Shown here piece after piece: positions 1 to 64,000 of a stretch of DNA of 64,000 nucleotides. The stretch comes from a phage: sequence record PV467749.1. One strand, written 5' to 3'. The position numbers and the translations under genes were made by a program. The number at the start of each line of letters is the position of its first letter. Position 1 is the first letter of the stretch. The notes below the pieces were generated by a model. That model ran no database searches and was not told the DNA's origin. It saw only the letters and a list, made by a program, of their open reading frames with translations.

Positions 1-36
1 AACAAGAACAGGAATCCTTTTACGGATTCCTATAAT

Positions 37-330
37 TTAGTCCTTTAATGTACCATTGTGTAAACGATTATACACATCATTGCGACGCAATTCAACAATA
101 TCTTCAGCGTACTTCATTGTAAACGCCCATGCTTTTGGATGCACATTAAGCTTCATACGAATGCGATTCTTCATCAATTCACCGCTTAGGCGAACAAACT
201 CATGAACACCACGACTTCCGTACTCTGAAATCAAATCATTGATGTACATGTTGCGAAGGGTTTCGTCTGTACATTCTTTAACCATTTCTACGTCTGCCAC
301 GATGCTTGCATTTACTGAAGTACTGATCAT
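37..330 (-). CDS. hypothetical protein
   Basis: 97-aa ORF in co-directional minus-strand array; no recognisable motif. Confidence 0.45.
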   Translation of the reverse strand: MISTSVNASIVADVEMVKECTDETLRNMYINDLISEYGSRGVHEFVRLSGELMKNRIRMKLNVHPKAWAFTMKYAEDIVELRRNDVYNRLHNGTLKD

Positions 331-341
331 TTTAAGTTACC

Positions 342-608
342 TTATTTGAATTGGACTGTAATTTTATCACCTTCAACTACGAACTTACAGTCGTAGCGAC
401 GGGCCATATCCATATACATATGCTCAGAATACCACGGAACATCAATAACTGGATGCTCTGCGTATTGTAGCACTTCACGGTCACCAACAGTAGTGATGAC
501 GAAAGGAATGTTCATCTCTCGCAAAAACAACTCAGCACCTGGTGAACGATTGACAAACTCAGTGTCGTTACGCAAAGTAAAACCATTGTATTGTAATTTA
601 AGCTTCAT
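342..608 (-). CDS. hypothetical protein
   Basis: 88-aa ORF, tightly spaced after upstream gene. Confidence 0.45.
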   Translation of the reverse strand: MKLKLQYNGFTLRNDTEFVNRSPGAELFLREMNIPFVITTVGDREVLQYAEHPVIDVPWYSEHMYMDMARRYDCKFVVEGDKITVQFK

Positions 609-622
609 GATTATCCTCTAAG

Positions 623-979
623 TTAATACCATTCTTTTAAACCATCAAGTTCGGCTATGTGAGTAATTATAACACAGATAACACTCAGGTCAAGCATTAT
701 TTGCTCATAATTTAATTTTATTCTATCATCATTGTATGCTCGAAAAACAACATCAAAGTCAAAGTAGTTATCGTTTTCATCATTCATTGGAATGATTCTA
801 TATCTACGTCTACCATCATCATTGAATACAGTCAAACACTGTTTGAATTTCTTCATTAACTGTGTAGTCAATGCATTGTAATATGCAACATCATATTGTG
901 TACAACGTGGGTCATTGGGTAGATAAAACGATACAAATTTTTTTAATTCTATTTGAGTCTTATCCATATACAGCCTCAT
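623..979 (-). CDS. hypothetical protein
   Basis: 118-aa ORF. Confidence 0.45.
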   Translation of the reverse strand: MRLYMDKTQIELKKFVSFYLPNDPRCTQYDVAYYNALTTQLMKKFKQCLTVFNDDGRRRYRIIPMNDENDNYFDFDVVFRAYNDDRIKLNYEQIMLDLSVICVIITHIAELDGLKEWY

Positions 980-1400
980 GTATTACTCTTTTACTTTGGC
1001 GGTACTCATCCTTTGCTTCTCTCACTGACATGATACGAACCAGATTGGCACTACCACAATAGTACTGAACCTGACTACGACCAATGTCAACATGATTATC
1101 AGGAACTTCATATACTGATACAGCAAACCCTGCACGATGTAATTTACCCAAGTCCATAGTAAAGAACTTAAACAAATCATTCAAACTCTGACAGCCAAAT
1201 GCCCAGCCACGTTTGATTGAATAGATTCCATCTTCAGTTGGTTCTGGTTGGAATTGCGAAGGCGTGGTCATGCACAAACGGTCAAATCCATTTTTAGTAC
1301 TGTATCGTGAAGAGTACCGTGCGAACGGACCTACTGTTTTTGCTGGATCTAAGTTAGGTTCAATATAACTGAATTTAAGTTCAAAACGATATACGTACAT
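960..1400 (-). CDS. hypothetical protein
   Basis: 146-aa ORF. Confidence 0.5.
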   Translation of the reverse strand: MYVYRFELKFSYIEPNLDPAKTVGPFARYSSRYSTKNGFDRLCMTTPSQFQPEPTEDGIYSIKRGWAFGCQSLNDLFKFFTMDLGKLHRAGFAVSVYEVPDNHVDIGRSQVQYYCGSANLVRIMSVREAKDEYRQSKRVIHEAVYG

Positions 1401-1433
1401 AATTAAAATCCCCAGTATTTGATGAAATAATTA

Positions 1434-1462
1434 TAACAAAAAAGGCTGACCGAAGTCAACCT
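1434..1462 (-). terminator. rho-independent terminator (hairpin GGTTGAC-TTCG-GTCAGCC + T-run on minus strand)
   Basis: Perfect 7-bp stem with UUCG-type tetraloop followed by T-run; identical hairpin recurs at 9568..9585. Confidence 0.6.
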
Positions 1463-1677
1463 TTATTTTGAAGTTCTTGAACTAATTGTCGTACTTCTTT
1501 GATGTTATGACACTGCTTTACAGTGAAGTAATCATACTTACGACCATAGGTTCTTGGGTCATCACCTTCCATATACTGCTGCACATCAAAGATTTGTAAG
1601 TAGGGATGCTGCATAACACGAATGTTATCACATTGGTAAATCAACATATGTTTAGTCCTCATATTTACACAAGCCAC
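1456..1677 (-). CDS. hypothetical protein
   Basis: 73-aa ORF; stop codon lies inside terminator stem. Confidence 0.4.
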   Translation of the reverse strand: MACVNMRTKHMLIYQCDNIRVMQHPYLQIFDVQQYMEGDDPRTYGRKYDYFTVKQCHNIKEVRQLVQELQNKG

Positions 1678-2002
1678 CGAATGTTGCCTGTTTTGCTGCC
1701 TTACGCATCATCACAAGTTTAACATACTGTTCACCATTACTTTCTTCATATACATCAACTTGAAGAAATGCAAGCATATTGGGATCAGTATCATTCGAGT
1801 ACTGCGTAAAACTAATGTCACCTACAGTATGTTCTTTAACAAAATTATACACTTCACCATCGATATAAACGATAGTATGGTCATCGCTATCACCTTGGTA
1901 AATGTGTTTAATATCACCTTCAGTACAGACTAGTCCAGGTAATGGTTCTGCATAAGACATACCACATATAATCATACAAACAAAAAACAAAATTACTTTC
2001 AT
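1652..2002 (-). CDS. secreted protein (signal peptide)
   Basis: Hydrophobic N-terminus MKVILFFVCMIICGMSYA then polar domain. Confidence 0.5.
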   Translation of the reverse strand: MKVILFFVCMIICGMSYAEPLPGLVCTEGDIKHIYQGDSDDHTIVYIDGEVYNFVKEHTVGDISFTQYSNDTDPNMLAFLQVDVYEESNGEQYVKLVMMRKAAKQATFGGLCKYED

Positions 2003-2382
2003 GATTTGTTTCCTTTGGATAAAATGGATTTCTTCACTTTGTACTGCTTGTAGTTATTATACCAAACATCGATTACATAAATCAAGTACCAAAGTGATGG
2101 ATATAATGATAGACCAATAAAAACTGAAAAAATACTTGTATTAATAAAACCAATACAGTGCAGTGTAAATGCAACGATTAGAATACCAATCGTAATCATA
2201 CTAGCTGAATATGGTACACTATCAGATGCGAACCATGAATCAACCTTACTAATTAAAGTATACTTCCCAGTACTAACAGCATAAACAATTGCTACTATAC
2301 CAAATAATGCCATTGAAATAGTTATTACTGAGTTAATAAGAATCGGAGTAATTAATACATAAAGCATTACATCGTTTATCAT
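1999..2382 (-). CDS. integral membrane protein
   Basis: 127 aa, multiple hydrophobic segments. Confidence 0.5.
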   Translation of the reverse strand: MINDVMLYVLITPILINSVITISMALFGIVAIVYAVSTGKYTLISKVDSWFASDSVPYSASMITIGILIVAFTLHCIGFINTSIFSVFIGLSLYPSLWYLIYVIDVWYNNYKQYKVKKSILSKGNKS

Positions 2383-2392
2383 TTGTTATACC

Positions 2393-2788
2393 TTAAAGTT
2401 CACAATGAATATTCAATTTATCAATATCCTGATCTCGTTTGTTCGACGAATCTTGATAAATGACTATGTAAATATCCCCATCCTTTGTCTTGGGGTCCAC
2501 TATCAATATTACATTTGCTATTATACCAGCATCTGATTTATATGTCGATACCTTTTTATTCCCAATCAAACTCTCGGCCCTGAAACGGTAAACCTCATTA
2601 TCTACGACAATATTGTTTCCATTTTGTGGGTCATTAGAAAGTACATGCCATGTTCCATCGTTTCCCATACAATCAAGGTAAGCAGGTACGGCTGTACTGA
2701 ACCTTGAATAAAGCATGAATACTACAAACACCATTATCATTCTTATATATTTTTTCATTATAACCTCTAACGAGCAATACTTCTGCAC
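2393..2788 (-). CDS. secreted or membrane-anchored protein
   Basis: N-terminal hydrophobic segment MIMVFVVFMLY. Confidence 0.5.
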   Translation of the reverse strand: MQKYCSLEVIMKKYIRMIMVFVVFMLYSRFSTAVPAYLDCMGNDGTWHVLSNDPQNGNNIVVDNEVYRFRAESLIGNKKVSTYKSDAGIIANVILIVDPKTKDGDIYIVIYQDSSNKRDQDIDKLNIHCEL

Positions 2789-2836
2789 ATATTATTTGTA
2801 CAGAAGTATTTAATACTATTAGAGACTTTTTGAACG

Positions 2837-3163
2837 TTACTTCTTACTAGTTAGTTTATCTTTCAAGATATCAAACCAAATGGAAACTTTACCAGCAAAC
2901 AATGCATTAGTAAACCACACAATACCAACAATATTCTCAACTAAATTCATAATTGAAACAAATGGTCCAATTGGTAATACAAAACTTACTAACCATGACA
3001 GTACTGAAATAAGTACTACAACGAAGAAGATTCGTGCAATGGGTGAGTCTAACATAAACAACTCACGAAACTCATCACGCTCGGTTTCGTCTTTAATGAA
3101 GAATTCGAAAACCATAACCCATAAAAGAATTAGAGCAGGAATTGAAATTAGAACTGATAACAT
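2837..3163 (-). CDS. membrane protein
   Basis: 108 aa with several hydrophobic helices. Confidence 0.45.
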   Translation of the reverse strand: MLSVLISIPALILLWVMVFEFFIKDETERDEFRELFMLDSPIARIFFVVVLISVLSWLVSFVLPIGPFVSIMNLVENIVGIVWFTNALFAGKVSIWFDILKDKLTSKK

Positions 3164-3221
3164 GTTTTATATCCTCAAGTTTAAGTATTAAGTTTCAGAC
3201 TACAAGAACCATTATACAGTA

Positions 3222-3464
3222 CTACAAACGTTTGTCAACAGGTTTTTCTTCAATAAGCATAAGATAACTGAAGACGAATAGTAATACAGATGCCATATCA
3301 ATAACCGTAAAGCTCACGGGAATGATAATAGACACTAGAACGAGTGCCACGTTTAGCAAGAATACAGTAGTGATATCCACCAGCTTTCGTTTAGTGGCTA
3401 CTGCTACTAGTGTAGGGTAGAACATAAACAATAATGCAACTACAAAACTCAATACTAGATACAT
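3222..3464 (-). CDS. small membrane protein
   Basis: 80 aa, two hydrophobic helices. Confidence 0.45.
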   Translation of the reverse strand: MYLVLSFVVALLFMFYPTLVAVATKRKLVDITTVFLLNVALVLVSIIIPVSFTVIDMASVLLFVFSYLMLIEEKPVDKRL

Positions 3465-4117
3465 TTCTTTTTCACCTTAAGAAAATTATAACATAAAACA
3501 ACCTCAACATCTGGCTCATCATACAAGTACTCAAAGCGTTCTTTACTACGCTTAGTACCGATGTACTCACCATTCTTATGCCAACGCCACCCACCACTCT
3601 CTGGTTGGTCAGACTTCAGTACTGGATGATAGCACATGACAATTTCTTCTGGACCTTCAATAAGGTTCTTGTACTTCGTCAAAATCTGTTCAAGCGTATC
3701 TGCTACACCATAAGACGGGTGCATAAGATAAGACTCAGGGCGTGGACGACCACTTGGTAGAATGTCATCAGTACTATTAAAGATAGCACGGAAGTCTTCT
3801 GACGTGTATAAACTTCCATCTTCATGGATCATTGGATACTCATCTACTACATCATAATCAGTGAAGTGTTCAATCGCATGTCCTGGTCTGTAACCTGCGA
3901 GGATACCTGTATGTTTCGTCTGTACAATAGTCATAACAGATGTACTATTGTTTACATTAGGATCATGAATTTCAGCCCAAAAAGGATGATGAGGATCAAA
4001 TTTAGCATTAACTAAAGTACAATCACCAATGTAGTCGAAATTAGTTTCTTTAAAGTTCAAAGAAACACCACGCAATGCCCAATCAGGAGAAGTGATGAAA
4101 TTAAGATTAACTAACAT
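3455..4117 (-). CDS. hypothetical protein
   Basis: 220-aa ORF. Confidence 0.55.
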   Translation of the reverse strand: MLVNLNFITSPDWALRGVSLNFKETNFDYIGDCTLVNAKFDPHHPFWAEIHDPNVNNSTSVMTIVQTKHTGILAGYRPGHAIEHFTDYDVVDEYPMIHEDGSLYTSEDFRAIFNSTDDILPSGRPRPESYLMHPSYGVADTLEQILTKYKNLIEGPEEIVMCYHPVLKSDQPESGGWRWHKNGEYIGTKRSKERFEYLYDEPDVEVVLCYNFLKVKKKCI

Positions 4118-4150
4118 AGTATCCTCAGTTGCAGTTGTTTTTTGATGTAG

Positions 4151-4474
4151 TTATTGTATCAAAGACGTGTCAATTTGTACAACATTTATTGTAACTATTT
4201 CGTACATATATTCAATTGCATTGAACTCTGCATACCACTCTACAATCTCACAAGCAGCATCAACTTGGGTTTTCGCATTAACACGTCTGGCATAGGTACT
4301 GCTCATTTTGAATCTACCATATTCATAGACATTGTAGACACCATGACACCACCACATCTTAGTCATTAATGCTAGGCCATACAGTGAATTGTAAGTCTTG
4401 GTATTCAAATTTACCAATATCATTCTTCTTACGGAATGATTCTTCAACCTGAATTTCTGCGTCGTACTGACCAT
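4151..4474 (-). CDS. hypothetical protein
   Basis: 107-aa ORF; overlaps upstream ORF 4359..4577, so true start may be internal Met near 4366. Confidence 0.4.
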   Translation of the reverse strand: MVSTTQKFRLKNHSVRRMILVNLNTKTYNSLYGLALMTKMWWCHGVYNVYEYGRFKMSSTYARRVNAKTQVDAACEIVEWYAEFNAIEYMYEIVTINVVQIDTSLIQ

Positions 4475-4577
4475 CGGCCTTTACTACGTACTTAAAATAT
4501 TCTACATGTGAAAAACGATACCCTTCTCCGTCTTGCTTGGATACTTGTACTGACCCTTCAACTAGATATAAATTCAT
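4359..4577 (-). CDS. hypothetical protein
   Basis: 72-aa ORF. Confidence 0.35.
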   Translation of the reverse strand: MNLYLVEGSVQVSKQDGEGYRFSHVEYFKYVVKADGQYDAEIQVEESFRKKNDIGKFEYQDLQFTVWPSIND

Positions 4578-4580
4578 TTG

Positions 4581-4802
4581 TCATTCTCCATCATATTCAG
4601 TGAGTATTACACTATGTACGGTTTCAATATAGCGTTGTGTTTTTGATGTGTTGTACTTAGTTACTTCATCAAACAATTTAAATAGTGCATGTGTTGGACT
4701 TAATGCACGAACAAATACATCAATCTTCTGTACTTCTTTCTTATAACCACGTACATTATTAAACTCAGATACATGCTCATACACAATGTAGTAACGATTC
4801 AT
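4581..4802 (-). CDS. hypothetical protein
   Basis: 73-aa ORF. Confidence 0.4.
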   Translation of the reverse strand: MNRYYIVYEHVSEFNNVRGYKKEVQKIDVFVRALSPTHALFKLFDEVTKYNTSKTQRYIETVHSVILTEYDGE

Positions 4803-5314
4803 ATATTAAGTAGTTCCATAAATTCATCGATCAAGGAAGTTCTAATGCACATAACAAATTCAAAATCAACATCGATAGTATCGAGTAGTTTGAACAACTT
4901 TGGTACATTTGGATCATTCAACTGGAAGTTATGAATCAAGCTCTGTTGAAACACACTTTCTTCAGTACTGTAATCAATAACAAAATATTCAGCTACACCT
5001 GGAGGTGAATAAACATCATATAATATCTGACGTTTATTGTGTGTTTCTGAACCAGGACAATATATAAGTTCTATTTCATATGAACCTGCCGAGGATCTAT
5101 CATAAAACACAATTTCAGTACTGATTATTTCACTACCATCACTTCGTTCATGAAAACATACATCGGCATATCGTTTGCCATTTGGCTTCAAAATCTCATG
5201 AGTTGTTTTACCATAACATTTATCAGTTTCAATGTGAATTTTGTCTTGATATTCAGAACGTCTTACATCATTTCCACGATTAAACAATAAGATCAACAAC
5301 TCATTAATATCCAT
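4799..5314 (-). CDS. FQxS-motif paralog family protein
   Basis: 171 aa; C-terminal STEESVFQQSLIHN matches family motif [DE][DE]x2FQxSx[VI]. Confidence 0.55.
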   Translation of the reverse strand: MDINELLILLFNRGNDVRRSEYQDKIHIETDKCYGKTTHEILKPNGKRYADVCFHERSDGSEIISTEIVFYDRSSAGSYEIELIYCPGSETHNKRQILYDVYSPPGVAEYFVIDYSTEESVFQQSLIHNFQLNDPNVPKLFKLLDTIDVDFEFVMCIRTSLIDEFMELLNI

Positions 5315-5571
5315 TATTTCGCCTCGATAACCTTAAGGTTAACAAAATCACCTTTTACTTTCATGCATTTGAATTCAGTGCGAGTTTCATCCCCACTATC
5401 GCGAGGCCAATGAGTAGCAGAGTAGCACTGGTCTGGTGTTTTATATACACCTTCACCAATAGTACGAGTGATTTCACCATTGGTGAGAACTACTGCGAGA
5501 TATAAAGTAAACATGATATTCGCCTTAGAATAATTTATTAATAATAATAGCACCCAACGCAAGAACTGCAA
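5314..5571 (-). CDS. small secreted protein
   Basis: 85 aa, hydrophobic N-terminus. Confidence 0.45.
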   Translation of the reverse strand: MQFLRWVLLLLINYSKANIMFTLYLAVVLTNGEITRTIGEGVYKTPDQCYSATHWPRDSGDETRTEFKCMKVKGDFVNLKVIEAK

Positions 5572-5667
5572 TAATTACAGATACCCACATTACTGCATTC
5601 ACTGTACCAGTTAGTTCTTTATCAAACTCCCTGCACTTCTTACGGTACTCTTCCCACTCTTTGTTAT

Positions 5668-5883
5668 TCACACTGCCGCTCCTAATAGGTCGGTAGCTTT
5701 CTTCAGTACTACGTCAATTGTTTCCAGTACTGCACCTTTGTGTTCAATTGATACAATATTATTATAAGTATCAAGGTCCAAGTACTCCATGTATTCAGTT
5801 TTGAATACACGAACATCAGTACTAGTGATTTTAATATCACAACCTTTATCCCAAATAACCTGCATCATTTCATTGGTAGTCAT
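5668..5883 (-). CDS. hypothetical protein
   Basis: 71-aa ORF. Confidence 0.4.
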   Translation of the reverse strand: MTTNEMMQVIWDKGCDIKITSTDVRVFKTEYMEYLDLDTYNNIVSIEHKGAVLETIDVVLKKATDLLGAAV

Positions 5884-6158
5884 TATTCAACCTTATCATA
5901 AACAAGTTTGTGTGTGCTTAGTACTTTGTTGAGATGTCCAGGGCATTCATATACATACAATCTCTCCTGACGTTTTTCCCAACCACCACAGATACGACCT
6001 GATTGTGTACATACCTCATACTCGTTAATAAAAGACTTACCTGTGAATGTACAATCCTGACGAACTAAGTCTTTTGCACTAAACCTGCCGTCATCATTAC
6101 ATGCTGTAAGAAACATTGTACAGAATACAAAGACAACTGTCAATAGTTTTTTAATCAT
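5883..6158 (-). CDS. putative lipoprotein
   Basis: Signal peptide ending in lipobox-like LTAC. Confidence 0.5.
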   Translation of the reverse strand: MIKKLLTVVFVFCTMFLTACNDDGRFSAKDLVRQDCTFTGKSFINEYEVCTQSGRICGGWEKRQERLYVYECPGHLNKVLSTHKLVYDKVE

Positions 6159-6523
6159 TGAACATCACCCCAACGGAAACCTTTCATATAATTCAAATTC
6201 ACCTCAACGAGTTCATGTGTTTTTGTGCACCAAATGGAGAGAGTTTTTGTAACATCACCAGGTTCAGATTCATAATTCACACAATAACCTTCAATGCGTA
6301 GAGTTTTGTTAGTCCAATGTTCCCACTCAATCCAAATTTCATTTGGATAATAAACCATATCTTCTTTGAACGTATGGAATTGATCCATTGGTAAATGACC
6401 TTTAACTTCAATTACTTCAGCACTTCGAGCCAGTTTTTCAAGCTTGTACTTTATTTCAGCAAGATATTCTTCATCATTCAGACGAGTTAATAAATCTGTT
6501 GCACGGGTTGTATCAAGGCTCAT
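6155..6523 (-). CDS. hypothetical protein
   Basis: 122-aa ORF. Confidence 0.5.
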   Translation of the reverse strand: MSLDTTRATDLLTRLNDEEYLAEIKYKLEKLARSAEVIEVKGHLPMDQFHTFKEDMVYYPNEIWIEWEHWTNKTLRIEGYCVNYESEPGDVTKTLSIWCTKTHELVEVNLNYMKGFRWGDVQ

Positions 6524-6771
6524 TGTTGTACTCCATTAATCACTGAAGTATTGATTCGTGTTTTACCGCTGCTGTATCCAGTACTGGTATTTGCATTAGG
6601 GCAATAAACTGTATACAAGGTTACACCAGCACCGTCCTTTTGCATACGATAAATCTTACATCCTGCTTCTTGTAATTCAATAGGGAGAATAAAATCACTT
6701 GTGCGTTCTTTTGTTGAAGCGTCACATGCAGTGAGTAAAAATGCAACGAGTACTGCTACGATATATTTCAT
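6520..6771 (-). CDS. putative lipoprotein
   Basis: MKYIVAVLVAFLLTAC signal peptide with lipobox. Confidence 0.5.
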   Translation of the reverse strand: MKYIVAVLVAFLLTACDASTKERTSDFILPIELQEAGCKIYRMQKDGAGVTLYTVYCPNANTSTGYSSGKTRINTSVINGVQQ

Positions 6772-7079
6772 TAACGAACCTCCACTTCTTGAGAAAGAGC
6801 ATGAGTCAGTGCATTTGAATTCGAACTATTCATTTCACGCTGACATACAAACATAATGGCATCTTGTACTGAACCTGCGATTTCATACTCACGACCTTCT
6901 GGATCAGTTACCAGATGTTCAACGATACAACCACCACGCAGTACAGAAGCACCAGTACTTACACTAATCCTGTAACCTAAAAAATCAAACTGCATACATG
7001 CGTCAGTAGGTTTCATCCAATAACCGCTGTTTTGATTCAAATCGATGATTACAAAACCTTGAGTGTTAGTTTGAAACAT
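6771..7079 (-). CDS. hypothetical protein
   Basis: 102-aa ORF. Confidence 0.5.
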   Translation of the reverse strand: MFQTNTQGFVIIDLNQNSGYWMKPTDACMQFDFLGYRISVSTGASVLRGGCIVEHLVTDPEGREYEIAGSVQDAIMFVCQREMNSSNSNALTHALSQEVEVR

Positions 7080-7172
7080 AGTTAATTCCTCATTTAATTT
7101 AAAAGGGTGGAAACGCAGTGACGAGTACGATTATGCTGTCTTTCCTTTCACTGCATTCCCTTTGATATAAAC

Positions 7173-7200
7173 ATTATACAGTACTGATATCTTATGTCAA
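7173..7200 (-). promoter_or_regulatory. sigma-70-like promoter (TTGACA-16-TATAAT)
   Basis: Minus strand reads TTGACA TAAGATATCAGTACTG TATAAT; spacer ends with palindrome CAGTACTG. Confidence 0.6.
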
Positions 7201-7296
7201 GTATTAATCACCAAAAATCATCAGATACCCAAACCAACCCACACAGACGACTAAGCTAACAATACCAAAGACAATCTCTAAAGTCATGTTGCATCC

Positions 7297-7497
7297 TTAA
7301 TCAATGATTTTATATTCACGATGACCATAGAATCCAGCCTCAAGGATGCGATTACCATCAGCATCTTCCAAATCCCACCCACGGGATGTTTCGGCAATAA
7401 TAGTCATGATGTGACCTCTTGGGAAAATTCCACTCATGGTGGATACATCTTCAAGTAATTGAACCTTCTTACCAACATTTGTATTTGATTTAAACAT
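7297..7497 (-). CDS. hypothetical protein
   Basis: 66-aa ORF. Confidence 0.4.
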   Translation of the reverse strand: MFKSNTNVGKKVQLLEDVSTMSGIFPRGHIMTIIAETSRGWDLEDADGNRILEAGFYGHREYKIID

Positions 7498-7506
7498 ACT
7501 TTACCC

Positions 7507-7689
7507 TTATTCGTTGATTACGTCAAGTACTTTGTCCAGTTTCTTACCAATACTATCCTTTGGTTTCTCACCATTCTGGAATACATTAGTACTGCAATAC
7601 TCAGGACGGGTATTAGGGAACTTCTCGTTCATCCAGGAGTGACCATATACACCAAGAATGATACCTACGATAAGAATGATGATTTGCAT
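7507..7689 (-). CDS. small membrane protein
   Basis: 60 aa with N-terminal hydrophobic helix. Confidence 0.4.
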   Translation of the reverse strand: MQIIILIVGIILGVYGHSWMNEKFPNTRPEYCSTNVFQNGEKPKDSIGKKLDKVLDVINE

Positions 7690-7703
7690 GATATATCCTC
7701 TAA

Positions 7704-8588
7704 TTAAATTACATATGGTTTATAGTAATGAATCTCGTTTGATATTGCAGCGAAGACTTTGTTATTAAATCTTTCACCATAATCACGAAGAGATTCACCT
7801 TCTTCGCTTTCAATAAAGTAATTATATACTGGTAGACGTGCGGTGTCAACACCTATAAATGATTTCATGTAAATTTGTACTAAACGATTCATTCCTTCAT
7901 TTAAGCATTGCACCTCAAAGTGCTTGATACCTTTGTCTAAATGTTTGAATGCATTAATGATACCACGTTTAAAATCACGCTGCATAGTACTGAATAGATT
8001 CTCAGGGAACACTGTAATAGGTGACATTGATTTAAGAATGTATGTATCTTTAGCATTCTTAATATACTCAATGAAGCAGTAGTTAACGTCAGGCTCGATA
8101 GAACGATCAGCGTTATGATACCAGTACTTAAACTCACTGTACTCAGCAAACTTATGCTGGCGTAATGCGTTACAATCCTCACACAGTGCAGTCATGTTCT
8201 CTTTATCATTGCCACCCTGGAGACAGTCCAGTACATTATGGTCTAACGTCATGCGTACAAGGCGTTTACCTTTAAGTACATAAGGTCTGAATTTATAACG
8301 GTCTTTAGTACTGTGCTTATGTAAAGTGAATACCACATTGGATTCACCACAACAATCACATTTAAAGCCATCGCGTGACATTACATGAATGAGTTTTCGA
8401 GTATTTGGGCCGAACTCAGATTTAGTAATGTTGCCAACAATTTCTGATGGGTCGTAGTATTTTGAATTCCGGCGAATCAATTCATCTATAGTGCTCATTT
8501 TATATTTCTCCAGCAAGACACTCAAAAGTGACTTTTTTAACTTCGATAACTCGTACCAAATAGTATCCATGAAAGAAATTAAAACCAA
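7704..8588 (-). CDS. HNH endonuclease (probable homing endonuclease)
   Basis: Cys cluster CDCCGESN and LDHNVLDCLQGGNDKENMTALCEDCN, HNH-type motif; true start may be internal Met. Confidence 0.6.
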   Translation of the reverse strand: MVLISFMDTIWYELSKLKKSLLSVLLEKYKMSTIDELIRRNSKYYDPSEIVGNITKSEFGPNTRKLIHVMSRDGFKCDCCGESNVVFTLHKHSTKDRYKFRPYVLKGKRLVRMTLDHNVLDCLQGGNDKENMTALCEDCNALRQHKFAEYSEFKYWYHNADRSIEPDVNYCFIEYIKNAKDTYILKSMSPITVFPENLFSTMQRDFKRGIINAFKHLDKGIKHFEVQCLNEGMNRLVQIYMKSFIGVDTARLPVYNYFIESEEGESLRDYGERFNNKVFAAISNEIHYYKPYVI

Positions 8589-8727
8589 TCATTTGTGATA
8601 ATGCATCTGCTTCAGATTTTGCACGGATACATGATAGATATAGTTCTCGTATATCGCCATCCAACGATGCTTGTTTCTCGTCATTGATAACAATAGAACG
8701 AATCTCAAAACGAACACCATAACTCAT
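8500..8727 (-). CDS. hypothetical protein
   Basis: 75-aa ORF overlapping HNH gene 5' end. Confidence 0.3.
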   Translation of the reverse strand: MSYGVRFEIRSIVINDEKQASLDGDIRELYLSCIRAKSEADALSQMIGFNFFHGYYLVRVIEVKKVTFECLAGEI

Positions 8728-8933
8728 TCTGTTTGTCCAACAATTAGTTTCTCTTTAGTATTACTATTATAACACCACATTAATTCTTCACCAACTGTTC
8801 TAAGTGAAACGCTGTTTACTTGTTCATATGTACTGTCACGTACTGCAATACATTGATTCATTGAATTCATTGGGGTGATTTGTACACCAGATTGTGGTGA
8901 AAGAGCAATAATTAAAAAGATTACTGAATTCAT
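8724..8933 (-). CDS. small secreted protein
   Basis: 69 aa with hydrophobic N-terminus. Confidence 0.4.
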   Translation of the reverse strand: MNSVIFLIIALSPQSGVQITPMNSMNQCIAVRDSTYEQVNSVSLRTVGEELMWCYNSNTKEKLIVGQTE

Positions 8934-8997
8934 TAGATATTCCTCGATGGTTAATCATCCATCTCTTCGAGATGTCTGTTCGCTTCTAATACTACGT

Positions 8998-9026
8998 ATT
9001 CTACGCGAATGAATCATAACTGTCAA
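8998..9026 (-). promoter_or_regulatory. sigma-70-like promoter (TTGACA-17-TAGAAT)
   Basis: Minus strand TTGACA GTTATGATTCATTCGCG TAGAAT about 60 nt upstream of gene starting at 8933. Confidence 0.55.
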
Positions 9027-9559
9027 GGACTTTTAATATTGACGGGATTTGAGGAAGGGATTTTTCTTCCCCCCGCACGGAGGGAAATTTGACGCTGATG
9101 GTATCAGAGCTATTGCATTGAAGATTACTCATAACGAGTGCGAAAGCGGGTCATCCTGTTTCTCTCTACTTCAGTTTCATATGACGGTCTACACTTTTAA
9201 ACATAGTGTATCTTCATTAAGTATCTATGCAATCAAATACTTAATGTGAGTACTCAAATTTTGGACGCAACTTTCCTGTACAAAATTCGATAACTCTCCC
9301 TTAGATAATTCGTAAGGTGTTATCCTTATATGTCTATCGAGGAACCACCAGCTATCCTAACGTGGTTCTTTATACAGCCGCATTGCCGTGAGGGGTTCAA
9401 ACTATGCCCACATCTAACGGGTTTCTTTTGCTGTTCGCTACAATGAAAAGCTCATCTATCCTTTACATTTTCAAGTGAAGTAGGGGAAGATTGTCAGTAC
9501 CAGTACTGTCATTGTGATTGTACATAGATCATTGTATCACCATTAATAAATTTGTCCCA

Positions 9560-9586
9560 TAAAAAAAGGCTGACCGAAGTCAACCC
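9560..9586 (-). terminator. rho-independent terminator
   Basis: Same GGTTGAC-TTCG-GTCAGCC hairpin plus T7 run immediately after sigma-factor stop. Confidence 0.65.
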
Positions 9587-9593
9587 TTTAATC

Positions 9594-10559
9594 TTAAAAA
9601 TCTTCGAACTCATAACCTTTTGTCTTAACCATCTTACGCAGTCGTTCCATTGCTTCAGAGTACTTACGGTGCAATGAAGAACGAGCAGTCATGACCTTAC
9701 CCTTCTCATCTTCAAAACCACTCTCAATGATTTCTCGTAGCGTTTCTGGTTCAGAATAAGAACCAATACCATGTACACGTTCAATCAATTCACGGTCTTT
9801 GGCAGATAGGTTACTCATCATTTCTGCAATACTTTGTACCAGTGGGGTACTGACAGTTTCTACGCCTAAGTTGTAATCAGGTTCAACTGAAGTAACAATG
9901 TCAGATAATGTACTTTCTGAATCATTACTCATTTTCATATTCAATGCTACATAAGTGTTATTGTAAGTTAGACAATTCTTAACGTGTTGAATCTCAATAC
10001 CAGTCTCTTTTGACACCATCTCAGGAGTTGGGTATTTACCATGTTTCCTTTGATACTCTTCTACACAACGTTTCACATAAATGTTATTAACACTCATATA
10101 ACGTGGGAAATGCACTAGATAATTAGCATCCGCACTTTCGTTATAGATTGTCATGTACACAGTTGTTGTTGCATATGTAATGAACTTAACATTTTTGGTA
10201 GTGTCGAACGTATGAATTGCTCGCATTAAACCTTCAACACCATAAGAAATCTTATCTTCAAATGGGATAAAACATGTACACTTACGTGCAACACTTACTA
10301 CCATTGGATAGTTGTAGCGAACCAAAAGGTCAATGTTCTTTTCAACGTCAATACCATCACGCACTGCTTGGATGAGCATTTCATTCGTTATCCCTTTAGG
10401 GCGAGTTAAGCTGATACCTGTTTTTGGTTTCTCAAACTTGTGACCGTCATGTTCTTCTTCTTCGACGGAATCAAGAGCCTCTAATACGTTGACTTCTTCA
10501 CTAGCAAAACACTCATCCAGTACTTCTTCAGAAATTGCATTTAAATCAAGCTTTTTCAC
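9594..10559 (-). CDS. RNA polymerase sigma factor, sigma-70 family
   Basis: Region 2-like PMVVSVARK...EDKISYGVEGLMRAIHTFD...KFITYATTTVYMTI and region 4-like LSAKDRELIERVHGI...ETLREI...RKYSEAMERLRK. Confidence 0.65.
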   Translation of the reverse strand: MKKLDLNAISEEVLDECFASEEVNVLEALDSVEEEEHDGHKFEKPKTGISLTRPKGITNEMLIQAVRDGIDVEKNIDLLVRYNYPMVVSVARKCTCFIPFEDKISYGVEGLMRAIHTFDTTKNVKFITYATTTVYMTIYNESADANYLVHFPRYMSVNNIYVKRCVEEYQRKHGKYPTPEMVSKETGIEIQHVKNCLTYNNTYVALNMKMSNDSESTLSDIVTSVEPDYNLGVETVSTPLVQSIAEMMSNLSAKDRELIERVHGIGSYSEPETLREIIESGFEDEKGKVMTARSSLHRKYSEAMERLRKMVKTKGYEFEDF

Positions 10560-10581
10560 TTACTTCTCCTAATGAATGAAA

Positions 10582-11079
10582 TCAAAAACGGTATACATTA
10601 ATATTATCATCGGTATAGATATCATGGTTATGAACATCCATGAAGGTATCAAATACCTTATCAAGAAGAGTATTATACTCTTCATGTACTGCTGCATCAA
10701 GCATGTATTCACCACCACTACCCATAAAGAATGTATAATCATTATGGAGATAATCAATCTTCTTGGTAAACTTACCCTTATTAACGATTAAGTGAATGAT
10801 GTAATCTTTTGACACAAGAACACAGTGACAACTCGCCTTGCGGTCTGGTATCACAGTCTCTTGTGAAATCAAGTATCTCAGTACTTTGTTAATTTCACTA
10901 ACTTCACCGCAAGCACTAAACAGTCGGTCGTGTACATACAATGTTTTTTGTGAAACTACACCATAACTAAGTTTTGGTTTCAACGGGAATAGGTTCAAAA
11001 ATGAACGTTGCTCAGTTGATGTCACTTTTGAATCAGTAAGTAATACTCCCAAGCGTTTATCAATATAAACAGTCGTCAT
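10582..11079 (-). CDS. putative Ntn-hydrolase peptidase (HslV/proteasome-beta-like)
   Basis: N-terminal MTTVYID (Thr after Met) and GSGGEYMLDAAV resembling HslV GSGGxYAxAAA. Confidence 0.4.
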   Translation of the reverse strand: MTTVYIDKRLGVLLTDSKVTSTEQRSFLNLFPLKPKLSYGVVSQKTLYVHDRLFSACGEVSEINKVLRYLISQETVIPDRKASCHCVLVSKDYIIHLIVNKGKFTKKIDYLHNDYTFFMGSGGEYMLDAAVHEEYNTLLDKVFDTFMDVHNHDIYTDDNINVYRF

Positions 11080-11080
11080 A

Positions 11081-11500
11081 TTAAACCTTATCTAAAAATT
11101 TATCATAGATATAAAATTCTTTATCGTTGAATACATTAATTCTAGTATCGAAGCGTTGTAGTGTATTCATGTATAATGTTCTTTTTAAATAAAAATACAA
11201 TGCAACAAATTCAGATATATGCATATTCTTTTTATTATTACATAAATTCTTTAGCATTTCAATGCTATCAAAATCATCTTTATCATACCTATACTGGTAA
11301 AAATTATATCTATTGAACTGACACTCATAGATACGAAGTGCCATTATGTCAATACATGCTTTAGATTTACAGTACTTATTCAATACGTCATAATCACCCA
11401 CACATAATGCTACGAAGATTTTATGTGCAAGTGTTGCTTTGCCTTCAATCGTATAATAGCCAAAAAATTTAATGATTAAGTAATGTATAAATCTAAGCAT
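11081..11500 (-). CDS. hypothetical protein
   Basis: 139-aa ORF. Confidence 0.45.
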   Translation of the reverse strand: MLRFIHYLIIKFFGYYTIEGKATLAHKIFVALCVGDYDVLNKYCKSKACIDIMALRIYECQFNRYNFYQYRYDKDDFDSIEMLKNLCNNKKNMHISEFVALYFYLKRTLYMNTLQRFDTRINVFNDKEFYIYDKFLDKV

Positions 11501-11505
11501 TGGAT

Positions 11506-11766
11506 TTAGAATTTCTCCGAAATTACAAGTGTATCATCATAGTCATCAGCAACGGAGTTCAGTACTTCCAAATTACTTTCACCAGAAATACTTTGTACTT
11601 CGTTCAAAAGATAGTTTAGATCAACTTTAGTTACTTTTTCTGAATCAAACACACAGAAAGTCAATTCAGCGTTTGGACAGATCTTCTTCAGATTATCAGC
11701 AACAACTTGTTTGAAGTTAAAAGATGGGGAAGCAACCAGGTTAACTGCAACGAGAATAGATTTCAT
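11506..11766 (-). CDS. hypothetical protein
   Basis: 86-aa ORF. Confidence 0.4.
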   Translation of the reverse strand: MKSILVAVNLVASPSFNFKQVVADNLKKICPNAELTFCVFDSEKVTKVDLNYLLNEVQSISGESNLEVLNSVADDYDDTLVISEKF

Positions 11767-11840
11767 AATGTTTTCCTTTTTAGCTGATAATTAAATTAGG
11801 AGCACATTGTACTCCATGTTATTGGTTAAGTCAAATACTT

Positions 11841-12092
11841 TTAGATACCGAGTACTGAATTCAATTCTTTACGCTTGTTATATGAATCAGATTCAAACTT
11901 ACTTTTCTTATTGAAAAGGGATTCGATATCCTTATAGATAGCTTCGATGGATTTAGTTACAACCCATTCGGATTCCTGAAGCATAGCTTGAAGACGTGCG
12001 TACTCAACTTTGATAGTACTGCGAAGTTCTTCACAAGCTTCTTCGTTCTTAATTAGTGCTTCACTAAGTTCTTTGACCTTATCGATGTTCAT
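11841..12092 (-). CDS. hypothetical protein
   Basis: 83-aa ORF, coiled-coil-like. Confidence 0.4.
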   Translation of the reverse strand: MNIDKVKELSEALIKNEEACEELRSTIKVEYARLQAMLQESEWVVTKSIEAIYKDIESLFNKKSKFESDSYNKRKELNSVLGI

Positions 12093-12151
12093 AAGTTCCT
12101 TACCATTTCCCAGTTTTGATGTAATAATTATATATGACTCAATAACTCACG

Positions 12152-12577
12152 TCAACTGTTTTCCGTACCTTTCTCTGCCATTTTGGTGATGTGCCATTTG
12201 AGTACTGATTTGTGTACCATAAAAAATGTGAATGCAAAGACTGTAATGGCTGCTGAAGTAACACTATTAGATAAAGACCCAAGTTGGATGTTAGTACCTA
12301 AAATAACAATAAATGGATACAACACAATCAATCTACTGTAAGGTTCGTCTCCAGTATCACGGATAAATCCCAGCCTTTCATGATCAGTATCCATAGTGAC
12401 AATTGGACAGAACATAAGTGCAGACATAACAGCAATACCAATTTGTGCTACATTGGCAATTGTAAACCACAAAGGATTTAAACCATATGAAATGTTGTTT
12501 TCAGTACAGTAATATCCAAATGTATTGATTGCACAAACTAAAAATACAAAAATACAAATCTTATTGTATCCCCTCAT
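12152..12577 (-). CDS. integral membrane protein
   Basis: 141 aa, multiple hydrophobic helices. Confidence 0.5.
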   Translation of the reverse strand: MRGYNKICIFVFLVCAINTFGYYCTENNISYGLNPLWFTIANVAQIGIAVMSALMFCPIVTMDTDHERLGFIRDTGDEPYSRLIVLYPFIVILGTNIQLGSLSNSVTSAAITVFAFTFFMVHKSVLKWHITKMAEKGTENS

Positions 12578-13011
12578 TTGTTTAGCTCCGTTAATTTTCG
12601 TTTAACTTCAAGATCATAATACTCATCAGCATATGAGTTTTGAACAGTTCTTGTATATTCCAACATAACAAACATAGAACCACACACCCACAGATAAGTA
12701 TAGTAATCAAATACAAAAGCATAGATAATACATGGTATTAAAATAAATGTAAACACAAAACTATATCTCTTAGTACCGAATACTTTAACAAAAAGCTGAC
12801 GGCGGCAATCACGTGCAAATGTATGAATACATATAGAAAATATAATCAATGAATACCATGAAATGCCCTGGATTACACCTGAAACATTTACAAGTTTATG
12901 TCCGTCTGGAAACCCCAGTGCATTAAGCACTGGAGCCATCACCCAACCAATAATAGCAATAAGAAATAGATACTTTGCATTGCTAAGTGTGAACATTATT
13001 TCAGTCCCCAT
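12574..13011 (-). CDS. integral membrane protein
   Basis: 145 aa, multiple hydrophobic helices. Confidence 0.5.
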   Translation of the reverse strand: MGTEIMFTLSNAKYLFLIAIIGWVMAPVLNALGFPDGHKLVNVSGVIQGISWYSLIIFSICIHTFARDCRRQLFVKVFGTKRYSFVFTFILIPCIIYAFVFDYYTYLWVCGSMFVMLEYTRTVQNSYADEYYDLEVKRKLTELNK

Positions 13012-13454
13012 GCCTTTTTAATAGCATCCACTGCGTTCTGGTCTACGACTTCCTGTTTAGTAGCACTGGTTTGTAGTTTATCAATTACATAGTTCTTAGC
13101 ATCTTTTTCAATCATAAACTTACCATCAACTAAACACCCAAATACTTTAGAGTTACGTGCTGGGTATGTCCCGATTTCATCAAGAGTACGAACTTTCTTA
13201 TCAACTACAATTGCTTTGATGTAACCAGTTTCCAGTACTGTAGTGATGACAGTCATTTCGATTGCAATTGGTGACTCTTCCCAGAATGCAATCCACTTGG
13301 TGAAGCTGCGGTCCGGTGAATCTTTTGTTGGCTTCAGTTTAATTGCACTGTTGAAAATGTACTGCTTGAATCCATCTTCAACCACTTCACTGATACTTAG
13401 GTAACCTTCGCGTTCTTCTGCGTTGCGTTTGAATTGAGTAGCTAATACGTCCAT
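12996..13454 (-). CDS. hypothetical protein
   Basis: 152-aa ORF. Confidence 0.5.
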   Translation of the reverse strand: MDVLATQFKRNAEEREGYLSISEVVEDGFKQYIFNSAIKLKPTKDSPDRSFTKWIAFWEESPIAIEMTVITTVLETGYIKAIVVDKKVRTLDEIGTYPARNSKVFGCLVDGKFMIEKDAKNYVIDKLQTSATKQEVVDQNAVDAIKKAWGLK

Positions 13455-13507
13455 CGTTAATTCCTCTTGTCAGTTATTGCGGTACGAAGCTATTATACTG
13501 CCATTTA

Positions 13508-13951
13508 CTATTTGGAGTCAACACATTTCAACAAGTATTTTTCTATGTATCTTATATGTGATGGTGGTAACAGTAAGTTTTCGTATCTAACCCTGTACAC
13601 ACTACAATCGCCTAGATGAAAGTGACTGGTAGGATACAAGTCAGTTCTAATACTAACACGTTTACGATTATCAGTAAAGTTAATTAATGATTTTGGATTG
13701 TTATTAGCATGAGTTCTTACAAAGTATTCAATTTCATTGAGTGCTTTTTCGTCGTATACATACTTGTCAAACACACCTAGTGTAAAGTACCTTGGATGGT
13801 ACATATATGAGAATAACAATGCAGGAATATACTTCTTTATCCCTTCGTGTTTTGCAATAGCTGAAGCATATGCAAAATGTGATGCATCAGAGAAGATGTT
13901 AAGAAAAATGAAATATGACACTAATAAACCTAGAATCAGCAAAAGTGTCAT
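13508..13951 (-). CDS. membrane-anchored protein
   Basis: 147 aa, N-terminal TM helix. Confidence 0.5.
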   Translation of the reverse strand: MTLLLILGLLVSYFIFLNIFSDASHFAYASAIAKHEGIKKYIPALLFSYMYHPRYFTLGVFDKYVYDEKALNEIEYFVRTHANNNPKSLINFTDNRKRVSIRTDLYPTSHFHLGDCSVYRVRYENLLLPPSHIRYIEKYLLKCVDSK

Positions 13952-14412
13952 TCAAAACCTCTGTATTTTTCATATACTTCAACACATTCCATGATCTTGT
14001 CATCATCGGTCATGTCATAACCCTGAAGAAATTCTTCTTTATCAACCTTAGCAGCCATCATGTCATCATCCGAGATCCTCGAATCATAGAATGTGTACAT
14101 ATCTTTATAGTACTGCTTGTTGTGCTGTTCATCCTTAACCTTAGCATACCCAGCACAAAACGATGGCGATTTGACTACATTCCATTTATGCTTTTTGATA
14201 GGCTTATCATTAGCATGTTTTTCACGGTATTGCTGGCGGTAACGTTCACGCATCTCAGGCATGTATTCTTCAGCAGTACGTTTTGGTTGGGCTTTCCCTG
14301 TTCCAATCGTCTTGATTGTTTGACGCTGGTCTTCCGCATGTACTGGTGCAACAAAGCAGGAAGTACTGAATACAACAGCAGTGATTACTAGAAAGTGTTT
14401 AAACATAATCAA
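13948..14412 (-). CDS. secreted protein
   Basis: 154 aa, signal peptide MFKHFLVITAVVFSTSCFVAPVHA. Confidence 0.5.
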   Translation of the reverse strand: MIMFKHFLVITAVVFSTSCFVAPVHAEDQRQTIKTIGTGKAQPKRTAEEYMPEMRERYRQQYREKHANDKPIKKHKWNVVKSPSFCAGYAKVKDEQHNKQYYKDMYTFYDSRISDDDMMAAKVDKEEFLQGYDMTDDDKIMECVEVYEKYRGFE

Positions 14413-14636
14413 ACCTCTTTTACAATAATGTCGATTTGCACAGGAATAGCAATCTCACTGTTGCATGAATAAACATCTGCACAGTACTCAATATCTAGTA
14501 CTTCATAGTATTTTTCAAAGCCACAGATTGTAAGATTCAACGTAGCACCAATAGCTGGCAATACGGGAAAGGATAAAAATGCAATTTTAGAATTAAATTC
14601 TTCATTAATATCTTGATATACAGTGGCAGTAATCAT
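14409..14636 (-). CDS. hypothetical protein
   Basis: 75-aa ORF. Confidence 0.4.
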   Translation of the reverse strand: MITATVYQDINEEFNSKIAFLSFPVLPAIGATLNLTICGFEKYYEVLDIEYCADVYSCNSEIAIPVQIDIIVKEV

Positions 14637-15217
14637 AATGGTAACTCCTGAAGTGGTTTAATAATACTCAGTACTGGGTGATTTTCAATCATTGGTCGCC
14701 CTGGTACACCTGTTAGCACAACTGGAATCGAACTAATGTCTTTTACATAGTTGAATCCCTCAAATGTGAATTCTTGCTTTTTCTCATTATACAATACCCA
14801 CAGAATAACGTCAGCTTTTTTCTGTATATTTTTTAACTGTCGAGTACTAACACATGGACCAAAGTCTGTCCACGATTTGTACTTGATGCCTTTCACTTCA
14901 ATTCTTAAGTTGTTTACTTTGATATCACATTCACCATCACGACCATCACTTTGGAACGCTGGATCGATGTTAAGTGCAATACCTGAATAGTTTTCAATTT
15001 CATTAAAAAGTACAAATGAAGCATGTTCACATACCATACCAACAAAATGACTGTGAGCGTGATTAAACCCATACGGCGATTTACTTGCAGGTGCAAGAAT
15101 TTTATATCGTTCGGATTTCTCAATTGCTTTAGCCATAAAAGAATCAGCTTCATCTTTGTATAGCTTAACAGTCATTTTACCATTTTTCAGTACTAAACGT
15201 TTTTCTACAACACTCAT
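14633..15217 (-). CDS. hypothetical protein
   Basis: 194-aa ORF; D...E-x-K pattern (DGECDIKV) might indicate PD-(D/E)xK nuclease fold, unverified. Confidence 0.5.
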   Translation of the reverse strand: MSVVEKRLVLKNGKMTVKLYKDEADSFMAKAIEKSERYKILAPASKSPYGFNHAHSHFVGMVCEHASFVLFNEIENYSGIALNIDPAFQSDGRDGECDIKVNNLRIEVKGIKYKSWTDFGPCVSTRQLKNIQKKADVILWVLYNEKKQEFTFEGFNYVKDISSIPVVLTGVPGRPMIENHPVLSIIKPLQELPL

Positions 15218-15333
15218 AAAATCCCCTTATTGATATTCCATTTAAGTATACGTCAAAAACACAACTCAGTCAAGGTGCTTTTTTACCTATCTAGAATAAA
15301 TACGTTATAATAATTATACCAATGGAGGGATGA

Positions 15334-16491
15334 ATGTCAAGATCGATTGCTGCTGCTGGACAATATAAGTTCGGTGAATGTGGATATGTAGTCGATGGTG
15401 CAATTCTCAACGATGGGACTAAACTCAAAAATGTTCGAATCTATCGTCAGAGAAGCCATAGATTATATGATTTACTTGATCCTGTAAGTAATGTAATTTA
15501 TCGTAAAGTACAAATTACAACAAAGGATATACAAGGATATCAATTAAACTACAACAAAACTAATGACCAAATCCTAAGTGAAATAAGAAAGAACTCTTTT
15601 TTCGTAAGAGGATACTCAGATGCTAAACTTGAATCAGATCCTACTGGGTTTGTTTATAAGTTTCTTTTGCACAAAACAATTCTAGGTAGTTCACAAACAC
15701 TATATAATATGTACACCCCTGAATGCGGGATTATAGATAGAGATATAGACAACATCCTTATGTTCCCAACGTTCGTAGGTGATGATTTGGTAGGTGGTCG
15801 CCTATTCAACGCAGGTTCAGCCATTGATACAACTGGAATGCGTATTACCGTTATACTTCCTGACGGAACCGAGTACTTCACAACTGAAATAATTGATGAT
15901 GTTTTTAGTATTCCAGTTGATCCAATTACTCAATCCGGTAAAGGAGCCATCATACTCACATCTGACATATATAATACCAAAACTATTGAATTTGATATAC
16001 TAGAAAGCGGCGAAGATATTGACTTCGTTACTTCAGTACTTCTATCTCAGTTTGAGTACACGTCCGATGGTATGTACATGGCAACTGTACCAGCTACTGT
16101 GCATGAGCGTGGTGAGTATCTTGCTCTACAAGCATACAGTGGTGATTTATTCCAAATTGGAGTAGACCTCATTGTAGATCCTAGCGGTAATATTACTGTG
16201 TACCAAACTGATGATGCTCCAATCTCATTGAGTATTATTGGTAAAACCTTACACACCACTCCATATCACAACACGTATACTGATAGTGATTGGGTAGATG
16301 ATGGTGATTCTATGTACACACTGTCCATTCCTGCCAGTGAACATGGTAAAATCCTCCCACAAGTTCAAGTCTATGCTGAAGACAATCACGTTGTACTAAG
16401 TGAAGTTGAACTCGATGCAGATGATAATGTTGTATTAAAAGTTGTTGAACCATTTGGCTGTACTGTAGTCATTGTTGGTTATAACGCATAA
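15334..16491 (+). CDS. hypothetical protein (only substantial plus-strand gene)
   Basis: 385-aa ORF with RBS GGAGGG upstream, followed by bidirectional terminator. Confidence 0.6.
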   Translation: MSRSIAAAGQYKFGECGYVVDGAILNDGTKLKNVRIYRQRSHRLYDLLDPVSNVIYRKVQITTKDIQGYQLNYNKTNDQILSEIRKNSFFVRGYSDAKLESDPTGFVYKFLLHKTILGSSQTLYNMYTPECGIIDRDIDNILMFPTFVGDDLVGGRLFNAGSAIDTTGMRITVILPDGTEYFTTEIIDDVFSIPVDPITQSGKGAIILTSDIYNTKTIEFDILESGEDIDFVTSVLLSQFEYTSDGMYMATVPATVHERGEYLALQAYSGDLFQIGVDLIVDPSGNITVYQTDDAPISLSIIGKTLHTTPYHNTYTDSDWVDDGDSMYTLSIPASEHGKILPQVQVYAEDNHVVLSEVELDADDNVVLKVVEPFGCTVVIVGYNA

Positions 16492-16492
16492 C

Positions 16493-16528
16493 AAAAAAGC
16501 CACTACATTGTAGTGGCTTTTCTTTTAT
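16493..16528. terminator. bidirectional rho-independent terminator
   Basis: Hairpin AGCCACTACA-TTG-TAGTGGCT flanked by A-run and T-run between convergent genes. Confidence 0.65.
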
Positions 16529-16535
16529 CTATATC

Positions 16536-17351
16536 TTATTTGAAGTTTTTACGTAGAACTTCTTCCAGTGTTTGTTCTGGATTAGCAATTGCAACAGTGT
16601 AAATCAAATCTTTGAATGCCTGTACTGCTTGCTCAGTTGCTTCTTTGCCGAAGTTTGCTGAAATACTGCTAAACATATTTTCAGCACGTTCAGAACTAAT
16701 TAGTTCATTAACAAAGGTATCAATCTCTTTTTTGAGTTGACCAGTGGTCATGTCACCAATTAGCATTTCATCAACTTCTGGCTTTTCATCAGTACTAACA
16801 CGTACATTTGTAAAACCAAATACATCATCCAGTGAACCAAAACTATGTTTAACTTTAGTAACAATAGATGGCTTGGTGCGTTCTACTGGTTCTTCTTGTT
16901 TCTCTTCAGAATCAGTACTTGATTCATATGGCTTGGTGAACATATGAGTGAGAACGTCATCAATGTTTTTAATCATACCTTCAACACGTTCTTCAGTTTT
17001 CTTAGTAACTTCTTTGAATGCTTGCTCAAGTAGACGATCTTGAACTGTAGTGCGTACATCACCAACAACACCACGTAATTTTTCATTACACTGGTCTAGA
17101 ATTGATAATAGTTCACCACTTTTAATTTTGTCAACCAATAAATCAAGGTCAGATTTAACTTCAGGTTTCTTCTCAATACCATTTAGTAAGCTGTTAAGCT
17201 CTTGAGCACCCTCAATCGCTTCTTGATGACTGGTAAATTGAACAGGCACATCAACACCATCTAGAACGATATTGAGTACTTTACCATCTACATAAGCGTA
17301 AGAGTAAGATTCTTTTTTGAAGGAAATGGTTTTGAAGAAAATGTTGCTCAT
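16536..17351 (-). CDS. hypothetical protein
   Basis: 271-aa ORF, acidic/coiled-coil rich. Confidence 0.5.
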   Translation of the reverse strand: MSNIFFKTISFKKESYSYAYVDGKVLNIVLDGVDVPVQFTSHQEAIEGAQELNSLLNGIEKKPEVKSDLDLLVDKIKSGELLSILDQCNEKLRGVVGDVRTTVQDRLLEQAFKEVTKKTEERVEGMIKNIDDVLTHMFTKPYESSTDSEEKQEEPVERTKPSIVTKVKHSFGSLDDVFGFTNVRVSTDEKPEVDEMLIGDMTTGQLKKEIDTFVNELISSERAENMFSSISANFGKEATEQAVQAFKDLIYTVAIANPEQTLEEVLRKNFK

Positions 17352-17362
17352 ATTGTTACTCC

Positions 17363-17704
17363 TTATTTCCCAGATGCTGGGTATGTTTTAAACATATAGT
17401 GACATTGTACTAAATCATTGAATTTCAATCCAAAATCTTTAGTACCCATCAGTGTGTGATAAAAATAATGTGAAATCTCATTGGTTTCTGCATCTTTAAT
17501 ATAGATACCGAACTCGGTACAGCAGAACTGAACGACTTCATTATAACCTACTAATTTCGAAACAACAAGTACTTGATCATAAGAATTTGCATCAAAACGA
17601 ATGATATACATATCTTCAGTTTCAGGATGCACAATCATACCACCACGTGAAATGATTTTGACAAAATTCTCGCTCAAGTACTGAATTGTTGAACTCATGT
17701 CCAT
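17363..17704 (-). CDS. hypothetical protein
   Basis: 113-aa ORF. Confidence 0.45.
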   Translation of the reverse strand: MDMSSTIQYLSENFVKIISRGGMIVHPETEDMYIIRFDANSYDQVLVVSKLVGYNEVVQFCCTEFGIYIKDAETNEISHYFYHTLMGTKDFGLKFNDLVQCHYMFKTYPASGK

Positions 17705-17914
17705 CTACGACTCCTTGCGTATAACACGTCCTGTTAAGTGCTCGTCTGCACAGAACTTCATTATAAATGCCTTAAGATAGAAGTTGTCTAAGATGCGATA
17801 TGCTTGCTTCTTCATAACAACTTCCTTCTTTTCTACATCTATAATTATATCATGTTCTTCATGAAGTTCCTGGATCATTTTGTAAGTTTGGAAATTTAGT
17901 ACGCTCATAACCAC
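17705..17914 (-). CDS. hypothetical protein
   Basis: 69-aa ORF. Confidence 0.4.
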   Translation of the reverse strand: MVMSVLNFQTYKMIQELHEEHDIIIDVEKKEVVMKKQAYRILDNFYLKAFIMKFCADEHLTGRVIRKES

Positions 17915-18224
17915 CTATATCCTCCATTTCCCATAAAATTCCAATCGCAACTGAAAGATCATAGTGAATTTGAAAATAGCCATTTGCAGCAGTGTGGATA
18001 TAACCATGCTTGGTTATTGCATAACCCCACTTCTTACTCACCGAATGCATCTCACGCTTCAATGCATATGGTGAGCGGGGTAGCTTCTCTGGCTCTGGCT
18101 CACGGTTTTCGTTGTAAATCTCTTGTTCGATTCTCAACGCTTTATGATATGAGTATACATGAATTAGACGACAAAGTACAATAGTAATGCAACAAATAAT
18201 TGTAAAATATATCAGATTAATCAT
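17859..18224 (-). CDS. membrane-anchored protein
   Basis: 121 aa, N-terminal TM helix. Confidence 0.4.
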   Translation of the reverse strand: MINLIYFTIICCITIVLCRLIHVYSYHKALRIEQEIYNENREPEPEKLPRSPYALKREMHSVSKKWGYAITKHGYIHTAANGYFQIHYDLSVAIGILWEMEDIGGYERTKFPNLQNDPGTS

Positions 18225-18640
18225 TTCAACCTCTGCATAGAAACGTACTCGTTGATTGCATCAACTAAATCATATCCAGACATCACCGTATCATTGATGG
18301 TCACATTGTACTTTTTACTAACTTGTGTACCATCTGTTTTACTGTATAGTGATCCATCTGGTTGAATTGCTAAAGTATTGTTTAGAATAAAATCAAACAT
18401 TTCTTCTTTTGATAGATTTACAGTACAGGTGTCAATATGATCAGTACTTACCAATTCACGAGTATGTTTAACACCGTACTCGGTGTGTTCACCTACACTA
18501 CGATGCAATACCTTTAACTGCTCCGCTGCTGTCTCTTCGTCATAGACATGAATAGTTTCAGTACTGTATAAAATATCTTGAATATTACCAGTACTTACTT
18601 CTGTCCACGTGTCTTTGAAATGTGTTTTGATTGTTTTCAT
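18221..18640 (-). CDS. hypothetical protein
   Basis: 139-aa ORF. Confidence 0.45.
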   Translation of the reverse strand: MKTIKTHFKDTWTEVSTGNIQDILYSTETIHVYDEETAAEQLKVLHRSVGEHTEYGVKHTRELVSTDHIDTCTVNLSKEEMFDFILNNTLAIQPDGSLYSKTDGTQVSKKYNVTINDTVMSGYDLVDAINEYVSMQRLK

Positions 18641-18651
18641 AGAAGCTCGTA

Positions 18652-19104
18652 TTAGTTATATGAAGTGAATAGATCGATACTTTCATCATCTACACTGATT
18701 AATTTACCAGTTGAACTAACAAACACAATATTACCACCAGGGGTGAGTTGAACACGCTGATTTACTGAATATTGATCACTAAGGTTATAATTAGCCCATT
18801 CAACTACATAACGCTGTTCAACACCATTAGTATCATAAAGATAAACGTGTGTAACATCACGCATTTTTAAACGTTCTAGCAGTGTTGAGTTATCCATGAA
18901 ATCAGATGGTGTGTCACTACGTAATGCGATACCAAACTCACCAATACCAGTACTAATAGTTAGACCGTTGGAAAAACGACTACAAAGAGTTTTCTCGTCA
19001 GCAATATGCATCCATAAAACATTCTTTACATCAATCTCAATGAACTCACAATTTTCAAACACTAACCCTACTTTAGAAACCTTACCATTAAATTGCATCA
19101 TCAA
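18652..19104 (-). CDS. hypothetical protein (possible degenerate FQxS-family member)
   Basis: 150 aa ending DDESIDLFTSYN, partial family motif. Confidence 0.45.
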   Translation of the reverse strand: MMMQFNGKVSKVGLVFENCEFIEIDVKNVLWMHIADEKTLCSRFSNGLTISTGIGEFGIALRSDTPSDFMDNSTLLERLKMRDVTHVYLYDTNGVEQRYVVEWANYNLSDQYSVNQRVQLTPGGNIVFVSSTGKLISVDDESIDLFTSYN

Positions 19105-19537
19105 CTCCTATTTTTTTGTATTTTAAAATAAAATCTCTTGCTGCTTTCATAAGTTTAAATGGAATAGCTAATTCTTTGACAGTACTATCCATGAAATGTT
19201 CTTCTTCTGTATCATAGAATGTTGACGTGTAGTGTTCACAATCATCAATTCTATCCCAGATACTTGGCGTGTCAGCAATAACAGTGATTTGTTTATCAGT
19301 TTTGGTATGTGCCGCATGGACCGTAAATCCAATATCACCCGTTTCAACACGAATTACAAACGATTTATCAGATATATAGCTCAACCAGCAATCTTTACCG
19401 AAGTATACAGTACTGTGTTTCTTCTCAAATGTATTACTGTTTTCAAGTACATCAATGACAATATCAACCTCATTATCACTTAAAATTTTATTCATATCAT
19501 CTTCCTCGTAGGTTTCTGGCAATTTCAAAGATACCAT
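19088..19537 (-). CDS. FQxS-motif paralog family protein
   Basis: C-terminal TEEEHFMDSTVKE. Confidence 0.5.
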   Translation of the reverse strand: MVSLKLPETYEEDDMNKILSDNEVDIVIDVLENSNTFEKKHSTVYFGKDCWLSYISDKSFVIRVETGDIGFTVHAAHTKTDKQITVIADTPSIWDRIDDCEHYTSTFYDTEEEHFMDSTVKELAIPFKLMKAARDFILKYKKIGVDDAI

Positions 19538-19901
19538 TTATGTTGTCAACTGACAATCCACACATATCGTATAATGTAGATAGCTGAAAGAACATATCTT
19601 CATCTATAGTAACATGTTCAATCTGCATTTGCAAGAGCACTTCACCAAGAAAATGATCGTATGTTTGTATCTTAAAAGAATCATAATATATATCAATGAA
19701 GAATTTTGGCACACCATAGAACGAAACGACAAGTACAATGTTGTCAGAAGCTTCACATGGAACACTCAATGTATTTTTAAATGAACGGTATTCAAATGTG
19801 TACGGGTCTACGTCACATGTATAGAATGAACTACACCCTTCAGAAAATATTACACCATTTTCAATTAGCATAGATAGTGTATGTGGTGGAATTTTCAACA
19901 T
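19497..19901 (-). CDS. FQxS-motif paralog family protein
   Basis: C-terminal DEDMFFQLSTLYD. Confidence 0.5.
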   Translation of the reverse strand: MLKIPPHTLSMLIENGVIFSEGCSSFYTCDVDPYTFEYRSFKNTLSVPCEASDNIVLVVSFYGVPKFFIDIYYDSFKIQTYDHFLGEVLLQMQIEHVTIDEDMFFQLSTLYDMCGLSVDNINGIFEIARNLRGR

Positions 19902-19909
19902 TTAAATGT

Positions 19910-20326
19910 TTATCCTTTATTTTGTTGTACGTTTTTATGTAGTACACCACAAATATAAAATAATTTACTTAGATTAGAATAACTTATGTTAGTTAGATCG
20001 TATACGAAATTTAGTTGCATGTACATATCTTCAGTTAAATCATACAACGATTCATCCACATCAATTACGATTTTGTGCGTGGTATCAATCTCTACTTTAT
20101 TAGGCCACATATCAATAACATAATCATTACCATGTTTTTCAGATATGGAAATGAACACATTATCGCTTTGTTCTAAAAACTCCATGTATCCGTTAAGAAA
20201 TGATCCAGTTATTATCTCATATTCACCAGAATAATACGTTGTTCTGGACTCAAATGCATTAAAAAATATAAAACGATATGTTTGGTTGATATACTCATCC
20301 ATTAAACTAATAACTTCTTTATTCAT
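19910..20326 (-). CDS. FQxS-motif paralog family protein (variant)
   Basis: C-terminal TEDMYMQLNFVYD; start placed at Met21 (20326) with RBS GGGGA because ORF-track start 20386 overlaps a terminator hairpin. Confidence 0.45.
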   Translation of the reverse strand: MNKEVISLMDEYINQTYRFIFFNAFESRTTYYSGEYEIITGSFLNGYMEFLEQSDNVFISISEKHGNDYVIDMWPNKVEIDTTHKIVIDVDESLYDLTEDMYMQLNFVYDLTNISYSNLSKLFYICGVLHKNVQQNKG

Positions 20327-20343
20327 TACATTAATCCCCACAA

Positions 20344-20373
20344 GAAAAAAGGCCGATTCATTATGAATCAGCC
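20344..20373 (-). terminator. rho-independent terminator
   Basis: Hairpin GGCTGATTCAT-A-ATGAATCGGCC followed by T-run on minus strand. Confidence 0.5.
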
Positions 20374-20566
20374 TTAAGTATAACACAGTAGAAGTAAAAA
20401 TGTCAACTTCTAAAATACAGTATCAAAGAGGAATAAAAAAGATACTGTTAGAGGGTAACGAATATAATGAACCATGAGGGTGATATCATTATACTTTAAA
20501 AGAGTGATAGCTTCTAGACAAAAGGAGGAATTCAGTACCGACTAGAAGCTATCCGGTTAAACGATT

Positions 20567-20851
20567 TCAGTACTGAATGTTTAGTTTAGGATGAGTATGT
20601 CCATCTTCGATTTGCTTTAGAATCGAGTCGCGGATCTCCACTGCACCCTGATAACTGTATTTATCGTTCGGAACTACCCATGTATATTCACCATCAGTGG
20701 TTTTAAAATCAATACATGGATTGTCTCTGTATTCAGATGCAATGATTGAAATAACATGCAATGAATTCAATGAATGATTTATATAAGGATAATTGTTATT
20801 GTCTCGGAACGTGAATGTTTTTAGTTCATCAGGTGCAACAATAAATTCCAT
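20567..20851 (-). CDS. hypothetical protein
   Basis: 94-aa ORF. Confidence 0.45.
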   Translation of the reverse strand: MEFIVAPDELKTFTFRDNNNYPYINHSLNSLHVISIIASEYRDNPCIDFKTTDGEYTWVVPNDKYSYQGAVEIRDSILKQIEDGHTHPKLNIQY

Positions 20852-21042
20852 TATTCATCCTCGTACTTCTTGAATGGTTGAACATCTCCATTGAAGTCTT
20901 TGCACATCTTAGTTACACGAACTTCAGTGTTGTTGTGGTAATTTTTCTTAAATTCATAAGAAACATAATTACGAATACCAGGTGTATGAATAATAGCAAG
21001 AACCAATGTACGACCAAATAAGCATAACAAATTCAAAAACAT
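20851..21042 (-). CDS. hypothetical protein
   Basis: 63-aa ORF. Confidence 0.35.
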   Translation of the reverse strand: MFLNLLCLFGRTLVLAIIHTPGIRNYVSYEFKKNYHNNTEVRVTKMCKDFNGDVQPFKKYEDE

Positions 21043-21055
21043 ATTAAGCTCCGAG

Positions 21056-21415
21056 TTATGGATTAATCAAACGACACATACCAACTATAACATTTATCTC
21101 TTCTAATGTCAAGTCACCAATGTCATTTATCATTGAGTACTGGAATAATGACTCTTCTGTGTACTCAAAATCATGTACTGCTATAAAAAATGGCTCCTTA
21201 GAAACATCTAATGTTATCTTAGCCATTGTACTATATAAATCAAATTGATACAAAATATTAGGAGAAGTATATGCTATGTATATATTATTAGATTCTGATG
21301 GGTGTACCAGTGTGAATACATCATAACATAATATTTTTATGTTAGGATCATCAAAATTACCAGTATAAAGATTCTTACGAACATCTTGCATTATACGAGT
21401 TATTAAACTAGTCAT
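21056..21415 (-). CDS. FQxS-motif paralog family protein
   Basis: C-terminal TEESLFQYSMIND. Confidence 0.5.
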   Translation of the reverse strand: MTSLITRIMQDVRKNLYTGNFDDPNIKILCYDVFTLVHPSESNNIYIAYTSPNILYQFDLYSTMAKITLDVSKEPFFIAVHDFEYTEESLFQYSMINDIGDLTLEEINVIVGMCRLINP

Positions 21416-21824
21416 TAAACGGATTTGTAACCTCTTCTGGAATCAATCTTTTAACTTTAAGGATAGCACTAATGTCCTCAAATGTCAATCCATTTAGATC
21501 GTTTACGAGACAGTACTGAAAGAATTTTTCTTCAGTATCAATATCGTCAAAATTCAATTCAATCCTAGTGTCATAATAATCACTATTTACATTAGCAATT
21601 CTGATTTTAACTCGTTCAAAATACACATCAAATGAATAAAAATGATTATTGATTTCATAACCAAGAAAAATATTAAAACATTTACTCAAATCAGTGGTTT
21701 CGTTCAAATCGTCATCATAGCAAAAAACTCTAACTTCACCAATATCTTCTAATTGTACATCATGCAGTGACCATGCGTTGTTTTTTAATACGTAGTTCAC
21801 CATTTTAACAATGTTGTATGTCAT
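21408..21824 (-). CDS. FQxS-motif paralog family protein
   Basis: C-terminal TEEKFFQYCLVND. Confidence 0.5.
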   Translation of the reverse strand: MTYNIVKMVNYVLKNNAWSLHDVQLEDIGEVRVFCYDDDLNETTDLSKCFNIFLGYEINNHFYSFDVYFERVKIRIANVNSDYYDTRIELNFDDIDTEEKFFQYCLVNDLNGLTFEDISAILKVKRLIPEEVTNPFND

Positions 21825-21840
21825 ATTGTACCTTAAAAAA

Positions 21841-22248
21841 TTATTTACGATTCCTTGCGGAGTTCTTGTTCCTTGCTCTGAATGTTGGTGTCATCGAATG
21901 ACAATTAGGGCAAAGGATTTTTAAATTTGGTAGGTCATTATTTGTAGCATCACCATCAATGTGCTCAACTTCTGTCAGTACTGCACCATCTATTGGATGA
22001 CGTTTATCCCATCCACACTCTTCACATGCAGTTCCGCGTGTTTCATGTAGATATCTTCTCACAAATGGACATAACTGTATAGTAATACCTTTATATCCTG
22101 GATGTTCACCGTTAAGCCATTTATCAACTTTCTGTTGATATTGTAGCTCTTGTTGACATGCAACACTACAATATTTTGTTTGACCCTTTCGAACCAATTC
22201 AATTTTACAACATGCACAATAACGTTTTTCTTTCATATAGTTCTCCAT
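21841..22248 (-). CDS. HNH endonuclease
   Basis: CxxC...CxxC zinc pairs and EVEHIDGDATNNDLPNLKILCPNCH; start set at Met21 because the longer ORF overlaps tRNA-Thr. Confidence 0.6.
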   Translation of the reverse strand: MENYMKEKRYCACCKIELVRKGQTKYCSVACQQELQYQQKVDKWLNGEHPGYKGITIQLCPFVRRYLHETRGTACEECGWDKRHPIDGAVLTEVEHIDGDATNNDLPNLKILCPNCHSMTPTFRARNKNSARNRK

Positions 22249-22301
22249 ATAGTATGGAGTATTTATTTTCAAGAAAAATGTTATTTCTAAGAATATATTT
22301 G

Positions 22302-22372
22302 TGGTCAATATTAGAATCGAACTAATGACTCAGACTTACAAGATCCGTGTTATACCATTTAACTAATCAACC
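22302..22372 (-). tRNA. tRNA-Thr (anticodon TGT)
   Basis: Hand-folded cloverleaf: acceptor GGTTGAT/ATTGACC, D-stem GTTA/TAAC, anticodon stem CGGAT/GTCTG with loop CTTGTAA, T-arm ATTAG-TTCGATT-CTAAT. Confidence 0.65.
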
Positions 22373-22376
22373 AGAT

Positions 22377-22424
<48 letters not shown>

Positions 22425-22425
22425 C

Positions 22426-22467
<42 letters not shown>

Positions 22468-22544
22468 TACGCATCAACTTGATTAAGCCAAGTGTCGGCA
22501 TAGGTGCAGCACTACAAAGTACTTCAAGCTGTTTAGCAGTTTCT

Positions 22545-22813
<269 letters not shown>

Positions 22814-22832
22814 AACTGAATACTTACATCCC

Positions 22833-22867
<35 letters not shown>

Positions 22868-22912
22868 ATAGGCACACACGGAACTGCTTTATAAGCTACT
22901 GAATCGGGAATC

Positions 22913-23180
<268 letters not shown>

Positions 23181-23189
23181 TAATACCCG

Positions 23190-23591
23190 CTAGTAGTTTA
23201 AGTCTGCGGCGTTGAAGACACCAAGTGAAGTCTTACCACGTAGTTTAGGTGAAATGACATATTTTGTCAATTTCTTTTTACCGTACCAGTGATTGAATTC
23301 GTCTTCAGTAACATGTGGGTTCTGGAAATCGTATTCACGTTTCTTATGAAGTTTTTTAGCTTGTTCTGCAATCTTAGTTCGTTGATCTTCTGGAATGTCG
23401 AATGTATTGTTACGTTTGCACCATTCGTGCACTAATGCTTCCAGAAGGAACTGTTCAGTTTCTTTGACTAGAGTGATTTTAGTCAAGCCTTTTTCGATGT
23501 TCATATAATCATCGACATATCCATTCCAAATAACAATCTCTGGATTGCCGTCAATCTCTTGAAGCATTTTGATCAAGTCATTCTTTTTCAT
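23190..23591 (-). CDS. hypothetical protein (paralog of 22962..23177)
   Basis: 133-aa ORF sharing N-terminal segment with neighbour. Confidence 0.5.
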   Translation of the reverse strand: MKKNDLIKMLQEIDGNPEIVIWNGYVDDYMNIEKGLTKITLVKETEQFLLEALVHEWCKRNNTFDIPEDQRTKIAEQAKKLHKKREYDFQNPHVTEDEFNHWYGKKKLTKYVISPKLRGKTSLGVFNAADLNY

Positions 23592-23599
23592 TTAAATTC

Positions 23600-23857
<258 letters not shown>

Positions 23858-23866
23858 ATTTGTTTC

Positions 23867-24052
23867 CTATGAAATGAATGTAGCGTCAATTCCCATTATA
23901 AATGCAAATATACCAAACAATATCAACCCGATTGGTACAAAGATCATAGATCTATTTCCATGTTTCGATAAAAATCGCTCAACTGTAATTAAACGTATTG
24001 ATATCGGAACCATTATGATAATATACAATATTGAAAGAATTAAAAGTTGCAT
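23867..24052 (-). CDS. small membrane protein
   Basis: 61 aa, two hydrophobic helices. Confidence 0.4.
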   Translation of the reverse strand: MQLLILSILYIIIMVPISIRLITVERFLSKHGNRSMIFVPIGLILFGIFAFIMGIDATFIS

Positions 24053-24080
24053 TTTAATTTCCTATTGTAATTTCGTTTTG

Positions 24081-24153
24081 CGACTCTGGAGGAACTCGAA
24101 TCCCCAACCAATTAATTAACAGTTAATCGCACCACCTATTGTGCTACAGAGTC
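24081..24153 (-). tRNA. tRNA-Asn (anticodon GTT)
   Basis: Acceptor GACTCTG/CAGAGTC, D-stem GCAC/GTGC, anticodon stem ATTAA/TTAAT with loop CTGTTAA, T-arm GGGGA-TTCGAGT-TCCTC. Confidence 0.7.
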
Positions 24154-24161
24154 ATAATTAT

Positions 24162-24368
24162 TTATAAGCCATGTCTTTTCAAAAATCTAGCAAACACATT
24201 TTTGGAAGCACCATAACTTTCATATATACTAACTTTTTTCTCACCATTATTCAAACGTTTTTTGATATCTTCTATGTTATCTTCTAAACGTTTTACGTTT
24301 GCAAATTTCTTAGATGGTATATTATTTTTGGTTCTATAATTCAGTACTGAACCTGAACTAATATTCAT
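24162..24368 (-). CDS. small putative DNA-binding protein
   Basis: 68 aa; C-terminal KVSIYESYGASKNVFARFLKR resembles homing-endonuclease-associated HTH (NUMOD-like), unverified. Confidence 0.35.
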   Translation of the reverse strand: MNISSGSVLNYRTKNNIPSKKFANVKRLEDNIEDIKKRLNNGEKKVSIYESYGASKNVFARFLKRHGL

Positions 24369-24389
24369 TATTTTATTTCAAAGTTTGTG

Positions 24390-24694
24390 AGCCATCTGTG
24401 AGTCGAACACAGTACCTAACGATTCGTATAATCTATAGTTTTCACTATAGTACGGACTATATCATCATCCCATAGGGATGCCGGACGCTAATGATGTATT
24501 ACACAGTAAGATCGTACTGTACCATCTAGTCTCTGCACCTTCCCAATACGCTTATTGGGCTTGGCTCAGGATTGTCATCACCATTACGTGTTAAGATTTC
24601 CCTGAATTCATCCAGTTTTTCAATCACCATTACTGATGAAAGTCACCATTGTCGATGAGTCGTTTGCTCTAACCACCGTGAGCTAATGGCCCGA
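24390..24694 (-). tRNA. tRNA-Met/Ile (anticodon CAT) interrupted by group I intron
   Basis: 5' exon 24657..24694 (GGGCCAT TA GCTC..GAGC A AACGA CTCAT) and 3' exon 24390..24426 (AA TCGTT AGGTA CTGTG-TTCGACT-CACAG ATGGCTC A) join into a 75-nt cloverleaf. Confidence 0.7.
24427..24656 (-). other. group I intron (IC3-like) in tRNA anticodon loop
   Basis: Insertion after anticodon U36, last intron nt G; contains GAAGGTGCAGAGACTAGATGGTAC, near-identical to the P7/J8-7 core of known tRNA group I introns as I recall it. Confidence 0.65.
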
Positions 24695-24699
24695 TTTAG

Positions 24700-24938
<239 letters not shown>

Positions 24939-24961
24939 ATTAATTATATCAGTACTTAATC

Positions 24962-25339
<378 letters not shown>

Positions 25340-25416
25340 ATCACCAACTTTAATTAAAAAAATGGATGGTGACGCTTTTAAACGCCGCTGTTAATTCAGC
25401 TTTATAACCACCCGTT

Positions 25417-25626
25417 TTAACTTGCCTTTCGGCTACCTTGACGTGGGGCGTACAGGCTACTAAAAGCAACTACTGTAAACATATTTCCACGCCTTACCCT
25501 TTTAAATAAAAGTCCATCCGGTTTTCCAGTTTGGTGAAGGATAGTCACCTCTAGTTTAAACCTGCTAGTCAAGTAATAATTGCCTATCGTCCAATTATCA
25601 AACCCGTCTAGGTTAACATTCACCAC
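25417..25626 (-). CDS. hypothetical small protein
   Basis: 69-aa ORF with good RBS (AGGAAG) but located in tRNA region; could instead be structured RNA. Confidence 0.3.
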   Translation of the reverse strand: MVNVNLDGFDNWTIGNYYLTSRFKLEVTILHQTGKPDGLLFKRVRRGNMFTVVAFSSLYAPRQGSRKAS

Positions 25627-25700
25627 TTCCTAGAGTACCAGAGATCTTGTTCTGGATTGCATCGACGTAGCTTACACCATATACGTCTGATTGTGGAATT

Positions 25701-25726
25701 CATTATATCAGTACTGAACTATTTAG

Positions 25727-25731
<5 letters not shown>
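25701..25731 (-). promoter_or_regulatory. sigma-70-like promoter (TTGACT-17-TATAAT), copy of repeat
   Basis: Minus strand TTGACT AAATAGTTCAGTACTGA TATAAT; about 30-bp element repeated at 26123..26152. Confidence 0.5.
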
Positions 25732-26152
<421 letters not shown>

Positions 26153-26160
26153 CTTTTTAT

Positions 26161-26321
<161 letters not shown>

Positions 26322-26325
<4 letters not shown>

Positions 26326-26482
26326 ATTCGTACCAGTAGTTCAATTAAGTACATTTCATATGCTGGATCGTTGATAAGTTTATCATACAGATGTGGCTCT
26401 GAAATGAATTCCCAATGATACTTTAGCCATTTACCGATACCCGAATATCTAAAATTAATATCATTCATCCATTCTTCATGTG

Positions 26483-26486
<4 letters not shown>
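26322..26486 (-). CDS. MTHEEW small-protein family, copy 2 (54 aa)
   Basis: MTHEEWMNDINFRYSGIGKWLKYHWEFISEPHLYDKLINDPAYEMYLIELLVRI; ATGA overlap with neighbours. Confidence 0.45.
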
Positions 26487-26647
<161 letters not shown>

Positions 26648-26649
26648 GG

Positions 26650-26750
<101 letters not shown>

Positions 26751-26754
26751 ATTT

Positions 26755-26870
<116 letters not shown>

Positions 26871-26887
26871 ATAGTCTGTTCCAATAT

Positions 26888-27178
26888 TTATGATTCGGTT
26901 TCGGGATTAAATTTTATAAATTCATCTTTATGTTCATCTTCAATTGCAATATCTTCTACGTCTTCAGGCCAGATTGTGGTGTCCCCTTGGTAGAAGCGAT
27001 AGTTATCGAATTCTGCACTACGTGTTCTTCCCTGTTCCCAACCAATAGTACAGTCATGATATACATCACCACTACGTGTACGAATGCTTATTGAGTCTTG
27101 TGTTTCATAAAGAACGTCAATGCGTGTGTTACGATTTGTATTGAATTTTTCAAAATGCATAGTAATCCCCAATAACAA
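26888..27178 (-). CDS. hypothetical protein
   Basis: 96-aa ORF. Confidence 0.45.
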   Translation of the reverse strand: MLLGITMHFEKFNTNRNTRIDVLYETQDSISIRTRSGDVYHDCTIGWEQGRTRSAEFDNYRFYQGDTTIWPEDVEDIAIEDEHKDEFIKFNPETES

Positions 27179-27181
27179 TTG

Positions 27182-27400
27182 TTATTCTTGTGGTTTAGTT
27201 ACACCAACACCAATAATACTTTTAATATCAATATGGATATTAGCAAGTTCATTACTGTCAAACGGGTTAGTTTCAGTTACAACAACAGTGGTGTCATTAA
27301 CTAAAACTACTGAACCTTTTACACGGTATCCCTGAAGGAGTACTTGTACATTGTCACCAGCGTTTAATGAGTTAATAACTTCTAATAGAGTAGATTCCAT
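27182..27400 (-). CDS. hypothetical protein
   Basis: 72-aa ORF. Confidence 0.4.
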   Translation of the reverse strand: MESTLLEVINSLNAGDNVQVLLQGYRVKGSVVLVNDTTVVVTETNPFDSNELANIHIDIKSIIGVGVTKPQE

Positions 27401-27410
27401 TTTATTTTCC

Positions 27411-27608
27411 TTACGGTTTACTATTTTTACGTTTTTCTGATTCGGGTACAGTTTTCATTTCACCAATACATAGTTCCATGATGAGTACACCTTTGTCATT
27501 ATAACGTACTACATCTTCAATGTCAAAATGTCTCGCACTATGAACAACTTCAATACATGCATCATCGGGATATGATTCCAATAATGCTACAAGTTCTGCT
27601 TTAGTCAC
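27411..27608 (-). CDS. hypothetical protein
   Basis: 65-aa ORF. Confidence 0.4.
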   Translation of the reverse strand: MTKAELVALLESYPDDACIEVVHSARHFDIEDVVRYNDKGVLIMELCIGEMKTVPESEKRKNSKP

Positions 27609-27621
27609 TTTGGATTCCTCG

Positions 27622-27970
<349 letters not shown>

Positions 27971-27980
27971 ACTATATCTT

Positions 27981-28151
27981 CTATTTCCTAATTGCAAGCT
28001 CATAGATGAACCAGTGATTACTATCCTCATCAAGTACAAATGATTTGAAAAGTTGTTTATCTTTTAACACATCATAATGACCTTGGCGTATACCAAAACC
28101 AAAAGGATTATGTTTAAATTTTAGTTCATCTAACCATTCTTTGTGTGTCAT
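27981..28151 (-). CDS. MTHEEW small-protein family, dispersed copy (56 aa)
   Basis: Hand-translated MTHKEWLDELKFKHNPFGFGIRQGHYDVLKDKQLFKSFVLDEDSNHWFIYELAIRK. Confidence 0.4.
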   Translation of the reverse strand: MTHKEWLDELKFKHNPFGFGIRQGHYDVLKDKQLFKSFVLDEDSNHWFIYELAIRK

Positions 28152-28333
28152 CTTATTTTGTCCATGACTGCTATACTAAAATATGTACCAAAATCATCAC
28201 AATTGATGATGTTGTTATAGTACTCGATTGGGTTACGCAATGATATATACAATTCAAGCTTAAAATAGTATATATCTGCTGCATTTATATTATAGTGTAG
28301 ATTAAACCACTCATCAAATGTCTTAGGCTGCAT
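28148..28333 (-). CDS. hypothetical protein
   Basis: 61-aa ORF. Confidence 0.35.
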   Translation of the reverse strand: MQPKTFDEWFNLHYNINAADIYYFKLELYISLRNPIEYYNNIINCDDFGTYFSIAVMDKIR

Positions 28334-28727
28334 TATATTTATCTTTATAAAAATCCATGATTTTAGTCAACAGTACTGCAATCGTATAATCTAAATCAGG
28401 ATAAAGTAAATTGTACTGAAATTCTTCCTCTACACTATAGTTTGTGGTGCAGTACTGATAGTCTTTATAACCAATGGAAAAATGGTTAGGATACAATGTA
28501 CAACGAAAACGATATGCTTCATCTGTCATATAATCATTGTATTCAACACAGAAGTATAGTGATTTGGCATTTAATTCAATAAGCTCAACGAAACCATCAG
28601 GTAATGAATGGTTATAAATTACTGAATCTTCATTAAACCATTCATAGTATTTTTCCAAAAAATCACTAATGGATACATCCAGACTTTGTATAGGTGGAGT
28701 AATGACAATTTGAACTTCGTTATTCAT
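28323..28727 (-). CDS. FQxS-motif paralog family protein (variant)
   Basis: C-terminal SVEEEFQYNLLYPD. Confidence 0.45.
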   Translation of the reverse strand: MNNEVQIVITPPIQSLDVSISDFLEKYYEWFNEDSVIYNHSLPDGFVELIELNAKSLYFCVEYNDYMTDEAYRFRCTLYPNHFSIGYKDYQYCTTNYSVEEEFQYNLLYPDLDYTIAVLLTKIMDFYKDKYNAA

Positions 28728-29230
28728 TTCGACCCCTTACTATATTTCACGTATGGGCTATCATACAGATCATAACTTTTTTGTGCACGTTCTTTTCGGC
28801 GTTCATACATGATTCTATCATACTCTTTAGCTTTCTGATTTGCTTCATTATACAATTTTAAAATTAGCAAAAATGCATCAAGATCGGGATAGTTTGCTGG
28901 ATTGATAGTACTCAGCATAAATCGTTCTTCTTCAGTTCTAGCTAAGTCAAATTCATACTTAATAGTTTTATACCCACTCCATTTATATATATGCGTTACT
29001 TTATTAGTAAGTACATTATATTCAACGAAGTCAGTACTACCATCAAGTACACGAGTAATCTTAATAGATGTACCAATGACAATCTGTACAGAACTCATTT
29101 CTGAAGTTTTAAAGTAAAAAATGTTATTACGGCGAAGATTAACTTCTCGATCTCCAATGCGAACATGCTTAATAACTTCCATTAATGGTTCTGGGACACC
29201 ACGAATCGGCATGTTAGTATTCCTCAACAA
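28724..29230 (-). CDS. hypothetical protein
   Basis: 168-aa ORF. Confidence 0.5.
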   Translation of the reverse strand: MLRNTNMPIRGVPEPLMEVIKHVRIGDREVNLRRNNIFYFKTSEMSSVQIVIGTSIKITRVLDGSTDFVEYNVLTNKVTHIYKWSGYKTIKYEFDLARTEEERFMLSTINPANYPDLDAFLLILKLYNEANQKAKEYDRIMYERRKERAQKSYDLYDSPYVKYSKGSK

Positions 29231-29783
29231 CGGTTAGGAATCTATCCCAACCAGTATAAGTGAAATGATCAAAGTATTGTTTTTCGCCACCTACCATATA
29301 TACTTCAATTAAACCGTGGTCGAAATAATTTTTTGGTTTTTTAACTTCAGTTACAATTGCTTTATGTCTGAAACCATTATAATCAGTATATGTTACAATA
29401 TCGTGAATTTTGATATTATCAGGTGTATAAGTGTTGGCGTTATTATTGAGAACATGAAGATGATGGTCTACGATTTCTTTACTGGAAATTACCCCAAATA
29501 TGTTACCAGAAAATACTTTATTACCATTACAGGTCAATGCCCAGCCATCACCAACTTCAATAGATTCAAATACATAATGTGTGCAAATTTTAGATACATC
29601 TGACGTATCCCAGTAATCACCATCAAGATTGGTGAATTTATAAACAGTTTTGAGTTTTTCGCCATCAAATGAAAGCAATGATACTCCGATAACAACCGTT
29701 CCGTCTTTAAGAATAATATTAAATTTATTATTTGTATTAAAGTATGCTTCTGACTCAGATGAGTTGAATTTAATAAAGTTCAT
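29214..29783 (-). CDS. hypothetical protein
   Basis: 189-aa ORF. Confidence 0.5.
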   Translation of the reverse strand: MNFIKFNSSESEAYFNTNNKFNIILKDGTVVIGVSLLSFDGEKLKTVYKFTNLDGDYWDTSDVSKICTHYVFESIEVGDGWALTCNGNKVFSGNIFGVISSKEIVDHHLHVLNNNANTYTPDNIKIHDIVTYTDYNGFRHKAIVTEVKKPKNYFDHGLIEVYMVGGEKQYFDHFTYTGWDRFLTVVEEY

Positions 29784-29830
29784 ATGTTCTCCTTAGTAAG
29801 TCATAGTATTATATCAGAGTTTCATTGCAC

Positions 29831-30223
29831 TTACCAGCATGTTTTCATAACTTCTGTGATGTAAATCATTTTATCTTTTAGTTCATAAGGGATGCAAATT
29901 TCACCTGGGCTTAACGTTGTGTTCTTTTGAAACTCATCCTCTTCGGAATCAGCCAGGTAAAATGGGTGCGTCACAAAGTTATCATCAACTGGACGATTAT
30001 GTGGTTTCATTAATGCATCATGATTGACAAAATAATAAGCATCAATATCAGGACGGAAATACAAACAATCAACCTTAATGCACGGGTGTAACCATAAGGA
30101 CAAAGAATATGTTATTTGGTTACCAATTTGTCTTGGACCAGATGCAATTGTATTGATGTTATTTTTATCTTGTACCATTTCATAAATGAAATCTATCATT
30201 TTACGTAGTTCAGATTCAGTCAT
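29831..30223 (-). CDS. FQxS-motif paralog family protein (variant)
   Basis: C-terminal SEEDEFQKNTTLSP. Confidence 0.45.
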   Translation of the reverse strand: MTESELRKMIDFIYEMVQDKNNINTIASGPRQIGNQITYSLSLWLHPCIKVDCLYFRPDIDAYYFVNHDALMKPHNRPVDDNFVTHPFYLADSEEDEFQKNTTLSPGEICIPYELKDKMIYITEVMKTCW

Positions 30224-30233
30224 TTTATTTCCT

Positions 30234-30260
30234 TAAAAAAATACCCAGTACTAGACTGGG
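30234..30260 (-). terminator. rho-independent terminator
   Basis: Hairpin CCCAGT-CTAGT-ACTGGG followed by T7 run on minus strand. Confidence 0.55.
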
Positions 30261-30273
30261 TATAAAGTAATGT

Positions 30274-30423
30274 TCAATCAGATTTCTTTTCGTAATCTGC
30301 AAAAACAGTCAGGATTGTTGCACACAGTGAATCAACTGCTGCTGCACGTTTTTCATCAAGGGATTTCGCTAGTTCTTGAATCTCTTGAAGTTTTACTACT
30401 AAGTCAATTTTTTGATTACTCAT
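30274..30423 (-). CDS. hypothetical small protein
   Basis: ORF-track 30274..30516 overlaps upstream gene; start likely internal Met (MSNQKIDL...). Confidence 0.35.
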   Translation of the reverse strand: MSNQKIDLVVKLQEIQELAKSLDEKRAAAVDSLCATILTVFADYEKKSD

Positions 30424-30445
30424 TACTTCTCCTATTGAATGTATT

Positions 30446-30751
30446 TTAGATGTTAATTTTGATACCAGATAGATCCAGTACTTTACGTATAGTAGGTTCT
30501 GGTTCAGGCTGAACAACCTCTTCAGGCTCTTGTACTGGAATCTTTGTGTTAATATTTAGACCATCTTGAAGAATTTCAGGGATAATTCCATGCTGCACAT
30601 CATTGTACATAGACACAACAGTTTCTGCACAAGATAACATTTCACGAACTTTAAACTGATATCCTTGTGGTAAATCTTTGATGATTTCCATAACATCTAA
30701 TAACTTCGTTTGTACATCAATAAGAATACTGTTTGATTTATCTGCGTCCAT
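30446..30751 (-). CDS. hypothetical protein
   Basis: 101-aa ORF. Confidence 0.4.
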   Translation of the reverse strand: MDADKSNSILIDVQTKLLDVMEIIKDLPQGYQFKVREMLSCAETVVSMYNDVQHGIIPEILQDGLNINTKIPVQEPEEVVQPEPEPTIRKVLDLSGIKINI

Positions 30752-31257
30752 TAATCCAACTCCACTACGTTATTTTTTTTCTTTGTATTTACTACAGTGG
30801 GTGAATCATTTTTTGTCACATCACCTCGTAATTTCTTTTCTAGTGCGATGATACGCTTTAATGTCTTAATTGACGGTCGTTTCTTTGTTAGCTCGGCTTT
30901 TGCTTCAGTATAATACTTTCGGATATATCCATATGCATAATACTTAGAACCAATAAAAATTTCAGCAACGGCTGGCTGGTTACTCATTTCGGCCCCATCA
31001 AGATCCACTGGTGATGCATAAAATACAATATTTGTATTACACGAAGAAATTTTAGCAACCAGTAAGTTAGCTTCAAGTTTATTCAAAATCAACGTAGTGG
31101 TTTCTTCTGCCTCGTCACTGTACTGCATTGCTGACATTAGAAGTTGAAATGACTTGAAGTAATTACTACCACTGATTACCGTATTGAAGATTAAGCCCAA
31201 TGTAATCAGTACTAGTGTACCAAGACATATAAACAAAAACCAATATTCAACACTCAT
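30751..31257 (-). CDS. membrane-anchored protein
   Basis: 168 aa, N-terminal TM helix. Confidence 0.5.
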   Translation of the reverse strand: MSVEYWFLFICLGTLVLITLGLIFNTVISGSNYFKSFQLLMSAMQYSDEAEETTTLILNKLEANLLVAKISSCNTNIVFYASPVDLDGAEMSNQPAVAEIFIGSKYYAYGYIRKYYTEAKAELTKKRPSIKTLKRIIALEKKLRGDVTKNDSPTVVNTKKKNNVVELD

Positions 31258-31322
31258 TAATATATCCTCAGTTTGTATTTTATTAAAAAAGCCCCATCAA
31301 CATTGATGAGGCGGGAAATCAA

Positions 31323-31532
31323 TTACTTACGGTTTGCTTTACGCAGTTCAGAAAGTTCTTCTTGTAGACTTTTCTTCCATGCAATTAGATGAGCAAAACG
31401 GATTGGCCTTGCACCAGTACCGTGGAATACTGCGAGAGCTTCTTCAGCTTGATGAATCTGGAACTGAATGTAGTTCACAGTGCGGTCGAAGTCGGTGATA
31501 TCTAGTACTTGTGCGTTAGTTTCTTTAGCCAT
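31323..31532 (-). CDS. hypothetical protein
   Basis: 69-aa ORF. Confidence 0.4.
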   Translation of the reverse strand: MAKETNAQVLDITDFDRTVNYIQFQIHQAEEALAVFHGTGARPIRFAHLIAWKKSLQEELSELRKANRK

Positions 31533-31649
31533 TTTTAATACCCTTTTATTTCTTTTTTATGAAAAACCCTCATCATTGAGGAATGGTTTGCATTTTTACA
31601 TCTGCCGATAATATACATTATATCATGCTTTTCAGCGTTGTCCCAAAAA

Positions 31650-32009
31650 TTAATTATTTTTTAGAACAAATTTCACAACTGGTAACTCTGTTTCGTTTGA
31701 TTCGGATTCATTATATCCGTTCTTCGTGAGAACGTCAATAACTTTTTTAGAATCGATTGTAAATTTATCAAGTTCAGTATAACGATAATAACCAATGGTC
31801 TGACTGAACTCATACTCACCTGGACGCTGACGGCAACATGTTTGTGTTTCTGACATAATTGCATTGATTAGATAATAAGATTCAGTACTATCATTGTTTG
31901 GTACATAAATCTTACCATCAAAATGAATCACTTCATGCTTATTCATACAGTGAGTTAATCTCCGATTGAAGAATTGAAATAATTTCCTTTTGAAGACCTG
32001 TAATTTCAC
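31650..32009 (-). CDS. hypothetical protein
   Basis: 119-aa ORF. Confidence 0.45.
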   Translation of the reverse strand: MKLQVFKRKLFQFFNRRLTHCMNKHEVIHFDGKIYVPNNDSTESYYLINAIMSETQTCCRQRPGEYEFSQTIGYYRYTELDKFTIDSKKVIDVLTKNGYNESESNETELPVVKFVLKNN

Positions 32010-32208
32010 TGTTCAGTGAGGATAAACGTTTGGTCAATGCCATAAACTGTTTAGCGTCTTCTTTGGAACGGTCGTTACGAACTTTATCGGAACTCCAGTT
32101 AGAATATGATTGCTCATCTTTTTTGTTAAGAATGTCCCAGTCCAAACGGACTAGTTTTCGTTCTTTCTTAAGTTCGCTTAGGCGAGATTTCATTTCTTCT
32201 TTAGTCAT
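31939..32208 (-). CDS. hypothetical coiled-coil protein
   Basis: 89-aa ORF, charged heptad-like sequence. Confidence 0.4.
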   Translation of the reverse strand: MTKEEMKSRLSELKKERKLVRLDWDILNKKDEQSYSNWSSDKVRNDRSKEDAKQFMALTKRLSSLNSEITGLQKEIISILQSEINSLYE

Positions 32209-32498
32209 TACAATGTTCCTTTCATAAAGTCAGGGATAACGATTACGATAGAAGGATTATACTCCACATATCCATTCTTTGTCAATAGACTTTTGATATC
32301 AGAAATAACATTATCATGTTGTTCCATATCTTTATCGCAGTGAATTTCCAATTCTTTTAGGAAAGGTTGTTTAACTGAAATTGATTGGGTCAGTGTTTGA
32401 ATACGCTGCATCATATCAATTGGATCAGGACTAAACTCATTACCAACATAAAGTGTACCAGATGCATCCTTTTCAAGTAAGACTTCTAAAATTTTCAT
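32208..32498 (-). CDS. hypothetical protein
   Basis: 96-aa ORF. Confidence 0.45.
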   Translation of the reverse strand: MKILEVLLEKDASGTLYVGNEFSPDPIDMMQRIQTLTQSISVKQPFLKELEIHCDKDMEQHDNVISDIKSLLTKNGYVEYNPSIVIVIPDFMKGTL

Positions 32499-33331
32499 TT
32501 TGTACCCTTTAATGTACCAAAATTACGTAGAGTAAATCCAGGAACTGGGAAATATACATCACAGTCAATGTCAGGATTAATTGTCACTACCTCATTACAC
32601 ATTATATCACGAATTCCACTTCCGTCTACGATTTTTTGCATTAAATCGTTCCATTCTTTTCGTTCAATAACATATGTGTTAATCAAACACAAGTCATGAC
32701 CACGTTTCGAAATATAACCAAGTACTACATCATTGTGGACAACACGTATAGTAACTTTTCCAATTCGAGTTCCTCGTACTGCATTAGTACTAGTATCGTC
32801 GTAAATCAGTTCTATCCTAAGTGAACCATTAGATATAAGAGTTGTGGTATATTTTGAAACCATATTCTCAATTTCTTGAGTTAAATCGTCTCGGTTAAGG
32901 TACTCAAACACCGAATATGTCAACTCATTTGCATCCAAATATTGGACTGTTGGAAGCTGGGCAACCATATCCAAAGATACAGGTTCTATGTATATTTTTT
33001 CAATATCAGATGTTTTGACGAATAGATACCCTTCTAGCGTCATTGAACTAACAATTTCCGCATAATAAGAGTACAGATAAAAAACATTCGTCTCATTCGA
33101 ATCAGTTTCTACCCAAACCTCTGGCTGTTTCATCTCATATTGTTGTAGAATTCGTTGTGTAAACCCAATGTAAAATCCAAGATTAACATCGGATTGAGTT
33201 TCAAATGGATTAAACATCAAATATGGATATTTGTCAAGATACTCATTGAACTTACGCTGGGTATCTCTATCACAATCAATGATGTACTTTCGGAATTCAG
33301 AAATAATTACTTTTTCCAATGACATAATCAA
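32495..33331 (-). CDS. hypothetical protein
   Basis: 278-aa ORF. Confidence 0.5.
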   Translation of the reverse strand: MIMSLEKVIISEFRKYIIDCDRDTQRKFNEYLDKYPYLMFNPFETQSDVNLGFYIGFTQRILQQYEMKQPEVWVETDSNETNVFYLYSYYAEIVSSMTLEGYLFVKTSDIEKIYIEPVSLDMVAQLPTVQYLDANELTYSVFEYLNRDDLTQEIENMVSKYTTTLISNGSLRIELIYDDTSTNAVRGTRIGKVTIRVVHNDVVLGYISKRGHDLCLINTYVIERKEWNDLMQKIVDGSGIRDIMCNEVVTINPDIDCDVYFPVPGFTLRNFGTLKGTK

Positions 33332-33525
33332 TCCTCACGATGCATATAGTACATAAACATCGCCAACCATATGCAGAATCCCACGCAACGAAGAAACAGA
33401 TCAACTGTTGGGTCTGTACCACCATTAACTTGGTAAACGATTACTGGGATTAAAGAAATAGCAATAGACACTGTACATAAGATGAATGCAACAAACACCT
33501 CAAACATAAACTTAATCGTTTCCAT
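33328..33525 (-). CDS. small membrane protein
   Basis: 65 aa, two hydrophobic helices. Confidence 0.4.
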   Translation of the reverse strand: METIKFMFEVFVAFILCTVSIAISLIPVIVYQVNGGTDPTVDLFLRCVGFCIWLAMFMYYMHRED

Positions 33526-34099
33526 TATTATCCTTCAATGTGTAGTGTAGTACATCTAAAAAGTTATACATTGATTCATTACGCATAACCTTGATTGTTA
33601 AATTACCACAACCCAACATACGTTTGAGGCGACGCTTCACAGCAGTTAAATCATGAGAACTATTTGTGTACAGACCATTAACCTGACCCGGAACAGTAGG
33701 AACATGAAGAATGTAATCATAATTCATTAGTAAGCGTTGATTATATTTCTTTAATGCTTGCTTGTATTCTGAAATATTTTCAAAGAATGTACAATAACGG
33801 TCGTAACGATTCATTTTATTCAAAATTGAAATACGAAAAGCGTTACCACTATTCCAATCATCTTCAGTTGGGTTTGGGTTGATATGTGCCATGTTAGCTG
33901 TACTATACCCACCACTTGTGAAAACTTCAGAATATCCATTCTCAAAAACATACAATGTTGCTTTGTGTCCTCGGAATTCTTTACGGTACTTTGACAGAAC
34001 TTGAATGTGATTACGCTTGGACTTGTACATTTCGTAACCTTCATAATCGCCACTGAATTCACAAATTTTATCAACACCAGCCATTTCGTATATCCTCAT
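33512..34099 (-). CDS. hypothetical protein
   Basis: 195-aa ORF. Confidence 0.5.
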   Translation of the reverse strand: MRIYEMAGVDKICEFSGDYEGYEMYKSKRNHIQVLSKYRKEFRGHKATLYVFENGYSEVFTSGGYSTANMAHINPNPTEDDWNSGNAFRISILNKMNRYDRYCTFFENISEYKQALKKYNQRLLMNYDYILHVPTVPGQVNGLYTNSSHDLTAVKRRLKRMLGCGNLTIKVMRNESMYNFLDVLHYTLKDNNGND

Positions 34100-34617
34100 T
34101 TGATTAATATAGGAGTATTATACATACTCCATTTTCATGTGTCAAGCTTTATAATACGGAAGACTTTTCACTAAAGATTCTGACGTATTATTTTTTACCC
34201 ATGTACTACCGTTGTCATTGGATACATATCCAGTACCATTAACAAACTTACGCATAATACCAGTAAAAATATTAGTATACACCATTACTCAGTATCCTTT
34301 GGTTTAGAATGTAAACCATACTTTTCATCATAACGATCATAGGTAGTGCCATTAGTACTAGCTTTGATGCTTTCGGTGCGATTGATTGGTTCGATTTTGA
34401 CACCACGATAACCAATCTCTTCTTTAAATTGTTCCCATGATTCACGTAGACTCATTTTAGTCCCCTTTTTGTTATTTCATACACTCACGTAGGTCAATCT
34501 TTTCAACTGAACCACCGAGTACTAGATAGTGAAAATTAGAATCTTTGTTTGCCATATTCAAAAGATCTGCTTTCTGTTGAAGCGTAAAGCGTGAAGTACT
34601 GTTACGTACTGGCATAG

Positions 34618-35061
34618 TTACTCCTTAAAGTAGATATCACGAATTTGCTTAATCATCTCTAACTCTTGAAGTCCTATCATACCAAAGTTTTCTTGAACTG
34701 TCAACTGTTGGAAGTACATTTCCTCTAAATTATTATAAGGAATATCCACTAATGATAAAGGTACTCGTTCTTCACTGAATGCCAGATCTTCAACTAAATG
34801 TTTTATAATCATAACAGTAAATGAATCTTTTTGTATATGAAATTTGTAAAACGTTTGGTTAGTAGTGAACATTGTGTTTGATGGATGGAAACCCATTTCG
34901 ACAAATACTGTATCTTTATCATTATGTGTGCAATATGTACATCTTGAATTCGCAAGAACTTTAGATTTTGGGTAATAAAAATCACCCAGCAACTTCTGTC
35001 GTTTCCAGTCCTCATATACAACTGGATGCTTAACCTTCTTCAATCGGTGCAGTACTGTCAT
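34618..35061 (-). CDS. FQxS-motif paralog family protein
   Basis: C-terminal LEEMYFQQLTVQE. Confidence 0.5.
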   Translation of the reverse strand: MTVLHRLKKVKHPVVYEDWKRQKLLGDFYYPKSKVLANSRCTYCTHNDKDTVFVEMGFHPSNTMFTTNQTFYKFHIQKDSFTVMIIKHLVEDLAFSEERVPLSLVDIPYNNLEEMYFQQLTVQENFGMIGLQELEMIKQIRDIYFKE

Positions 35062-35441
35062 AGTTTTTTCCAGTCCAATGAATCGAAATCGATTTGTTCA
35101 GGGTTATCAACAGCGACAACTCGTGCATTATGAAGAGTTTCAAAGTAGCCGTTCCACGGTGTTCGTAATGGAACTGTCACATCACCAACTTTAACCAAGA
35201 ATGAATATGCTGGTGATATTGGGTCAAACCACTCTTTTTGTTTAGCATTTTCGACGATGGTTTCGTGTTCTTTTGTATAGCAATTATCTTGCTTCATATA
35301 AAACACCCAATGCTCTTTTAGGCACTGTAAAGCAGCAACTGCTTCCTCTTTAGAAGACCATTGAATATCAATTGTATTAAGAACGTCATAACAATTTTCA
35401 GTATCACCTGTAGTGTAATGTACTTCAATGCAGTATTTCAT
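35058..35441 (-). CDS. hypothetical protein
   Basis: 127-aa ORF. Confidence 0.5.
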   Translation of the reverse strand: MKYCIEVHYTTGDTENCYDVLNTIDIQWSSKEEAVAALQCLKEHWVFYMKQDNCYTKEHETIVENAKQKEWFDPISPAYSFLVKVGDVTVPLRTPWNGYFETLHNARVVAVDNPEQIDFDSLDWKKL

Positions 35442-35896
35442 TATTCATCACCTTTTAGTAATTTACAAATTTCAATCATATGATAATAACATGTATTCCA
35501 AAATTGCCCATTAGTACTACCAACATCATGCACAGTACTTTGTTGGAAAACATATTCATCATTGAACAACTTTTTAATGTCATCAATGTAAAATTCTGGT
35601 TTTGAATCATTATTGTATTCAATACTCGTTTCACCATCTGGATCAAGTGAAATTGATGATATGTCGTGAATTCCTATCGGATTTGTTGGACAAATTCTCA
35701 ACGTAAGAGGATAGAAGTCTGGATCGGTTTCATATGTATATCCGATTATGTAATTACCATCTCCAGTGATTGAGTTATATTTAAATTTAGGTTCAAATAC
35801 ATTATGGACATTATAACCTAGTTTATTCATCTCGTTAAGATGTAATAATATTTTATGTAAAGTCCCTAAGACATGAATCAAATTATCAATTTTCAT
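35441..35896 (-). CDS. FQxS-motif paralog family protein
   Basis: C-terminal NDEYVFQQSTVHD. Confidence 0.5.
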   Translation of the reverse strand: MKIDNLIHVLGTLHKILLHLNEMNKLGYNVHNVFEPKFKYNSITGDGNYIIGYTYETDPDFYPLTLRICPTNPIGIHDISSISLDPDGETSIEYNNDSKPEFYIDDIKKLFNDEYVFQQSTVHDVGSTNGQFWNTCYYHMIEICKLLKGDE

Positions 35897-36435
35897 TTAC
35901 GATCCTTTGAAAAGTTCAGTTTAAAAGATTTACCAAATTCCATTGTAGCTTTACCCAGATTGTTAATATTTTCTTTCAACATTTCTTGCATTTTTCTCAC
36001 ACTTTCATTCCAGGCTTCCTCTTCTTTACGGAGGATTGGTCGCAATCGTTCCTGAATATCGTTAAAACGTGTATTGAGTTCAACCAATGATTCATATGTG
36101 AAATCTTTCATGTCGATGATAGTACTTCGTTGAAAGAATTCTTCTTCGGATAAATTACTCAAAATGATTTTATCACTACCAATAGATAATGTCAATTCAT
36201 CATCTTGATTTTTTTTAATTACAATACGTACAGGTGATTTTATAGTAATGTGAACATCATGATTATTAAAAGTTTCAGTTTTGTTTGACGTTCTGAATTG
36301 TAGTCTTCCGGTTAGTGCGTGTACTGGCATTGGGTTCTTTTTACCAGTAATAACATCTTCCCACGAATCAAGGATATTATTAATAATTTTAACATAAGGA
36401 ACTGTCATATATGCACCTATGAAAAATCCACGCAT
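35893..36435 (-). CDS. FQxS-motif paralog family protein
   Basis: C-terminal SEEEFFQRSTIID. Confidence 0.5.
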   Translation of the reverse strand: MRGFFIGAYMTVPYVKIINNILDSWEDVITGKKNPMPVHALTGRLQFRTSNKTETFNNHDVHITIKSPVRIVIKKNQDDELTLSIGSDKIILSNLSEEEFFQRSTIIDMKDFTYESLVELNTRFNDIQERLRPILRKEEEAWNESVRKMQEMLKENINNLGKATMEFGKSFKLNFSKDRK

Positions 36436-36450
36436 AGCGTGGATCTGTAA

Positions 36451-36981
36451 TTAATCGAGTATAGTAACTTCAATCAAACGAATTTCGATGAATTCGTTTT
36501 CAGTTTCCCATGATGAACCTAATTTCTTATTAAGTTCAGTTTTAACATCACTTTTAAATTTTCCCATAGTATTAGGAATAATTTGTTTGGTTAGTTTGTC
36601 ATAACCACAATAAAACATAGGTTTCTCCCTTCGAGATATTAGCTCAACAAAATCCTTTGGATATGCAGGTATATTATGCATCACTTCATGAATGCACTCA
36701 GTACTTGAATCTTGTACTTTGTACATTACATTAAGTTTACCTTTGAAAGTTCTAATCATATCAACAATAATACCTTTACCAGATTTAAGTAAAGTTCCAT
36801 TCTTTGTATGAGAACAATAGAATACCTCATCACCAATATTAGGATAGTACAAATTAAATTCTAATTCTTCCTTTGATGACTGACGTTGAAATTTCATTAC
36901 ACGTTCAGTATAGGTGGGGTAGTTCTTCATGTTCAAAAGAATATCTCTCTTAGTAAGTGTGATATAACTGGCATAGTCCAT
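36451..36981 (-). CDS. hypothetical protein
   Basis: 176-aa ORF directly downstream of methyltransferase; no Vsr-type motifs seen. Confidence 0.5.
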   Translation of the reverse strand: MDYASYITLTKRDILLNMKNYPTYTERVMKFQRQSSKEELEFNLYYPNIGDEVFYCSHTKNGTLLKSGKGIIVDMIRTFKGKLNVMYKVQDSSTECIHEVMHNIPAYPKDFVELISRREKPMFYCGYDKLTKQIIPNTMGKFKSDVKTELNKKLGSSWETENEFIEIRLIEVTILD

Positions 36982-38822
36982 CCATTCCCAAGCATTTTGT
37001 ATGCTTGTGTCTTACTAGACACTTTAAAGAAATCTACAGGAATACCCTGTAATTTACAACATTCTACTACACTTAAGTGTCTATAGTCAATATTTCTTTT
37101 ACCATTCTCCAATAGATATTGACGATTAATCGTTGGGTCACGAAACACCAACTGTCGTCTTGATTTATTAAAGTACTGGTTACAATCACCACCCTTAAAA
37201 TAGTTAGCATCTATACAGTACGAAGCGGTTCTGTCAGTGTACCAACCATCTTCAATGATATCTTGAAGTTTAGGGGCATTTGATAATGCAGGTGGTATAA
37301 AAAGCTTATCAGTACTGCACCAGTAGTATCTCTGCCTGAAGTGAGGCGTATAATGCTGGGAATTTATCAGTACTGGTGTCATCTCAAGAACACTATTAAT
37401 GTATTGCTTGAAATCTTCTTTCATCTTAACATTCTCAAAGAGAACTTTCAAGTTAGGATTTAAACTTTTTATGTGTTGGTAGATATCAACCATCGTGTGA
37501 AACAACATTCCACGTGGGTCATTTATACCACCCTGTTTACCAGCAACTGACCATGCTTGACAATTGTGAACAACTATATTATTTGCAGTGTACGTGTTAT
37601 CAACAGCAACTTCAAAATTATATACAGTTTTCCATTCTCCAGTATGAGTGCTAGTTTTTACACCTTTAACCCACGAATAATTTTTGTCATAAAAAGCTTC
37701 CTCTTTTTTCGGTTGGTCTTTTTTATATGACAAAACATAATAAGGTTTTTGGTTAACAACTCGATTTTCAATAACTTTGGTATTCTCTGGTTGAGTATAG
37801 CTTATATTGGAATGCCTTCCATATACGTTCATTATCAATTGTTGAATACCCAATACACAGTTTATTGATGTTGTAGTGAATTTATAACATCCACTATCAA
37901 TATGTCCATCAGCGTCAAAGTAACCATCAAGAAATGCTTTTTGGTTTTTTATGCATTCCGTGAATAGTTCTGGGTGTACTTGTTTGTTAGAAGCACCCTT
38001 TCCCATTTGTTCACAAAATTCAACCAGATCTTTTGAACATATATAAAATTTATATGAAGTTCTTTCTTTAACATAATTATATTTCATATTCATACCATCA
38101 AAACATGAAACTAATTCATTAAATTCGTCATGTGCACAACAGATGAAAACTCTATATTGGTAACTATTGGTTCTATTGTTACGTTTTACTTTATATGTCC
38201 ATCCATCACCCATAAAGCGACCCATAAAATACCAGAATTTTTCATCTTTCGTTGATTTGTTAGATTCAACTGATTTAACATTACACAGAAAATGGTCATA
38301 TGTCAAATCATGTGCCTCTACCCATTCTGGTTCAGAAAAATGACGTTCATATTGTCTAATGTTGTTATTCCACATAGACGTCATTTTTCTTGAATAAAAG
38401 GGATGATTATCGGTACATTCAATTGGAAGGTGACCTTGACCTGTAATAATACGAGTGGGAGCATTTTTAACACCAGTACTCAAAACTGGATGATATTTAC
38501 CAGTATGTGTCAGTACCATGTCACCAACTTGAATGTCTTTTATATCTTTATGACCTTTGTCTGTCATAATCATGGTTCCTGCTGGGAAGCATGGAAATCC
38601 ACCCATTAATAAATCTATTTTATCCCACTCAATATCCCATTCTCTCCATTTAGTTACATCACCCAATTGGGTGATATCAGGAAAGTTAGCTTGAGATTCA
38701 GCTATTGCGTACTTGTCAATTTCGGATGAATAATATTTTTCAACAGGGATACCAGCATCTTTTAATGCCATGTATCCAACACTCATCCCATTAAAAAGAG
38801 ATAGTACTCTGATAGGTTTCAT
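36933..38822 (-). CDS. DNA (cytosine-5)-methyltransferase, intein-containing
   Basis: Motif I LFNGMSVG; motif IV split as GGFP / CQAWSVAGK by a 343-aa insertion; motif VI LFENV downstream. Confidence 0.75.
   Translation of the reverse strand: MKPIRVLSLFNGMSVGYMALKDAGIPVEKYYSSEIDKYAIAESQANFPDITQLGDVTKWREWDIEWDKIDLLMGGFPCFPAGTMIMTDKGHKDIKDIQVGDMVLTHTGKYHPVLSTGVKNAPTRIITGQGHLPIECTDNHPFYSRKMTSMWNNNIRQYERHFSEPEWVEAHDLTYDHFLCNVKSVESNKSTKDEKFWYFMGRFMGDGWTYKVKRNNRTNSYQYRVFICCAHDEFNELVSCFDGMNMKYNYVKERTSYKFYICSKDLVEFCEQMGKGASNKQVHPELFTECIKNQKAFLDGYFDADGHIDSGCYKFTTTSINCVLGIQQLIMNVYGRHSNISYTQPENTKVIENRVVNQKPYYVLSYKKDQPKKEEAFYDKNYSWVKGVKTSTHTGEWKTVYNFEVAVDNTYTANNIVVHNCQAWSVAGKQGGINDPRGMLFHTMVDIYQHIKSLNPNLKVLFENVKMKEDFKQYINSVLEMTPVLINSQHYTPHFRQRYYWCSTDKLFIPPALSNAPKLQDIIEDGWYTDRTASYCIDANYFKGGDCNQYFNKSRRQLVFRDPTINRQYLLENGKRNIDYRHLSVVECCKLQGIPVDFFKVSSKTQAYKMLGNGWTMPVISHLLREIFF
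37563..38591 (-). mobile_element. intein with LAGLIDADG homing-endonuclease domain
   Basis: Starts CFPAGTMIMTDKG (block A), TDNHPF (block B), two LAGLIDADG-like motifs (FMGRFMGDGW, LDGYFDADGH), ends VVHN followed by Cys. Confidence 0.7.
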
Positions 38823-38874
38823 ATAAAATCCTTTTTATATTGTTAAGGTACTATAATACATTATAGCATCTTAT

Positions 38875-39165
38875 TTAGAAATCTTCCAGACTTTTTTCAT
38901 CGCACCATCGAGAAGTACAGATGATCGCAGATGCAAGAATTGAAGCACTGGCTCGACCACCACCAAGTAAGTACTGGCTAATGACACCAATCATATTGAA
39001 GACTTTATCATACTCAGCAAGGAGTTCAAAATCCTTCTTCCAACATTGATATTCTTCTTCAGTAACATTAAACTCATCACCAAGTTCATTTAAAATCTTT
39101 TTAAGTACTGCACGATGTTCACTCATCTGATTCCCCATATCGTTCGTCGTAAAAATCATCATCAC
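38875..39165 (-). CDS. hypothetical protein
   Basis: 96-aa ORF. Confidence 0.4.
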   Translation of the reverse strand: MMMIFTTNDMGNQMSEHRAVLKKILNELGDEFNVTEEEYQCWKKDFELLAEYDKVFNMIGVISQYLLGGGRASASILASAIICTSRWCDEKSLEDF

Positions 39166-39204
39166 GGTCCAATGGTTCTTTTGGTTTTTCTGCCATATAT
39201 TTCC

Positions 39205-39465
39205 TCACATGGTAAATGTATTATCACCATCCATATCTTCATCTGTAGCTTCAGCTAAGGTCTTAATCGTTAGCAATTCACGCTTCACGTACAACATGAA
39301 GACCTTTTCATAATTACCGAACATCATCTCAGGTGACATGTAATTCTCCGTTACAATGACGATTGGACGGCCCTGTGACAGCATACGAAACATAGTACGG
39401 TATTTGTCAAAGGTGCGAAATTCATCCATGTTCATCATGTGGCGTTTACGAACTACTTTAGTCAT
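39205..39465 (-). CDS. hypothetical protein
   Basis: 86-aa ORF. Confidence 0.4.
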   Translation of the reverse strand: MTKVVRKRHMMNMDEFRTFDKYRTMFRMLSQGRPIVIVTENYMSPEMMFGNYEKVFMLYVKRELLTIKTLAEATDEDMDGDNTFTM

Positions 39466-39479
39466 TTTGATACCTTTAG

Positions 39480-39935
39480 TTAATTGAACTCGATTTCTGG
39501 ATAATGATTATAGAACATCTCACGTACTGCGTCAAGCTGTTCTTTAAATTTCTCAATGTCATCAAGAGTTAGTACAGTGTTACTAACTGTACTCAACTGA
39601 AAAAGTGCCTCTTCAGTACTGTTTTCTGATAAATCAAATGTACATGATGAATCATCTGTTATAATATTATCACATATTTCAAATGTGTCAATATGAACAT
39701 CATTGAGTAGATCACCACTATAATCATTATATATGAACACAAAAATGTATGATGGTTTTTTTATCTCAGTTTCTGACTCATAGGCTACTAAATCATATGT
39801 TACGTAACATTTAAAGTCAGGTGAATCGTATTCCATAGATACAATTCCTATATCACGATATTGATTCGCTTCACTGATTAAATCCGGTATAGGTGTAATA
39901 CTAAGTAAATGGAAAAACTGTCCTGGATTTAGCAT
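39480..39935 (-). CDS. FQxS-motif paralog family protein
   Basis: C-terminal STEEALFQLSTVSN. Confidence 0.55.
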   Translation of the reverse strand: MLNPGQFFHLLSITPIPDLISEANQYRDIGIVSMEYDSPDFKCYVTYDLVAYESETEIKKPSYIFVFIYNDYSGDLLNDVHIDTFEICDNIITDDSSCTFDLSENSTEEALFQLSTVSNTVLTLDDIEKFKEQLDAVREMFYNHYPEIEFN

Positions 39936-40384
39936 TTGATTACCTTCGGGTTTTGCTCTGTGATATCAAACATAGATAGAACGAAATCATTTAGCTTTTC
40001 AACACAATTGATTATAGTGCTTAAATCAGAATAACTAACTGTTAAATTTTTAACAAGAGATTCCTGAAAGTATCCTTCTTCAGTTGAGCAATAACTCACA
40101 TTTGAGATAGTCTCATAATGTATATCTTTGCTTGTTTTACATGTTATAATTTCTATTATATCCGATGTTGTGTTATATAATAATATAAATGTTGTTGTTC
40201 GTGAATTCTTATTGTAAAATGCGAGTTCAGTGCTGTCATATGTTTTCTCAATAAGAACATTGTACTCTTCCGAAAACGATGTGGAAATTCTAATTATCTC
40301 TTCTGGATCAGGAACATAAGAGCCATCAAATTTACAAGACAATGCAATTTCAAAATGATTTTTTATTTCATCAATTTTCATCAT
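39929..40384 (-). CDS. FQxS-motif paralog family protein
   Basis: C-terminal STEEGYFQESLVKN. Confidence 0.55.
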   Translation of the reverse strand: MMKIDEIKNHFEIALSCKFDGSYVPDPEEIIRISTSFSEEYNVLIEKTYDSTELAFYNKNSRTTTFILLYNTTSDIIEIITCKTSKDIHYETISNVSYCSTEEGYFQESLVKNLTVSYSDLSTIINCVEKLNDFVLSMFDITEQNPKVIKC

Positions 40385-40776
40385 AGCTCACCATTTAATT
40401 TGCTATTTACATATTCTAATGCTTTTTTAACAATGCCAATTTCGGTAACTCCTATTACATTTTTCTCGATTAACGACAATTGAAATAGTTCATCTTCCTC
40501 AATATCAATACTATGGGTTCTTGACCAATAAACGTTGAAGTCATATGCATATCGTATTGTATTTTCTTTAATATCAAGTACCAATATAACCATACCATTG
40601 TGTAGGTATGTCAGTGTTTTTCCGTATATATTAAAAATTAACCTATCTGGTGTACCCAATGGAAGATGAATTATATTTTGTGTAGTTCCAACAATAACAA
40701 AATCATTATCTATATTTTTATTCAAGTCACCTAGAATGTCATATATAGTAGTCATGTTAATCTTGACCCTCAGCAT
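40381..40776 (-). CDS. FQxS-motif paralog family protein
   Basis: C-terminal EEDELFQLSLIEK. Confidence 0.55.
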   Translation of the reverse strand: MLRVKINMTTIYDILGDLNKNIDNDFVIVGTTQNIIHLPLGTPDRLIFNIYGKTLTYLHNGMVILVLDIKENTIRYAYDFNVYWSRTHSIDIEEDELFQLSLIEKNVIGVTEIGIVKKALEYVNSKLNGEL

Positions 40777-41176
40777 TTCTGATGATTCGCATTACTTCTC
40801 TGGATACGTTGTATACTTTTTTATAGTACTCAAATGTAACTGAACCAAAATCATTAACAGTACTATCCATGAAGAACGATTCTTCGGTGCAATACACACC
40901 TGTAATTGAAACATGCTCATGATGGAATTTAGCATCTTTCCAGTAACGGAATTCGAAAATAAATTGCCCGTCATGACCAACCCTACAACACTCAGCACGG
41001 TCACTGTCTACGCAGCTAATCACAATATCCCTTTCGGAGTCATACCAGATATTTCCAATATTTGTTTCAATAACTGCATAATCAATTTTTGTAGAATTGG
41101 GAATTACACCTTTTTTTACCAGTACTAGACTGGTATTATCAATATCAAGTAAACTTACCATATCAACTCCCCACAA
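40757..41176 (-). CDS. FQxS-motif paralog family protein
   Basis: C-terminal TEESFFMDSTVND. Confidence 0.55.
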   Translation of the reverse strand: MWGVDMVSLLDIDNTSLVLVKKGVIPNSTKIDYAVIETNIGNIWYDSERDIVISCVDSDRAECCRVGHDGQFIFEFRYWKDAKFHHEHVSITGVYCTEESFFMDSTVNDFGSVTFEYYKKVYNVSREVMRIIRNAEGQD

Positions 41177-41573
41177 TTACTGTGTTTTTGATTTCTAACA
41201 ATTCACTATACATCTTCTTCAATTGTACAATATCTTCATATAAAATACCACCCATATCATCAATCAAAGAACGTTGGAATAGTGATTCATCTGACTGTAT
41301 CGTGTCCAAATCAGAAATTTTCAATACTGTAACTGGGTTTAGGGTGTTTACAATAAGTTTGTTTGTGTATGGGATGTATGTGATCTTGATATTCATTTCC
41401 GAATCAAGGGCATACAACCTCAAAACAGACAAATCACCACAAAGTTGGATTTTTGGTTCATCAAACTCATCAGACCACCACATAGTACTAGTCATATAAT
41501 TGACGTGTTGGTTCAAATGTGATATATCCAAATCGAAATAATATTTTAGTTCATTGTGTAAATCTAAACTCAT
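41163..41573 (-). CDS. FQxS-motif paralog family protein
   Basis: C-terminal SDESLFQRSLIDD. Confidence 0.55.
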   Translation of the reverse strand: MSLDLHNELKYYFDLDISHLNQHVNYMTSTMWWSDEFDEPKIQLCGDLSVLRLYALDSEMNIKITYIPYTNKLIVNTLNPVTVLKISDLDTIQSDESLFQRSLIDDMGGILYEDIVQLKKMYSELLEIKNTVIVGS

Positions 41574-41628
41574 AAATTTATCCTCTATGCATCATTATCT
41601 TACAGTGTAGGATAAACCCACGATAATG

Positions 41629-42024
41629 TCAAGATGTGAATTGCTCATACCAGTGATACAGTTCTTTTAATTCTTCAGTACTGAATAGAACATCTTCAAT
41701 CGTTGTTTGTTGGAAGTGGTAATCTTCATTTAAGTACATTGAAATATTTTTATATACTTTTCGATTACATTTCCCAAGAAATGATGTTCTTTTGGATGTA
41801 TATTCAATAAATGTTAACTTATCTAATTCTACATCCAATGACAATTTCATACAGTATTCAGTATCATCTACGTACATAAGTTTATTTGAATAACAATCAA
41901 CTGTGATATATTCTTTATGTGAGAATTGGTATATACCATTAAATTTTTTACCATTTGTACTTCTGAATTTTTCAAGGTAATAAGAGAGTGGTTTAGATAT
42001 TGTACTACCAATAGTATTATTCAT
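41629..42024 (-). CDS. FQxS-motif paralog family protein
   Basis: C-terminal NEDYHFQQTTIED. Confidence 0.55.
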   Translation of the reverse strand: MNNTIGSTISKPLSYYLEKFRSTNGKKFNGIYQFSHKEYITVDCYSNKLMYVDDTEYCMKLSLDVELDKLTFIEYTSKRTSFLGKCNRKVYKNISMYLNEDYHFQQTTIEDVLFSTEELKELYHWYEQFTS

Positions 42025-42044
42025 AGAACCTCAAAATTTAGACA

Positions 42045-42069
42045 AGAAAAATGCCCCGAAGGTCGGGGC
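42045..42069 (-). terminator. rho-independent terminator
   Basis: Hairpin GCCCCGA-CCTT-CGGGGC followed by T-run on minus strand. Confidence 0.55.
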
Positions 42070-42181
42070 AGTACGAAAAAGATTTTGTACGAAAAAGGGG
42101 AATAATACAATAAAATAATAACGCATCATTATTATGTAAGGGAGGAAAGTAACATGATAATGTTAACCATTACTGGTATAA

Positions 42182-42733
42182 TTATTTATCATTTAATTCT
42201 TTTAATTGAGCTTGTATATCACCAGAAAGTTTACGGATTTTCTTGAAACAGTACACGCTATCATCAAGTTCAAGTTCTAGGCCGTGTGTGATTGCATAAA
42301 GCATTTCAGCAAGTACTAGATCCTGACGCATCCAGTTACCATTCTTATAGGTTGTCATTACACAATAAGGACAGTGGCTGTTTCCGGTTTGTTTACCCAA
42401 GAACACAGATTGGATTGTATCATGCTTGAAACCCACAAAAGATTGGTTGATCTTGTTGATTTCAGCTACTACGTCCATTTGTGCACCAGTGTTGATTGCA
42501 AACACTTGGTCACCGTTCTCGGTTTTGTTAATGTTTAGTTCAATATCACTACCAAGTTTACGAACAGCCAATGTATAAAGTAGGATTTCATACATATCAT
42601 AATTGGTTGTTTCGCCATTTGGTGCAGTTACATCGAGACTAACACCATGCATTTTAACTTCAGTACTGAATCCATCTTTATCTGCTAGAAAATCAGTGAT
42701 TTGTTCAGTTAGGATTTTAATTTGGTCAATCAT
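42182..42733 (-). CDS. hypothetical protein
   Basis: 183-aa ORF interrupting the paralog array. Confidence 0.5.
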   Translation of the reverse strand: MIDQIKILTEQITDFLADKDGFSTEVKMHGVSLDVTAPNGETTNYDMYEILLYTLAVRKLGSDIELNINKTENGDQVFAINTGAQMDVVAEINKINQSFVGFKHDTIQSVFLGKQTGNSHCPYCVMTTYKNGNWMRQDLVLAEMLYAITHGLELELDDSVYCFKKIRKLSGDIQAQLKELNDK

Positions 42734-42752
42734 TATTCATATCCTTATGTTG

Positions 42753-42780
42753 GAAAAAGCCCCCATTACGGAGGCTTTTG
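42753..42780. terminator. rho-independent terminator (bidirectional-like)
   Basis: Hairpin AGCCCCC-ATTAC-GGAGGCT flanked by A-run and T-run. Confidence 0.5.
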
Positions 42781-42789
42781 TTAATCTAA

Positions 42790-43218
42790 TTATAGGGAAG
42801 CTTCGTATTCAGCTACAATGTCAACCATCTCATTGACAAAGTTGATGTGGTCATGAGTTACGGTACGGAAATCATAAACCAGTGATTGTTGGAAGAATAC
42901 GTCTTCAGCCAGATTACCTTCAAAGTTCAGGTCGATGTTTTCTTCATCGTTGGTTGGAGCAACTTTGATATTTAGTTGATTTTCATCAACGACCAATTTC
43001 ACTACACAACCCAATGCAATCGCCAGTACATAGGCAGGTTTCTTAGCTGCTTCAGAACGGAATGGAGCACGTAGTGCACAAATGGTGCTGCTAATCTCAT
43101 CATTCAGTTCTTTATATTTAACGTTAATCATCAGTTCTTCAATTTTGACGCTCTCGATTACACGACCAGTTTCAGCAGCGAAGAAAGAGTGGTTACGGAT
43201 AGTTTGTTCGATATTCAT
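42790..43218 (-). CDS. FQxS-motif paralog family protein
   Basis: C-terminal AEDVFFQQSLVYD. Confidence 0.55.
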   Translation of the reverse strand: MNIEQTIRNHSFFAAETGRVIESVKIEELMINVKYKELNDEISSTICALRAPFRSEAAKKPAYVLAIALGCVVKLVVDENQLNIKVAPTNDEENIDLNFEGNLAEDVFFQQSLVYDFRTVTHDHINFVNEMVDIVAEYEASL

Positions 43219-43221
43219 GTG

Positions 43222-43416
43222 TTATTCCTTATATAGATTGCTAAAGTTACGAAGATTACGGTTTGCTTTAAACTGTTTTAAATCACCAAATCTATCATCA
43301 ACGATAAAAGTGGCAGACTGTTTTGATTGGCATATTGTACAAATCAACATACCCTGTATTGTATACTCGGTTGAACAATTTGTACAGTACTTTTTTTCAT
43401 AAAGTTCAGTACTCAT
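43222..43416 (-). CDS. small zinc-ribbon protein
   Basis: CTNC...CTIC Cys pairs in 64 aa. Confidence 0.4.
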   Translation of the reverse strand: MSTELYEKKYCTNCSTEYTIQGMLICTICQSKQSATFIVDDRFGDLKQFKANRNLRNFSNLYKE

Positions 43417-43748
43417 AAAACCTTCACATCACTACGTTTATCTCTTTCTTCTTTCTTTACCTCATCGGAGCGGGTATCTTCTAATTGTAACACAACTTCT
43501 TTCAGAATGTCAACATCAATCATTGCTTCTTTGTATTGAAAGTCGTTTACGCCGAAAATATACTTCAATGCAACCCATACACGTTTGTACCATTTTAAGA
43601 AAGGATTCAAACGCATACTCACCAGACATTGACCAAGTTTATCATCTCCATGTTCTTGTGTCAAGTCAAATTGTGAAATGTGAACACAATGTTCCGTATT
43701 ATCGCCACAACTACAACGCACTATAAATTCTTTGCTGTCTTTGCTCAT
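43413..43748 (-). CDS. hypothetical protein
   Basis: 111-aa ORF. Confidence 0.45.
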   Translation of the reverse strand: MSKDSKEFIVRCSCGDNTEHCVHISQFDLTQEHGDDKLGQCLVSMRLNPFLKWYKRVWVALKYIFGVNDFQYKEAMIDVDILKEVVLQLEDTRSDEVKKEERDKRSDVKVL

Positions 43749-44167
43749 ACTGGATAAGCCTTCATAAATTGTTTTAGAACTCCAAACTTAGAAGCACTGT
43801 AATCATACTGATAACTTAGCTCACGTTTATCATTCATTCGATAAACCATATGATTGTTTGGATAACCTATTCTAACAGGTTTGTTAGGATTTGCAAGCAA
43901 AATTGCCCATTCTTTTACAGGAAAAACGTTTTCAGATAACATCTTCACATCTTTACTGTAATACTTCATTGCTTGGGTACAGTGCTTGTAATCTTCAGCA
44001 CTCAGTTCTTCACACACAACACTGTGTGTTTCAGTACTGGATACCCATGACTCTTCTTCATAATATAAGTCAATTACATCTTCTACGGTATAGCTATCAG
44101 GTAAATCATAATATACCCAATTACTAAAACCAGAGCTTACACCAACTCGAATTCGATAGTACTTCAT
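43745..44167 (-). CDS. hypothetical protein
   Basis: 140-aa ORF. Confidence 0.5.
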   Translation of the reverse strand: MKYYRIRVGVSSGFSNWVYYDLPDSYTVEDVIDLYYEEESWVSSTETHSVVCEELSAEDYKHCTQAMKYYSKDVKMLSENVFPVKEWAILLANPNKPVRIGYPNNHMVYRMNDKRELSYQYDYSASKFGVLKQFMKAYPV

Positions 44168-44331
44168 ATTTTTTTATCATCCGATTTTACATAATAGTAA
44201 CATACAATGCAGTGAATTACAAGAAGAATAATTTCTACTACATTCAGTGCCACAACATGCCCTTGCGGGACCGTAAGTGACAATAACAACATTATAGTAG
44301 GTATTACGAATATTGTCAATGTTTTTTTCAT
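44164..44331 (-). CDS. small membrane protein
   Basis: Start placed at Met14 of ORF-track 44164..44370 (MKKTLTIFVIPTIMLLLSLTV...); upstream part is a degenerate tandem duplicate. Confidence 0.35.
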   Translation of the reverse strand: MKKTLTIFVIPTIMLLLSLTVPQGHVVALNVVEIILLVIHCIVCYYYVKSDDKKI

Positions 44332-44418
44332 TTTATTTCCTTGTGGGACCGTAAGTGACAATAACAACATTATAGTAGGTATTACGAATATTGTCCATGT
44401 TTTTTCATTTTATTTCCT
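44262..44418. repeat. tandem direct repeat, 2 x ~78 bp
   Basis: Two near-identical units differing at 2-3 positions; each contains RBS+ATG and a TTGACA/TGGACA-17-TATAAT motif on the minus strand. Confidence 0.7.
44291..44319 (-). promoter_or_regulatory. sigma-70 consensus promoter (TTGACA-17-TATAAT)
   Basis: Perfect -35 and -10 hexamers with 17-nt spacer on minus strand, inside repeat unit A. Confidence 0.5.
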
Positions 44419-44641
44419 TAATGTAGGCAAATGGTAAAAATACAACCTCTACCCCAGGAAATGCAGTTGCGAGTGCATCAACTATAGATTTGTTTTTATT
44501 ACATTGCCATACTTTTGTAACTTTGTGCTGGAATACCTTGCCATCTTTTACTAACCAATACATTTGCATTTTAACAGTACTGTTATCAGATGGTATTAGT
44601 AAATCTTCCATATCATATGAATTAAAGATTCTCTCGTTCAT
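44405..44641 (-). CDS. hypothetical protein
   Basis: 78-aa ORF. Confidence 0.4.
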   Translation of the reverse strand: MNERIFNSYDMEDLLIPSDNSTVKMQMYWLVKDGKVFQHKVTKVWQCNKNKSIVDALATAFPGVEVVFLPFAYIKEIK

Positions 44642-44900
44642 ATAATCTCCTAGTGAAAAAAGCCAGATTCTTTCTTATATATTCGGCGACACAATCAGTA
44701 GTTTGTGTATTTGTGAATGCAACAACTTCATTCGATACACCATTCCCATTACACAATGGACAAATCCCCATATACTTAGGTGTTGGAACTGTATCTAGTT
44801 TATATTTCCCTGAAGATATCATGTATTGTTGTGGTAATACATCCAAAGAAATAATATAATCTTCATCGAATTGCTTACAACATACCCAACATTTACTCAT
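44622..44900 (-). CDS. small zinc-binding protein
   Basis: CWVCC...CPLCNG Cys clusters. Confidence 0.45.
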   Translation of the reverse strand: MSKCWVCCKQFDEDYIISLDVLPQQYMISSGKYKLDTVPTPKYMGICPLCNGNGVSNEVVAFTNTQTTDCVAEYIRKNLAFFTRRLYERENL

Positions 44901-45384
44901 TGTGGTTCTCCTTCAAAACAATTCTTATATCTTCGAATGTTTTAACAAACCAGTCATGTTCATCAGATACATCAACCACCTTCCCACCATAAACATAGTA
45001 ATGGTAGAAGGGTAACTTACTTTTCCTCAATCGTTCAGCAAGTTCTGGGTTTTGAAATATCTTAGCACATATTGCATCCTGGATACGAGAAATGCATTCG
45101 GGTGTCATTTCAATACGGTCGTGCATATACTTGTTCGCCGCTGCTTTTGCAGCAGCACCCGACACTTTTCTAAGATCATCATGTTTCTGGCCTGTTAAAA
45201 ACCAAAAATAAAAAGTTTCTACCGATGGGAACCAACCGTATGGTTCTAAGGTAAAACTATGTGACGAAAAGTTAGATAGATCCCTACCTAACTTAGTTTT
45301 AGCTTTACTATAGATATTAATGTGTCTGTATCCGTCATCAGTAGGGTCAATATAGTTAAATGACTCTTCAGGAAATTCAAACAT
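44893..45384 (-). CDS. hypothetical protein
   Basis: 163-aa ORF. Confidence 0.5.
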   Translation of the reverse strand: MFEFPEESFNYIDPTDDGYRHINIYSKAKTKLGRDLSNFSSHSFTLEPYGWFPSVETFYFWFLTGQKHDDLRKVSGAAAKAAANKYMHDRIEMTPECISRIQDAICAKIFQNPELAERLRKSKLPFYHYYVYGGKVVDVSDEHDWFVKTFEDIRIVLKENHNE

Positions 45385-45386
45385 AA

Positions 45387-45740
45387 TTACTCTTCTTCAC
45401 CAGATGGTGTACCACGCAGTTTATCAAAATCAACCCAAATACCATGCTGGTTTTTGAAGCGACATTTCTCATAGTACCAGCTATAGTCGGTTTCAACACC
45501 CTGAGAAATTGAACGAACACTACAGTCATACATATTGTATAAATGTGTACGTACAATGAATGTTCCTATAAGAAGAACAAACACAACAATCCCAGTACAG
45601 ATCTTTGGATGATCCATAATTAGGTCCAACACAGAACTGGTTTCAGTACTATCAATTTTACTACGACCGATAGCAACAACTTTCAGTACTGCTAATGATA
45701 CCAGTAATGAAATAACAAGAACACTCAAATAAATTAGCAT
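45387..45740 (-). CDS. membrane protein
   Basis: 117 aa, two TM helices. Confidence 0.45.
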   Translation of the reverse strand: MLIYLSVLVISLLVSLAVLKVVAIGRSKIDSTETSSVLDLIMDHPKICTGIVVFVLLIGTFIVRTHLYNMYDCSVRSISQGVETDYSWYYEKCRFKNQHGIWVDFDKLRGTPSGEEE

Positions 45741-45742
45741 AT

Positions 45743-46327
45743 TTAGACTCCTACCCCAAAACGTAAAAGGATGTTATTAACAAACACAAAATCAAATGGA
45801 GACTTTGGTTCAGATACCGAGTACTGGAAAGTTTCAGTGGCAAAATTTTCCCTATTATGCCATGTTGATGAATCGATTAGTAATTGTTTATCACCAATTG
45901 ACGTTGAATGTAATGGGACGTGTGCTGATGAATTTATAGAATACGCATTTAGTTTTCCTTGTTCATCAAATGTAACACAAAGGTAATATCTCTTCTTAAC
46001 ATCAGGAGAACGCTCTTTAATATACGAATATATTGATTCATTCAAATCATCATCATTCCTTGTCTTAGCACCGAGAACTTGAGCAAAAGACAAATTACGT
46101 TTCGGTTGGATCGTTCCTGGTCTTTTTAGAATGAATTCTTTTGTTAAGTAAAAGTTATTGTGTTTTACCTCAATATTAACAGTTTTAAAGTTTGTGATTT
46201 TGTCATATACGTTCCTAAAAACTGTTATATCCCATGAACTAATTTCTTGCATCGTTACCGTAACTAGTTCTTCTAGTTCTTGGATAAATGGCAAATCGTC
46301 TTGATCAAATCTAATCACAGTTTTCAT
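45743..46327 (-). CDS. hypothetical protein
   Basis: 194-aa ORF. Confidence 0.5.
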   Translation of the reverse strand: MKTVIRFDQDDLPFIQELEELVTVTMQEISSWDITVFRNVYDKITNFKTVNIEVKHNNFYLTKEFILKRPGTIQPKRNLSFAQVLGAKTRNDDDLNESIYSYIKERSPDVKKRYYLCVTFDEQGKLNAYSINSSAHVPLHSTSIGDKQLLIDSSTWHNRENFATETFQYSVSEPKSPFDFVFVNNILLRFGVGV

Positions 46328-46898
46328 ATACCTTTTTTAAATTCATAATTTCAAGAAGACTATATTCTTTTTCACTAATCAAATCTTCAGTGAGTGCTTC
46401 TGGTTCGGTGTTACAATACAACTTCCCATTAATGATAACATAACCATTGCTAAGATACAACGCACTCATTATCTGTTGTCCTTCTTTTGCATTGACTGCT
46501 ATACCAGCATTTGTTACAACAAGCCCATTGTTTGCAAATGCTGATGTTAGTTCTGACCATTCAACTGATATTAAATCACGATAGTCTTTTGATACTTTTA
46601 TATTAACAATACAAGCAACTCTTGTAATAGATGGAGTACTAATCGTATACATCTGTGGGTGTTGGTAGTTTGAGTTATATGTTTGTGGTGTATTAACAGC
46701 AGTTCCTGAATTCGGAGTTGTTGGCATAATTACTTGATCTATATTTGGAACAGCCGTTCTTAGTGATGCAATACGCCCAGTTTCATCCAATTTCAAAACT
46801 AAACGATGAGTTTTATCCTCAGAGTGATACGGGAATAGACCACCGGAATTCATATTTTGAAGCATTTTAATTAATTCATAAGTATTTTTTAAAAACAT
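46311..46898 (-). CDS. hypothetical protein
   Basis: 195-aa ORF. Confidence 0.5.
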   Translation of the reverse strand: MFLKNTYELIKMLQNMNSGGLFPYHSEDKTHRLVLKLDETGRIASLRTAVPNIDQVIMPTTPNSGTAVNTPQTYNSNYQHPQMYTISTPSITRVACIVNIKVSKDYRDLISVEWSELTSAFANNGLVVTNAGIAVNAKEGQQIMSALYLSNGYVIINGKLYCNTEPEALTEDLISEKEYSLLEIMNLKKVYENCD

Positions 46899-46911
46899 AA
46901 TAAATCCTATA

Positions 46912-46936
46912 GAAAATGGGAGTACAATGTACTCCC
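46912..46936 (-). terminator. rho-independent terminator
   Basis: Hairpin GGGAGTAC-AAT-GTACTCCC followed by T-run on minus strand. Confidence 0.55.
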
Positions 46937-46945
46937 AGATTTAGA

Positions 46946-47500
46946 TTATAGTTTAATTACTTCTTGGATACCAGTATCCATTGCTTTCTTAGTGCGTGTA
47001 TCAGAAACTACTGTACATAAATGTTCAATATTTTCACTTGGGAATGTGTTAGTATCAAGAATTTTGGAGTTCCAGAAACCTTTACGGAACTTAGCATAAT
47101 CAGTACACTGGTCAATTTTCATTTTCTGAAGATTGTTGAACTGTGTACGTCCTGACTCGATAGTTACCATAAGTTCTTGATAAATCTTAGGATCGAGATT
47201 AGGAACCTGTTGTTGAATCTGTGACATCACAAACTTCTGGTCAACACCTTCACGACCTTTAAAGTATGTTTCGATGGTTTCTTTCAATGCATCCTTATAC
47301 TTATCAGAAACTTGTACTTTTTCTTGAATGACAAGAGTGTATTTACTTAGTTGACTTTCTGATGCATCATAGTACTTTTTAATATTACCTTCAAATTCAA
47401 CAGCACGGTCATGTGCATCTACATACATACTAACTGAACCAATTGCCATAAGACCGAATACAACAACAACACCAATCAATGCAATAATTTTACCATTCAT
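46946..47500 (-). CDS. membrane-anchored protein (possibly LemA-like)
   Basis: 184 aa, N-terminal TM helix then helical soluble domain; LemA similarity is only impressionistic. Confidence 0.45.
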   Translation of the reverse strand: MNGKIIALIGVVVVFGLMAIGSVSMYVDAHDRAVEFEGNIKKYYDASESQLSKYTLVIQEKVQVSDKYKDALKETIETYFKGREGVDQKFVMSQIQQQVPNLDPKIYQELMVTIESGRTQFNNLQKMKIDQCTDYAKFRKGFWNSKILDTNTFPSENIEHLCTVVSDTRTKKAMDTGIQEVIKL

Positions 47501-48591
47501 AACTTGTTATCCCTCATATAAAGGCCAATGAAAATAGATACAATCAGTAACAAAATAGAAGCACCGATGAGAACATCTTTACGTGGTTCCATTTTTACAG
47601 ACAAGTACTCGAACTCTTTATTAGAGAGTCTTTCAAACTTTGTGTCAATATTATGCACTTCTTTGCTCAACAAGTCAAGAGTTAATTTTTCATTTAATGC
47701 ATCCATTCGCATCTTAGCATGTAGTTCTTCGTTCTTCATGCCTTGTGCAAAGGAAGTGCTATCAAATTTAACAATCTTCCCATCATTATCAATTCCAAAG
47801 AACATAATAACATCATTCTTCTTACCACCACGCCACGAAGCGAGTGTTGCCTCAACAAAATCTACGTTTTTATAATCATAAACCAAAACTTGGATGTTGA
47901 CTTGTTTACGTGCACCCATAGTTTTTAGTTCTTCACGCAGATACTCATCATAACCATCTACATTATAATTAGTAGTGTTGATTACATGGTGTGTTTTATA
48001 ATAGTCTACCACACTTGGGTATTCTGGTAAAGTACTAAGATATTTCTCATCATACATTTCATGTAATTCACCAGGACTAAACAATGAGTTTTTATCAGCG
48101 AACAGATAGTTAATATAAGAACTTTCTGCGGCAGCATAATCCCCAATGTTAACCTGTTGCCAGCGTGGAGGGGTCATTGTACCCTGACGGTTTACTCGCT
48201 CAATCTCAAACTTCCCTACAGTACTTTTTACATACCAGTCAACTTCGTATGAATAATCAAATACCTTATAGGACTCACATTCACGATGGGATTTCCCCTT
48301 ACTATCATAACGAGTTCTGCATTTCTCGTGCCACGTGTAATGCTTACATGAGCTTGATTGTGTACAAAACTCCTTGTGATTATATTTGGATGTTACCTGC
48401 CCATTTAGAATCTCTACATCGTACAATTGGCTGTAGTTGATTGCATATGAGATACCAAGCACAAGAGCAGCACCAACTATACAACAACCAATATGAATCA
48501 ACAGTTCTTTAGTACTGATATGCTTATCATACATGTATTTCATAACAAATACAACGATAAGTGAAGGAATCAACAGAATAATAAAATTCAT
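47497..48591 (-). CDS. membrane protein
   Basis: 364 aa, N-terminal TM helices plus C-terminal TM helix. Confidence 0.5.
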   Translation of the reverse strand: MNFIILLIPSLIVVFVMKYMYDKHISTKELLIHIGCCIVGAALVLGISYAINYSQLYDVEILNGQVTSKYNHKEFCTQSSSCKHYTWHEKCRTRYDSKGKSHRECESYKVFDYSYEVDWYVKSTVGKFEIERVNRQGTMTPPRWQQVNIGDYAAAESSYINYLFADKNSLFSPGELHEMYDEKYLSTLPEYPSVVDYYKTHHVINTTNYNVDGYDEYLREELKTMGARKQVNIQVLVYDYKNVDFVEATLASWRGGKKNDVIMFFGIDNDGKIVKFDSTSFAQGMKNEELHAKMRMDALNEKLTLDLLSKEVHNIDTKFERLSNKEFEYLSVKMEPRKDVLIGASILLLIVSIFIGLYMRDNKL

Positions 48592-48594
48592 GTA

Positions 48595-49284
48595 TTAGTC
48601 CAGTTTAAGTTTATTGAGACAATAGGAGATTTGGATAGCTTCACGTGCTGCATCATACAGAGGGTGATGTAATTCCAAACCATTAATACCACATTTTTCT
48701 ACATACTTCACGAATTTAGCTAACTGCACTGACACAATCTCATCCATTTCGGTGCGAGCTTCTTCATTCAATAAACGCTTCAGGGTTCGTGCGTTTTCAG
48801 GAGCATCATATTTCCACAAATCACCAACATTCAATAGTTTTAAGTGATTAGCTTGTAAAATACTACAGTCGAAGTTGCAGCCATTTCCCCAAATTGAATG
48901 TTCAACCTCTTTACCATAACAATCAAAACGGATATCTTTCCAGAAATCGACAATACCATTAGAAGTAAAGATTTGTTTGGATTTACCATTAGGACCGTAC
49001 AATTCTGGTGCAACAAGTGCCATAGTACTGGCAACTTCAGCATATGCATTAGGATATTCCTTCTGACATGTATTCATCCAGAAATCCATTGCACCTGCAT
49101 CTGATTTCAGCCCAGCGTTGACTTGTGCTTGGTATGGTAACTTAACATATACAAATTGTCTGATATCATGTTCAGGTTTACTTGGAACAACTACTGCTGC
49201 ATAATTTGGAATAATAATATCATAACCAGAGTTTTCAGGAGTGCCGAGAGCTTCAATATCAACACTAACATGACGGCGTTTCAT
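48595..49284 (-). CDS. 3'-5' exonuclease, DEDDh family (T4 DexA-like)
   Basis: Exo I-like VSVDIEALG and Exo III-like HHPLYDAAREA; size close to T4 exonuclease A. Confidence 0.55.
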   Translation of the reverse strand: MKRRHVSVDIEALGTPENSGYDIIIPNYAAVVVPSKPEHDIRQFVYVKLPYQAQVNAGLKSDAGAMDFWMNTCQKEYPNAYAEVASTMALVAPELYGPNGKSKQIFTSNGIVDFWKDIRFDCYGKEVEHSIWGNGCNFDCSILQANHLKLLNVGDLWKYDAPENARTLKRLLNEEARTEMDEIVSVQLAKFVKYVEKCGINGLELHHPLYDAAREAIQISYCLNKLKLD

Positions 49285-49365
49285 ATTTCGTTCCTTATCT
49301 GTATATTAAAAAAGAGTGCGTTTCAATAAGAACATTATATTGAAAACGCACTCTTGTGTCAACTA

Positions 49366-50583
49366 TTACTTGTTAGCTTTTTCAGCAATTTCACGAAGAG
49401 TATCTTCAAGTTCATGAGAGAGTTTTGCGATTTCAATCTTAGCACGCTCACGCTCTTCTTTACCTTTCTTCTCTTCAATCAGTACTGCTTCGATGCTATC
49501 GATCATTGTTTTGTGTACATTACGCAATGTTTTAATATCCACGATACCACGATTATTTGCTTTAGCAGCATCCAACATGTTAGTTGCTACCATTTTAGAG
49601 TTTACTTCGAGTAAACGGTTAGTTTCATTGTCAATCAGATTACCCAACTCATTGTCTTTACGTTGACGTTCGGAAATCAACTGTTCAGCCAATTGTGATT
49701 TCCATGCTGGAATAACAACTGATTTCAAATCCTCAAACTTAGAAACAGTGTTGAGGTTTACTTTCTTCATACTCATCAGGCGAGGACCGCTCAGTTCACA
49801 CATCATGATAAGACGACGAATCTTATCTTCCTGTTTAGAAAGAGCTTCACAAATCATCTTTTGCTCCTGGATTGCAAAAGAATCAACGTCAGGGTTCGCT
49901 TGCATTGCTACCAATTCAGCATCTTGTGCTTTGGTAACTTCTTCCAACTCAACTAACGTATCACGCAATTCAAAGAGATAGTTTTTGTTTTCGTTGTAAG
50001 CAGTGTCTAGCCATGCACATTCCCCATGCTGGCGGTTAATACCAACCTGAAGAGTGTTCATGATTTCATCAATTTGTTCTTTACTGTTTTTGTACTGATC
50101 GCCAACTTTCTGTTTAGCATTAACAAAAAGTTTTTTGACCCATCCTACGATTGATTTATCATCCTGTAGACTATCAATATCAACTGCACGAGTCAATGTC
50201 AAGATAGTAGTAATAGACTTACCGAATTCGGTATTATCATCAGTGACGTTAACTTTTGACATGATTTCATCAGCCAAACGTCCTACACCTGCCCCAGCAG
50301 TGGTTCCGATGGTATTAATATTCTGCACAGTTAACGCCATACTGTTGCCTTTAGTATCTTTCAGTACTGGAAGTGACTTGGACTGTTGTTCGAAGATATC
50401 AGTTGCGTCAATTGTGTGTGCTGCTGTTTTGGTAGTACGTTTGGCAGTTTTGGTTGCTTTGGCTTGTTTAACTGTTGCTTTTTTCGGATTGATTTCTTTC
50501 TCGGACATTGTGTATTCCTCAGTTAATTTAAGATAGTGTTGCTCAGTGATAAACATTCTACAGGCAACACTCAGTACTGTCAA
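49366..50583 (-). CDS. hypothetical coiled-coil protein
   Basis: 405-aa ORF with Lys/Thr-rich N-terminal region; start may be Met26. Confidence 0.5.
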   Translation of the reverse strand: MTVLSVACRMFITEQHYLKLTEEYTMSEKEINPKKATVKQAKATKTAKRTTKTAAHTIDATDIFEQQSKSLPVLKDTKGNSMALTVQNINTIGTTAGAGVGRLADEIMSKVNVTDDNTEFGKSITTILTLTRAVDIDSLQDDKSIVGWVKKLFVNAKQKVGDQYKNSKEQIDEIMNTLQVGINRQHGECAWLDTAYNENKNYLFELRDTLVELEEVTKAQDAELVAMQANPDVDSFAIQEQKMICEALSKQEDKIRRLIMMCELSGPRLMSMKKVNLNTVSKFEDLKSVVIPAWKSQLAEQLISERQRKDNELGNLIDNETNRLLEVNSKMVATNMLDAAKANNRGIVDIKTLRNVHKTMIDSIEAVLIEEKKGKEERERAKIEIAKLSHELEDTLREIAEKANK

Positions 50584-50591
50584 CTACTTTT

Positions 50592-51719
50592 TTACTCTTT
50601 ATTTCCATACGCTAGGTTGCGAATGATATTGGCAGTATCTTCATCGACTGCTTTACCAGTTTGTGCTTGTAAACGACCTATAATCAATGGGATAGTGATA
50701 GTTTGAATATCAATCATTCGGCTCATATCAATCTGATACTGCTTACTAACACCAACAATACTAGTTTCAGTCATTGCTGTTGAAATACCCATTTTCATAA
50801 TACGTTCAAGCGTTAGTTCATATTCAAATGGATCTTCCAAACGACGAATTGCATATTCACACCCAATCTTACCATACTCAAGTTCATTTTTGATTTCACG
50901 AACTTCATCACGAATTTCAGTGAATAAAGACGTAATACCACTAAACTTGTTAGTATCGTACTTCACGGCCTCATTCAATGCTTTCATTACTTTTGGCAAA
51001 TCAGATGGTTGAACTTTGATATCTGCTTTCCCAAACAACTTCTGTGCAAAGGTAGGTTTCAACGGGAATAACTTTTCCAGTGCTGTTGTAAGGTTACCCA
51101 TTAATAAACGGATATAATCACTGTGTTGTTGTAGTGCTGCGTTCAAATCCAATTGTCGCTCAGAGATCTTCTGAATCTTCATACCAACTTCTTGTGCACA
51201 TACTGGGAGGTTAACATACCAATCCAGTACTTTTACCGAATCTTTTTTAATTGTATCTGGGAATTCCATCCAACGTTCAATGTCAGCAACCATATCACAT
51301 TCAGGATCGATAGGTTTCTTCTTAAGAACAATAGGAGCCGGAACTTCTGGTGAAGTAGCTACTGCTGCCATGTTTGGACGAAGTTTGCCTTCCTTCCAGT
51401 CTCGGTACTCCTTCTCTAACGGAGGAATTGGGAGATCTGGAACGATTCTCACATTTGAGAAATGAATTTTATCTTTCATCAAATCCATTACCTTCAAACG
51501 GCGATTATCAAAATAGATCTCGTCGAGTGAAAGTGAACGGGTGTCGAAATGTGGATTTCCCAATGAATCGTATGTTCTGTCCACAACAATGGTATACATA
51601 TATTTTCGATTCGATGAACGATCATACTGTTTTAACAGTGAGTTAAGAACGTAGTTGAAGTTAAATTCTTTGATTTCAACTTCTTTGCCGTTGTCAATGA
51701 AAAAATATTTTCCTTTCAT
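50592..51719 (-). CDS. hypothetical protein
   Basis: 375-aa ORF. Confidence 0.5.
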   Translation of the reverse strand: MKGKYFFIDNGKEVEIKEFNFNYVLNSLLKQYDRSSNRKYMYTIVVDRTYDSLGNPHFDTRSLSLDEIYFDNRRLKVMDLMKDKIHFSNVRIVPDLPIPPLEKEYRDWKEGKLRPNMAAVATSPEVPAPIVLKKKPIDPECDMVADIERWMEFPDTIKKDSVKVLDWYVNLPVCAQEVGMKIQKISERQLDLNAALQQHSDYIRLLMGNLTTALEKLFPLKPTFAQKLFGKADIKVQPSDLPKVMKALNEAVKYDTNKFSGITSLFTEIRDEVREIKNELEYGKIGCEYAIRRLEDPFEYELTLERIMKMGISTAMTETSIVGVSKQYQIDMSRMIDIQTITIPLIIGRLQAQTGKAVDEDTANIIRNLAYGNKE

Positions 51720-51818
51720 TACTAACCTCTTAATTAATTAAAATTGATACGATACGTACATTCTACATACACACGATGTATTTGTCAAACCATTTTTTAA
51801 AGAAAAAAAGGACGCACC

Positions 51819-52637
51819 TTAGTGCATCCTTTTGTTACTCTTGTCCTTGTACCACACAAATGTTTTTACTGGTGGGTACTTTTCATTCTTTGGTGGTTCC
51901 GGCATATCATACACAGTTGCATTTCTGAATTTTAAAATGTATGAATCCATTAAACGAATTATACAATAGTTCATGCACTTTTGTGCACGTTCTTTCCAAA
52001 AATGTTTATATGGTTCTGGACACCCAAGATAATCCAATTTGTACATACCCATAGCAGCTTGCATAAAGCGTTGAGCAGAGAACTTACGCTTGTCTACCTT
52101 ACTAGCTCGATGCTGGTCACATGTCCAACTAGAGATACCAGGGAGATGACAGAATAAATCAAAACTCACCATACTATCAAAGTACTTGTTATGACCGTTC
52201 AACTCTCCATAAAATACCGCTTCGGAAACAGTTTCATATAGTGAGTAATTTGTATGTATATGTTCATTGTCAAATATAGCTTTTAGATCTTTGTAAGTTT
52301 CTGGTACTGGTGGCTCTGGTAAAACTTCACCGAACGTCTCTAAGCACCAAATCTTCCACAAGCCTTTCGTAAATTTTACTTCAAGTTCTTTATCGCTGTC
52401 AATATAAAAAGTTTTCTCATTGATAAAAACTTTTCGTGCCATGTATGCTTTGAATACCGCATCAGGGTCGATATCTTCACGCTTGATATCGTCCCATCCT
52501 TTACCGATTCGAGAAATTTCGAATCGTCTCATATACATCCTACATGCCAAATCTTTAGTTGTACTACGATGATACTTGTCGTCTTGGTGAAGTTTGGTAG
52601 TCTCATGGAGAGATTTAAGCATGTTTAAAATTCTCAT
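51819..52637 (-). CDS. hypothetical protein
   Basis: 272-aa ORF. Confidence 0.5.
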   Translation of the reverse strand: MRILNMLKSLHETTKLHQDDKYHRSTTKDLACRMYMRRFEISRIGKGWDDIKREDIDPDAVFKAYMARKVFINEKTFYIDSDKELEVKFTKGLWKIWCLETFGEVLPEPPVPETYKDLKAIFDNEHIHTNYSLYETVSEAVFYGELNGHNKYFDSMVSFDLFCHLPGISSWTCDQHRASKVDKRKFSAQRFMQAAMGMYKLDYLGCPEPYKHFWKERAQKCMNYCIIRLMDSYILKFRNATVYDMPEPPKNEKYPPVKTFVWYKDKSNKRMH

Positions 52638-53314
52638 CGTAACACCAAATACTTCCCATCTTTGCCTACTACATACTGATTACCACTACGTAGGACGCTA
52701 TAACTTTCACCTAGTACCGAACTTAAGCGAGATGTATCTACCTGTGTATCGTTCGATAGAAGCTGTTTTACGTATGCTTCTGACACAAAGCCACTACCAG
52801 TACTGTAATGTAATTTACCATATGCAGTGTTTAGTGCAAGCATGTGACCTTCTTTAACAACTGATACACCAGCAAAGTCTAAAAATTCACTGATGGATTT
52901 AGGAATACCCAAATCGATACGTTGTTGAATTTCATCAAAATCAACATCAATCGGATCATTCACACCATAAAGCTGAATCTTCCAGCCAGGATTTGGGCAA
53001 ATGTTTTCAATAGTTTTGATAAGACGAAGTAGGTTTTCTGGAAATTCCGCATCACGTTCCATTTCAACGAATACCTGATAACGACCATCCAGGTTAGGTG
53101 TTTCAGCAGCTTCAGTATCAACTGCATCAATTGGAGACTTCTCAATAAAAGATGACAGGTCATATGCAGCATCAAAGTTGTTTAGTACTTGAAACATAAC
53201 AACGATATTACTATCTTCAATCTTAGGAGTATATTCATCTACACTAATAATAGGATGAATCAAATCCTTTAGTACTTGTGGACGTAAACCTTGTTCATTT
53301 AGTTTCTTTTTCAT
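52634..53314 (-). CDS. hypothetical acidic protein
   Basis: 226-aa ORF downstream of clamp-loader region; identity not determinable. Confidence 0.5.
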   Translation of the reverse strand: MKKKLNEQGLRPQVLKDLIHPIISVDEYTPKIEDSNIVVMFQVLNNFDAAYDLSSFIEKSPIDAVDTEAAETPNLDGRYQVFVEMERDAEFPENLLRLIKTIENICPNPGWKIQLYGVNDPIDVDFDEIQQRIDLGIPKSISEFLDFAGVSVVKEGHMLALNTAYGKLHYSTGSGFVSEAYVKQLLSNDTQVDTSRLSSVLGESYSVLRSGNQYVVGKDGKYLVLR

Positions 53315-53877
53315 TGCATACCACCTTGTTGTACATCATCAGATACTTCTACATCTAAATCAACATCTTCACCAGTAATTGGTTCATCTGATGGTTCTTG
53401 TGCATTCATAGGATTACTATTGAACTCGGAAGCCATTAGTTTGTATTCATCAAAACTTTCAGGGTTGATTAGGTTTCTAGGAATTTGTACACGAACCAAT
53501 AGAACTGGAATTCGTTCATTTTTTGGAATACGAACAGAACCAGATTGCGTTGCCACACTCTTCATATCAGCCTGACGGTTAGGATCTTGAATAGGTGTAA
53601 TTTCATAATCTGCTTTCACATATACCTTAGTCCCGTGCTTCTCAAGAATTGAGAATGCAGTAGGGTCAGGGAAATTCTCACGATAGTATTTGAATGTCAC
53701 AGTACACCAGTACTTACTAACAATCGGACCTTCAACAAGTTCACCTTCGATGATACCATGATATGCGTACAAATCATTATCATCAAAATATTTTTCAACA
53801 GCCAGAAGTATATCTAGCATACCGCTGTTATCATACAACTGCTGGACTGCATTATCTGTATAATCTAAATCATCCAT
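53311..53877 (-). CDS. hypothetical protein with acidic C-terminal tail
   Basis: 188 aa ending EPSDEPITGEDVDLDVEVSDDV. Confidence 0.5.
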   Translation of the reverse strand: MDDLDYTDNAVQQLYDNSGMLDILLAVEKYFDDNDLYAYHGIIEGELVEGPIVSKYWCTVTFKYYRENFPDPTAFSILEKHGTKVYVKADYEITPIQDPNRQADMKSVATQSGSVRIPKNERIPVLLVRVQIPRNLINPESFDEYKLMASEFNSNPMNAQEPSDEPITGEDVDLDVEVSDDVQQGGMQ

Positions 53878-53929
53878 GTTTTATATTATCCTTAAAAAAC
53901 TAGCACATATAATACTATTTACTACTTTT

Positions 53930-53961
53930 AAAAAACAATAAAAGGGGATTAAATAATCCCC
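53930..53961 (-). terminator. rho-independent terminator
   Basis: Hairpin GGGGATT-AAAT-AATCCCC flanked by A/T runs. Confidence 0.55.
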
Positions 53962-53976
53962 ATTGTTTTTACTATA

Positions 53977-54603
53977 TTATTGGTAATATTTCGACAGTAC
54001 TGAATAGATTTTTAAACGTAGTTCATCCCAGTTGTTAACATAGTCATACCCATAACCATTTTTATACATATGATTGTGGGACGCTCGCATCATAACTGAT
54101 GGGATACCCAATTCCATTGATGTTTCAATATTATTGATATAATCATCAATCATCAGTTTTACGTCATATCGTTCTTTTAATTCTACTAGTGCTTCATGCT
54201 TAGATTCATTCATTTCAACAATGATGATTTCATCAAAACATGTCTCACCAAATACATGCATAAGATTAGTATTGCGAAGTACCTCGCTATAACCTTTCTT
54301 ACCACACTTAGTCAGTACTATGAATTTTTCCTTGTAAAAACGATCACGCAGTTCATGCATAATACTTACAGTGTTAGTTTCTACAGGTTTTAGTAATCCA
54401 AACATATACGAACGTTGATTGAATTCAGTAATGATCTCTTGAACTTTTTCTCGTGAAACACCAAACCATTCAGATAAATCGTATGCGAGTGGGTATGGTG
54501 TTGTTGGGTTGATATCATATTGGAGTTTTGCGTATTCTCCTAATGAACCAATGTGATCTAGTAGTACTTCATCACAGTCGAATACAATACAACGGTCTTT
54601 CAT
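53977..54603 (-). CDS. HAD-superfamily hydrolase, probable 5'(3')-deoxyribonucleotidase
   Basis: N-terminal VFDCDEVLLD matches DxDxVLxD nucleotidase motif. Confidence 0.5.
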   Translation of the reverse strand: MKDRCIVFDCDEVLLDHIGSLGEYAKLQYDINPTTPYPLAYDLSEWFGVSREKVQEIITEFNQRSYMFGLLKPVETNTVSIMHELRDRFYKEKFIVLTKCGKKGYSEVLRNTNLMHVFGETCFDEIIIVEMNESKHEALVELKERYDVKLMIDDYINNIETSMELGIPSVMMRASHNHMYKNGYGYDYVNNWDELRLKIYSVLSKYYQ

Positions 54604-55556
54604 TACATGTTCCCCGAACAGATTAGGTCAATCTCACACAGTAATGCACTGAGATTCATTTCACGGTCAGACACGGTAGCTTGTTTAACAACAGCGTCAC
54701 GAATCTTAACCTTAATTTTCATTAGAGTAATTTCATCAGTACTGAACATTTCTGCATTACGATACAGATAAGAGAAGAATGCATCCATCTCATCATCAGG
54801 AATGTTTTGCACGATCTGCTCACGCATTTGACGAATGTTACCAGCTTTTAGTGCATCAATAATGGCAGTACGATACCCAGCAGAGTTCTCAATACTGTCT
54901 TCAAGCTTTACAAGTTTACCATCGACTACTGAACTTTGCAATACGTTTAGCGTTTTGCGGAAATCAGGATATGAAGCATTGATGTATTTTTGTACTTGTT
55001 CAATACTTTCATCAGTACTTAGATCTACTCCTTCTGCCAATAGTACGTTGTAGATGCGTGACATGAATTGTTCCATATCATGCTTCTCAATGGTGATGAC
55101 CTGAACACGAGAGATAATAGGTTTCTGAATCTTATGTGGTTCATTACTGGTAAGAATGAAACGAGCATTTTCATGGTAATCTTCCATGACACGTTTCAAG
55201 CTACCCTGTGCTTTGTGGTTCATTTGTTCCATTTCTTCCAGAACAAATACACGATAACGACCAAAACATGATAGTTTTGCTGCTGCATCAATTTTGTCAC
55301 GAACAGCATCGATACCTTCATCTGACATATTCAGTGTTGTTACATCACTAGGGTCAAGGTGTCCGTTAGCTTCCAGACCATTCAGTAGTACTTTGATTGC
55401 TGAAGTTTTTCCTGTCCCTGCTGGTCCAAAAAATCCAATATGTGGGATATCACCAGTGCGAATCCATTCTTCCATCTTCTGACGTAGGGCTTCGTTCTTA
55501 GATACATAATCTTCCATAGTTTGTGGGCGGTATTTTTCAGTCCATAATGTAGTCAT
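54603..55556 (-). CDS. 44: clamp-loader ATPase subunit (T4 gp44-like)
   Basis: WTEKYRP, Walker A GPAGTGKTS, YPDFRKT matching T4 gp44 FPDFRKT. Confidence 0.8.
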   Translation of the reverse strand: MTTLWTEKYRPQTMEDYVSKNEALRQKMEEWIRTGDIPHIGFFGPAGTGKTSAIKVLLNGLEANGHLDPSDVTTLNMSDEGIDAVRDKIDAAAKLSCFGRYRVFVLEEMEQMNHKAQGSLKRVMEDYHENARFILTSNEPHKIQKPIISRVQVITIEKHDMEQFMSRIYNVLLAEGVDLSTDESIEQVQKYINASYPDFRKTLNVLQSSVVDGKLVKLEDSIENSAGYRTAIIDALKAGNIRQMREQIVQNIPDDEMDAFFSYLYRNAEMFSTDEITLMKIKVKIRDAVVKQATVSDREMNLSALLCEIDLICSGNM

Positions 55557-55582
55557 GTTTTATTTCCTTGTATATTAGGTGT

Positions 55583-55852
55583 TTATGAAATCCAATCTGC
55601 ATAATCATACAACAATGCAGTGAATAAGTCTTCTGTCATTTCAAGTTGATTAAACAAAAAATTAAATGAGTTTGCTTTGTTCTTCACACCCATTGCTTCG
55701 GCCTGGGCTGATACGATAAGTAAGTACTTAAACATATCATGAGAAACTTCATATACGTACTTCGTGTTAGTTCTATCTTCAAACATAAATCGTCCATTTT
55801 TAGAAACTAACGTAACGTCAGAAAAACTATATTTTCCATCATCAGTTATCAT
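55583..55852 (-). CDS. hypothetical protein
   Basis: 89-aa ORF. Confidence 0.4.
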   Translation of the reverse strand: MITDDGKYSFSDVTLVSKNGRFMFEDRTNTKYVYEVSHDMFKYLLIVSAQAEAMGVKNKANSFNFLFNQLEMTEDLFTALLYDYADWIS

Positions 55853-55908
55853 GTATTTTCATCCAAATAAAAAGCCCAGATAATATATCCGAGCTTTAGA
55901 TTTATGTT

Positions 55909-56235
55909 TTAACGACCAAATGTTTGAGCAGAGATGCGTGGATCATTGTCAGATACCAAACTTACTGCTGCTGGATAATCCACGAGATTCATTTTAATAC
56001 CATCAATCTCAATAGTTCTCGACCAACGACCGTGGTCAATTAGAATCCATTGTCCTTCTTTGATATCGGTAATGTCTTCACCAACAGAATATACTTTAGC
56101 CCAACGACAACGAATACCACGTATCTTACCATCATCACTTGTCAGTACAATACCACCTGCGGTTTTACGCTCACCATGTTCTAGTTCAGTTACAATAACT
56201 TTACCTTTACAAGCTGTCATTACTTTATTGGTCAT
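55909..56235 (-). CDS. GroES-like co-chaperonin (Cpn10 family)
   Basis: KVIVTELEHGERKTAGGIVLT matches GroES signature around TAGGIVL. Confidence 0.7.
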   Translation of the reverse strand: MTNKVMTACKGKVIVTELEHGERKTAGGIVLTSDDGKIRGIRCRWAKVYSVGEDITDIKEGQWILIDHGRWSRTIEIDGIKMNLVDYPAAVSLVSDNDPRISAQTFGR

Positions 56236-56238
56236 GAA

Positions 56239-56583
56239 TTACTCCTGATCTTTAGTTTTTGCTCGGCGTGGAGCTTTCTTCTCTTCAGATACTTCAACTT
56301 CTGGTTCTTGTGGTTGAACTTCAAAGCTTTCATCATCCCATACTTCTTCAGTACTATATTCAGCACTGTGAAGTTGGTGTTCAGGAATGAAATCAGGAAT
56401 TTGCATTTCACGTTCTTTTTCTTGGATTAGTTCTTCACGGGTTTTAATGACCGTACCACCTGAACCAATCTTATCACCACGAGCATTTAGGTTTGCATTA
56501 CCTAGTGCTACTTGGTGCTGGTTTTGATACTTTAGCATATCCATATCAATGGTGGTTCCACGATAAGTTGTGTGTTTTGACAT
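56239..56583 (-). CDS. hypothetical protein
   Basis: 114-aa ORF with acidic tail. Confidence 0.45.
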   Translation of the reverse strand: MSKHTTYRGTTIDMDMLKYQNQHQVALGNANLNARGDKIGSGGTVIKTREELIQEKEREMQIPDFIPEHQLHSAEYSTEEVWDDESFEVQPQEPEVEVSEEKKAPRRAKTKDQE

Positions 56584-56646
56584 ATAAAAATCCTTTTTCT
56601 ATGTGAGTGATATAACGCCTCAAACAACATTATATCACATGTTTTT

Positions 56647-57165
56647 CTACCATTTCAAAAATTCATTTACATCTAGTTTATACTTCAAAGAATCAACCAT
56701 ATGCAAATCAATCAGGAACAAACAATACGAAGCCACTGAACTACCACGCCCAAGACCCCAAAAAATATTGTGCTCTTCCATATAATCAACTAACCAGATC
56801 ATACATCTTAAAAGCTTAGTCATGTTGTAATGTTCAAACAAATCAATCTCATACATTACACGTTCACGGGCTTCATCCGATGTACATTTCTGTAAAAAGT
56901 ACTCACGCAAGTTGATGTTATCGTACACTGGATCATAACGCCATAGCTCATGGTTTTTATCATGTTCTATTGTATAATCCAGCATACGCTGTTCTAAACC
57001 AAATTTTTTACAATTATCGTTAAATTTCAATCGTTCCGGTTCATCAATCTCCTGTAGCTGTAAGTACTGAATATCTGCACCACAGTTGATTGCATACACG
57101 ACTGCATTAAGGTTACATTTTACATCACCATTGGGACTTATAAATCTGTTTCCTTGTACTTTCAT
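56647..57165 (-). CDS. hypothetical protein with DnaE-like segment
   Basis: LLRCMIWLVDYMEEHNIFWGLGRGSSVASYCLFLIDLHMVDSLKYKLDVNEFL parallels Pol III alpha YFLIVWDFI...[25 protein letters not shown]...FERFL. Confidence 0.45.
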   Translation of the reverse strand: MKVQGNRFISPNGDVKCNLNAVVYAINCGADIQYLQLQEIDEPERLKFNDNCKKFGLEQRMLDYTIEHDKNHELWRYDPVYDNINLREYFLQKCTSDEARERVMYEIDLFEHYNMTKLLRCMIWLVDYMEEHNIFWGLGRGSSVASYCLFLIDLHMVDSLKYKLDVNEFLKW

Positions 57166-57436
57166 TTTTCTTCTTCTGATCCTCTTCGTTATCCGTTAAG
57201 TAAGAGTTCATGTCAAATATACATGGGTCTTGCTCATCATAGGAGGTTTTTTCTTTTTGTCCCTGACGAATCTCTAATTCAGCATAGCACTGATTCAGAA
57301 CGGTTTGCATGTTACCAACAATCATATCACTCATACCTGCTGCACGAGCAGACGTAATACGCATCGATTGTTCGTTAATTTTCAATTGTAACTCTTTCTC
57401 GGTCATGGTTGATGGATCAAAAAATGGATTGAACAT
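57125..57436 (-). CDS. hypothetical protein
   Basis: 103-aa ORF. Confidence 0.4.
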   Translation of the reverse strand: MFNPFFDPSTMTEKELQLKINEQSMRITSARAAGMSDMIVGNMQTVLNQCYAELEIRQGQKEKTSYDEQDPCIFDMNSYLTDNEEDQKKKNESTRKQIYKSQW

Positions 57437-57437
57437 A

Positions 57438-59861
57438 TCATCCTCCTAAATTGCTGTTTTGTAATGAAATCAAAAATGTATCATGAACGTAGTTTTCGAA
57501 TTCATGTGCAAAGAATCCAAACTCAACTCCTGTGATTTCAAACTCAACACCAACCATCTTACCATGTTCATTGTTCTGAAGTAAAGTGTTAAAGAATGCT
57601 TCACCCTTTCCTGGTGCACAATATGCAACTGGAATGATTGGCATAAATTTCTTTTCAACTCCATTTTCTTCGTATGGGTGATTCATGAAGCGAGGAACAG
57701 TGTCAAGCATCTCATCAGAAATTCCTGGTATAGCATCTACATACAAACCACGGTTTTGTAAATCAGTTGGGTCTTTCACAAGGTTAGTTGTGTCTTCGCC
57801 AATTGCTGCAAAAATATTTTGACGCAAGCCAAATATTTCACCGAGTGTTCCGTTATCAATTTGCGTGTAACTTCTTGGATTCTTAGAAACCGACACCAAT
57901 GAACCTGCGGGTAAAACTTCACGGTATAATATATCATACTGCAAGTTACCTTGGTTGTCAAGTGCTGACATTACTTTATAGTTGCCCATTACCATTCTAA
58001 ATTTTCCATCAGGTATAGTTGCACCAGATTGGTTTATGATATTTTCCCTAAGTACTTTTTTAATATCACTCAACGTAGTGTAAGTATAGTTCTGACTCAA
58101 AAAGTTTTCTTTTAATAGAATACGTGGTACTTTTTGTAACCCGTATCTATCATCTGATTGACGATGGAAAGCTTGTTTTGTAAATGATGGTGTACTAATA
58201 CACTTAAACCATTCACGTTCAAAATAAACAGAAGGTACAATATGTGCACTTAAGTAGTTTTGTCCAAAACCACGTACAATTTTCAGTTTAAATAACTTGG
58301 ACGCAACACCACCTTCAGTGTCATATGCTTTGATGTTGAATTCTAATTTTATATCATCATTTGCACTGAAATCTAAACTTTTTGCATATGCCGTCCCGAC
58401 CAAGAACCCATCTGCGGTGAGGTCCAAACCATATTTGCGAATATCATCAGGCCCACCATCTAATACATAAGATACCTGATTAGTACTGGTAGTTTGTATT
58501 TGTGGATAAGTACTGTGACCGAAATATTCACCCACATGAATACTACCTAAATCACTATCAGTTGTGAAGTCTATTGAGTTTCCTTCTTCTGCGTTCACTA
58601 GAACACGGAACATCTTCTCTTCACCTATAATATTCTCACCTAAGCTTGAATCATAATATCCTAAATCAATCCAATCTGAACTTTTAAACACTGGCTTTGT
58701 TTCACCTAGATCATATTCACCAGAGATTACATATGGATATACAACGTTATCTTTCAACTGATACAAATGATTAGGTAAAGGTTTATCACCATCAGCGTAT
58801 ATACCATCTACATTGTCTGGACATACCCACATTTGATATGCTTTGAAACGTTGGTTTATAGCGAAGCGGTCAGTGTCATAACTATATGTACTCAAAATAT
58901 CAACAATTTCAACTTTGAAATATGCATCACATGCATCAGAGTCATATAGGAATGTTTGCAGAAATTGTCCATTTGGGTTGAAAACCAATCCTGAATCTAG
59001 TAACTCCCCAGAGCTAGTTTGAATATTAACCTTAATTTCTTTATTAATACCAAATACAGGCCATATATTATCAATAGGACGTAGGATTGCATAATCATCA
59101 GTAATGTGGCGAGCAGGAACTTCTGCTGGGGTCATATCGAGTAGACGATACGCTGGATAAAATACTCTAGGAGATAGGTCAGTTGATGTATCCGTTCCTA
59201 AAATAAATGGACGACGACGACCAAATCCCTGTACAAATAAAGTACTGTTGGAACCGTATTCAATATCACCAATACAATATAATTTGTCATCATCACCGAT
59301 TTCGATTCCAGGAGTAACCCACACTTCCTGACTATCATATTCAATTGTTACTTCATTTGAACCAATTTCACCACTAGGGGAAATGTTACCATAGTACATA
59401 ACATTTACTGCTTGAAGATAGAAGTTAATCTGTTCAGAGTTGTTAAATGTACCATCATCTTTACAATGCAATTTAATAAAATAAACATCTTCGGTATTAG
59501 TGCTTGCCGATAGATCAAATTGAGTTTTATCAATTTTACATTTGTGCTTACCATTAATCAACTTGTTACCAGTAATACCTGATGATATAGGTGTGAGATT
59601 AGATTCATCATTACCAACATACACTGCGTAGTGATCTTCTGGTTGAAATACTGCATCAGAACTATCCAAACCCTGAATAGTTAGAATCATCTCTAAGTAT
59701 TCGTTTTCATTAAGTATATAACTATCATCCGTTGTGGTTTCTTTGTTGATACTCAAACGCACAAGAATGTCTTGTCCTTCTTGTATATATCGAGCATCGG
59801 CTTTTATATCCCATCTAGGGGTAAAAGTTGTCATTATAATTCTCCATAGCCAAGCTACCAT
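57438..59861 (-). CDS. large hypothetical protein (possibly virion structural)
   Basis: 807-aa ORF; no ATPase or nuclease motifs seen; likely start at Met10. Confidence 0.55.
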   Translation of the reverse strand: MVAWLWRIIMTTFTPRWDIKADARYIQEGQDILVRLSINKETTTDDSYILNENEYLEMILTIQGLDSSDAVFQPEDHYAVYVGNDESNLTPISSGITGNKLINGKHKCKIDKTQFDLSASTNTEDVYFIKLHCKDDGTFNNSEQINFYLQAVNVMYYGNISPSGEIGSNEVTIEYDSQEVWVTPGIEIGDDDKLYCIGDIEYGSNSTLFVQGFGRRRPFILGTDTSTDLSPRVFYPAYRLLDMTPAEVPARHITDDYAILRPIDNIWPVFGINKEIKVNIQTSSGELLDSGLVFNPNGQFLQTFLYDSDACDAYFKVEIVDILSTYSYDTDRFAINQRFKAYQMWVCPDNVDGIYADGDKPLPNHLYQLKDNVVYPYVISGEYDLGETKPVFKSSDWIDLGYYDSSLGENIIGEEKMFRVLVNAEEGNSIDFTTDSDLGSIHVGEYFGHSTYPQIQTTSTNQVSYVLDGGPDDIRKYGLDLTADGFLVGTAYAKSLDFSANDDIKLEFNIKAYDTEGGVASKLFKLKIVRGFGQNYLSAHIVPSVYFEREWFKCISTPSFTKQAFHRQSDDRYGLQKVPRILLKENFLSQNYTYTTLSDIKKVLRENIINQSGATIPDGKFRMVMGNYKVMSALDNQGNLQYDILYREVLPAGSLVSVSKNPRSYTQIDNGTLGEIFGLRQNIFAAIGEDTTNLVKDPTDLQNRGLYVDAIPGISDEMLDTVPRFMNHPYEENGVEKKFMPIIPVAYCAPGKGEAFFNTLLQNNEHGKMVGVEFEITGVEFGFFAHEFENYVHDTFLISLQNSNLGG

Positions 59862-59874
59862 TATCTATAGATTA

Positions 59875-59912
59875 TTTATATAAAGGACAAGGAAGACCCA
59901 TAAAGGTCTTCC
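59875..59912 (-). terminator. rho-independent terminator
   Basis: Hairpin GGAAGACC-TTTATG-GGTCTTCC then T-rich tract after gp52 stop. Confidence 0.5.
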
Positions 59913-59922
59913 CTGTTTATAA

Positions 59923-61335
59923 TCAATCTTCAGTTTTTGGCGTGAAGTCAATCTTACGTAGTTCTTTCAACTCATCTTTATAGATGTTCCAAATCAAATC
60001 ATGATTCGACAGGAGATTGTTATATTCATCCATTAAATCCAAGTTATGTTGAATATCAGCTAGTACTGATTGATAATTGTCTTGGGTCCAACGATATGAT
60101 GGGAAGTTTACGATGCTTTGAATATTCTCATCGGTTGCTTCGATTTCAGTGTTTAATGATTTAACAAACTCAACCATTTCTGAACGGTTAGCAAAACCCT
60201 TAACCTTAGCAATCATATCATTATCAAAACATTCTTTGATTAGAATCTTATAACGTACTTCAGCAGCACAATCATCAAGTTTCTTCTCATAGCGTTTCAC
60301 ATAGTATTTGAAACGGAATTCAACAAAGTCCTTAATCAAATCCATTGTGTTATCATAGACTTTAACCTTACCATTCTCACCTAGAACAGTTAGGATTTGT
60401 GTCATCTTCTTATGAATGCCAAAGTATTCAATTACATCTTTCTCCACCCATTTAGCAGATGTTCCGCGTGGCAATTTGATTGTAATATCAATAACATCAG
60501 TACTATCATTATCATAATCACGAATATCACCATCATCGCTCATCTTAATGAGTTTCTCGATGAATTTCTCAATACTGTAGTTAGGTGGTAGACCTGTTAC
60601 TTTAACAGTACTGGCATCAATTACTTGTGCTTTACCATAGAACTCATATTTGTTTTCATCAAGCTTAGTTACGATATCACTTGCACCACATGAAACATAG
60701 TATGGAGTCATTTCTTTTAATGGTTTTTTATCAATAGCACGAATACAGTTATCAATAACATCTTCAATCTTATGTGGTAGAATTGTACTCTTATAACCTA
60801 CTGACATACTATCGTTACCAAACAAAGATAGTGGGATAATAGGTAAAAAGAAACTTGGTTCCATTGTAGTACCATCATAGTTCTCTTTCATTGGAATAAT
60901 GTCAGAGTCACGCAGTACTAACATTTCAGTACTTTTATTCTTTTTAACATAAGTATAACGAGCAGAAGCTGGAGTACTGTTTACTTGTGTACCAAAACCA
61001 CCACGTTTACCAATGAGTGGGTAGTTGTTTACGACTGGTGATGCTAGGTTCTGAAGAGTACCAGATGCAGATGCATCACCGTGTAGATAGATACCATCAC
61101 TAATCATTTTACCAGCACATGATACAGTTTTGATTTCACCACTAACTTTTGAGAGGGTGAAGATTGCTTTACGCTGTGAACTCTTAAGGCCATCAATCCC
61201 AGGGATTGCACGGTCTAGTGTGTACATTGAATATTCTAGTGATGTGGTATTCACATAATCAGAACTGTTATAATCTAGTAGAGTTAGTGTTTGGTTATCG
61301 ATGCTTTGATTTTCGGTTTTTTTACTTTTAGCCAT
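59923..61335 (-). CDS. 52: DNA topoisomerase II medium subunit (T4 gp52-like)
   Basis: YSMYTLDRAIPGIDGLKSSQRK matches T4 gp52 AYAMYTVENRAIPNMIDGFKPVQR; KVKVYDNTMDLIKDFVEFR matches KLQVYDNVVDLIKDFVEVR. Confidence 0.85.
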   Translation of the reverse strand: MAKSKKTENQSIDNQTLTLLDYNSSDYVNTTSLEYSMYTLDRAIPGIDGLKSSQRKAIFTLSKVSGEIKTVSCAGKMISDGIYLHGDASASGTLQNLASPVVNNYPLIGKRGGFGTQVNSTPASARYTYVKKNKSTEMLVLRDSDIIPMKENYDGTTMEPSFFLPIIPLSLFGNDSMSVGYKSTILPHKIEDVIDNCIRAIDKKPLKEMTPYYVSCGASDIVTKLDENKYEFYGKAQVIDASTVKVTGLPPNYSIEKFIEKLIKMSDDGDIRDYDNDSTDVIDITIKLPRGTSAKWVEKDVIEYFGIHKKMTQILTVLGENGKVKVYDNTMDLIKDFVEFRFKYYVKRYEKKLDDCAAEVRYKILIKECFDNDMIAKVKGFANRSEMVEFVKSLNTEIEATDENIQSIVNFPSYRWTQDNYQSVLADIQHNLDLMDEYNNLLSNHDLIWNIYKDELKELRKIDFTPKTED

Positions 61336-61385
61336 TCCATTGTCTCTTTGTAAAAGGGGAACACCATGTTCCCCATTAATCTATA

Positions 61386-63350
61386 TTATTCCATCCAGTT
61401 CTTACGATCATCAGCACGTTTCTTGTTGAAAATCAAATCAAGAGTTTCACCAAGGCGACCATCATCTGTAATCGCTACTGCAACACTGTTAGTGAATGCA
61501 TCACGGAAGTTTGCTTTTTCTAACGTACCCAATCCTTTCGCACGGGTTGCTTTCCAACCTTTCCAATCATCTGGGTTGTATTCATGTACATCATGACCAT
61601 AGTAGTACTTGGATTCCTTACCTTTCTCTAGAATGATGAATGGTGTTTTGAATATATACACAAATGGATTCTCTGGGTCTTGGAATAGTTCAGGCCAGAA
61701 TTTGTATAGGAAGTTACATACTAAAGCACCAATGTTCTTTCCATCCTCATCTTCATCGGCACAGATATAAAGCTTACCATAGTTAAGGTCTGCTCTTTCC
61801 GCTTTTACACCAGGAATCAGGTTGATACTCGCCATTATATCATGCAATGCCATTGAATCCATTAATTCTTTGGTTTTCTCATTACCACTGACGTTCATAA
61901 TTTTACCACGCAATGGTAGAATACCATGAACTTTAGGATCACGAGCACTCGCCATGTTGGAAATAGCAGAATCACCCTCAGCAATTAGTAGGATGCATTT
62001 GGAACGATCCGTGCCTGTACTGTCCAGTAGTTTTGCAACTTTACCTTTCAGTAGTTTTTTAGCTAGACGGCGATCTTCTTCTGCATCTTTCTTGTTGGTA
62101 CGAGCAGCACAGCGTTCAAAAATTTCATCAATCCACTCTTTGTTCTTCTTGACTAATTCATCGAACCATTCAGAATTCATCGCTTGTTGAATTGGACGAA
62201 TAACGTTTTCGTTGGTTAGTTTTGATTTAATCTGTGAGTTGAATGATGGTGCTTTCATCGTTGTTACGTTATAAATCAACAGACCTTCTTCAATATCAGA
62301 GCGGTTAGGTTTCATCTTGCGTTTCTTTGATTCTTTCTCTAGAGCAGTTCCTACTCCTAATGAGAAGAATTTCTTGAATGTATCAAGATGTGTACCACCA
62401 TCAAATGCTGGGGCATTGTTAACCAAACCATGCATATGGAAGTTAGTGTTCATACCCGATACTGCATTAGGAACAATGTAGAAAGTACTGTTAAAGTTGA
62501 ATGATTCATCTTTAACGTTCAATTGCATCAGTTTAGATGCGTTGAATAGTGCTTTTTCAGTAGTTCCTTTAATTGCAATACGCTTACCGTTAAGGAAAAT
62601 CTTATAGGTAGGGTTAGCAGCAGACATTTCTTTCAAAATACTGTATAACAATTCGGTTGGCAGTTTACGGTTAGGAAATACCTCAGAACTCAGAGTGAAG
62701 CGAATTGTTGTTCCAGTCTTATCTGCTTGAACCTTACGAATAGTTGGTTCATGTACATGAAGTTCAGGAAACATAATAGTTCCTTCTTCGAACTTCTGAT
62801 TGAACTTATAAAAACCGTCATATCCGTCATTGCTACTTTGTGTTTTATACGGGCGACCTTGGCGATGGATTTCAAGTTCAGCTTTAGAACTTACAATCAT
62901 TGCAACTGAACCACCCAATCCATTCTGACCGATTGTTTCATCACGCTTCGAGTCATCAAAGTTGCGACCAGTTTTAGTTTCAGTCATTACCATTGTACAT
63001 AGATTTTTCTGATACTCAGGAACATAGTCAATTGGAATACCACGACCATTATCACTGATCTCAAAGGATAACTCTTCTTCATTGAAATCAACTTTGAGTA
63101 CTGGTTCTTTTGTGCCAGCTTTTTTAAATTCATCTAAGCTGTTATCGATAATTTCACGAGTAGCAGTTAGAATTGCAGGAACCCACTCAACGTTTTTAAC
63201 TTCATATCCAGACTCACCAAAGATCAGTACTTGACTTTCGTGAACAGAACGTGAACCCAGATACATCTCAGTACGTAAGCGAGCATGTTGATAATCGTTT
63301 AGACGTTGTACATCATGTTCCTGAAGAACAGCACTTTCTTTCTTAGCCAT
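61386..63350 (-). CDS. 39: DNA topoisomerase II large subunit (T4 gp39-like, with gp60-like C-terminal region)
   Basis: ATPase motifs EIIDNSLDE, DNGRGIP; toprim LLIAEGDSA; C-terminal DEDEDG...PELF...KGLGTLEK...DDRKNWM resembles T4 gp60. Confidence 0.85.
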   Translation of the reverse strand: MAKKESAVLQEHDVQRLNDYQHARLRTEMYLGSRSVHESQVLIFGESGYEVKNVEWVPAILTATREIIDNSLDEFKKAGTKEPVLKVDFNEEELSFEISDNGRGIPIDYVPEYQKNLCTMVMTETKTGRNFDDSKRDETIGQNGLGGSVAMIVSSKAELEIHRQGRPYKTQSSNDGYDGFYKFNQKFEEGTIMFPELHVHEPTIRKVQADKTGTTIRFTLSSEVFPNRKLPTELLYSILKEMSAANPTYKIFLNGKRIAIKGTTEKALFNASKLMQLNVKDESFNFNSTFYIVPNAVSGMNTNFHMHGLVNNAPAFDGGTHLDTFKKFFSLGVGTALEKESKKRKMKPNRSDIEEGLLIYNVTTMKAPSFNSQIKSKLTNENVIRPIQQAMNSEWFDELVKKNKEWIDEIFERCAARTNKKDAEEDRRLAKKLLKGKVAKLLDSTGTDRSKCILLIAEGDSAISNMASARDPKVHGILPLRGKIMNVSGNEKTKELMDSMALHDIMASINLIPGVKAERADLNYGKLYICADEDEDGKNIGALVCNFLYKFWPELFQDPENPFVYIFKTPFIILEKGKESKYYYGHDVHEYNPDDWKGWKATRAKGLGTLEKANFRDAFTNSVAVAITDDGRLGETLDLIFNKKRADDRKNWME

Positions 63351-63412
63351 TTGAATTCCTTTTTAATGTCTCTTTGTCATGCAACATTGTATCATCAATG
63401 CTTTGTTTGTCT

Positions 63413-63443
63413 CAAAAAAATATCGGGACATTAAATGCCCCGA
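63413..63443 (-). terminator. rho-independent terminator
   Basis: Hairpin TCGGGGCAT-TTA-ATGTCCCGA followed by T7 run on minus strand. Confidence 0.55.
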
Positions 63444-63449
63444 CAATTA

Positions 63450-63998
63450 TTATTTTACCAGAAGTAATTGTAATTCAGCACTAGGACTAAATTCATCATC
63501 ACTCCAGTACTTGTGAACCTTCTCTGGACTAGCCTTAGCCAATACTTCACCACCACCTACAATGTAGACTTGGTGTGAACCAATCAATCGGGTCCAGAAT
63601 TTAATTGCATCATCTGTGTGAAGACTGTCACTTAGTACTTTAATACCATGAGAAACCATATCCATAAAGATATTATAGATGATACCTTTAGTACCAGTTT
63701 TAGAGGCCGTAGCAGAAATCTCAAACACTTGTGGTACACCAACCACTGCATCATTCGACAAATGTCCACTAACGATAGCAAGCTGTTTACCCGCTTTATC
63801 ATAGGCAATAAACCCAGTACCATTCTTATTCATAAACACATCATAATCTTTGTGTTCTGCGAACTTAACCATGTTGTGCTTACCTGTCATCTCGGCAGTT
63901 TTGTCAACGAACTCGTCACGGTCTTGGCCTTGGAAACTATCGAAACGTTGTGGCATTTCTTCCAATTTCTCTTTATGGTCTTCTTCACATGAATCCAT
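63450..63998 (-). CDS. hypothetical protein (possibly 5'-truncated by window edge)
   Basis: 182-aa ORF reaching the window end. Confidence 0.45.
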   Translation of the reverse strand: MDSCEEDHKEKLEEMPQRFDSFQGQDRDEFVDKTAEMTGKHNMVKFAEHKDYDVFMNKNGTGFIAYDKAGKQLAIVSGHLSNDAVVGVPQVFEISATASKTGTKGIIYNIFMDMVSHGIKVLSDSLHTDDAIKFWTRLIGSHQVYIVGGGEVLAKASPEKVHKYWSDDEFSPSAELQLLLVK

Positions 63999-64000
63999 TA

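Follow-up and report, generated by a model that had tools for sequence, protein, structure and literature searches.

An abundant, dispersed AGTACT palindrome in Rak2-like jumbo phages, a possible recognition site of a DNA-binding protein acting genome-wide

HIP1 (GCGATCGC) is a short perfect palindrome of cyanobacterial genomes that is over-represented many-fold genome-wide, is found both within and outside coding sequence, roughly every 0.3–1 kb and in a lineage-specific manner, and is maintained though individual sites are exchangeable. Elhai is said to have found in 2015 that HIP1 abundance tracks the cognate methyltransferases. The stoperators of temperate phages are asymmetric 13-mers, present in about 25–35 copies per genome, mostly in short intergenic gaps and oriented with transcription. 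In the cluster A mycobacteriophages, with the L5 repressor gp71, an operator at the early promoter is combined with dispersed copies of one short site. Chi, KOPS and DNA-uptake sequences are over-represented words by which a protein can tell one DNA from another, spaced one per 1–5 kb; they are asymmetric, and their orientation matters. The phages T5, tf and Rembedalsseter have nick-associated motifs (WACTRTGAC) that lack symmetry and are specific to one strand, with about 10 copies per genome (PMC11780129). The SlmA site is a 12-bp palindrome that requires G at positions 1 and 5, T at position 2, A at position 4 and a purine at position 3 (PMC3020112).

We analysed one window, a stretch of 64,000 nucleotides from an E. 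coli phage of the genus Asteriusvirus (Rak2-like jumbo phage), throughout which (1..64000, no strand assigned) the palindrome AGTACT is dispersed in 165 copies, about one per 388 bp, 39 of them as CAGTACTG. The over-representation that a sequence-only reading had reported is very strong. When the exact k-mer count it had proposed was run, 100 dinucleotide-preserving shuffles gave a mean of 18.0 and a maximum of 30 for AGTACT, far below the observed number, and a mean of 0.87 and a maximum of 4 for CAGTACTG. AGTACT is the sole enriched palindromic hexamer (9.4-fold), the runner-up GAATTC reaching 1.9-fold; by its hexamer palindrome counts, the genome is otherwise palindrome-avoiding. None of the one-mismatch neighbours of AGTACT is depleted, including the deamination products AGTATT and AATACT, and the E. 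coli Chi sequence (GCTGGTGG) is not enriched in the window. As in HIP1, the many-fold excess extends over all reading frames and the intergenic DNA and recurs in six genome samples. AGTACT is its own reverse complement, unlike Chi, KOPS and uptake words, and it is enriched rather than avoided, which is not the pattern of a Type II restriction-modification target of the ScaI type.

Could the enrichment lack a function and simply follow, as a by-product, from codon usage, dipeptide usage or base composition? The Markov expectation rises from 21.5, 17.5, 33.7 and 62.5 at orders 0 to 3 to 131 at order 4, and this last value would favour such an origin. The rise at high order arises because the motif-internal 4- and 5-mers are themselves inflated by AGTACT, and the order-4 figure is circular because its 5-mers contain the motif. 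A synonymous-codon shuffle, in which every protein sequence and the codon usage are held constant, predicts just 32.8 ± 5.2 copies in coding DNA against 150 observed. The copies occupy all three frames of the minus-strand genes (62/30/53) as well as intergenic DNA (15), where the density is the same as in coding DNA. Enrichment of AGTACT recurs in genomes spanning 32–44% G+C and in an unrelated phage lineage, and the motif takes fixed positions within promoters. Codon choice is skewed toward the motif: 64 of 113 Ser-Thr pairs are encoded AGT-ACT (15 expected) and 77 of 163 Val-Leu pairs GTA-CTN (33 expected), and TAC outnumbers TAT by 30:7 in xAG-Tyr-Txx contexts, TAC making up just 34% of Tyr codons overall. 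Both dipeptides are also about 1.45-fold enriched in their own right. The spread over frames and intergenic DNA, the synonymous-codon shuffle and the codon-pair skews refute the by-product explanation, which we regard as scarcely credible.

The sites are also more evenly spaced than chance would have them, with a coefficient of variation of 0.80 (P = 0.0025) and a variance/mean ratio of 0.44 in 2-kb bins (P = 0.003). Their conservation exceeds the all-hexamer background (51% vs 26%, P = 2e-4), a second comparison giving 44% vs 32% (P = 0.06). Three lineages have just 15 of 83 sites in common, yet each keeps 37–49 per approximately 20 kb. These data show DNA-level selection on AGTACT, a distortion of codon and dipeptide choice, even spacing, and turnover of sites at constant density.

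The flanks of AGTACT are symmetric: C at position −1 is enriched 2.2–2.9-fold, G at −1 falls to 0.2–0.6-fold, and T is favoured at −3/−4. This symmetry in the sequence suggests a footprint of about 12–14 bp. The optimal form, TTCAGTACTGAA, is scarce as a full 12-mer (6 copies in the window), and the robust unit is (C)AGTACT(G). Seven of the 165 sites extend to perfect palindromes of at least 12 bp, listed without strand: TTCAGTACTGAA at 20566..20577, at the 3′ end of ORF 20567–20851, and at 24340..24351, 41674..41685 and 42659..42670; the 14-mers ATTCAGTACTGAAT at 22929..22942, which is intergenic, and TAACAGTACTGTTA at 44572..44585; and the 18-mer TTCTTCAGTACTGAAGAA at 27785..27802, within ORF 27758–28039. 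The copies at 20566–20577 and 22929–22942 had been cited at slightly different coordinates as examples of the motif at gene ends. Both sites exist, but the profile around stop codons is flat, and we attribute their location to chance. On the minus strand at 30235..30261, a terminator-like hairpin followed by a T run (ACCCAGT-ctagt-ACTGGGT, recognized by eye and given no tool score) has its 3′ arm made from the AGTACT motif at 30247–30252.

The signal might instead act in RNA, with CAGUACUG, or longer hairpins built on it, being recognized or processed in transcripts. Transcription covers every site, since almost the whole gene set is on a single strand. In RaK2, early 5′ UTRs contain extended palindromes, GGGAAUC-AGUACU-GAUUCCC, that form hairpins (8-bp stem, GUAC loop) with energies of −12.4 and −13.9 kcal/mol (z = −2.3 and −3.3). 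However, palindromy is not required of an RNA signal, most sites lack the extended complementarity needed to fold (the seven of at least 12 bp excepted), and the copies in promoters precede the transcription start. The 14-mer at 22929–22942 folds no better than its shuffles. We therefore consider an RNA signal very improbable.

Of the 40 near-consensus σ70 promoters in the window, five, all on the minus strand, have an AGTACT whose end lies 1–2 nt upstream of the −10 hexamer (binomial P = 2e-6). The three promoters already pointed out by the sequence-only reading are real, and two more were found; the association of motif and promoter is genuine but accounts for only 5 of the 165 sites. At 3211..3238 (TTGACA-N16-TATAAT), upstream of a 108-aa ORF (2837–3163), AGTACT at 3218–3223 ends 1 nt before the −10 element. 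At 7173..7200, upstream of a 102-aa ORF (6771–7079), CAGTACTG (7179–7186) adjoins TATAAT. The promoters at 25702..25730 (TTGACT-N17-TATAAT) and 26124..26151 (TTGACT-N16-TATAAT), near copies of each other in sequence, carry TTCAGTACTG in the spacer at 25709–25716 and 26130–26137, respectively. The fifth, serving tRNA-Ser(GCU), has two sites within 24943..24976 (promoter proper 24943–24971): AGTACT at 24971–24976 overlaps the −35 hexamer (AGTAC-TGGACA), and the other copy at 24951–24956 ends 2 nt before TATAAT. The two copies are exactly 20 bp apart, the architecture found in RaK2 early promoters. A further copy (26845..26850, no strand assigned) directly adjoins the 5′ end of tRNA-Ser(UGA) (26755–26844, minus strand), 4 nt downstream of a TATAAT hexamer. 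In RaK2, AGTACT occurs upstream of tRNA genes in the same spacer position.

In RaK2 and a 98%-identical relative, the early regions carry AGTACT at densities that reach 6–7 per kb. Of 26 promoters in the early region of WPEC3, a phage 98% identical to the window, 14 have the motif adjoining the −10 element (P = 1e-20), and the early promoters of RaK2 and WPEC3 often carry another copy, which overlaps the −35 element and lies exactly 20 bp upstream of the first. The start-to-start spacing of AGTACT in early regions peaks at 20–21 bp (30 pairs) because of the arrangement AGTAC-TTGACA-N9-AGTACT-G-TATAAT. In promoters with a 17-bp spacer (AGTACTGA-TATAAT and AGTACTGG-CATAAT), the trailing TG of AGTACTG is a correctly placed extended −10 TG (−15/−14), and with a 16-bp spacer it is one position off that register. 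A role in the extended −10 element cannot explain the intragenic copies. When sites were mapped relative to gene starts and ends, as had been proposed, the profile was flat around start and stop codons, except that the 30 nt preceding start codons hold fewer sites than expected (1 observed vs 9.3 expected, P = 0.001).

Among the genome samples, AGTACT is enriched 8–10-fold in five related genera and in Erwinia phage Hallingskeid. The enriched sets include Asterius-, Alcyoneus-, Mimas- and Eneladusvirus and Hallingskeid (40 copies per 15 kb), and early, replication and structural regions are enriched alike. XbC2, recorded as a Xanthomonas phage, is also AGTACT-rich; PA5oct, XacN1 and Atu_ph07 show no enrichment. 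Extrapolated from the genome samples, a 350-kb genome would hold about 900 copies. A sampled stretch of E. coli K-12 carries 0.06 sites/kb vs 2.1–2.6/kb in the phages, approximately 40-fold fewer. The same motif and flank preference occur in unrelated siphovirus-type prophages of roughly 25–36 kb integrated in Leclercia.

That Rak2-like jumbo myoviruses and Leclercia siphovirus prophages are alike in motif and flanks, and that no gene common to the two lineages, regulators included, was found in the sampled DNA, would fit a reader supplied by the host: an Enterobacterales protein that the phages recruit or titrate. Consistent with this, the motif-negative relatives infect Pseudomonas, Xanthomonas citri and Agrobacterium. 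SlmA is the named candidate, as its site GTGAGTACTCAC has an AGTACT core (PMC3020112). SlmA sites of E. coli share the central AGTACT and the dyad symmetry with the phage sites, and most motif-rich phages have SlmA-bearing bacteria within their host range. However, where SlmA needs a purine at position 3 and G at position 1, the phage sites prefer C at position 3 (2.7-fold enriched in the 12-bp palindrome), deplete G there (0.54-fold in that count, 0.2–0.6-fold across the phage sites) and lack the G at position 1; GT.AGTACT.AC has no match in the window. SlmA is thus disfavoured by the wrong flanks and the missing full matches. We know of no other host protein with an AGTACT-type site. XbC2, motif-rich yet recorded from Xanthomonas, also speaks against a host factor, and host range is confounded with phylogeny. 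On balance, we consider a host reader unlikely.

The HIP1-like pattern, genome-wide, lineage-specific and alike in coding and non-coding DNA, also invites the view that AGTACT is an iterated methyltransferase target, acting through methylation-directed mismatch repair or as an epigenetic self-mark. The phages do encode methyltransferases: a C5 enzyme lies at 36933–38822 in the window and is conserved in most motif-positive genera, and Sharanji has additional N6-adenine enzymes (PMC11895373). Moreover, about 900 ScaI-type sites in an otherwise palindrome-avoiding genome would be safer if protected. Against this view, native-versus-amplified nanopore sequencing of motif-rich Hallingskeid reported only GATC and CCWGG as modified (PMC11780129), so that neither AGTACT methylation nor ScaI-type protection is indicated there. 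The C5 enzyme of the window best matches DNMT3 catalytic domains and is therefore probably CpG-specific, RaK2 has been reported to contain methylated CpG (PMC3622015), and AGTACT holds no CpG. In the siphovirus lineage, a methyltransferase was found at only 2 of the loci. AGTATT and AATACT are not depleted, and C>T and G>A are the most frequent single differences at non-conserved orthologous sites; nor does a neutral drive predict even spacing or fixed promoter positions. HIP1 itself differs in sequence (GCGATCGC or a variant rich in G+C), in residing on cyanobacterial chromosomes and in containing the methylated CGATCG and GATC; AGTACT is A+T-rich, resides in phage genomes of 32–39% G+C, takes fixed promoter positions and bears neither a detected cognate methylation in Hallingskeid nor a repair-drive signature. 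Methylation and repair drive are thus disfavoured, and we hold them to be quite unlikely.

A palindrome with a 4-bp centre may alternatively be preferred by a phage DNA enzyme, namely the T4-type topoisomerase II encoded in the window, a primase, or a nickase; in the nickase variant, site-specific nicking would load the sliding clamp for late transcription. Cleavage as A^GTAC_T would give the 4-base stagger of a type IIA enzyme, sites set evenly about 400 bp apart would serve a process that has to operate all over a 350-kb genome, and these phages encode topoisomerase II subunits, a clamp loader and a primase. Yet a topoisomerase subunit is present in Atu_ph07 and a primase/helicase in XacN1, both of them motif-negative, known primases read trinucleotides, and none of these enzymes explains the fixed −35/−10 positions. 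The known nick-associated phage motifs are likewise short conserved words across a phage clade, partly inside genes, but AGTACT is palindromic and occurs about 2.1–2.7 times per kb. Nick-type drops in strand coverage were reported for one other phage only, not for Hallingskeid (PMC11780129). Nicking is therefore disfavoured, an enzyme site is improbable as a whole, and the earlier suggestion of a modification or nicking enzyme is disfavoured by the Hallingskeid data.

The other suggestion of the sequence-only reading, a site for a dimeric DNA-binding protein, gains indirect support from the symmetric flanks over about 12–14 bp, the −10/−35 placement and the 20-bp pairs. We tentatively favour, at somewhat less than even chance, that AGTACT, optimally TTCAGTACTGAA, is the recognition site of a putative homodimeric sequence-specific DNA-binding protein acting genome-wide. 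What the data directly show is DNA-level selection, even spacing, density-keeping turnover, fixed promoter positions, conservation across genera and a common flank preference. Six specified bases are little for a specific regulator, some 900 simple intragenic roadblocks would hinder late genes as much as early ones, and 35 of the 40 window promoters lack the motif. Placement beside the −10 element may partly be economy, supplying the TG of an extended −10, and the second lineage carries the same motif with no common regulator gene in the sampled DNA. Searches with Pfam and PHROGs returned no matches for the genes downstream of motif-bearing promoters and no candidate repressor or binding protein.

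By analogy, a putative AGTACT-binding protein would work like the stoperator repressor, one protein reading a whole genome; judged by position, sites at −35/−10 would be the operator, accompanied by dispersed copies. Unlike stoperators, AGTACT is a 6-bp palindrome, lies inside genes in every frame in 150 of 165 cases at 2.6 per kb, and is carried, at an extrapolated 900 or so copies per genome, by a virulent jumbo phage rather than temperate ones. With copies at the −10 and often also at the −35 element, a bound protein would occlude RNA polymerase and could thereby shut off the very strong early σ70 promoters. Selection keeps the other sites at a density of about one per 400 bp in all genes. 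Because sites are about 40 times denser in phage than in host DNA, the protein would accumulate on the phage genome, where it may serve as a distributed roadblock, a coat or a self-mark.

Exact counting found 165 copies of AGTACT and 39 copies of its longer form CAGTACTG in the 64-kb window, whereas dinucleotide-preserving shuffles gave only 18.0 (maximum 30) and 0.87 (maximum 4), respectively. Markov models of orders 0–4 predicted 21.5, 17.5, 33.7, 62.5, and 131 copies of AGTACT; the increase at orders 3 and 4 comes solely from the motif itself, which raises the counts of AGTAC, GTACT, and GTAC. The over-representation noticed in the sequence-only reading is real and greatly exceeds chance. 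Of all 64 palindromic hexamers, only AGTACT stands out (9.4-fold), followed by GAATTC at 1.9-fold. CCATGG (8.5 expected), CAGCTG (6.4), ACCGGT (5.2), CGATCG (4.1), and eight more 6-bp palindromes have zero copies in the window, where many palindromic hexamers that contain G+C are absent. GATC occurs at about half of the expectation (114 vs. 216). Such strong palindrome avoidance is consistent with exposure of the DNA to host restriction and renders the excess of AGTACT more striking. Separately, GTGTACCA was found 10 times on the plus strand of the window (1.06 expected) and three times on the minus strand; this plus-strand excess is probably a codon-level effect because the other phages sampled show no enrichment.

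An artefact of codon usage or base composition could be ruled out as the source of the AGTACT excess by a synonymous-codon shuffle, the distribution among reading frames, and the intergenic density. When codons were swapped among positions, preserving each protein and the codon usage, 32.8 ± 5.2 copies were expected in coding DNA, where 150 are observed. The sites in minus-strand genes occupy all three frames (62, 30, and 53), and the 8.6% of the window that lies outside called ORFs contains 15 copies, a density equal to that of coding DNA. The motif is visible in the choice of codons: 64 of the 113 Ser-Thr pairs are encoded by AGT-ACT (15.3 expected), 77 of the 163 Val-Leu pairs by GTA-CTN (33.1 expected), and the ratio of TAC to TAT is 30:7 in xAG-Tyr-Txx contexts, with TAC accounting for 34% of Tyr codons overall. 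Even the dipeptides Ser-Thr and Val-Leu are about 1.45-fold more frequent than predicted from amino-acid frequencies and commoner than Thr-Ser and Leu-Val. The sites are also spaced more evenly than random, as seen from the coefficient of variation of 0.80 (P = 0.0025) and from a variance-to-mean ratio of 0.44 for site counts in 2-kb bins (P = 0.003); the even spacing was significant by both measures in two of five other samples. AGTACT is a DNA-level signal under selection. The profile of sites around gene starts and stops is flat except for the 30 nt upstream of start codons, which contain one site vs. 9.3 expected. The flat profile rules out a role at gene ends or terminators, and the earlier impression that the motif lies at gene ends reflects chance.

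The unit of the signal is the core hexamer, favoring C at position −1 (89 of 165 sites) and G at +1 (70 of 165), with a weak preference beyond for T at −2/−3 and A at +2/+3. The full 12-mer TTCAGTACTGAA occurs six times in the window, and perfect palindromes of 12–18 bp surround seven sites. One-mismatch variants are mildly enriched (about 1.7–1.9-fold), with the exception of variants altered at G2 or C5 (0.9–1.3-fold).

By megablast, the window was assigned to the genus Asteriusvirus (Rak2-like jumbo myoviruses that infect E. coli); its bases 44000–64000 share 99.5% identity with fEgEco12, EC.P1, and WPEC5 and about 82% with PBECO4 and 121Q. We aligned the same bases with 121Q (81% identity in the alignment) and Turkey5 (76% identity). 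The window sites are conserved in 121Q at 44%, compared with 32% of all hexamers (P = 0.06), and in Turkey5 at 51%, compared with 26% (P = 2e-4). Only 15 of 83 positions are common to all three phages, yet each genome still holds 37–49 sites. Single sites are exchangeable, and it is the density that is maintained. A VSP-type repair drive was rejected, as one-mismatch neighbors are not depleted and C>T and G>A differences are common at orthologous sites.

The window has a G+C content of 33–37%, and its minus strand carries 121 of the 129 selected ORFs. The sole large plus-strand ORF (15334–16491, 385 aa) lacks a family match and may be a mobile insertion. On the minus strand, we found an HNH endonuclease gene (7704–8588) by a PHROGs match, and a phage sigma-70-family factor of 321 aa (9594–10559) with detectable regions 2 and 3, whose gene adjoins an intergenic stretch with two AGTACT copies. 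Four tRNA genes, for Thr(UGU), Asn(GUU), Ser(GCU), and Ser(UGA), are located at 22301–22372, 24080–24153, 24847–24936, and 26755–26844, all on the minus strand; tRNA-Ser(GCU) decodes AGU, the first codon of the heavily used in-frame motif form AGT-ACT.

A simple scan of the window for near-consensus sigma-70 promoters (TTGACA-N15-19-TATAAT) identified 40, all on the minus strand and none on the plus strand. This array of strong host-type promoters is unusually dense and includes a near-identical pair on the minus strand, 78 bp apart (44291–44319 and 44369–44397). As had been proposed from the sequence, the motif lies just upstream of the −10 element: AGTACT ends 1–2 nt before the −10 hexamer in five of the 40 promoters, where 0.2 are expected (P = 2e-6). 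The tRNA-Ser(GCU) promoter bears an additional copy 20 bp upstream, overlapping the −35 element. The early region of WPEC3, a phage 98% identical to the window, contains 6.1 AGTACT per kb, with a spacer copy in 14 of its 26 early promoters (P = 1e-20) and a −35-overlapping copy in five. Scanning IMG/VR for CAGTACTG pairs within 30 nt retrieved parts of RaK2 and other Rak2-like contigs with 6.5–7 sites per kb. An 11-kb stretch of RaK2 is a run of short ORFs, many of whose promoters read AGTAC-TTGACA-N9-AGTACT-G-TATAAT, and the RaK2 tRNA genes are also preceded by the spacer arrangement. At the dense loci, the start-to-start spacing of the motif is sharply peaked at 20–21 bp (30 pairs). With one copy over the −35 element and another at the edge of the −10 element, both on one face of the DNA, these otherwise near-perfect promoters would have a classical repressor-operator layout. 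Some early 5′ UTRs of RaK2 contain 20-bp palindromes, GGGAATC-AGTACT-GATTCCC, predicted to form stable RNA hairpins.

The enrichment extends over the motif-rich samples at 7.7–10.5-fold, or 1.8–2.7 sites per kb: 122 copies in bases 1–50000 of CMSTMSU, 114 per 50 kb in the replication and structural genes of RaK2, 64 per 30 kb in GAP32, 46 per 20 kb in Serratia phage BF, 52 per 20 kb in XbC2, and 40 per 15 kb in Erwinia phage Hallingskeid. The more distant relatives PA5oct (1 vs. 8.8 expected), XacN1 (0 vs. 3.0), and Atu_ph07 (2 vs. 1.9) show no enrichment, and E. coli K-12 contains three copies in the 50 kb sampled (0.06 per kb). In the PA5oct sample (L004, MK797984, bases 100001–130000), where AGTACT is depleted, CTGCAG (14 vs. 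2.7) and TCTGCAGA (4 vs. 0.26) are mildly enriched, perhaps reflecting a codon effect or a weak palindrome of another sequence; 14 copies of CTGCAG in 30 kb are too weak to call an alternate palindrome. CCWGG occurs once (30 expected) in the CMSTMSU sample (L001, MH494197, bases 1–50000), a record flagged UNVERIFIED with fragmented genes; its counts are normal in other Asteriusvirus samples, and the deficit is likely a product of sequencing error at sites with Dcm methylation rather than of biology. The WPEC3 early region (L199, PV611058, bases 3001–17000), which is also the richest in AGTACT, over-represents CCWGG about 4-fold (40 vs. 10.3 expected).

The IMG/VR scan also retrieved many contigs of about 25–36 kb with 35–44% G+C and 1.3–5.3 AGTACT per kb (L135–L198 and L201–L213), which together with two Leclercia loci (L133 and L134) represent a second lineage. 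Its members are siphovirus-type, are integrated as prophages in Leclercia chromosomes, and encode a lambda-type terminase (TerL), portal, tape measure, J-like fiber, lysozyme, and a large serine recombinase; no replication module was recognizable in the parts read. There was no megablast match between the prophages and the phage records. The AGTACT enrichment persists among prophages with portal proteins only 49% identical, and their flanks show the jumbo-phage preference, with C at −1 2.3–2.8-fold, G at −1 0.4-fold, and T favored at −3/−4. The left end comprises the serine recombinase, an HNH endonuclease, and two proteins without assigned function; for the 466-aa one, the matches listed from phage records include weak ones to T4-like, Atu_ph07, and SCTP-2 proteins. 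In a local tblastn comparison with some 450 kb of Rak2-like DNA, only lysozyme and HNH endonucleases emerged as genes common to both lineages. The lack of any other common gene in the DNA compared suggests that the motif is read by a host factor or by a factor encoded outside the sampled DNA.

Among the candidate readers, the site of SlmA, GTGAGTACTCAC, has the same core and needs G, T, A, and G at positions 1, 2, 4, and 5 as well as a purine at position 3 (PMC3020112). SlmA was rejected because position 3 of the phage sites favors C, with G depleted, and GT.AGTACT.AC is found zero times in the window. The window encodes a 629-aa C5 cytosine DNA methyltransferase (36933–38822, minus strand) interrupted by an intein with a Hint domain and a LAGLIDADG homing endonuclease. 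It is the orthologue of RaK2 ORF194 (297 aa, without an intein), and is conserved in most motif-positive genera. Its closest solved relatives are the catalytic domains of eukaryotic DNMT3A/3B, matching over the full length, and methylated CpG has been reported in RaK2 (PMC3622015). We rejected it as the cognate enzyme, since it is DNMT3-like, whereas AGTACT contains no CpG. Native-versus-amplified nanopore sequencing of Hallingskeid revealed GATC and CCWGG as the only modified motifs, and a nick-type coverage pattern was reported only for another phage (PMC11780129). As Hallingskeid is motif-rich, these data from a relative make the modification or nicking enzyme suggested in the sequence-only reading unlikely to act on AGTACT in virion DNA. 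Mom-like modification (RaK2 ORF149) was set aside, as AGTACT does not fit the Mu Mom consensus; topoisomerase II and primase, since each is encoded by motif-negative relatives too; and a Chi-like role, as Chi is not enriched. Pfam and PHROGs searches for a binder among the genes downstream of motif-bearing promoters matched nothing but families of unknown function.

The description that suits AGTACT best is that of a highly iterated palindrome carried by a clade of jumbo phages and serving also as a positional element of early promoters. The motif was not described in the literature searched, including that on these phages. Its pattern is similar to that of HIP1 and its logic to that of stoperators, but it lacks defining features of both, and therefore belongs to neither. 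We give slightly less than an even chance to a dimeric DNA-binding protein recognizing AGTACT; this putative protein would bind the operators of early promoters as a repressor and would read the whole genome by means of the dispersed copies. Considerably less probable, in our judgement, is that AGTACT serves as a sequence-based self-identity code, in which a dedicated dimeric protein would coat or mark only phage DNA, shut off early promoters, and direct genome-wide processes, the same code having arisen or spread in unrelated small siphovirus prophages of Enterobacterales. T4 distinguishes its own DNA from that of the host by base modification. The DNA of the present phages is ordinary and largely unmodified, so that modification would be unusable for this purpose, and the distinguishing signal for the self-identity protein would be about 2.5 sites per kb in the phage vs. 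0.06 in the host.

The Rak2-like jumbo phages, most of whose genes have no known function, are common among coliphages and count as phage-therapy candidates. The AGTACT signature provides a simple means to spot them and the second prophage family in metagenomes, the motif is an easy pull-down bait for isolating the putative protein, and the motif promoters form a natural, very strong, and probably switchable set. These phages offer a tractable model for the long-unsolved role of highly iterated palindromes such as HIP1. A word selected at about 900 places per genome, bending the choice of codons and amino acids, implies a major unrecognized protein-DNA system.

Follow-up and report, generated by a model that had tools for sequence, protein, structure and literature searches.

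The interval of small envelope-protein genes described here, part of a 64,000-nt window of DNA whose source is an Asteriusvirus (121Q/PBECO4-type) jumbo coliphage, comprises two early transcription units and not one system, each with a perfect sigma-70 promoter at its head that is kept in relatives. Nor need the interval as a whole serve one function, given its statistically modest envelope enrichment and the differing phyletic distributions of its components. By analogy with Spackle and Imm of phage T4, we tentatively suggest that the overall function is early protection of the periplasm and inner membrane, and neither receptor masking nor lysis control. The initial annotation had offered superinfection exclusion, receptor masking and lysis control as roles for the cluster; the first, by another route, is the best functional guess, whereas masking is unsupported and lysis control unlikely.

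We infer the early timing of both units from promoter consensus. The window has 11 perfect sigma-70 sites against 0.17 expected, every one of them on the coding strand, and the counts of sites matching at least 11 of 12 positions are 37 versus 0; by this signature the window looks entirely early. The related jumbo phage PA5oct is dependent on host RNA polymerase (PMC7318152), and no orthologues were found among 62 virion proteins of phAPEC6 (PMC7247149). The features of the first unit (unit B) and of the two genes upstream of it in the syntenic block are as follows.

3455..4117, minus strand: g220, 220 aa, soluble; heads the syntenic block, its stop overlapping the TM80 start by 10 nt
3222..3464, minus strand: TM80, 80 aa, inner-membrane (predicted), three hydrophobic helices, charged C-terminus
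3211..3238, minus strand: promoter P_B, perfect sigma-70 consensus, 48 nt upstream of TM108; heads TM108-SP2-TM127-SP1-g63
2837..3163, minus strand: TM108, 108 aa, inner-membrane (predicted), three helices, basic C-terminal tail AGKVSIWF...KK
2393..2758, minus strand: SP2, 121 aa, secreted periplasmic (predicted), signal peptide ending FSTA and followed by VP; paralogue of SP1, PliC-like beta-barrel family (model)
1999..2382, minus strand: TM127, 127 aa, inner-membrane (predicted), 3-4 hydrophobic helices, conserved tail LWYLIYVIDVWY..Y.KK
1652..2002, minus strand: SP1, 116 aa, secreted periplasmic (predicted), signal peptide MKVILFFVCMIICGMSYA followed by EP; mature part 98 aa
1456..1647, minus strand: g63, 63 aa, soluble; last gene of the P_B unit
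1441..1464, minus strand: intrinsic-terminator-like hairpin, 10-bp stem plus T-run; closes the P_B unit and overlaps the next promoter (1459-1430)

Unit B, which runs from P_B (3238-3211) through TM108, SP2, TM127, SP1 and g63 to the terminator, is a conserved module. Its promoter recurs at the orthologous place in 121Q and A4 (12/12 each), JNE01 (11/12) and RaK2 (11/12, 45 nt before ORF264), and the order 220aa-TM-TM-SP2-TM127-SP1 is retained in these four phages and in two metagenomic contigs. The SP/TM genes are confined to RaK2-like phages. The 220-aa protein is 46% identical to RaK2 ORF262, and its gene occupies the equivalent place in two metagenomic relatives; orthologues of TM80 keep its helices in 121Q, A4, JNE01 and RaK2 (ORF263), and RaK2 ORF264 is a positional analogue of TM108 with a similar tail. 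SP2, which starts at the ATG at 2758 and not at the GTG at 2788, is similar to SP1 at E=6e-7, and the Cys pair, D38 and D48 are invariant in the family. TM127 overlaps the start of SP1 by 4 nt, lies directly after SP2 in 7/7 lineages examined and has a phyletic distribution identical to that of SP1. Between otherwise near-identical phages, the SP1, TM127, SP2 and TM108 alleles share 43-78% amino acid identity with saturated dS, versus 87-99% in neighboring genes, an ancient divergence, and A4 bears the scar of an allele swap at this locus. Deep allele divergence combined with swapping is typical of phage-phage or phage-host specificity loci.

The second unit (unit A) runs from P_A (7200-7173) through g102, Lp2, g122 and Lp1 onward, and a counterpart of P_A stands exactly 94 nt before the orthologous gene in 121Q, A4 and JNE01. 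Its relevant features, together with a gene of the transcription unit upstream, are these.

7507..7689, minus strand: TM60, 60 aa, N-terminal TM or signal-anchor helix; in the upstream transcription unit, just beyond the interval covered by the initial annotation
7173..7200, minus strand: promoter P_A, perfect sigma-70 TTGACA-N16-TATAAT, 94 nt upstream of gene 6771-7079; heads the unit with Lp2 and Lp1
6520..6771, minus strand: Lp2, 83-aa lipoprotein, lipobox LTAC, mature start C-D-A-S; phrog_902
5883..6158, minus strand: Lp1, 91-aa lipoprotein, lipobox LTAC, mature start C-N-D-D, four further Cys
5525..5671, minus strand: TM48, 48 aa, single C-terminal TM helix (tail-anchored type); phrog_38271, function unknown
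5314..5514, minus strand: g66, 66 aa; the ATG start at 5514 is annotated and RBS-supported

The two lipoproteins are mutually unrelated, small and, from their Cys residues, probably disulfide-containing. Lp2 belongs to a wide, uncharacterised family of stand-alone lipoproteins of virulent phages (phrog_902, 580 records) in which C16 and C38 are invariant and C57, P30 and K70 are conserved in at least 90%; its structure model (pLDDT 64) gave no fold match, no conserved partner or neighboring gene of the family was found, and the carriers are phages with quite different receptors. The labels 'Cor' and 'lytic conversion lipoprotein' proved to be signal-peptide artefacts, the profile comparison of mature domains being null. 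Lp1 has a narrow range, being known from Asteriusvirus and only a handful of related jumbo phages; its lipobox Cys, C36 and C72 are invariant among homologues, and C50 and C57 are lost together in distant ones. The Asp+2 sorting signal is modulated by the residue at +3. The residue at +2 is Asp in Lp2 itself, with D in 30/61 and E in 11/61 family members, and it is Asn in this Lp1 and Asp in its distant homologues. From these sorting residues both lipoproteins are predicted to stay at the inner membrane, on its periplasmic side, Lp2 because its +2 residue is Asp, which in enterobacteria signals inner-membrane retention; Asp or Glu at +2 blocks LolCDE (PMC9595528).

All of the ORFs between 37 and 7689 (24/24) are preceded by a Shine-Dalgarno sequence and show dN/dS values of 0.03-0.26 against 121Q, and purifying selection acts on all genes of this region. 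Solid envelope genes within 1652-7689 number nine, and targeting features (signal peptides, lipobox Cys, paired Cys) are retained in diverged homologues. The initial annotation had claimed an envelope-targeted cluster that signal-peptide and TM predictions should bear out. Seven genes inside its intervals are solid and carry such signals: 1652..3464 does hold an uninterrupted run of five envelope genes, of which two are signal-peptide paralogues and three encode polytopic membrane proteins, and 5883..6158 and 6520..6771 do encode lipoproteins, each with an LTAC lipobox. One gene, given as 5314..5571, does not stand as claimed, having been mis-delimited by extension to a TTG that makes it overlap the upstream gene by 47 nt; it lacks a convincing signal peptide, its N-terminus offers merely 11 uncharged hydrophobic residues, no 19-residue hydrophobic segment was found in 5314-5514, and its similarity to DUF1482 (E=0.0035) lies below the cut-off, leaving envelope targeting of g66 doubtful. 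Two single-TM genes, 5525-5671 and 7507-7689, had been overlooked; TM48 reaches a hydropathy of 2.84 at residues 26-44 (19-residue window) and is 92% identical to its 121Q counterpart (dN/dS 0.09), and TM60 is 97% identical (dN/dS 0.03).

In the mechanism that we propose, host RNA polymerase would read both early units, and most of their small products would be targeted to the periplasm or inner membrane. With both compartments altered soon after infection, the cell would resist a second attack. SP1 and SP2 would bind to a peptidoglycan hydrolase and inhibit it; the most plausible target is the GH24 tail lysozyme that incoming phages of their own kind bring. In this genus the virion has a gp5-like hub protein that includes a GH24 lysozyme domain. 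What follows in infection, when the tail tube or DNA has to cross the inner membrane, may be hindered by the membrane proteins and by the lipoproteins retained there, in the manner of T4 Imm. TrbK of plasmid RP4 is an entry-exclusion lipoprotein acting at the cytoplasmic membrane; as a very small lipoprotein blocking incoming DNA from the inner-membrane side, it offers a functional precedent for an inner-membrane-retained Lp2 or Lp1, although homology to either is unsupported, the match to NCBIfam TIGR04359 being sub-threshold (E=0.032, 14 bits versus a cut-off of 23) and confined to residues 4-43, mostly signal peptide. As with T4 Spackle, an early periplasmic lysozyme inhibitor that confers exclusion, and with Imm, the genes here are early genes of a large virulent myovirus that encode small periplasmic proteins, predicted to be disulfide-bonded, and small inner-membrane proteins (likewise predicted), and the virion has a gp5-like hub carrying a lysozyme domain (PMC7677548). 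Unlike the T4 case, in which Spackle is an alpha-helical bundle, SP1 is predicted to be all-beta, homology is lacking (no PHROG match), the genes for periplasmic and membrane proteins lie side by side and are duplicated, and exclusion is a proposal only.

PliC and MliC inhibit GH22 (C-type) lysozyme, whereas the target of the SP proteins, if it is the phage tail lysozyme, would be a GH24 enzyme; we know of no PliC-fold inhibitor of any GH24 enzyme, and PhiA did not inhibit its proposed muramidase in vitro (PMC8334348). For the mature part of SP1 the model shows a PliC/MliC-type beta-barrel of eight strands, with Cys predicted on the first and last of them, and like MliC, PliC and PhiA the SP proteins are ~95 aa, Sec-exported and equipped with a conserved Cys pair at both barrel ends (PMC2267010, PMC8334348). 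The shared fold, compartment and disulfide pattern therefore suggest that SP1 and SP2 may block a peptidoglycan hydrolase in a Spackle-like manner. Against the comparison group (COG3895, PF09864, including Brucella PhiA and Neisseria ACP) the SP family shows no detectable sequence similarity; the SGxxY and TKG motifs are absent, and another near-invariant motif, DGxxY/F, is present. MliC and PliC insert the SGxxY loop into C-type lysozyme, whereas the SP proteins are without that loop, and the SP genes differ further: their carrier is a virulent phage, they exist as a duplicated pair, and they alternate with genes for small membrane proteins.

An alternative to which we give some, although limited, credence is that the genes have no common function, being unrelated small accessory genes of the early region of which several are by chance membrane-bound or exported, so that only local pairs such as SP2-TM127 would form functional units, with roles perhaps unrelated to exclusion. 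A hydrophobic segment occurs in 9/19 genes here versus 16/105 elsewhere in the window (Fisher p=0.003, post hoc), and the envelope-gene excess is real but modest: a permutation scan across the window gave p~0.10 for any 19-gene stretch this rich, the excess fades or vanishes once hydropathy thresholds are made stricter, and further membrane-gene clumps lie at 12.1-14.6 kb and 44.1-48.6 kb, all of which would fit a chance assembly. So would the two separate promoters and operons, the interspersed soluble genes of unknown function, and distributions that range from the widespread Lp2, which has no conserved neighbor, through the narrow Lp1 to SP/TM genes present in RaK2-like phages alone. Chance accounts less well for the run of five consecutive envelope genes (p~0.02 in the window-wide scan), for a block order kept across genera and metagenomic relatives, or for a dedicated conserved promoter, overlapping or closely spaced frames and paralogue duplication within the block.

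Somewhat improbable, in our view, is a housekeeping role at the cell wall, in which SP1 and SP2, and perhaps the lipoproteins, would restrain host lytic transglycosylases or autolysins or phage muralytic enzymes, or block environmental lysozyme, to keep the cell intact through a long latent period and not for exclusion. The predicted PliC/MliC-like fold, the periplasmic location and the presumed early expression all suit such a role; MliC-type proteins have been proposed to control lytic transglycosylases (PMC2267010), and PhiA, which has the PliC fold, shows a genetic link to an endogenous muramidase (PMC8334348). This role leaves the deep divergence and swapping of SP/TM alleles unexplained, because host enzymes are identical for all these coliphages; moreover, it gives the paired membrane proteins no part to play, and the SP proteins lack the SGxxY motif on which action against C-type lysozyme depends.

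Lysis genes are normally late, and the perfect sigma-70 promoters with the window-wide early signature speak against lysis control, a reading in which the membrane proteins would serve as holins or antiholins and the lipoproteins as o-spanins, with the periplasmic proteins regulating the endolysin or acting as antiholins of the T4 RI type. TM80, TM108 and TM127 are indeed holin-like in being small, with 3-4 helices and charged C-terminal tails, the literature examined on the genus names neither a holin nor a complete spanin, and for a related genus nothing beyond an orphan o-spanin-like gene is reported (PMC7760394). Yet there are no PHROG, Pfam or NCBIfam matches to holin, antiholin or spanin families, no adjacent endolysin was found, neither lipoprotein has an i-spanin (N-terminal TM plus coiled coil) beside it, Asp at +2 runs contrary to the needs of an outer-membrane spanin, and both lipoproteins are rich in Cys, with a folded, globular structure predicted, and unlike o-spanins are not proline-rich; we consider lysis control distinctly unlikely.

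Receptor masking of the Cor/Llp type, in which Lp2 and possibly Lp1 would attach to a receptor in the outer membrane from its periplasmic side, stopping adsorption or injection, is largely refuted by the sequences and is very improbable: its support, namely small lipoproteins in a virulent phage that are probably expressed early, a match to phrog_1119 'Cor' (E=9e-4, residues 1-49), an hhalign probability of 91% for the full-length Lp2 family against HK022 Cor and the labels of two GenBank records, collapses when mature families are compared with signal peptides removed (probability 0.05%, E=0.8), BLASTP of the lipoproteins against Llp/Cor finds nothing, the Llp match consists of 18 signal-peptide columns, and the same record gives the same label to a non-lipoprotein. 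Lp1 and Lp2 resemble T5 Llp, lambdoid/T1 Cor and Rtp45 in size (60-70 aa mature), in having Cys in the mature part, and in belonging to a virulent phage with probably early expression, but their mature domains are dissimilar, Cys patterns differ from Cor, and their families carry an inner-membrane and not an outer-membrane sorting residue, with Asp/Glu at +2 in 41/61 members of the Lp2 family versus Ser in Llp and Ala in Cor, which need to reach the outer membrane (PMC9595528). Neither has an adjoining receptor-binding gene, against the rule for known exclusion lipoproteins (PMC11990801, PMC12685063), and the Lp2 family, borne by phages with different receptors, is tied to no single one.

If the proposed early protection of the periplasm and inner membrane is correct, SP1 and SP2, secreted and shaped like lysozyme inhibitors, may shield the infected cell against further phages.

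The 5.8-kb interval is 99% identical to the Escherichia phages EC.P1, fEgEco12 and WPEC3 and about 86% identical to 121Q/PBECO4, all of them jumbo myoviruses of the genus Asteriusvirus, and it lies in a window of about 35% G+C in which the minus strand carries nearly all genes. Public records list its genes as 'hypothetical protein' with three exceptions: both lipoproteins are labelled 'lytic conversion lipoprotein' in fEgEco12, the gene at 6520-6771 is labelled 'Cor superinfection exclusion protein' in vB_Ec-M-J, and the orthologue of the gene at 1652-2002 is labelled 'structural protein' in CRJP21. A Shine-Dalgarno sequence precedes all ORFs of the interval, and comparison with 121Q gives dN/dS values of 0.03-0.26, indicative of purifying selection; on both grounds the genes are real. 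Targeting features were called by hydropathy, lipobox and cleavage-site inspection, which identified the following envelope proteins.

1652-2002, minus strand: SP1, signal peptide
1999-2382, minus strand: TM127, membrane protein with 4 helices
2393-2758, minus strand: SP2, signal peptide
2837-3163, minus strand: TM108, membrane protein with 3 helices
3222-3464, minus strand: TM80, membrane protein with 3 helices
5883-6158, minus strand: Lp1, lipoprotein with lipobox LTAC
6520-6771, minus strand: Lp2, lipoprotein with lipobox LTAC

The targeting features of these seven proteins are kept in homologues down to 25-40% identity. The envelope-gene cluster that the initial annotation had placed at 1652-6771 stands for these seven genes (1652-3464, Lp1 and Lp2) and loses its member at 5314-5571, a TTG-extended ORF in which the supported gene is 5314-5514 (g66), whose short uncharged hydrophobic N-terminus is unconvincing as an export signal. 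Two single-helix genes, TM48 (5525-5671) and TM60 (7507-7689), were absent from that description. Envelope genes account for 9 of 19 genes here and 16 of 105 elsewhere in the window (Fisher p=0.003, post hoc), while a window-wide permutation scan gave p~0.10 for a 19-gene stretch this rich and p~0.02 for five consecutive envelope genes. The excess is real but modest, and we consider it somewhat unlikely that the interval as a whole has no common function. The ten envelope proteins and ten neighbours were scanned against Pfam, NCBIfam and PADLOC, and nothing exceeded the cut-offs; the PADLOC matches of TM127 to '4TM effector' (E=3e-4) and of TM108 to CARF_TM were discarded as matches of hydrophobic segments only.

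Perfect TTGACA-N16-18-TATAAT sites number 11 in the window, where 0.17 would be expected, and every one lies on the coding (minus) strand; at a threshold of at least 11 of 12 matches there are 37 sigma-70 sites on the coding strand and 0 on the plus strand. Promoters recur every few genes, which gives the entire window the look of an early region read by host polymerase; PA5oct, a related jumbo phage, depends on host polymerase (PMC7318152). We infer two early units that would be transcribed by host RNA polymerase, headed by the promoters P_A and P_B.

3211-3238, 7173-7200, 7821-7849, 15313-15340, 22660-22687 and 27498-27526, minus strand: perfect sigma-70 consensus promoters, first six of the eleven
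27643-27670, 32256-32285, 34117-34145, 44291-44319 and 49334-49362, minus strand: perfect sigma-70 consensus promoters, other five
7200-7173, minus strand: P_A, intergenic, 94 nt ahead of the gene 6771-7079 (g102)
3238-3211, minus strand: P_B, intergenic, 48 nt ahead of TM108
1464-1441, minus strand: terminator-like hairpin after g63 (1456-1647)
Putative unit A: g102, Lp2, g122, Lp1, g71, TM48, g66 ... g220, TM80
Putative unit B: TM108, SP2, TM127, SP1, g63

Both promoters are kept at orthologous positions in 121Q, A4 and JNE01, and P_B also in Klebsiella phage RaK2. The hairpin at 1464-1441 shares sequence with the -35 element of the promoter that follows (1459-1430, 11/12 matches), so that 1430-1464 forms a compact terminator-promoter junction between transcription units. 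At 7080-7296 the window is without a gene of ~93 aa that 121Q, JNE01, A4 and vB_Ec-M-J have there under its own perfect promoter, and which the A4 record calls a 'sigma-70 family sigma factor'. Four minus-strand tRNA genes (Thr-TGT, Asn-GTT, Ser-GCT and Ser-TGA) lie at 22301-26844 with small ORFs and strong promoters between them. The papers on Sharanji, JP4, UE-S1, fEgEco12 and phAPEC6 are silent on these genes, on promoters and on holins and spanins. None of the 62 phAPEC6 virion proteins (PMC7247149) is an orthologue of an interval gene, which leaves the 'structural protein' label of the CRJP21 orthologue of SP1 unsupported; orthologues of SP2, Lp1 and Lp2 are unannotated in phAPEC6 (MK817115; 33160-33609, 36655-36927 and 37295-37543) and would therefore have escaped virion mass spectrometry if the annotated proteome was searched.

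The gene order g220-TM80-TM108-SP2-TM127-SP1 is kept in 121Q, A4, JNE01, RaK2 (ORF262-267) and two metagenomic contigs, with occasional insertions of a TraR-type zinc-finger gene or other small genes. SP2 and TM127 are adjacent in every case examined, and SP1 shares its phyletic distribution with TM127, with which it overlaps by 4 nt; comparison of TM80, TM108 and TM127 with one another revealed no paralogy. The inserted TraR/DksA-type C4 zinc-finger gene follows TM80 in A4 (5042-5302) and in the metagenomic contigs L021 (2731-2991) and L022 (1273-1533), preceding TM108 in A4 and L022 and directly preceding SP2 in L021, which is without TM108; the window, 121Q, JNE01 and RaK2 have no such zinc-finger gene here. 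Directly after its SP2-like gene, at about 3316-3662, L021 also holds an uncalled TM127-like ORF (tail CCWYIIWVIDYNW), a gene-calling gap in the source. The soluble 220-aa product of g220 (3455-4117) is conserved as far as RaK2, and also in two metagenomic relatives, at 45-52% identity, its gene always lying directly upstream of TM80 and overlapping it, and RaK2 ORF278 is a second copy-like g220 gene nearby.

The four genes at 1652-3163 form a divergence hot spot, with 43-78% amino acid identity to 121Q compared with 87-99% for their neighbours. Relative to 121Q, dS is saturated for SP1 and SP2, lies at 0.16-0.99 for most other genes and falls to about 0.03-0.06 for three of the four genes at 5883-7079, the fourth being Lp2 (0.24); this is mosaicism at a fine scale, in which genes side by side have very different coalescence times. 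The low identity and saturated dS of the hot spot indicate that its divergence reflects old alleles swapped by recombination and not recent positive selection. A4 (ON286972) carries, directly after its own SP1 (6498-6851, 58% identical to SP1 of the window), a small gene, A4_205 (6901-7026), whose 41 aa are identical to the C-terminal 41 residues of the window SP1; A4_205 is a scar left where recombination replaced one allele with another.

SP1 and SP2 are paralogues (E=6e-7), and since RaK2 already has both, the duplication is old. SP1, SP2 and all homologues examined are predicted to carry an N-terminal signal peptide that is cleaved at an A-x-A-type site, and ten SP1/SP2 sequences from five phages share, besides the signal peptide, an invariant Cys near each mature end (C26 and C112, alignment A3) and invariant D38 and D48. 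When the alignment is widened to 12 sequences (A5), the C-terminal Cys remains invariant and the N-terminal Cys is present in at least 90%, the exception being an 80-aa fragment (P0216). A profile search with the mature domains, run exhaustively across 1.84 billion representative proteins, gave only 12 hits, and the family is therefore very narrow. An AlphaFold2 model of mature SP1 built with the 12 family sequences is confident (pLDDT 88.8, pTM 0.79) and consists of eight beta-strands, of which the first and the last each carry one of the two Cys. In a viral structure library the sole close matches to this model were SP family members, and weak multi-repeat matches of the SP profile to Big_7/Big_13 Ig-repeat proteins were rejected as compositional or beta-strand noise, given the barrel model.

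The predicted SP1 structure resembles the eight-stranded antiparallel beta-barrel of ~90 residues of the MliC/PliC lysozyme inhibitors (COG3895, PF09864), and those proteins are exported to the periplasm by a Sec signal peptide or lipobox, as SP1 and SP2 are predicted to be from sequence. PF09864 did not match SP1 or SP2 at E<=1 or six distant members at E<=0.01, and hhalign of the SP family against what we take to be E. coli MliC gave a probability of 0.06%. In MliC/PliC an SGxxY loop, together with TKG, enters the lysozyme active site, whereas SGxxY occurs in 0 of 22 SP family sequences, in which TKG is found once, by chance, and a DGxxY/F motif is nearly invariant. PhiA is likewise without SGxxY and has a Cys76-Cys154 pair (PMC8334348); the Cys of SP1 are similarly placed on the first and last predicted strands, the bond itself being putative. 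We therefore describe SP1 and SP2 as PliC-like in predicted fold and do not file them as MliC/PliC members, since they have neither the sequence match nor the SGxxY motif of that family, though they share its fold and compartment by prediction and perhaps its Cys pair; by the model, MliC, PliC and PhiA are the closest systems in fold. A literature survey of incomplete coverage returned no description of phage-encoded PliC-fold proteins. Control of host or own muralytic enzymes, by which the cell would be kept intact, is a distinctly unlikely role for SP1 and SP2.

The two lipoproteins differ in distribution. Lp1 is confined to Asteriusvirus and a few Salmonella and Klebsiella jumbo phages; its lipobox Cys, C36 and C72 are invariant, and C50 and C57 are lost together in distant members, as a disulfide pair would be. 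Lp2 matches phrog_902, whose function is unassigned (E=5e-13), and has relatives by tblastn in about 580 phage records, essentially all virulent, including Felixounavirus/Mooglevirus, rV5-like Vequintavirinae, Eneladusvirus jumbo phages, 114-kb Vibrio phages and others; a profile search returned 96 clusters. The lipobox Cys and C38 are invariant in this family, C57, P30 and K70 are nearly so, and the mature part contains exactly two Cys in 54 of 61 members. No Pfam model covers the family, and a precomputed 'PF16225' tag on all Lp2 homologues was not reproduced in our own scan of 62 members and was discarded. The structure model of Lp2 is weak (pLDDT 64) and without a fold match, and our reading makes no use of it; when Lp1, Lp2 and the Lp2 profile were searched against PDB sequences, signal peptides alone were hit. 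No description of the phrog_902 lipoprotein family was found in the literature, again at incomplete coverage. Mature Lp2 begins C-D-A-S, with D at +2 in 30 and E in 11 of 61 family members, and the +2 residue of Lp1 is Asp in distant homologues and Asn in the window. Asp at +2 is a Lol-avoidance signal, and both D and E substitutions at this position block LolCDE entry (PMC9595528).

Lysis control, one of the functions that the initial annotation had offered for such clusters, is very unlikely on three counts: the promoters are of early type, the sorting residues of Lp1 and Lp2 favour the inner membrane, and no endolysin or i-spanin gene is adjacent. In a late lysis cassette, spanins combine an outer-membrane lipoprotein with an i-spanin, adjacent or embedded, that has an N-terminal TM and a periplasmic coiled coil; Lp1 and Lp2 depart from this pattern, and the genes flanking them encode no TM segment. 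The small TM proteins agree with holins in size, helices and charged tails, but holins are late proteins encoded with an endolysin, and the TM proteins have no holin family match, no adjacent endolysin gene and early-type promoters.

The Cor label of Lp2 traces to a weak match to the Cor family phrog_1119 (E=9e-4, residues 1-49) and to hhalign of the full-length Lp2 family against Cor (probability 91%). Both matches are driven by the signal peptide: with mature-only sequences of the Lp2 (60 sequences) and Cor (82) families, hhalign drops to a probability of 0.05% (E=0.8), and the label is thus a signal-peptide artefact. BLASTP of the lipoproteins against genuine HK022 Cor and T5 Llp gave no alignment, and hhalign of Lp2 to Llp aligned 18 columns, all of them signal-peptide; no sequence or fold similarity of Lp2 to T5 Llp was found. 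The Llp query is 100% identical to T5 llp. Mature Cor begins C-A-G, with Ala at +2, and Llp has Ser; Cor is of the outer-membrane type, without a Lol-avoidance residue, whereas the +2 Asp of Lp2 is not that expected of an outer-membrane lipoprotein. Known exclusion lipoproteins adjoin a receptor-binding gene (PMC11990801, PMC12685063). Cor and Llp stop infection by way of one particular outer-membrane receptor, FhuA. Cor, Llp and Rtp45 lie beside receptor-binding or tail-tip genes, whereas the neighbours of Lp1 and Lp2 are small hypothetical early genes, an HNH endonuclease and a sigma factor. Lp2 homologues of other phages sit among early/replication genes, and their carriers use different receptors; as Lp2 is the sole gene common to seven distant neighbourhoods, it appears to work alone. 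Receptor masking of the Cor/Llp type, also put forward in the initial annotation, is highly improbable, failing on mature-domain similarity, +2 residue and gene placement alike. A third fEgEco12 'lytic conversion lipoprotein', g556 (41199-41450, just past the low-coordinate end of the window), is a secreted-looking protein of 83 aa that is unrelated to Lp2 and, without a lipobox cysteine, not a lipoprotein, making this label unreliable in that record. The Lp2 family is carried by hundreds of therapeutic-type phages (Felix O1-like, rV5-like and jumbo) and is now unannotated or mislabelled 'Cor'; correcting the label matters for automated annotation.

In T4, superinfection exclusion is provided by the early periplasmic tail-lysozyme inhibitor Spackle and the inner-membrane Imm (PMC7677548). 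The ten envelope proteins gave no annotated PHROG match to Spackle or Imm, and Spackle is an alpha-helical bundle (PMC7677548) whereas the SP1 model is all-beta. The Asteriusvirus virion includes a gp5-like baseplate hub whose C-terminal domain is a GH24 lysozyme (phAPEC6 gp241, residues ~765-887). This gene is one 887-aa ORF in phAPEC6 (159409-162072) and PBECO4, and in 121Q (315387-318533), SP27, fEgEco12 and others the match falls into two parts, annotated as two ORFs, that span about 490 bases more, which suggests an insertion or a split gene. Many records show this, and identities joined across the two parts are not comparable. Spackle/Imm are the closest systems in function; Cor and Llp are closest by database label alone, unsupported by evidence. 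Our most economical proposal, which we offer tentatively, is that unit B would supply, early in infection, two periplasmic barrel proteins and their membrane partners, to which unit A would add two inner-membrane-facing lipoproteins. SP1 and SP2 would act like Spackle, with a PliC-type fold, on the tail lysozyme, and the inner-membrane step may be where the membrane proteins and lipoproteins act; alleles that are deeply diverged and can be swapped would fit specificity classes.

More speculatively, and at a strength that we would call unlikely, SP2-TM127-SP1 (with TM108/TM80) may be an unrecognised two-component exclusion module of RaK2-like jumbo phages, an independent counterpart of Spackle and Imm, in which PliC-fold proteins were recruited to neutralise the GH24 tail lysozyme of incoming phages, the inner-membrane partners block tube/DNA passage, and the anciently diverged, swappable alleles sort phages that are otherwise nearly identical into groups of exclusion specificity. 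As a separate matter, the phrog_902 family (Lp2) would be an exclusion factor that works on its own at the inner membrane and is widespread among virulent phages of Gammaproteobacteria.

We rate the interval proteins as belonging with the early phage envelope/exclusion-type proteins. Through such early proteins, which modify the envelope, virulent phages decide whether a cell can be infected a second time, and this control affects phage-phage competition, recombination, therapy cocktails and progeny loss on cell debris. To our knowledge only a handful of cases are understood (T4 Imm/Spackle, T5 Llp, Cor and Rtp45). If SP1 and SP2 are true muramidase inhibitors, they would solve the Spackle problem a second time and independently, would provide new inhibitors of lysozymes of the phage type (GH24) and would be, as far as we know, the first viral use of the PliC/MliC fold. 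If their function differs, the analysis would still leave a cleaner map of this region, with two early operons, a six-gene block conserved across genera and a recombination hot spot.

Follow-up and report, generated by a model that had tools for sequence, protein, structure and literature searches.

A large structured RNA of a probable new family in Rak2-like jumbo phages, encoded in a possibly origin-like module

INTRODUCTION

What is the role of some 660 bp of DNA without an evident gene in the densely packed genome of a jumbo phage? The gap in question lies in the window analysed here, a 64,000-nt stretch of the Asteriusvirus record PV467749.1 that is 99.5% identical to phage EC.P1. An earlier note, made from the letters of this DNA, had raised the idea that it encodes a small RNA or serves regulation. 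Large, intricate RNAs are rare, and most known classes are ribozymes or the cores of ribonucleoprotein (RNP) machines; the orphan large-RNA classes GOLLD, ROOL, OLE and raiA are actively studied.

We are nearly certain that the gap holds the gene for a structured non-coding RNA (ncRNA) of a new family. The guess of an RNA is thus upheld by covariation, but at ~435 nt the RNA is not small; a cis-regulatory or positional role is also possible. Our best overall explanation, an independent minus-strand module in which this RNA gene serves an origin-type role, we rate as moderately likely, a compromise between near-certainty about the RNA gene and a far more tentative view of the role.

RESULTS

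The gap and its boundaries

The gap (8934-9593) is bounded by two minus-strand ORFs, that of a sigma factor (9594-10559) and one of 69 aa (8724-8933). An HNH endonuclease gene is found nearby (7704-8588). The description of the gap as a gene-free region with short ORFs only holds: ORFs inside it encode 30-66 aa and none is conserved. So does that of a GC-richer, self-complementary interior, with self-complementarity seen and a GC content of 0.415-0.425 vs ~0.35 in the flanks. ARAGORN predicted neither a tRNA nor a tmRNA there; a tRNA cluster lies 13 kb from the RNA gene.

The earlier note had placed a strong terminator at the start of the gap (read on the minus strand) and a sigma-70-like promoter at its end, and both are there. 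The terminator hairpin, AAAGGGUUGAC-UUCG-GUCAGCCUUU followed directly by a U-tract (dG -13.9 kcal/mol, z = -5.1), is a stable GC-containing stem of the intrinsic (Rho-independent) kind; a simple pattern scan did not list it, and at least six further near-identical copies occur elsewhere in the genome. The promoter matches the consensus at 11 of 12 positions and serves the downstream 69-aa ORF, whose ATG at 8933 is preceded by the Shine-Dalgarno sequence GAGGA. Neither signal is a boundary of the element, as had been supposed, the terminator being that of the sigma-factor gene and the promoter that of the downstream ORF. A second promoter within the gap, directly after the terminator (9558-9531), had been missed.

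Several GenBank records annotate ORFs of 38-66 aa on the RNA region. Among 42 homologues of the element the longest ORF ranges from 28 to 88 aa with varying strand and frame, no conserved in-frame ORF was found, and indels of 1-2 nt occur in the conserved core. The annotated ORFs are spurious.

Promoter, extent and strand of the RNA gene

The second promoter, GGGACA-N13-TGaTACAAT, heads all paralogues and orthologues of the RNA gene and belongs to the phage's 'GGGACA/TGAAACG + extended -10' class, which has 22 minus-strand members in the genome, some of them before tRNA genes. The same class includes the 'divergent RpoD-like' promoters described in CBB and GAP32, which have a TGAAACG -35 and a TATA -10 element; in CBB the class was tied to protein-coding DNA-synthesis genes, and the paper does not mention that some of the promoters head RNA genes (PMC5259590). 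The class heads every RNA copy, in a GGGACA/GAGACA version in Asteriusvirus. From the promoter, transcription would start at about 9523-9525. In this copy (c1) the 3' end is uncertain, for the canonical terminator found immediately past the CGUCAR box in other paralogue types is missing from it.

Conserved G.U pairs establish the minus strand as the RNA strand. Folding energies of the whole gap (MFE z-score -2.5 for minus and -4.1 for plus) do not tell the strands apart, so the strand is set by these G.U pairs and by promoter and terminator polarity.

Covariation and fold

Pairing was scored over 42 diverse homologues (alignment A1; 93 pairs, 3718 base-pair cells), with 500 shuffles and slid partners as controls. 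Cells capable of pairing make up 93.4% of the total, vs 73.7% after shuffling and 34-41% with slid partners, and none of the 500 shuffles reaches the observed value. The covariation score is 0.489 (0.161 shuffled, 0.06-0.10 slid), and the top column pairs in an APC-corrected G-test are nearly all 100% canonical with three to four pair types. Compensatory changes are found in 69 of the 93 pairs, the five pseudoknot helices included. Structure is thus kept by compensatory change well above controls, as in structured ncRNAs generally, and because this covariation is overwhelming we call the element an RNA gene. Covariation and conservation in related phages had been named beforehand among the points to check; the former is as just described, and the element is recognisable by DNA search in at least five phage genera. 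Among Asteriusvirus genomes its interior is 98-99% identical, vs ~92% for flanking coding DNA, a level of conservation well above chance.

The architecture has 21 or more helices, of which five form pseudoknots (Table 1).

Table 1. Features of the gap and of the fold of the RNA (positions in the window)
Feature	Position	Strand	Remarks
Intrinsic terminator of sigma-factor gene	9561..9589	-	11-bp stem, UUCG loop, U7 tract 9561-9567
RNA-gene promoter	9531..9558	-	-35-like GGGACA 9558-9553; TG-extended -10 TGaTACAAT 9539-9531
Structured RNA body (paralogue c1), ~435 nt	~9089..9524	-	From homologue alignments and covariation
5' domain	9437..9515	-	Covariation helices 1-6: 97%, 96%, 91%, 76%, 100% paired, compensatory changes
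P1	9515-9509/9446-9440	-	Encloses hairpins P1a and P2
P1a	9508-9495	-	Hairpin within P1
P2	9483-9456	-	Hairpin within P1; conserved loop GAAAAUGUA
P3 domain	9374..9434	-	Covariation helices 7-9; holds invariant CACGGCAAUGCGGC
P3	9434-9430/9378-9374	-	Encloses P4 and P5
P4	9420-9417/9389-9386	-	Inside P3
P5	9414-9407/9395-9390	-	Inside P3; short or long alternative form among paralogues
Pseudoknot region	9303..9383	-	Covariation helices 10-13: 100%, 98%, 72%, 96% paired
PK1	9383-9381/9332-9330	-	In pseudoknot region
P6	9368-9363/9347-9342	-	Hairpin whose loop makes PK2
PK2	9357-9352 (P6 loop) with 9308-9303	-	In pseudoknot region
Pa	9328-9325/9316-9313	-	Hairpin in pseudoknot region
Invariant junction UAAGGGAG	9303-9296	-	In region 9248..9303
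P8, variable hairpin	base 9296-9294/9250-9248	-	Covariation helix 14
17-nt 'module' loop UACAGGAAAGUUGCGUC	9280-9264	-	Tip of P8
3' domain	9112..9238	-	Covariation helices 15-21: 95-100% paired, most pairs with compensatory changes
P9	9238-9234/9227-9223	-	Loop 9233-9228 pairs with 9117-9112
P10	9210-9208/9192-9190	-	In 3' domain
PK3	9185-9181/9154-9150	-	Crosses P11 and P12
P11	9173-9169/9123-9119	-	In 3' domain
P12	9166-9162/9146-9142	-	In 3' domain
P13	9139-9137/9129-9127	-	In 3' domain
Box 1, AUCAGCGUCAA	9089..9099	-	Conserved RNA 3' end
GC hairpin UUCCCUCC-GUGC-GGGGGGAA	9067..9086	-	dG -13.2
Box 2, CAAAUCCCGUCAA	9039..9051	-	Direct repeat of box 1; conserved unit ends here
Sigma-70-type promoter TTGACA-17-TAGAAT	8998..9026	-	11/12 positions match; outside RNA unit

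In the 5' domain the 3' strand of P1 forms the loop of a mini-hairpin (9451-9449/9439-9437), giving a pseudoknot. PK2 covaries through wholly different sequences in BF, CBB and RaK2. Each copy has zero to two of the 17-nt modules, capping P8 or P13; the 356-kb genome has none elsewhere. Invariant GACCGU and ACCCGC lie in the 3' domain, whose identity among Asteriusvirus genomes is 98-99%.

With its promoter and with a GC hairpin that is linked in cis and has a CGUCAR direct repeat on either side, the ~435-nt RNA gene makes up a three-part module. The 3' half of the hairpin, GGGGGGA(U/A)GAAA, is near-invariant; the 5' half varies yet still pairs, largely through G.U. Each of the four units has one G6AWG motif, and the genome has no other. 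Even in the types whose terminator comes between them and the RNA, hairpin and box 2 are retained, and neither is found elsewhere in the genome.

Comparison with known RNAs

Rfam 15 scans of 8000-10500, of paralogue c2 and of five orthologous loci matched no family; those covered include RNase P, tmRNA, 6S, group I/II introns, GOLLD, ROOL, OLE, HEARO and hammerhead. The Rfam check proposed earlier therefore leaves the RNA outside every catalogued family. Chance-level matches, outside or unrelated to the element, had E values of 0.14-4.8 and 17-25 bits against thresholds of 41-80. Short word similarities to RNase P, hammerhead and lambda boxA/boxB, picked out by eye, were rejected because the order of elements was mismatched or the positions were unconserved, and because Rfam was negative. 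Full-text literature searches and the CBB, UE-S1, fEgEco12 and RaK2 genome papers yielded no description of the element.

GOLLD (RF01998) and ROOL (RF03087) are large ornate ncRNAs, mainly of phages and prophages. The RNA described here resembles them in being phage-encoded, longer than 400 nt, structured and pseudoknotted, with strong covariation and no obvious cis-regulatory placement. It differs in being shorter, without sequence or structure match, and in having four to five regularly spaced paralogues where those have one copy per genome. Nor does it lie beside tRNA genes; it comes with a GC hairpin and a repeat box linked in cis, and belongs to jumbo myoviruses of Enterobacterales.

ORF-less gaps of large lytic phages are also the source of four RNA-seq-defined ncRNAs of 236-619 nt in PA5oct (PMC7318152, Table 1) and of one of ~800 nt in ICP1 (PMC7567579), abundant transcripts with no assigned function. 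PA5oct falls within the wider Rak2-related clade. A search of its ncRNA001 and ncRNA002 with the family profile (nhmmer) gave a best E of 1.2 over 21 nt and no sequence homology.

Paralogues, relatives and spacing

This genome has four paralogous modules, and CBB, GAP32, BF (an Eneladusvirus) and fHe-Yen9-04 have five each. RaK2 has no copy at the site that corresponds to c4 by synteny, but a further motif scan detected two or more divergent ones elsewhere in its genome. The paralogue types occupy syntenic positions across genera: the four to five paralogues are ancient, not recent insertions. In five-copy genomes (BF, GAP32, fHe-Yen9-04 and metagenomic ones) the copies are 52-86 kb apart. A minimum gap this large or larger would arise under random placement with P ~0.0003-0.02 in these genomes, which are not independent tests since the spacing is inherited. 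The arrangement in CBB is alike, its last interval needing correction for a record length that counts the terminal repeat, and the four Asteriusvirus copies are less evenly spaced (P ~0.05).

All copies share one strand, including c4, which in three genera sits amid opposite-strand genes and in Asteriusvirus, CBB and 7t3 is convergent with its neighbours; about 90% of genes are on that same strand, so that co-orientation is weak evidence. In types c3, c4 and c5 an intrinsic terminator directly follows the CGUCAR of the RNA, and the GC hairpin lies beyond it. Types c1 and c2 have no terminator after the RNA, and c2 has one right after the start site.

We consider it very improbable that the element is a selfish repeat scattered through the genome, whether MITE-like or intron-derived, or that the gap holds small protein genes missed by annotation. 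Its multiple intergenic copies and the HNH endonuclease gene nearby would suit a repeat, and the ORFs annotated in some records would suit proteins. The copies are, however, syntenic across genera, the alignments show none of the terminal inverted repeats expected of a mobile repeat, and Rfam has no intron or ribozyme match; no ORF is conserved, and the variation is compensatory, of the RNA type.

The layout of the terminators also invites a cis transcriptional role, either processive antitermination after the manner of HK022 put/EAR, with the nascent RNA altering the polymerase that makes it, or insulation of transcription domains, by which each module would govern the ~60-85 kb block downstream of it. 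A terminator right after the RNA (c3, c4, c5) or the start site (c2) is typical of such systems, in which a structured nascent RNA acting in cis is followed by intrinsic terminators; regular spacing, co-orientation with the main gene direction and a GC hairpin reached by read-through only are likewise in keeping with it. Yet the genes next to c4-type and island copies are convergent with them rather than co-oriented, types c1 and c2 lack the terminator after the RNA, and the genes downstream of c1 have their own promoter. Known antiterminator RNAs are of 70-120 nt; the ~435-nt RNA exceeds put/EAR four- to sixfold in length and is unrelated to them in sequence. We think this role unlikely.

Copies in bacterial islands

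Diverged full-length units (promoter, RNA and GC box; 55-62% identical) occur in chromosomal islands of Serratia and Enterobacteriaceae; one of these islands is in Serratia fonticola (CP133586.1, about 4.35-4.37 Mb). In a Serratia island copy both boxes are jointly changed to CGACAA. One unit adjoins a large serine recombinase gene. The unit and the gene beside it point towards each other in three islands, and in one of these the gene encodes a CI-like repressor. A bridge-RNA-like partnership with the large serine recombinase was rejected, as related recombinases of Yersinia at the same dapE-arsC site lack the RNA; related recombinase islands without the RNA mark it as optional cargo.

Among the genes of the RNA-bearing islands are some of defence type (mCpol, KAP NTPase). 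A sister island that shares the integration site and has a related recombinase encodes Hachiman genes and lacks the RNA. A PADLOC search of the RNA-bearing islands gave no matches, with no defence family consistently adjacent, and satellite functions sought there with PHROGs and PADLOC came to essentially nothing.

Intact, diverged copies with a phage-type promoter in such defence-rich islands raise the idea that the RNA neutralises an immune component of the host or commandeers a host factor, the island copies, under a promoter activated only by the infecting jumbo phage, being decoys or infection sensors. The Hachiman genes of the sister island point the same way, even though that island lacks the RNA, and induced antisense transcription of the convergent neighbours is conceivable. 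Against this stand the lack of a consistently adjacent known defence family, the absence of the RNA from islands with related recombinases, and the spacing and four to five ancient paralogues, which a counter-defence role leaves unexplained. It seems to us an improbable function.

DISCUSSION

Two readings of the RNA's action carry most weight. In the first the RNA acts purely in trans, as a ribozyme or as a subunit or scaffold of a phage RNP, its copies serving dosage and their position being irrelevant; GOLLD, ROOL, OLE and phi29 pRNA would then be comparable in kind. The complex pseudoknotted fold and the invariant nucleotides in junctions and loops are those expected of ribozymes and RNP RNAs. 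The gene has its own strong promoter of the tRNA-gene type and, in most paralogue types, a terminator directly 3' of the RNA; the swappable 17-nt peripheral loop resembles a protein- or RNA-docking element, and the 3' domain is conserved well above the flanks. This reading leaves unexplained the regular spacing, the GC hairpin and second CGUCAR box past the terminator and the complete units in bacterial islands, and its partner protein is only postulated. We regard it as possible though doubtful.

Above it we place, as a tentatively favoured reading that falls short of probable, a position-dependent module resembling an origin of replication. Host RNA polymerase would transcribe the RNA in the middle, DNA-replication phase, and the RNA would work by virtue of its fold, at the site of its synthesis or close by, as a counterpart of ColE1 RNA II or of the T4 oriF/oriG transcripts. 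The G-run hairpin and direct repeats would mark the point of hand-over to a primer or helicase loader.

The T4 genome contains several origins, and the transcripts of oriF (uvsY) and oriG (gene 34) start at middle-mode promoters; in ColE1 a G-rich segment of RNA II and the folding of the transcript decide primer formation. As in those systems, the module would give rise, from its own promoter, to a non-coding RNA several hundred nt long, and the locus itself would be the functional element. A dedicated middle-type promoter is present as sequence motifs, and where there are five copies they are dispersed so as to divide the genome. The differences are a far more complex fold, an absence of homology, an intrinsic terminator before the G-run in most paralogue types and, relative to ColE1, no antisense RNA I-like promoter seen at the module; origin activity here is a proposal from sequence.

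The spacing of the five copies argues for an origin or other cis role, as do the single strand shared by all copies (c4 included), the hairpin and box 2 kept beyond the terminator, and the tie of the promoter class to DNA-synthesis genes in CBB (PMC5259590). Islands that exploit phage machinery in cis would also be expected to retain whole units. On the other side, a pseudoknotted RNA with invariant junctions is far more elaborate than known origin transcripts, and in three types the terminator between RNA and GC box would free the RNA before the transition site. No origin signature is seen in the GC skew, which, however, tracks gene orientation only and is uninformative on origins. The less even Asteriusvirus spacing, the inheritance of spacing among genomes and the strand bias of the genes all weaken the positional argument, and the islands carry mCpol and KAP NTPase without obvious satellite functions.

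More broadly, the modules may be an unrecognised kind of origin or another position-dependent element that tiles the 350-kb genome and has been captured by host islands, a proposal we put forward as speculative. In it, a conserved ~435-nt RNA with several pseudoknots, made from a phage-specific middle promoter, would be coupled in cis to a site of G-run hairpin and direct repeats, with four to five such modules some 52-86 kb apart. Host islands would have captured the module and would thereby be activated, or copied, when a jumbo phage infects the cell.

The finding corrects the annotation of the spurious ORFs on the RNA. We know of no replication origin in Rak2-like jumbo phages. If the account is true, a new large-RNA class exists in cultivable jumbo phages of E. 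coli, Serratia, Yersinia, Pectobacterium and Cronobacter, with ancient paralogues, regular placement, a cis-linked DNA/RNA box and independent island copies as handles. It would offer an experimental way into the start of replication or the organisation of the 350-kb genome in Rak2-like jumbo phages, and into the function of large phage ncRNAs.

The gap and its borders

The window comes from an E. coli jumbo myovirus of the Rak2/121Q/PBECO4-like kind, an Asteriusvirus; over positions 8700-9700 it shares 99.5% identity with Escherichia phage EC.P1 (PQ657772.1). Genes around the gap (8934-9593, 3′ of the sigma-factor gene) run on the minus strand. An earlier note had described the gap as gene-free and GC-richer, bordered by a strong terminator and a sigma-70-like promoter, and this observation is confirmed on each point. 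Only ORFs of 30-66 aa lie between the flanking genes; GC content is 0.415-0.425 against ~0.35; the terminator has an 11-bp stem, a UUCG loop and a U7 tract (dG -13.9 kcal/mol, z = -5.1); and the promoter, TTGACA-17-TAGAAT, matches at 11 of 12 positions. A consensus terminator scanner found 0 sites in 8000-10600 despite this textbook terminator, so its negatives are unreliable.

The sigma-gene terminator is one of at least seven near-identical (90-96%) genomic copies, AAAGGGTTGACTTCGGTCAGCCTTTTTTT. Two genes downstream of the gap is a 294-aa ORF, labelled an HNH endonuclease in the record of phage WPEC5; this ORF has no association with other copies of the RNA described below. Several GenBank records (e.g. 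WPEC5, locus L002 1802-2247) carry 'hypothetical proteins' of 38-66 aa across the RNA gene on both strands; these are not conserved and are probably spurious. In the UE-S1 record, a repeat_region feature covers part of the RNA.

Coordinates of features (window positions unless EC.P1 or a locus number, with its own local coordinates, is named)
Feature	Position	Strand	Remarks
Sigma-factor ORF	9594-10559	-	321 aa; RNA polymerase sigma factor by annotation in relatives
Sigma-gene terminator and its family	9561-9589, 1438-1464; EC.P1 36841-36868, 37424-37451, 42047-42074, 42728-42758, 44805-44833 (L003)		
RNA-gene promoter	9558-9531	-	Immediately past sigma-gene terminator
Example 100%-paired helices	9434-9430/9378-9374; 9185-9181/9154-9150; 9173-9169/9123-9119; 9166-9162/9146-9142	-	
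17-nt loop sites	9264-9280; EC.P1 254527-254543, 254680-254696, 306982-306998		
Box 1	9099-9089	-	AUCAGCGUCAA; 3′ end of RNA
GC hairpin	9086-9067	-	dG -13.2; 3′ half GGGGGGA(U/A)GAAA near-invariant
Box 2	9051-9039	-	CAAAUCYCGUCAR
Sigma-70-like promoter	9026-8998		
Next ORF past gap	8724-8933	-	
HNH endonuclease ORF	7704-8588	-	
Copy c1	9558-9039 region		Window copy
Copy c2	EC.P1 306.7-307.2 kb		
Copy c3	EC.P1 254.5-254.9 kb		
Copy c4	EC.P1 169.4-169.8 kb		
Promoter-class sites just upstream of tRNA genes	24943-24970, 25125-25152, 26855-26882	-	19 further sites in EC.P1
Diverged full-length copies in bacterial chromosomes (one decayed)	L078 3257-5897; L115 10001-12644; L077 3513-4445; L071 6423-7025		

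Evidence for a structured RNA

The gap interior holds a gene for a member of a new family of large pseudoknotted RNAs. Homologues were collected by motif scans (two of IMG/VR, one each of metagenomes and GTDB genomes) with a profile-HMM filter, yielding 64 distinct full-length sequences, of which 42 with <95% identity were aligned (alignment A1). When column pairs were ranked by an APC-corrected G-test, the top pairs were, with few exceptions, 100% canonical and showed 3-4 pair types. The assembled fold comprises 21 helices with 93 pairs in total; five of the helices form pseudoknots. Of the earlier suggestion of a small RNA or a regulatory region, an RNA gene is backed by covariation among related sequences: 93.4% of 3718 cells show standard pairing, compared with 73.7% ± 0.4 after shuffling (0/500 shuffles reach the observed value) and 34-41% with partners slid 1-3 columns. 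Two-sided changes occur in 69 of the 93 pairs and in 718 cells (204 in shuffles), and the covariation score is 0.489 versus 0.161 for 500 shuffles and 0.06-0.10 for slid partners. Several helices are 100% paired with at least three pair types. By eye, divergent copies in phage RaK2 retain helices P1, P2, P3, P6, P8 and P10-P13, pseudoknot helices PK2 and PK3 and the long-range loop helix, with additional compensatory changes.

Highly conserved G.U pairs (e.g. A1 columns 470-477, 544-565, 468-479 and 493-515) would be A-C mismatches on the opposite strand; this and the promoter/terminator polarity place the RNA sense on the window minus strand. No ORF is conserved among the homologues, and ARAGORN found nothing in the gap. 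The Rfam scan proposed in the earlier note gave no family match for the window copy, one paralogue or five orthologues.

Anatomy of the unit

Past the promoter come ~435 nt in which invariant blocks alternate with variable stems, ending in box 1. An intrinsic terminator directly follows box 1 in paralogue types c3, c4 and c5 and is absent from c1 and c2. After the RNA, and after the terminator where present, all copies have the GC hairpin and box 2. Each unit has the hairpin motif G6AWG once, and the 356-kb genome has none beyond these four. A 17-nt loop, UACA..A.AG.U.CGUC, likewise occurs four times and never outside units; closed by an AAUUUUG/CAAAAUU stem, it is a swappable module that, depending on the paralogue, caps P8 or P13, both helices or neither (0-2 per copy).

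Copies of type c2 have a strong, terminator-like hairpin with a U6-7 tract ~5-40 nt past the -10, ahead of the conserved RNA. It is kept across genera (e.g. EC.P1 ~307,240-307,290, loci L007/L008; also L014, L018 and L033) and could be a leader attenuator.

Copies and their spacing

Positions 9030-9340 are 98-99% identical among Asteriusvirus genomes, whose flanking coding DNA is ~92% identical. Blastn matches were found in phages of Pectobacterium, Cronobacter, Serratia, Yersinia, Erwinia, Xanthomonas, Salmonella and Klebsiella, at 2-5 places per record. A whole-genome search of EC.P1 gave exactly four copies in one orientation, lying in separate gaps of 660-840 bp that are free of ORFs; c4 is flanked by genes of the other strand.

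In a clustering based on 407 core columns, copies of one paralogue type from different genera fall together, and in EC.P1, CBB and 7t3 alike the c4 type adjoins the genes for endonuclease VII and the baseplate hub; the paralogue duplications are therefore older than the genera. Five copies are also found in CBB, fHe-Yen9-04 and further metagenomic jumbo genomes, and at least two in RaK2; copies within any one genome share a strand. Spacing was evaluated against n random points on a circle, for which P(minimum gap ≥ d) = (1 - nd)^(n-1). A 355-kb metagenomic genome was excluded, because its loci came from two collections with possibly discordant coordinates. Five-copy genomes gave P ~0.0003-0.02, in tests that are not independent since the genomes are related. 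Regular spacing is kept over deep divergence, though among related genomes.

Spacing of copies
Genome	Copies	Intervals (kb)	P
BF	5	62.9/81.5/84.3/76.5/52.0	0.005
GAP32	5	63.6/78.7/83.9/79.3/53.1	0.005
Metagenomic genome, 366 kb	5	66.7/80.2/81.4/63.1/74.7	~0.0003
121Q (Asteriusvirus)	4	102/55/79/112	0.05

RaK2 has no RNA at the c4-syntenic site between its baseplate-hub and endonuclease VII genes (L061 1437-1800); this 364-bp gap has a terminator-like hairpin only, and the divergent copies are at ~191.6 kb and ~279.7 kb.

Promoter class

Every RNA copy is headed by a promoter, G(G/A)GACA-N13-TGnTAtAAT in Asteriusvirus and TGAAAC(G)-N-TGnTATAAT in other genera. These belong to the 'divergent RpoD-like' class of CBB and GAP32, which Buttimer et al. 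tied to DNA-synthesis genes (PMC5259590). The stricter form G(G/A)GACA-N13-TGnTATAAT has 22 matches in the EC.P1 genome, all on the minus strand, and looks, by sequence, like the phage's middle-promoter class. Besides the sites at tRNA genes, others precede replication and nucleotide-metabolism genes, and RNR, recombination, thymidylate synthase and RNA ligase genes are among those with such a site directly in front.

Copies in bacterial islands

The GTDB scan gave three true matches. Serratia sp. 2723 and S. fonticola CP133586.1 have a 568-aa large serine recombinase (domains: Resolvase, Recombinase and Zn-ribbon), integrated next to dapE-arsC, with the unit 380 bp downstream of it; the island also has genes for mCpol, a KAP NTPase, Hha and a CI-like repressor. 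Next to rimO in Serratia sp. L9, a 5′-truncated copy is joined to a recombinase that is itself truncated; this looks like a remnant in decay. An Enterobacteriaceae MAG has the unit between thiM and a CI-like repressor gene. Bacterial copies share only 55-62% identity with phage copies and cluster nearest the c5 type of Serratia/Yersinia phages. They keep the TGAAAC-type promoter, all core blocks, both boxes and the GC hairpin, whose lower stem shows compensatory changes; the two boxes of the Serratia island copy have undergone a joint change to CGACAA. Bacterial islands have captured complete units.

A role for the RNA as recombinase partner was rejected, since related Yersinia recombinases (53% identity) occupy the same dapE-arsC site in a Hachiman island without it; the RNA is therefore cargo of the recombinase islands. 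That Yersinia enterocolitica island (L116/L117 10001-19449) comprises HamA and a helicase, and the site looks like a defence-island hotspot. The island context, and nothing else, suggests a defence or counter-defence decoy, which we consider improbable; PADLOC and PHROGs searches of the islands gave no further functional clue. Cis-antitermination or insulation is likewise improbable, being weakened by the convergent genes at c4 and in islands.

Function

Each RNA comes with its own promoter of the phage class and a 3′ box linked in cis, and the 4-5 copies per genome are ancient, lie at regular intervals and share one orientation. Three features point towards action at the locus itself, not by a freely diffusing RNA: the copies are regularly spaced, the GC hairpin and box 2 are conserved even past a terminator, and islands retain the unit complete. 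By analogy, the best-fitting precedent is a transcript-dependent replication origin, a tentative reading that may well prove wrong, in which the modules would act as origins dependent on their own structured transcript. T4 oriF and oriG each combine a middle-mode promoter with an unwinding element, and in ColE1 the folded 555-nt RNA II, with its G-rich segment, decides primer formation. The origin reading is weakened by a fold whose complexity far exceeds the needs of any origin transcript and by the terminator ahead of the G-run in three paralogue types. GC skew follows gene orientation only. The main rival, a trans-acting ornate RNA serving as ribozyme or RNP scaffold in the manner of GOLLD, ROOL, OLE or pRNA, would account for the elaborate fold but leaves the positional features unexplained, and we rate it as only slightly less likely than the origin reading.

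Full-text literature searches found no description of the element, and the genome papers of CBB, RaK2, UE-S1 and fEgEco12 do not mention it. The related phage PA5oct has four ncRNAs defined by RNA-seq (PMC7318152), of which the two abundant ones have no detectable homology to the window RNA family; orphan ncRNAs are likewise made in abundance by ICP1 and its PLE satellites (PMC7567579). This makes the element a new RNA family of a known kind, the large ornate phage ncRNAs, but its regular multi-copy placement, cis-linked box and island capture are unreported there. If the positional function is true, the unit would be a new kind of genetic element.
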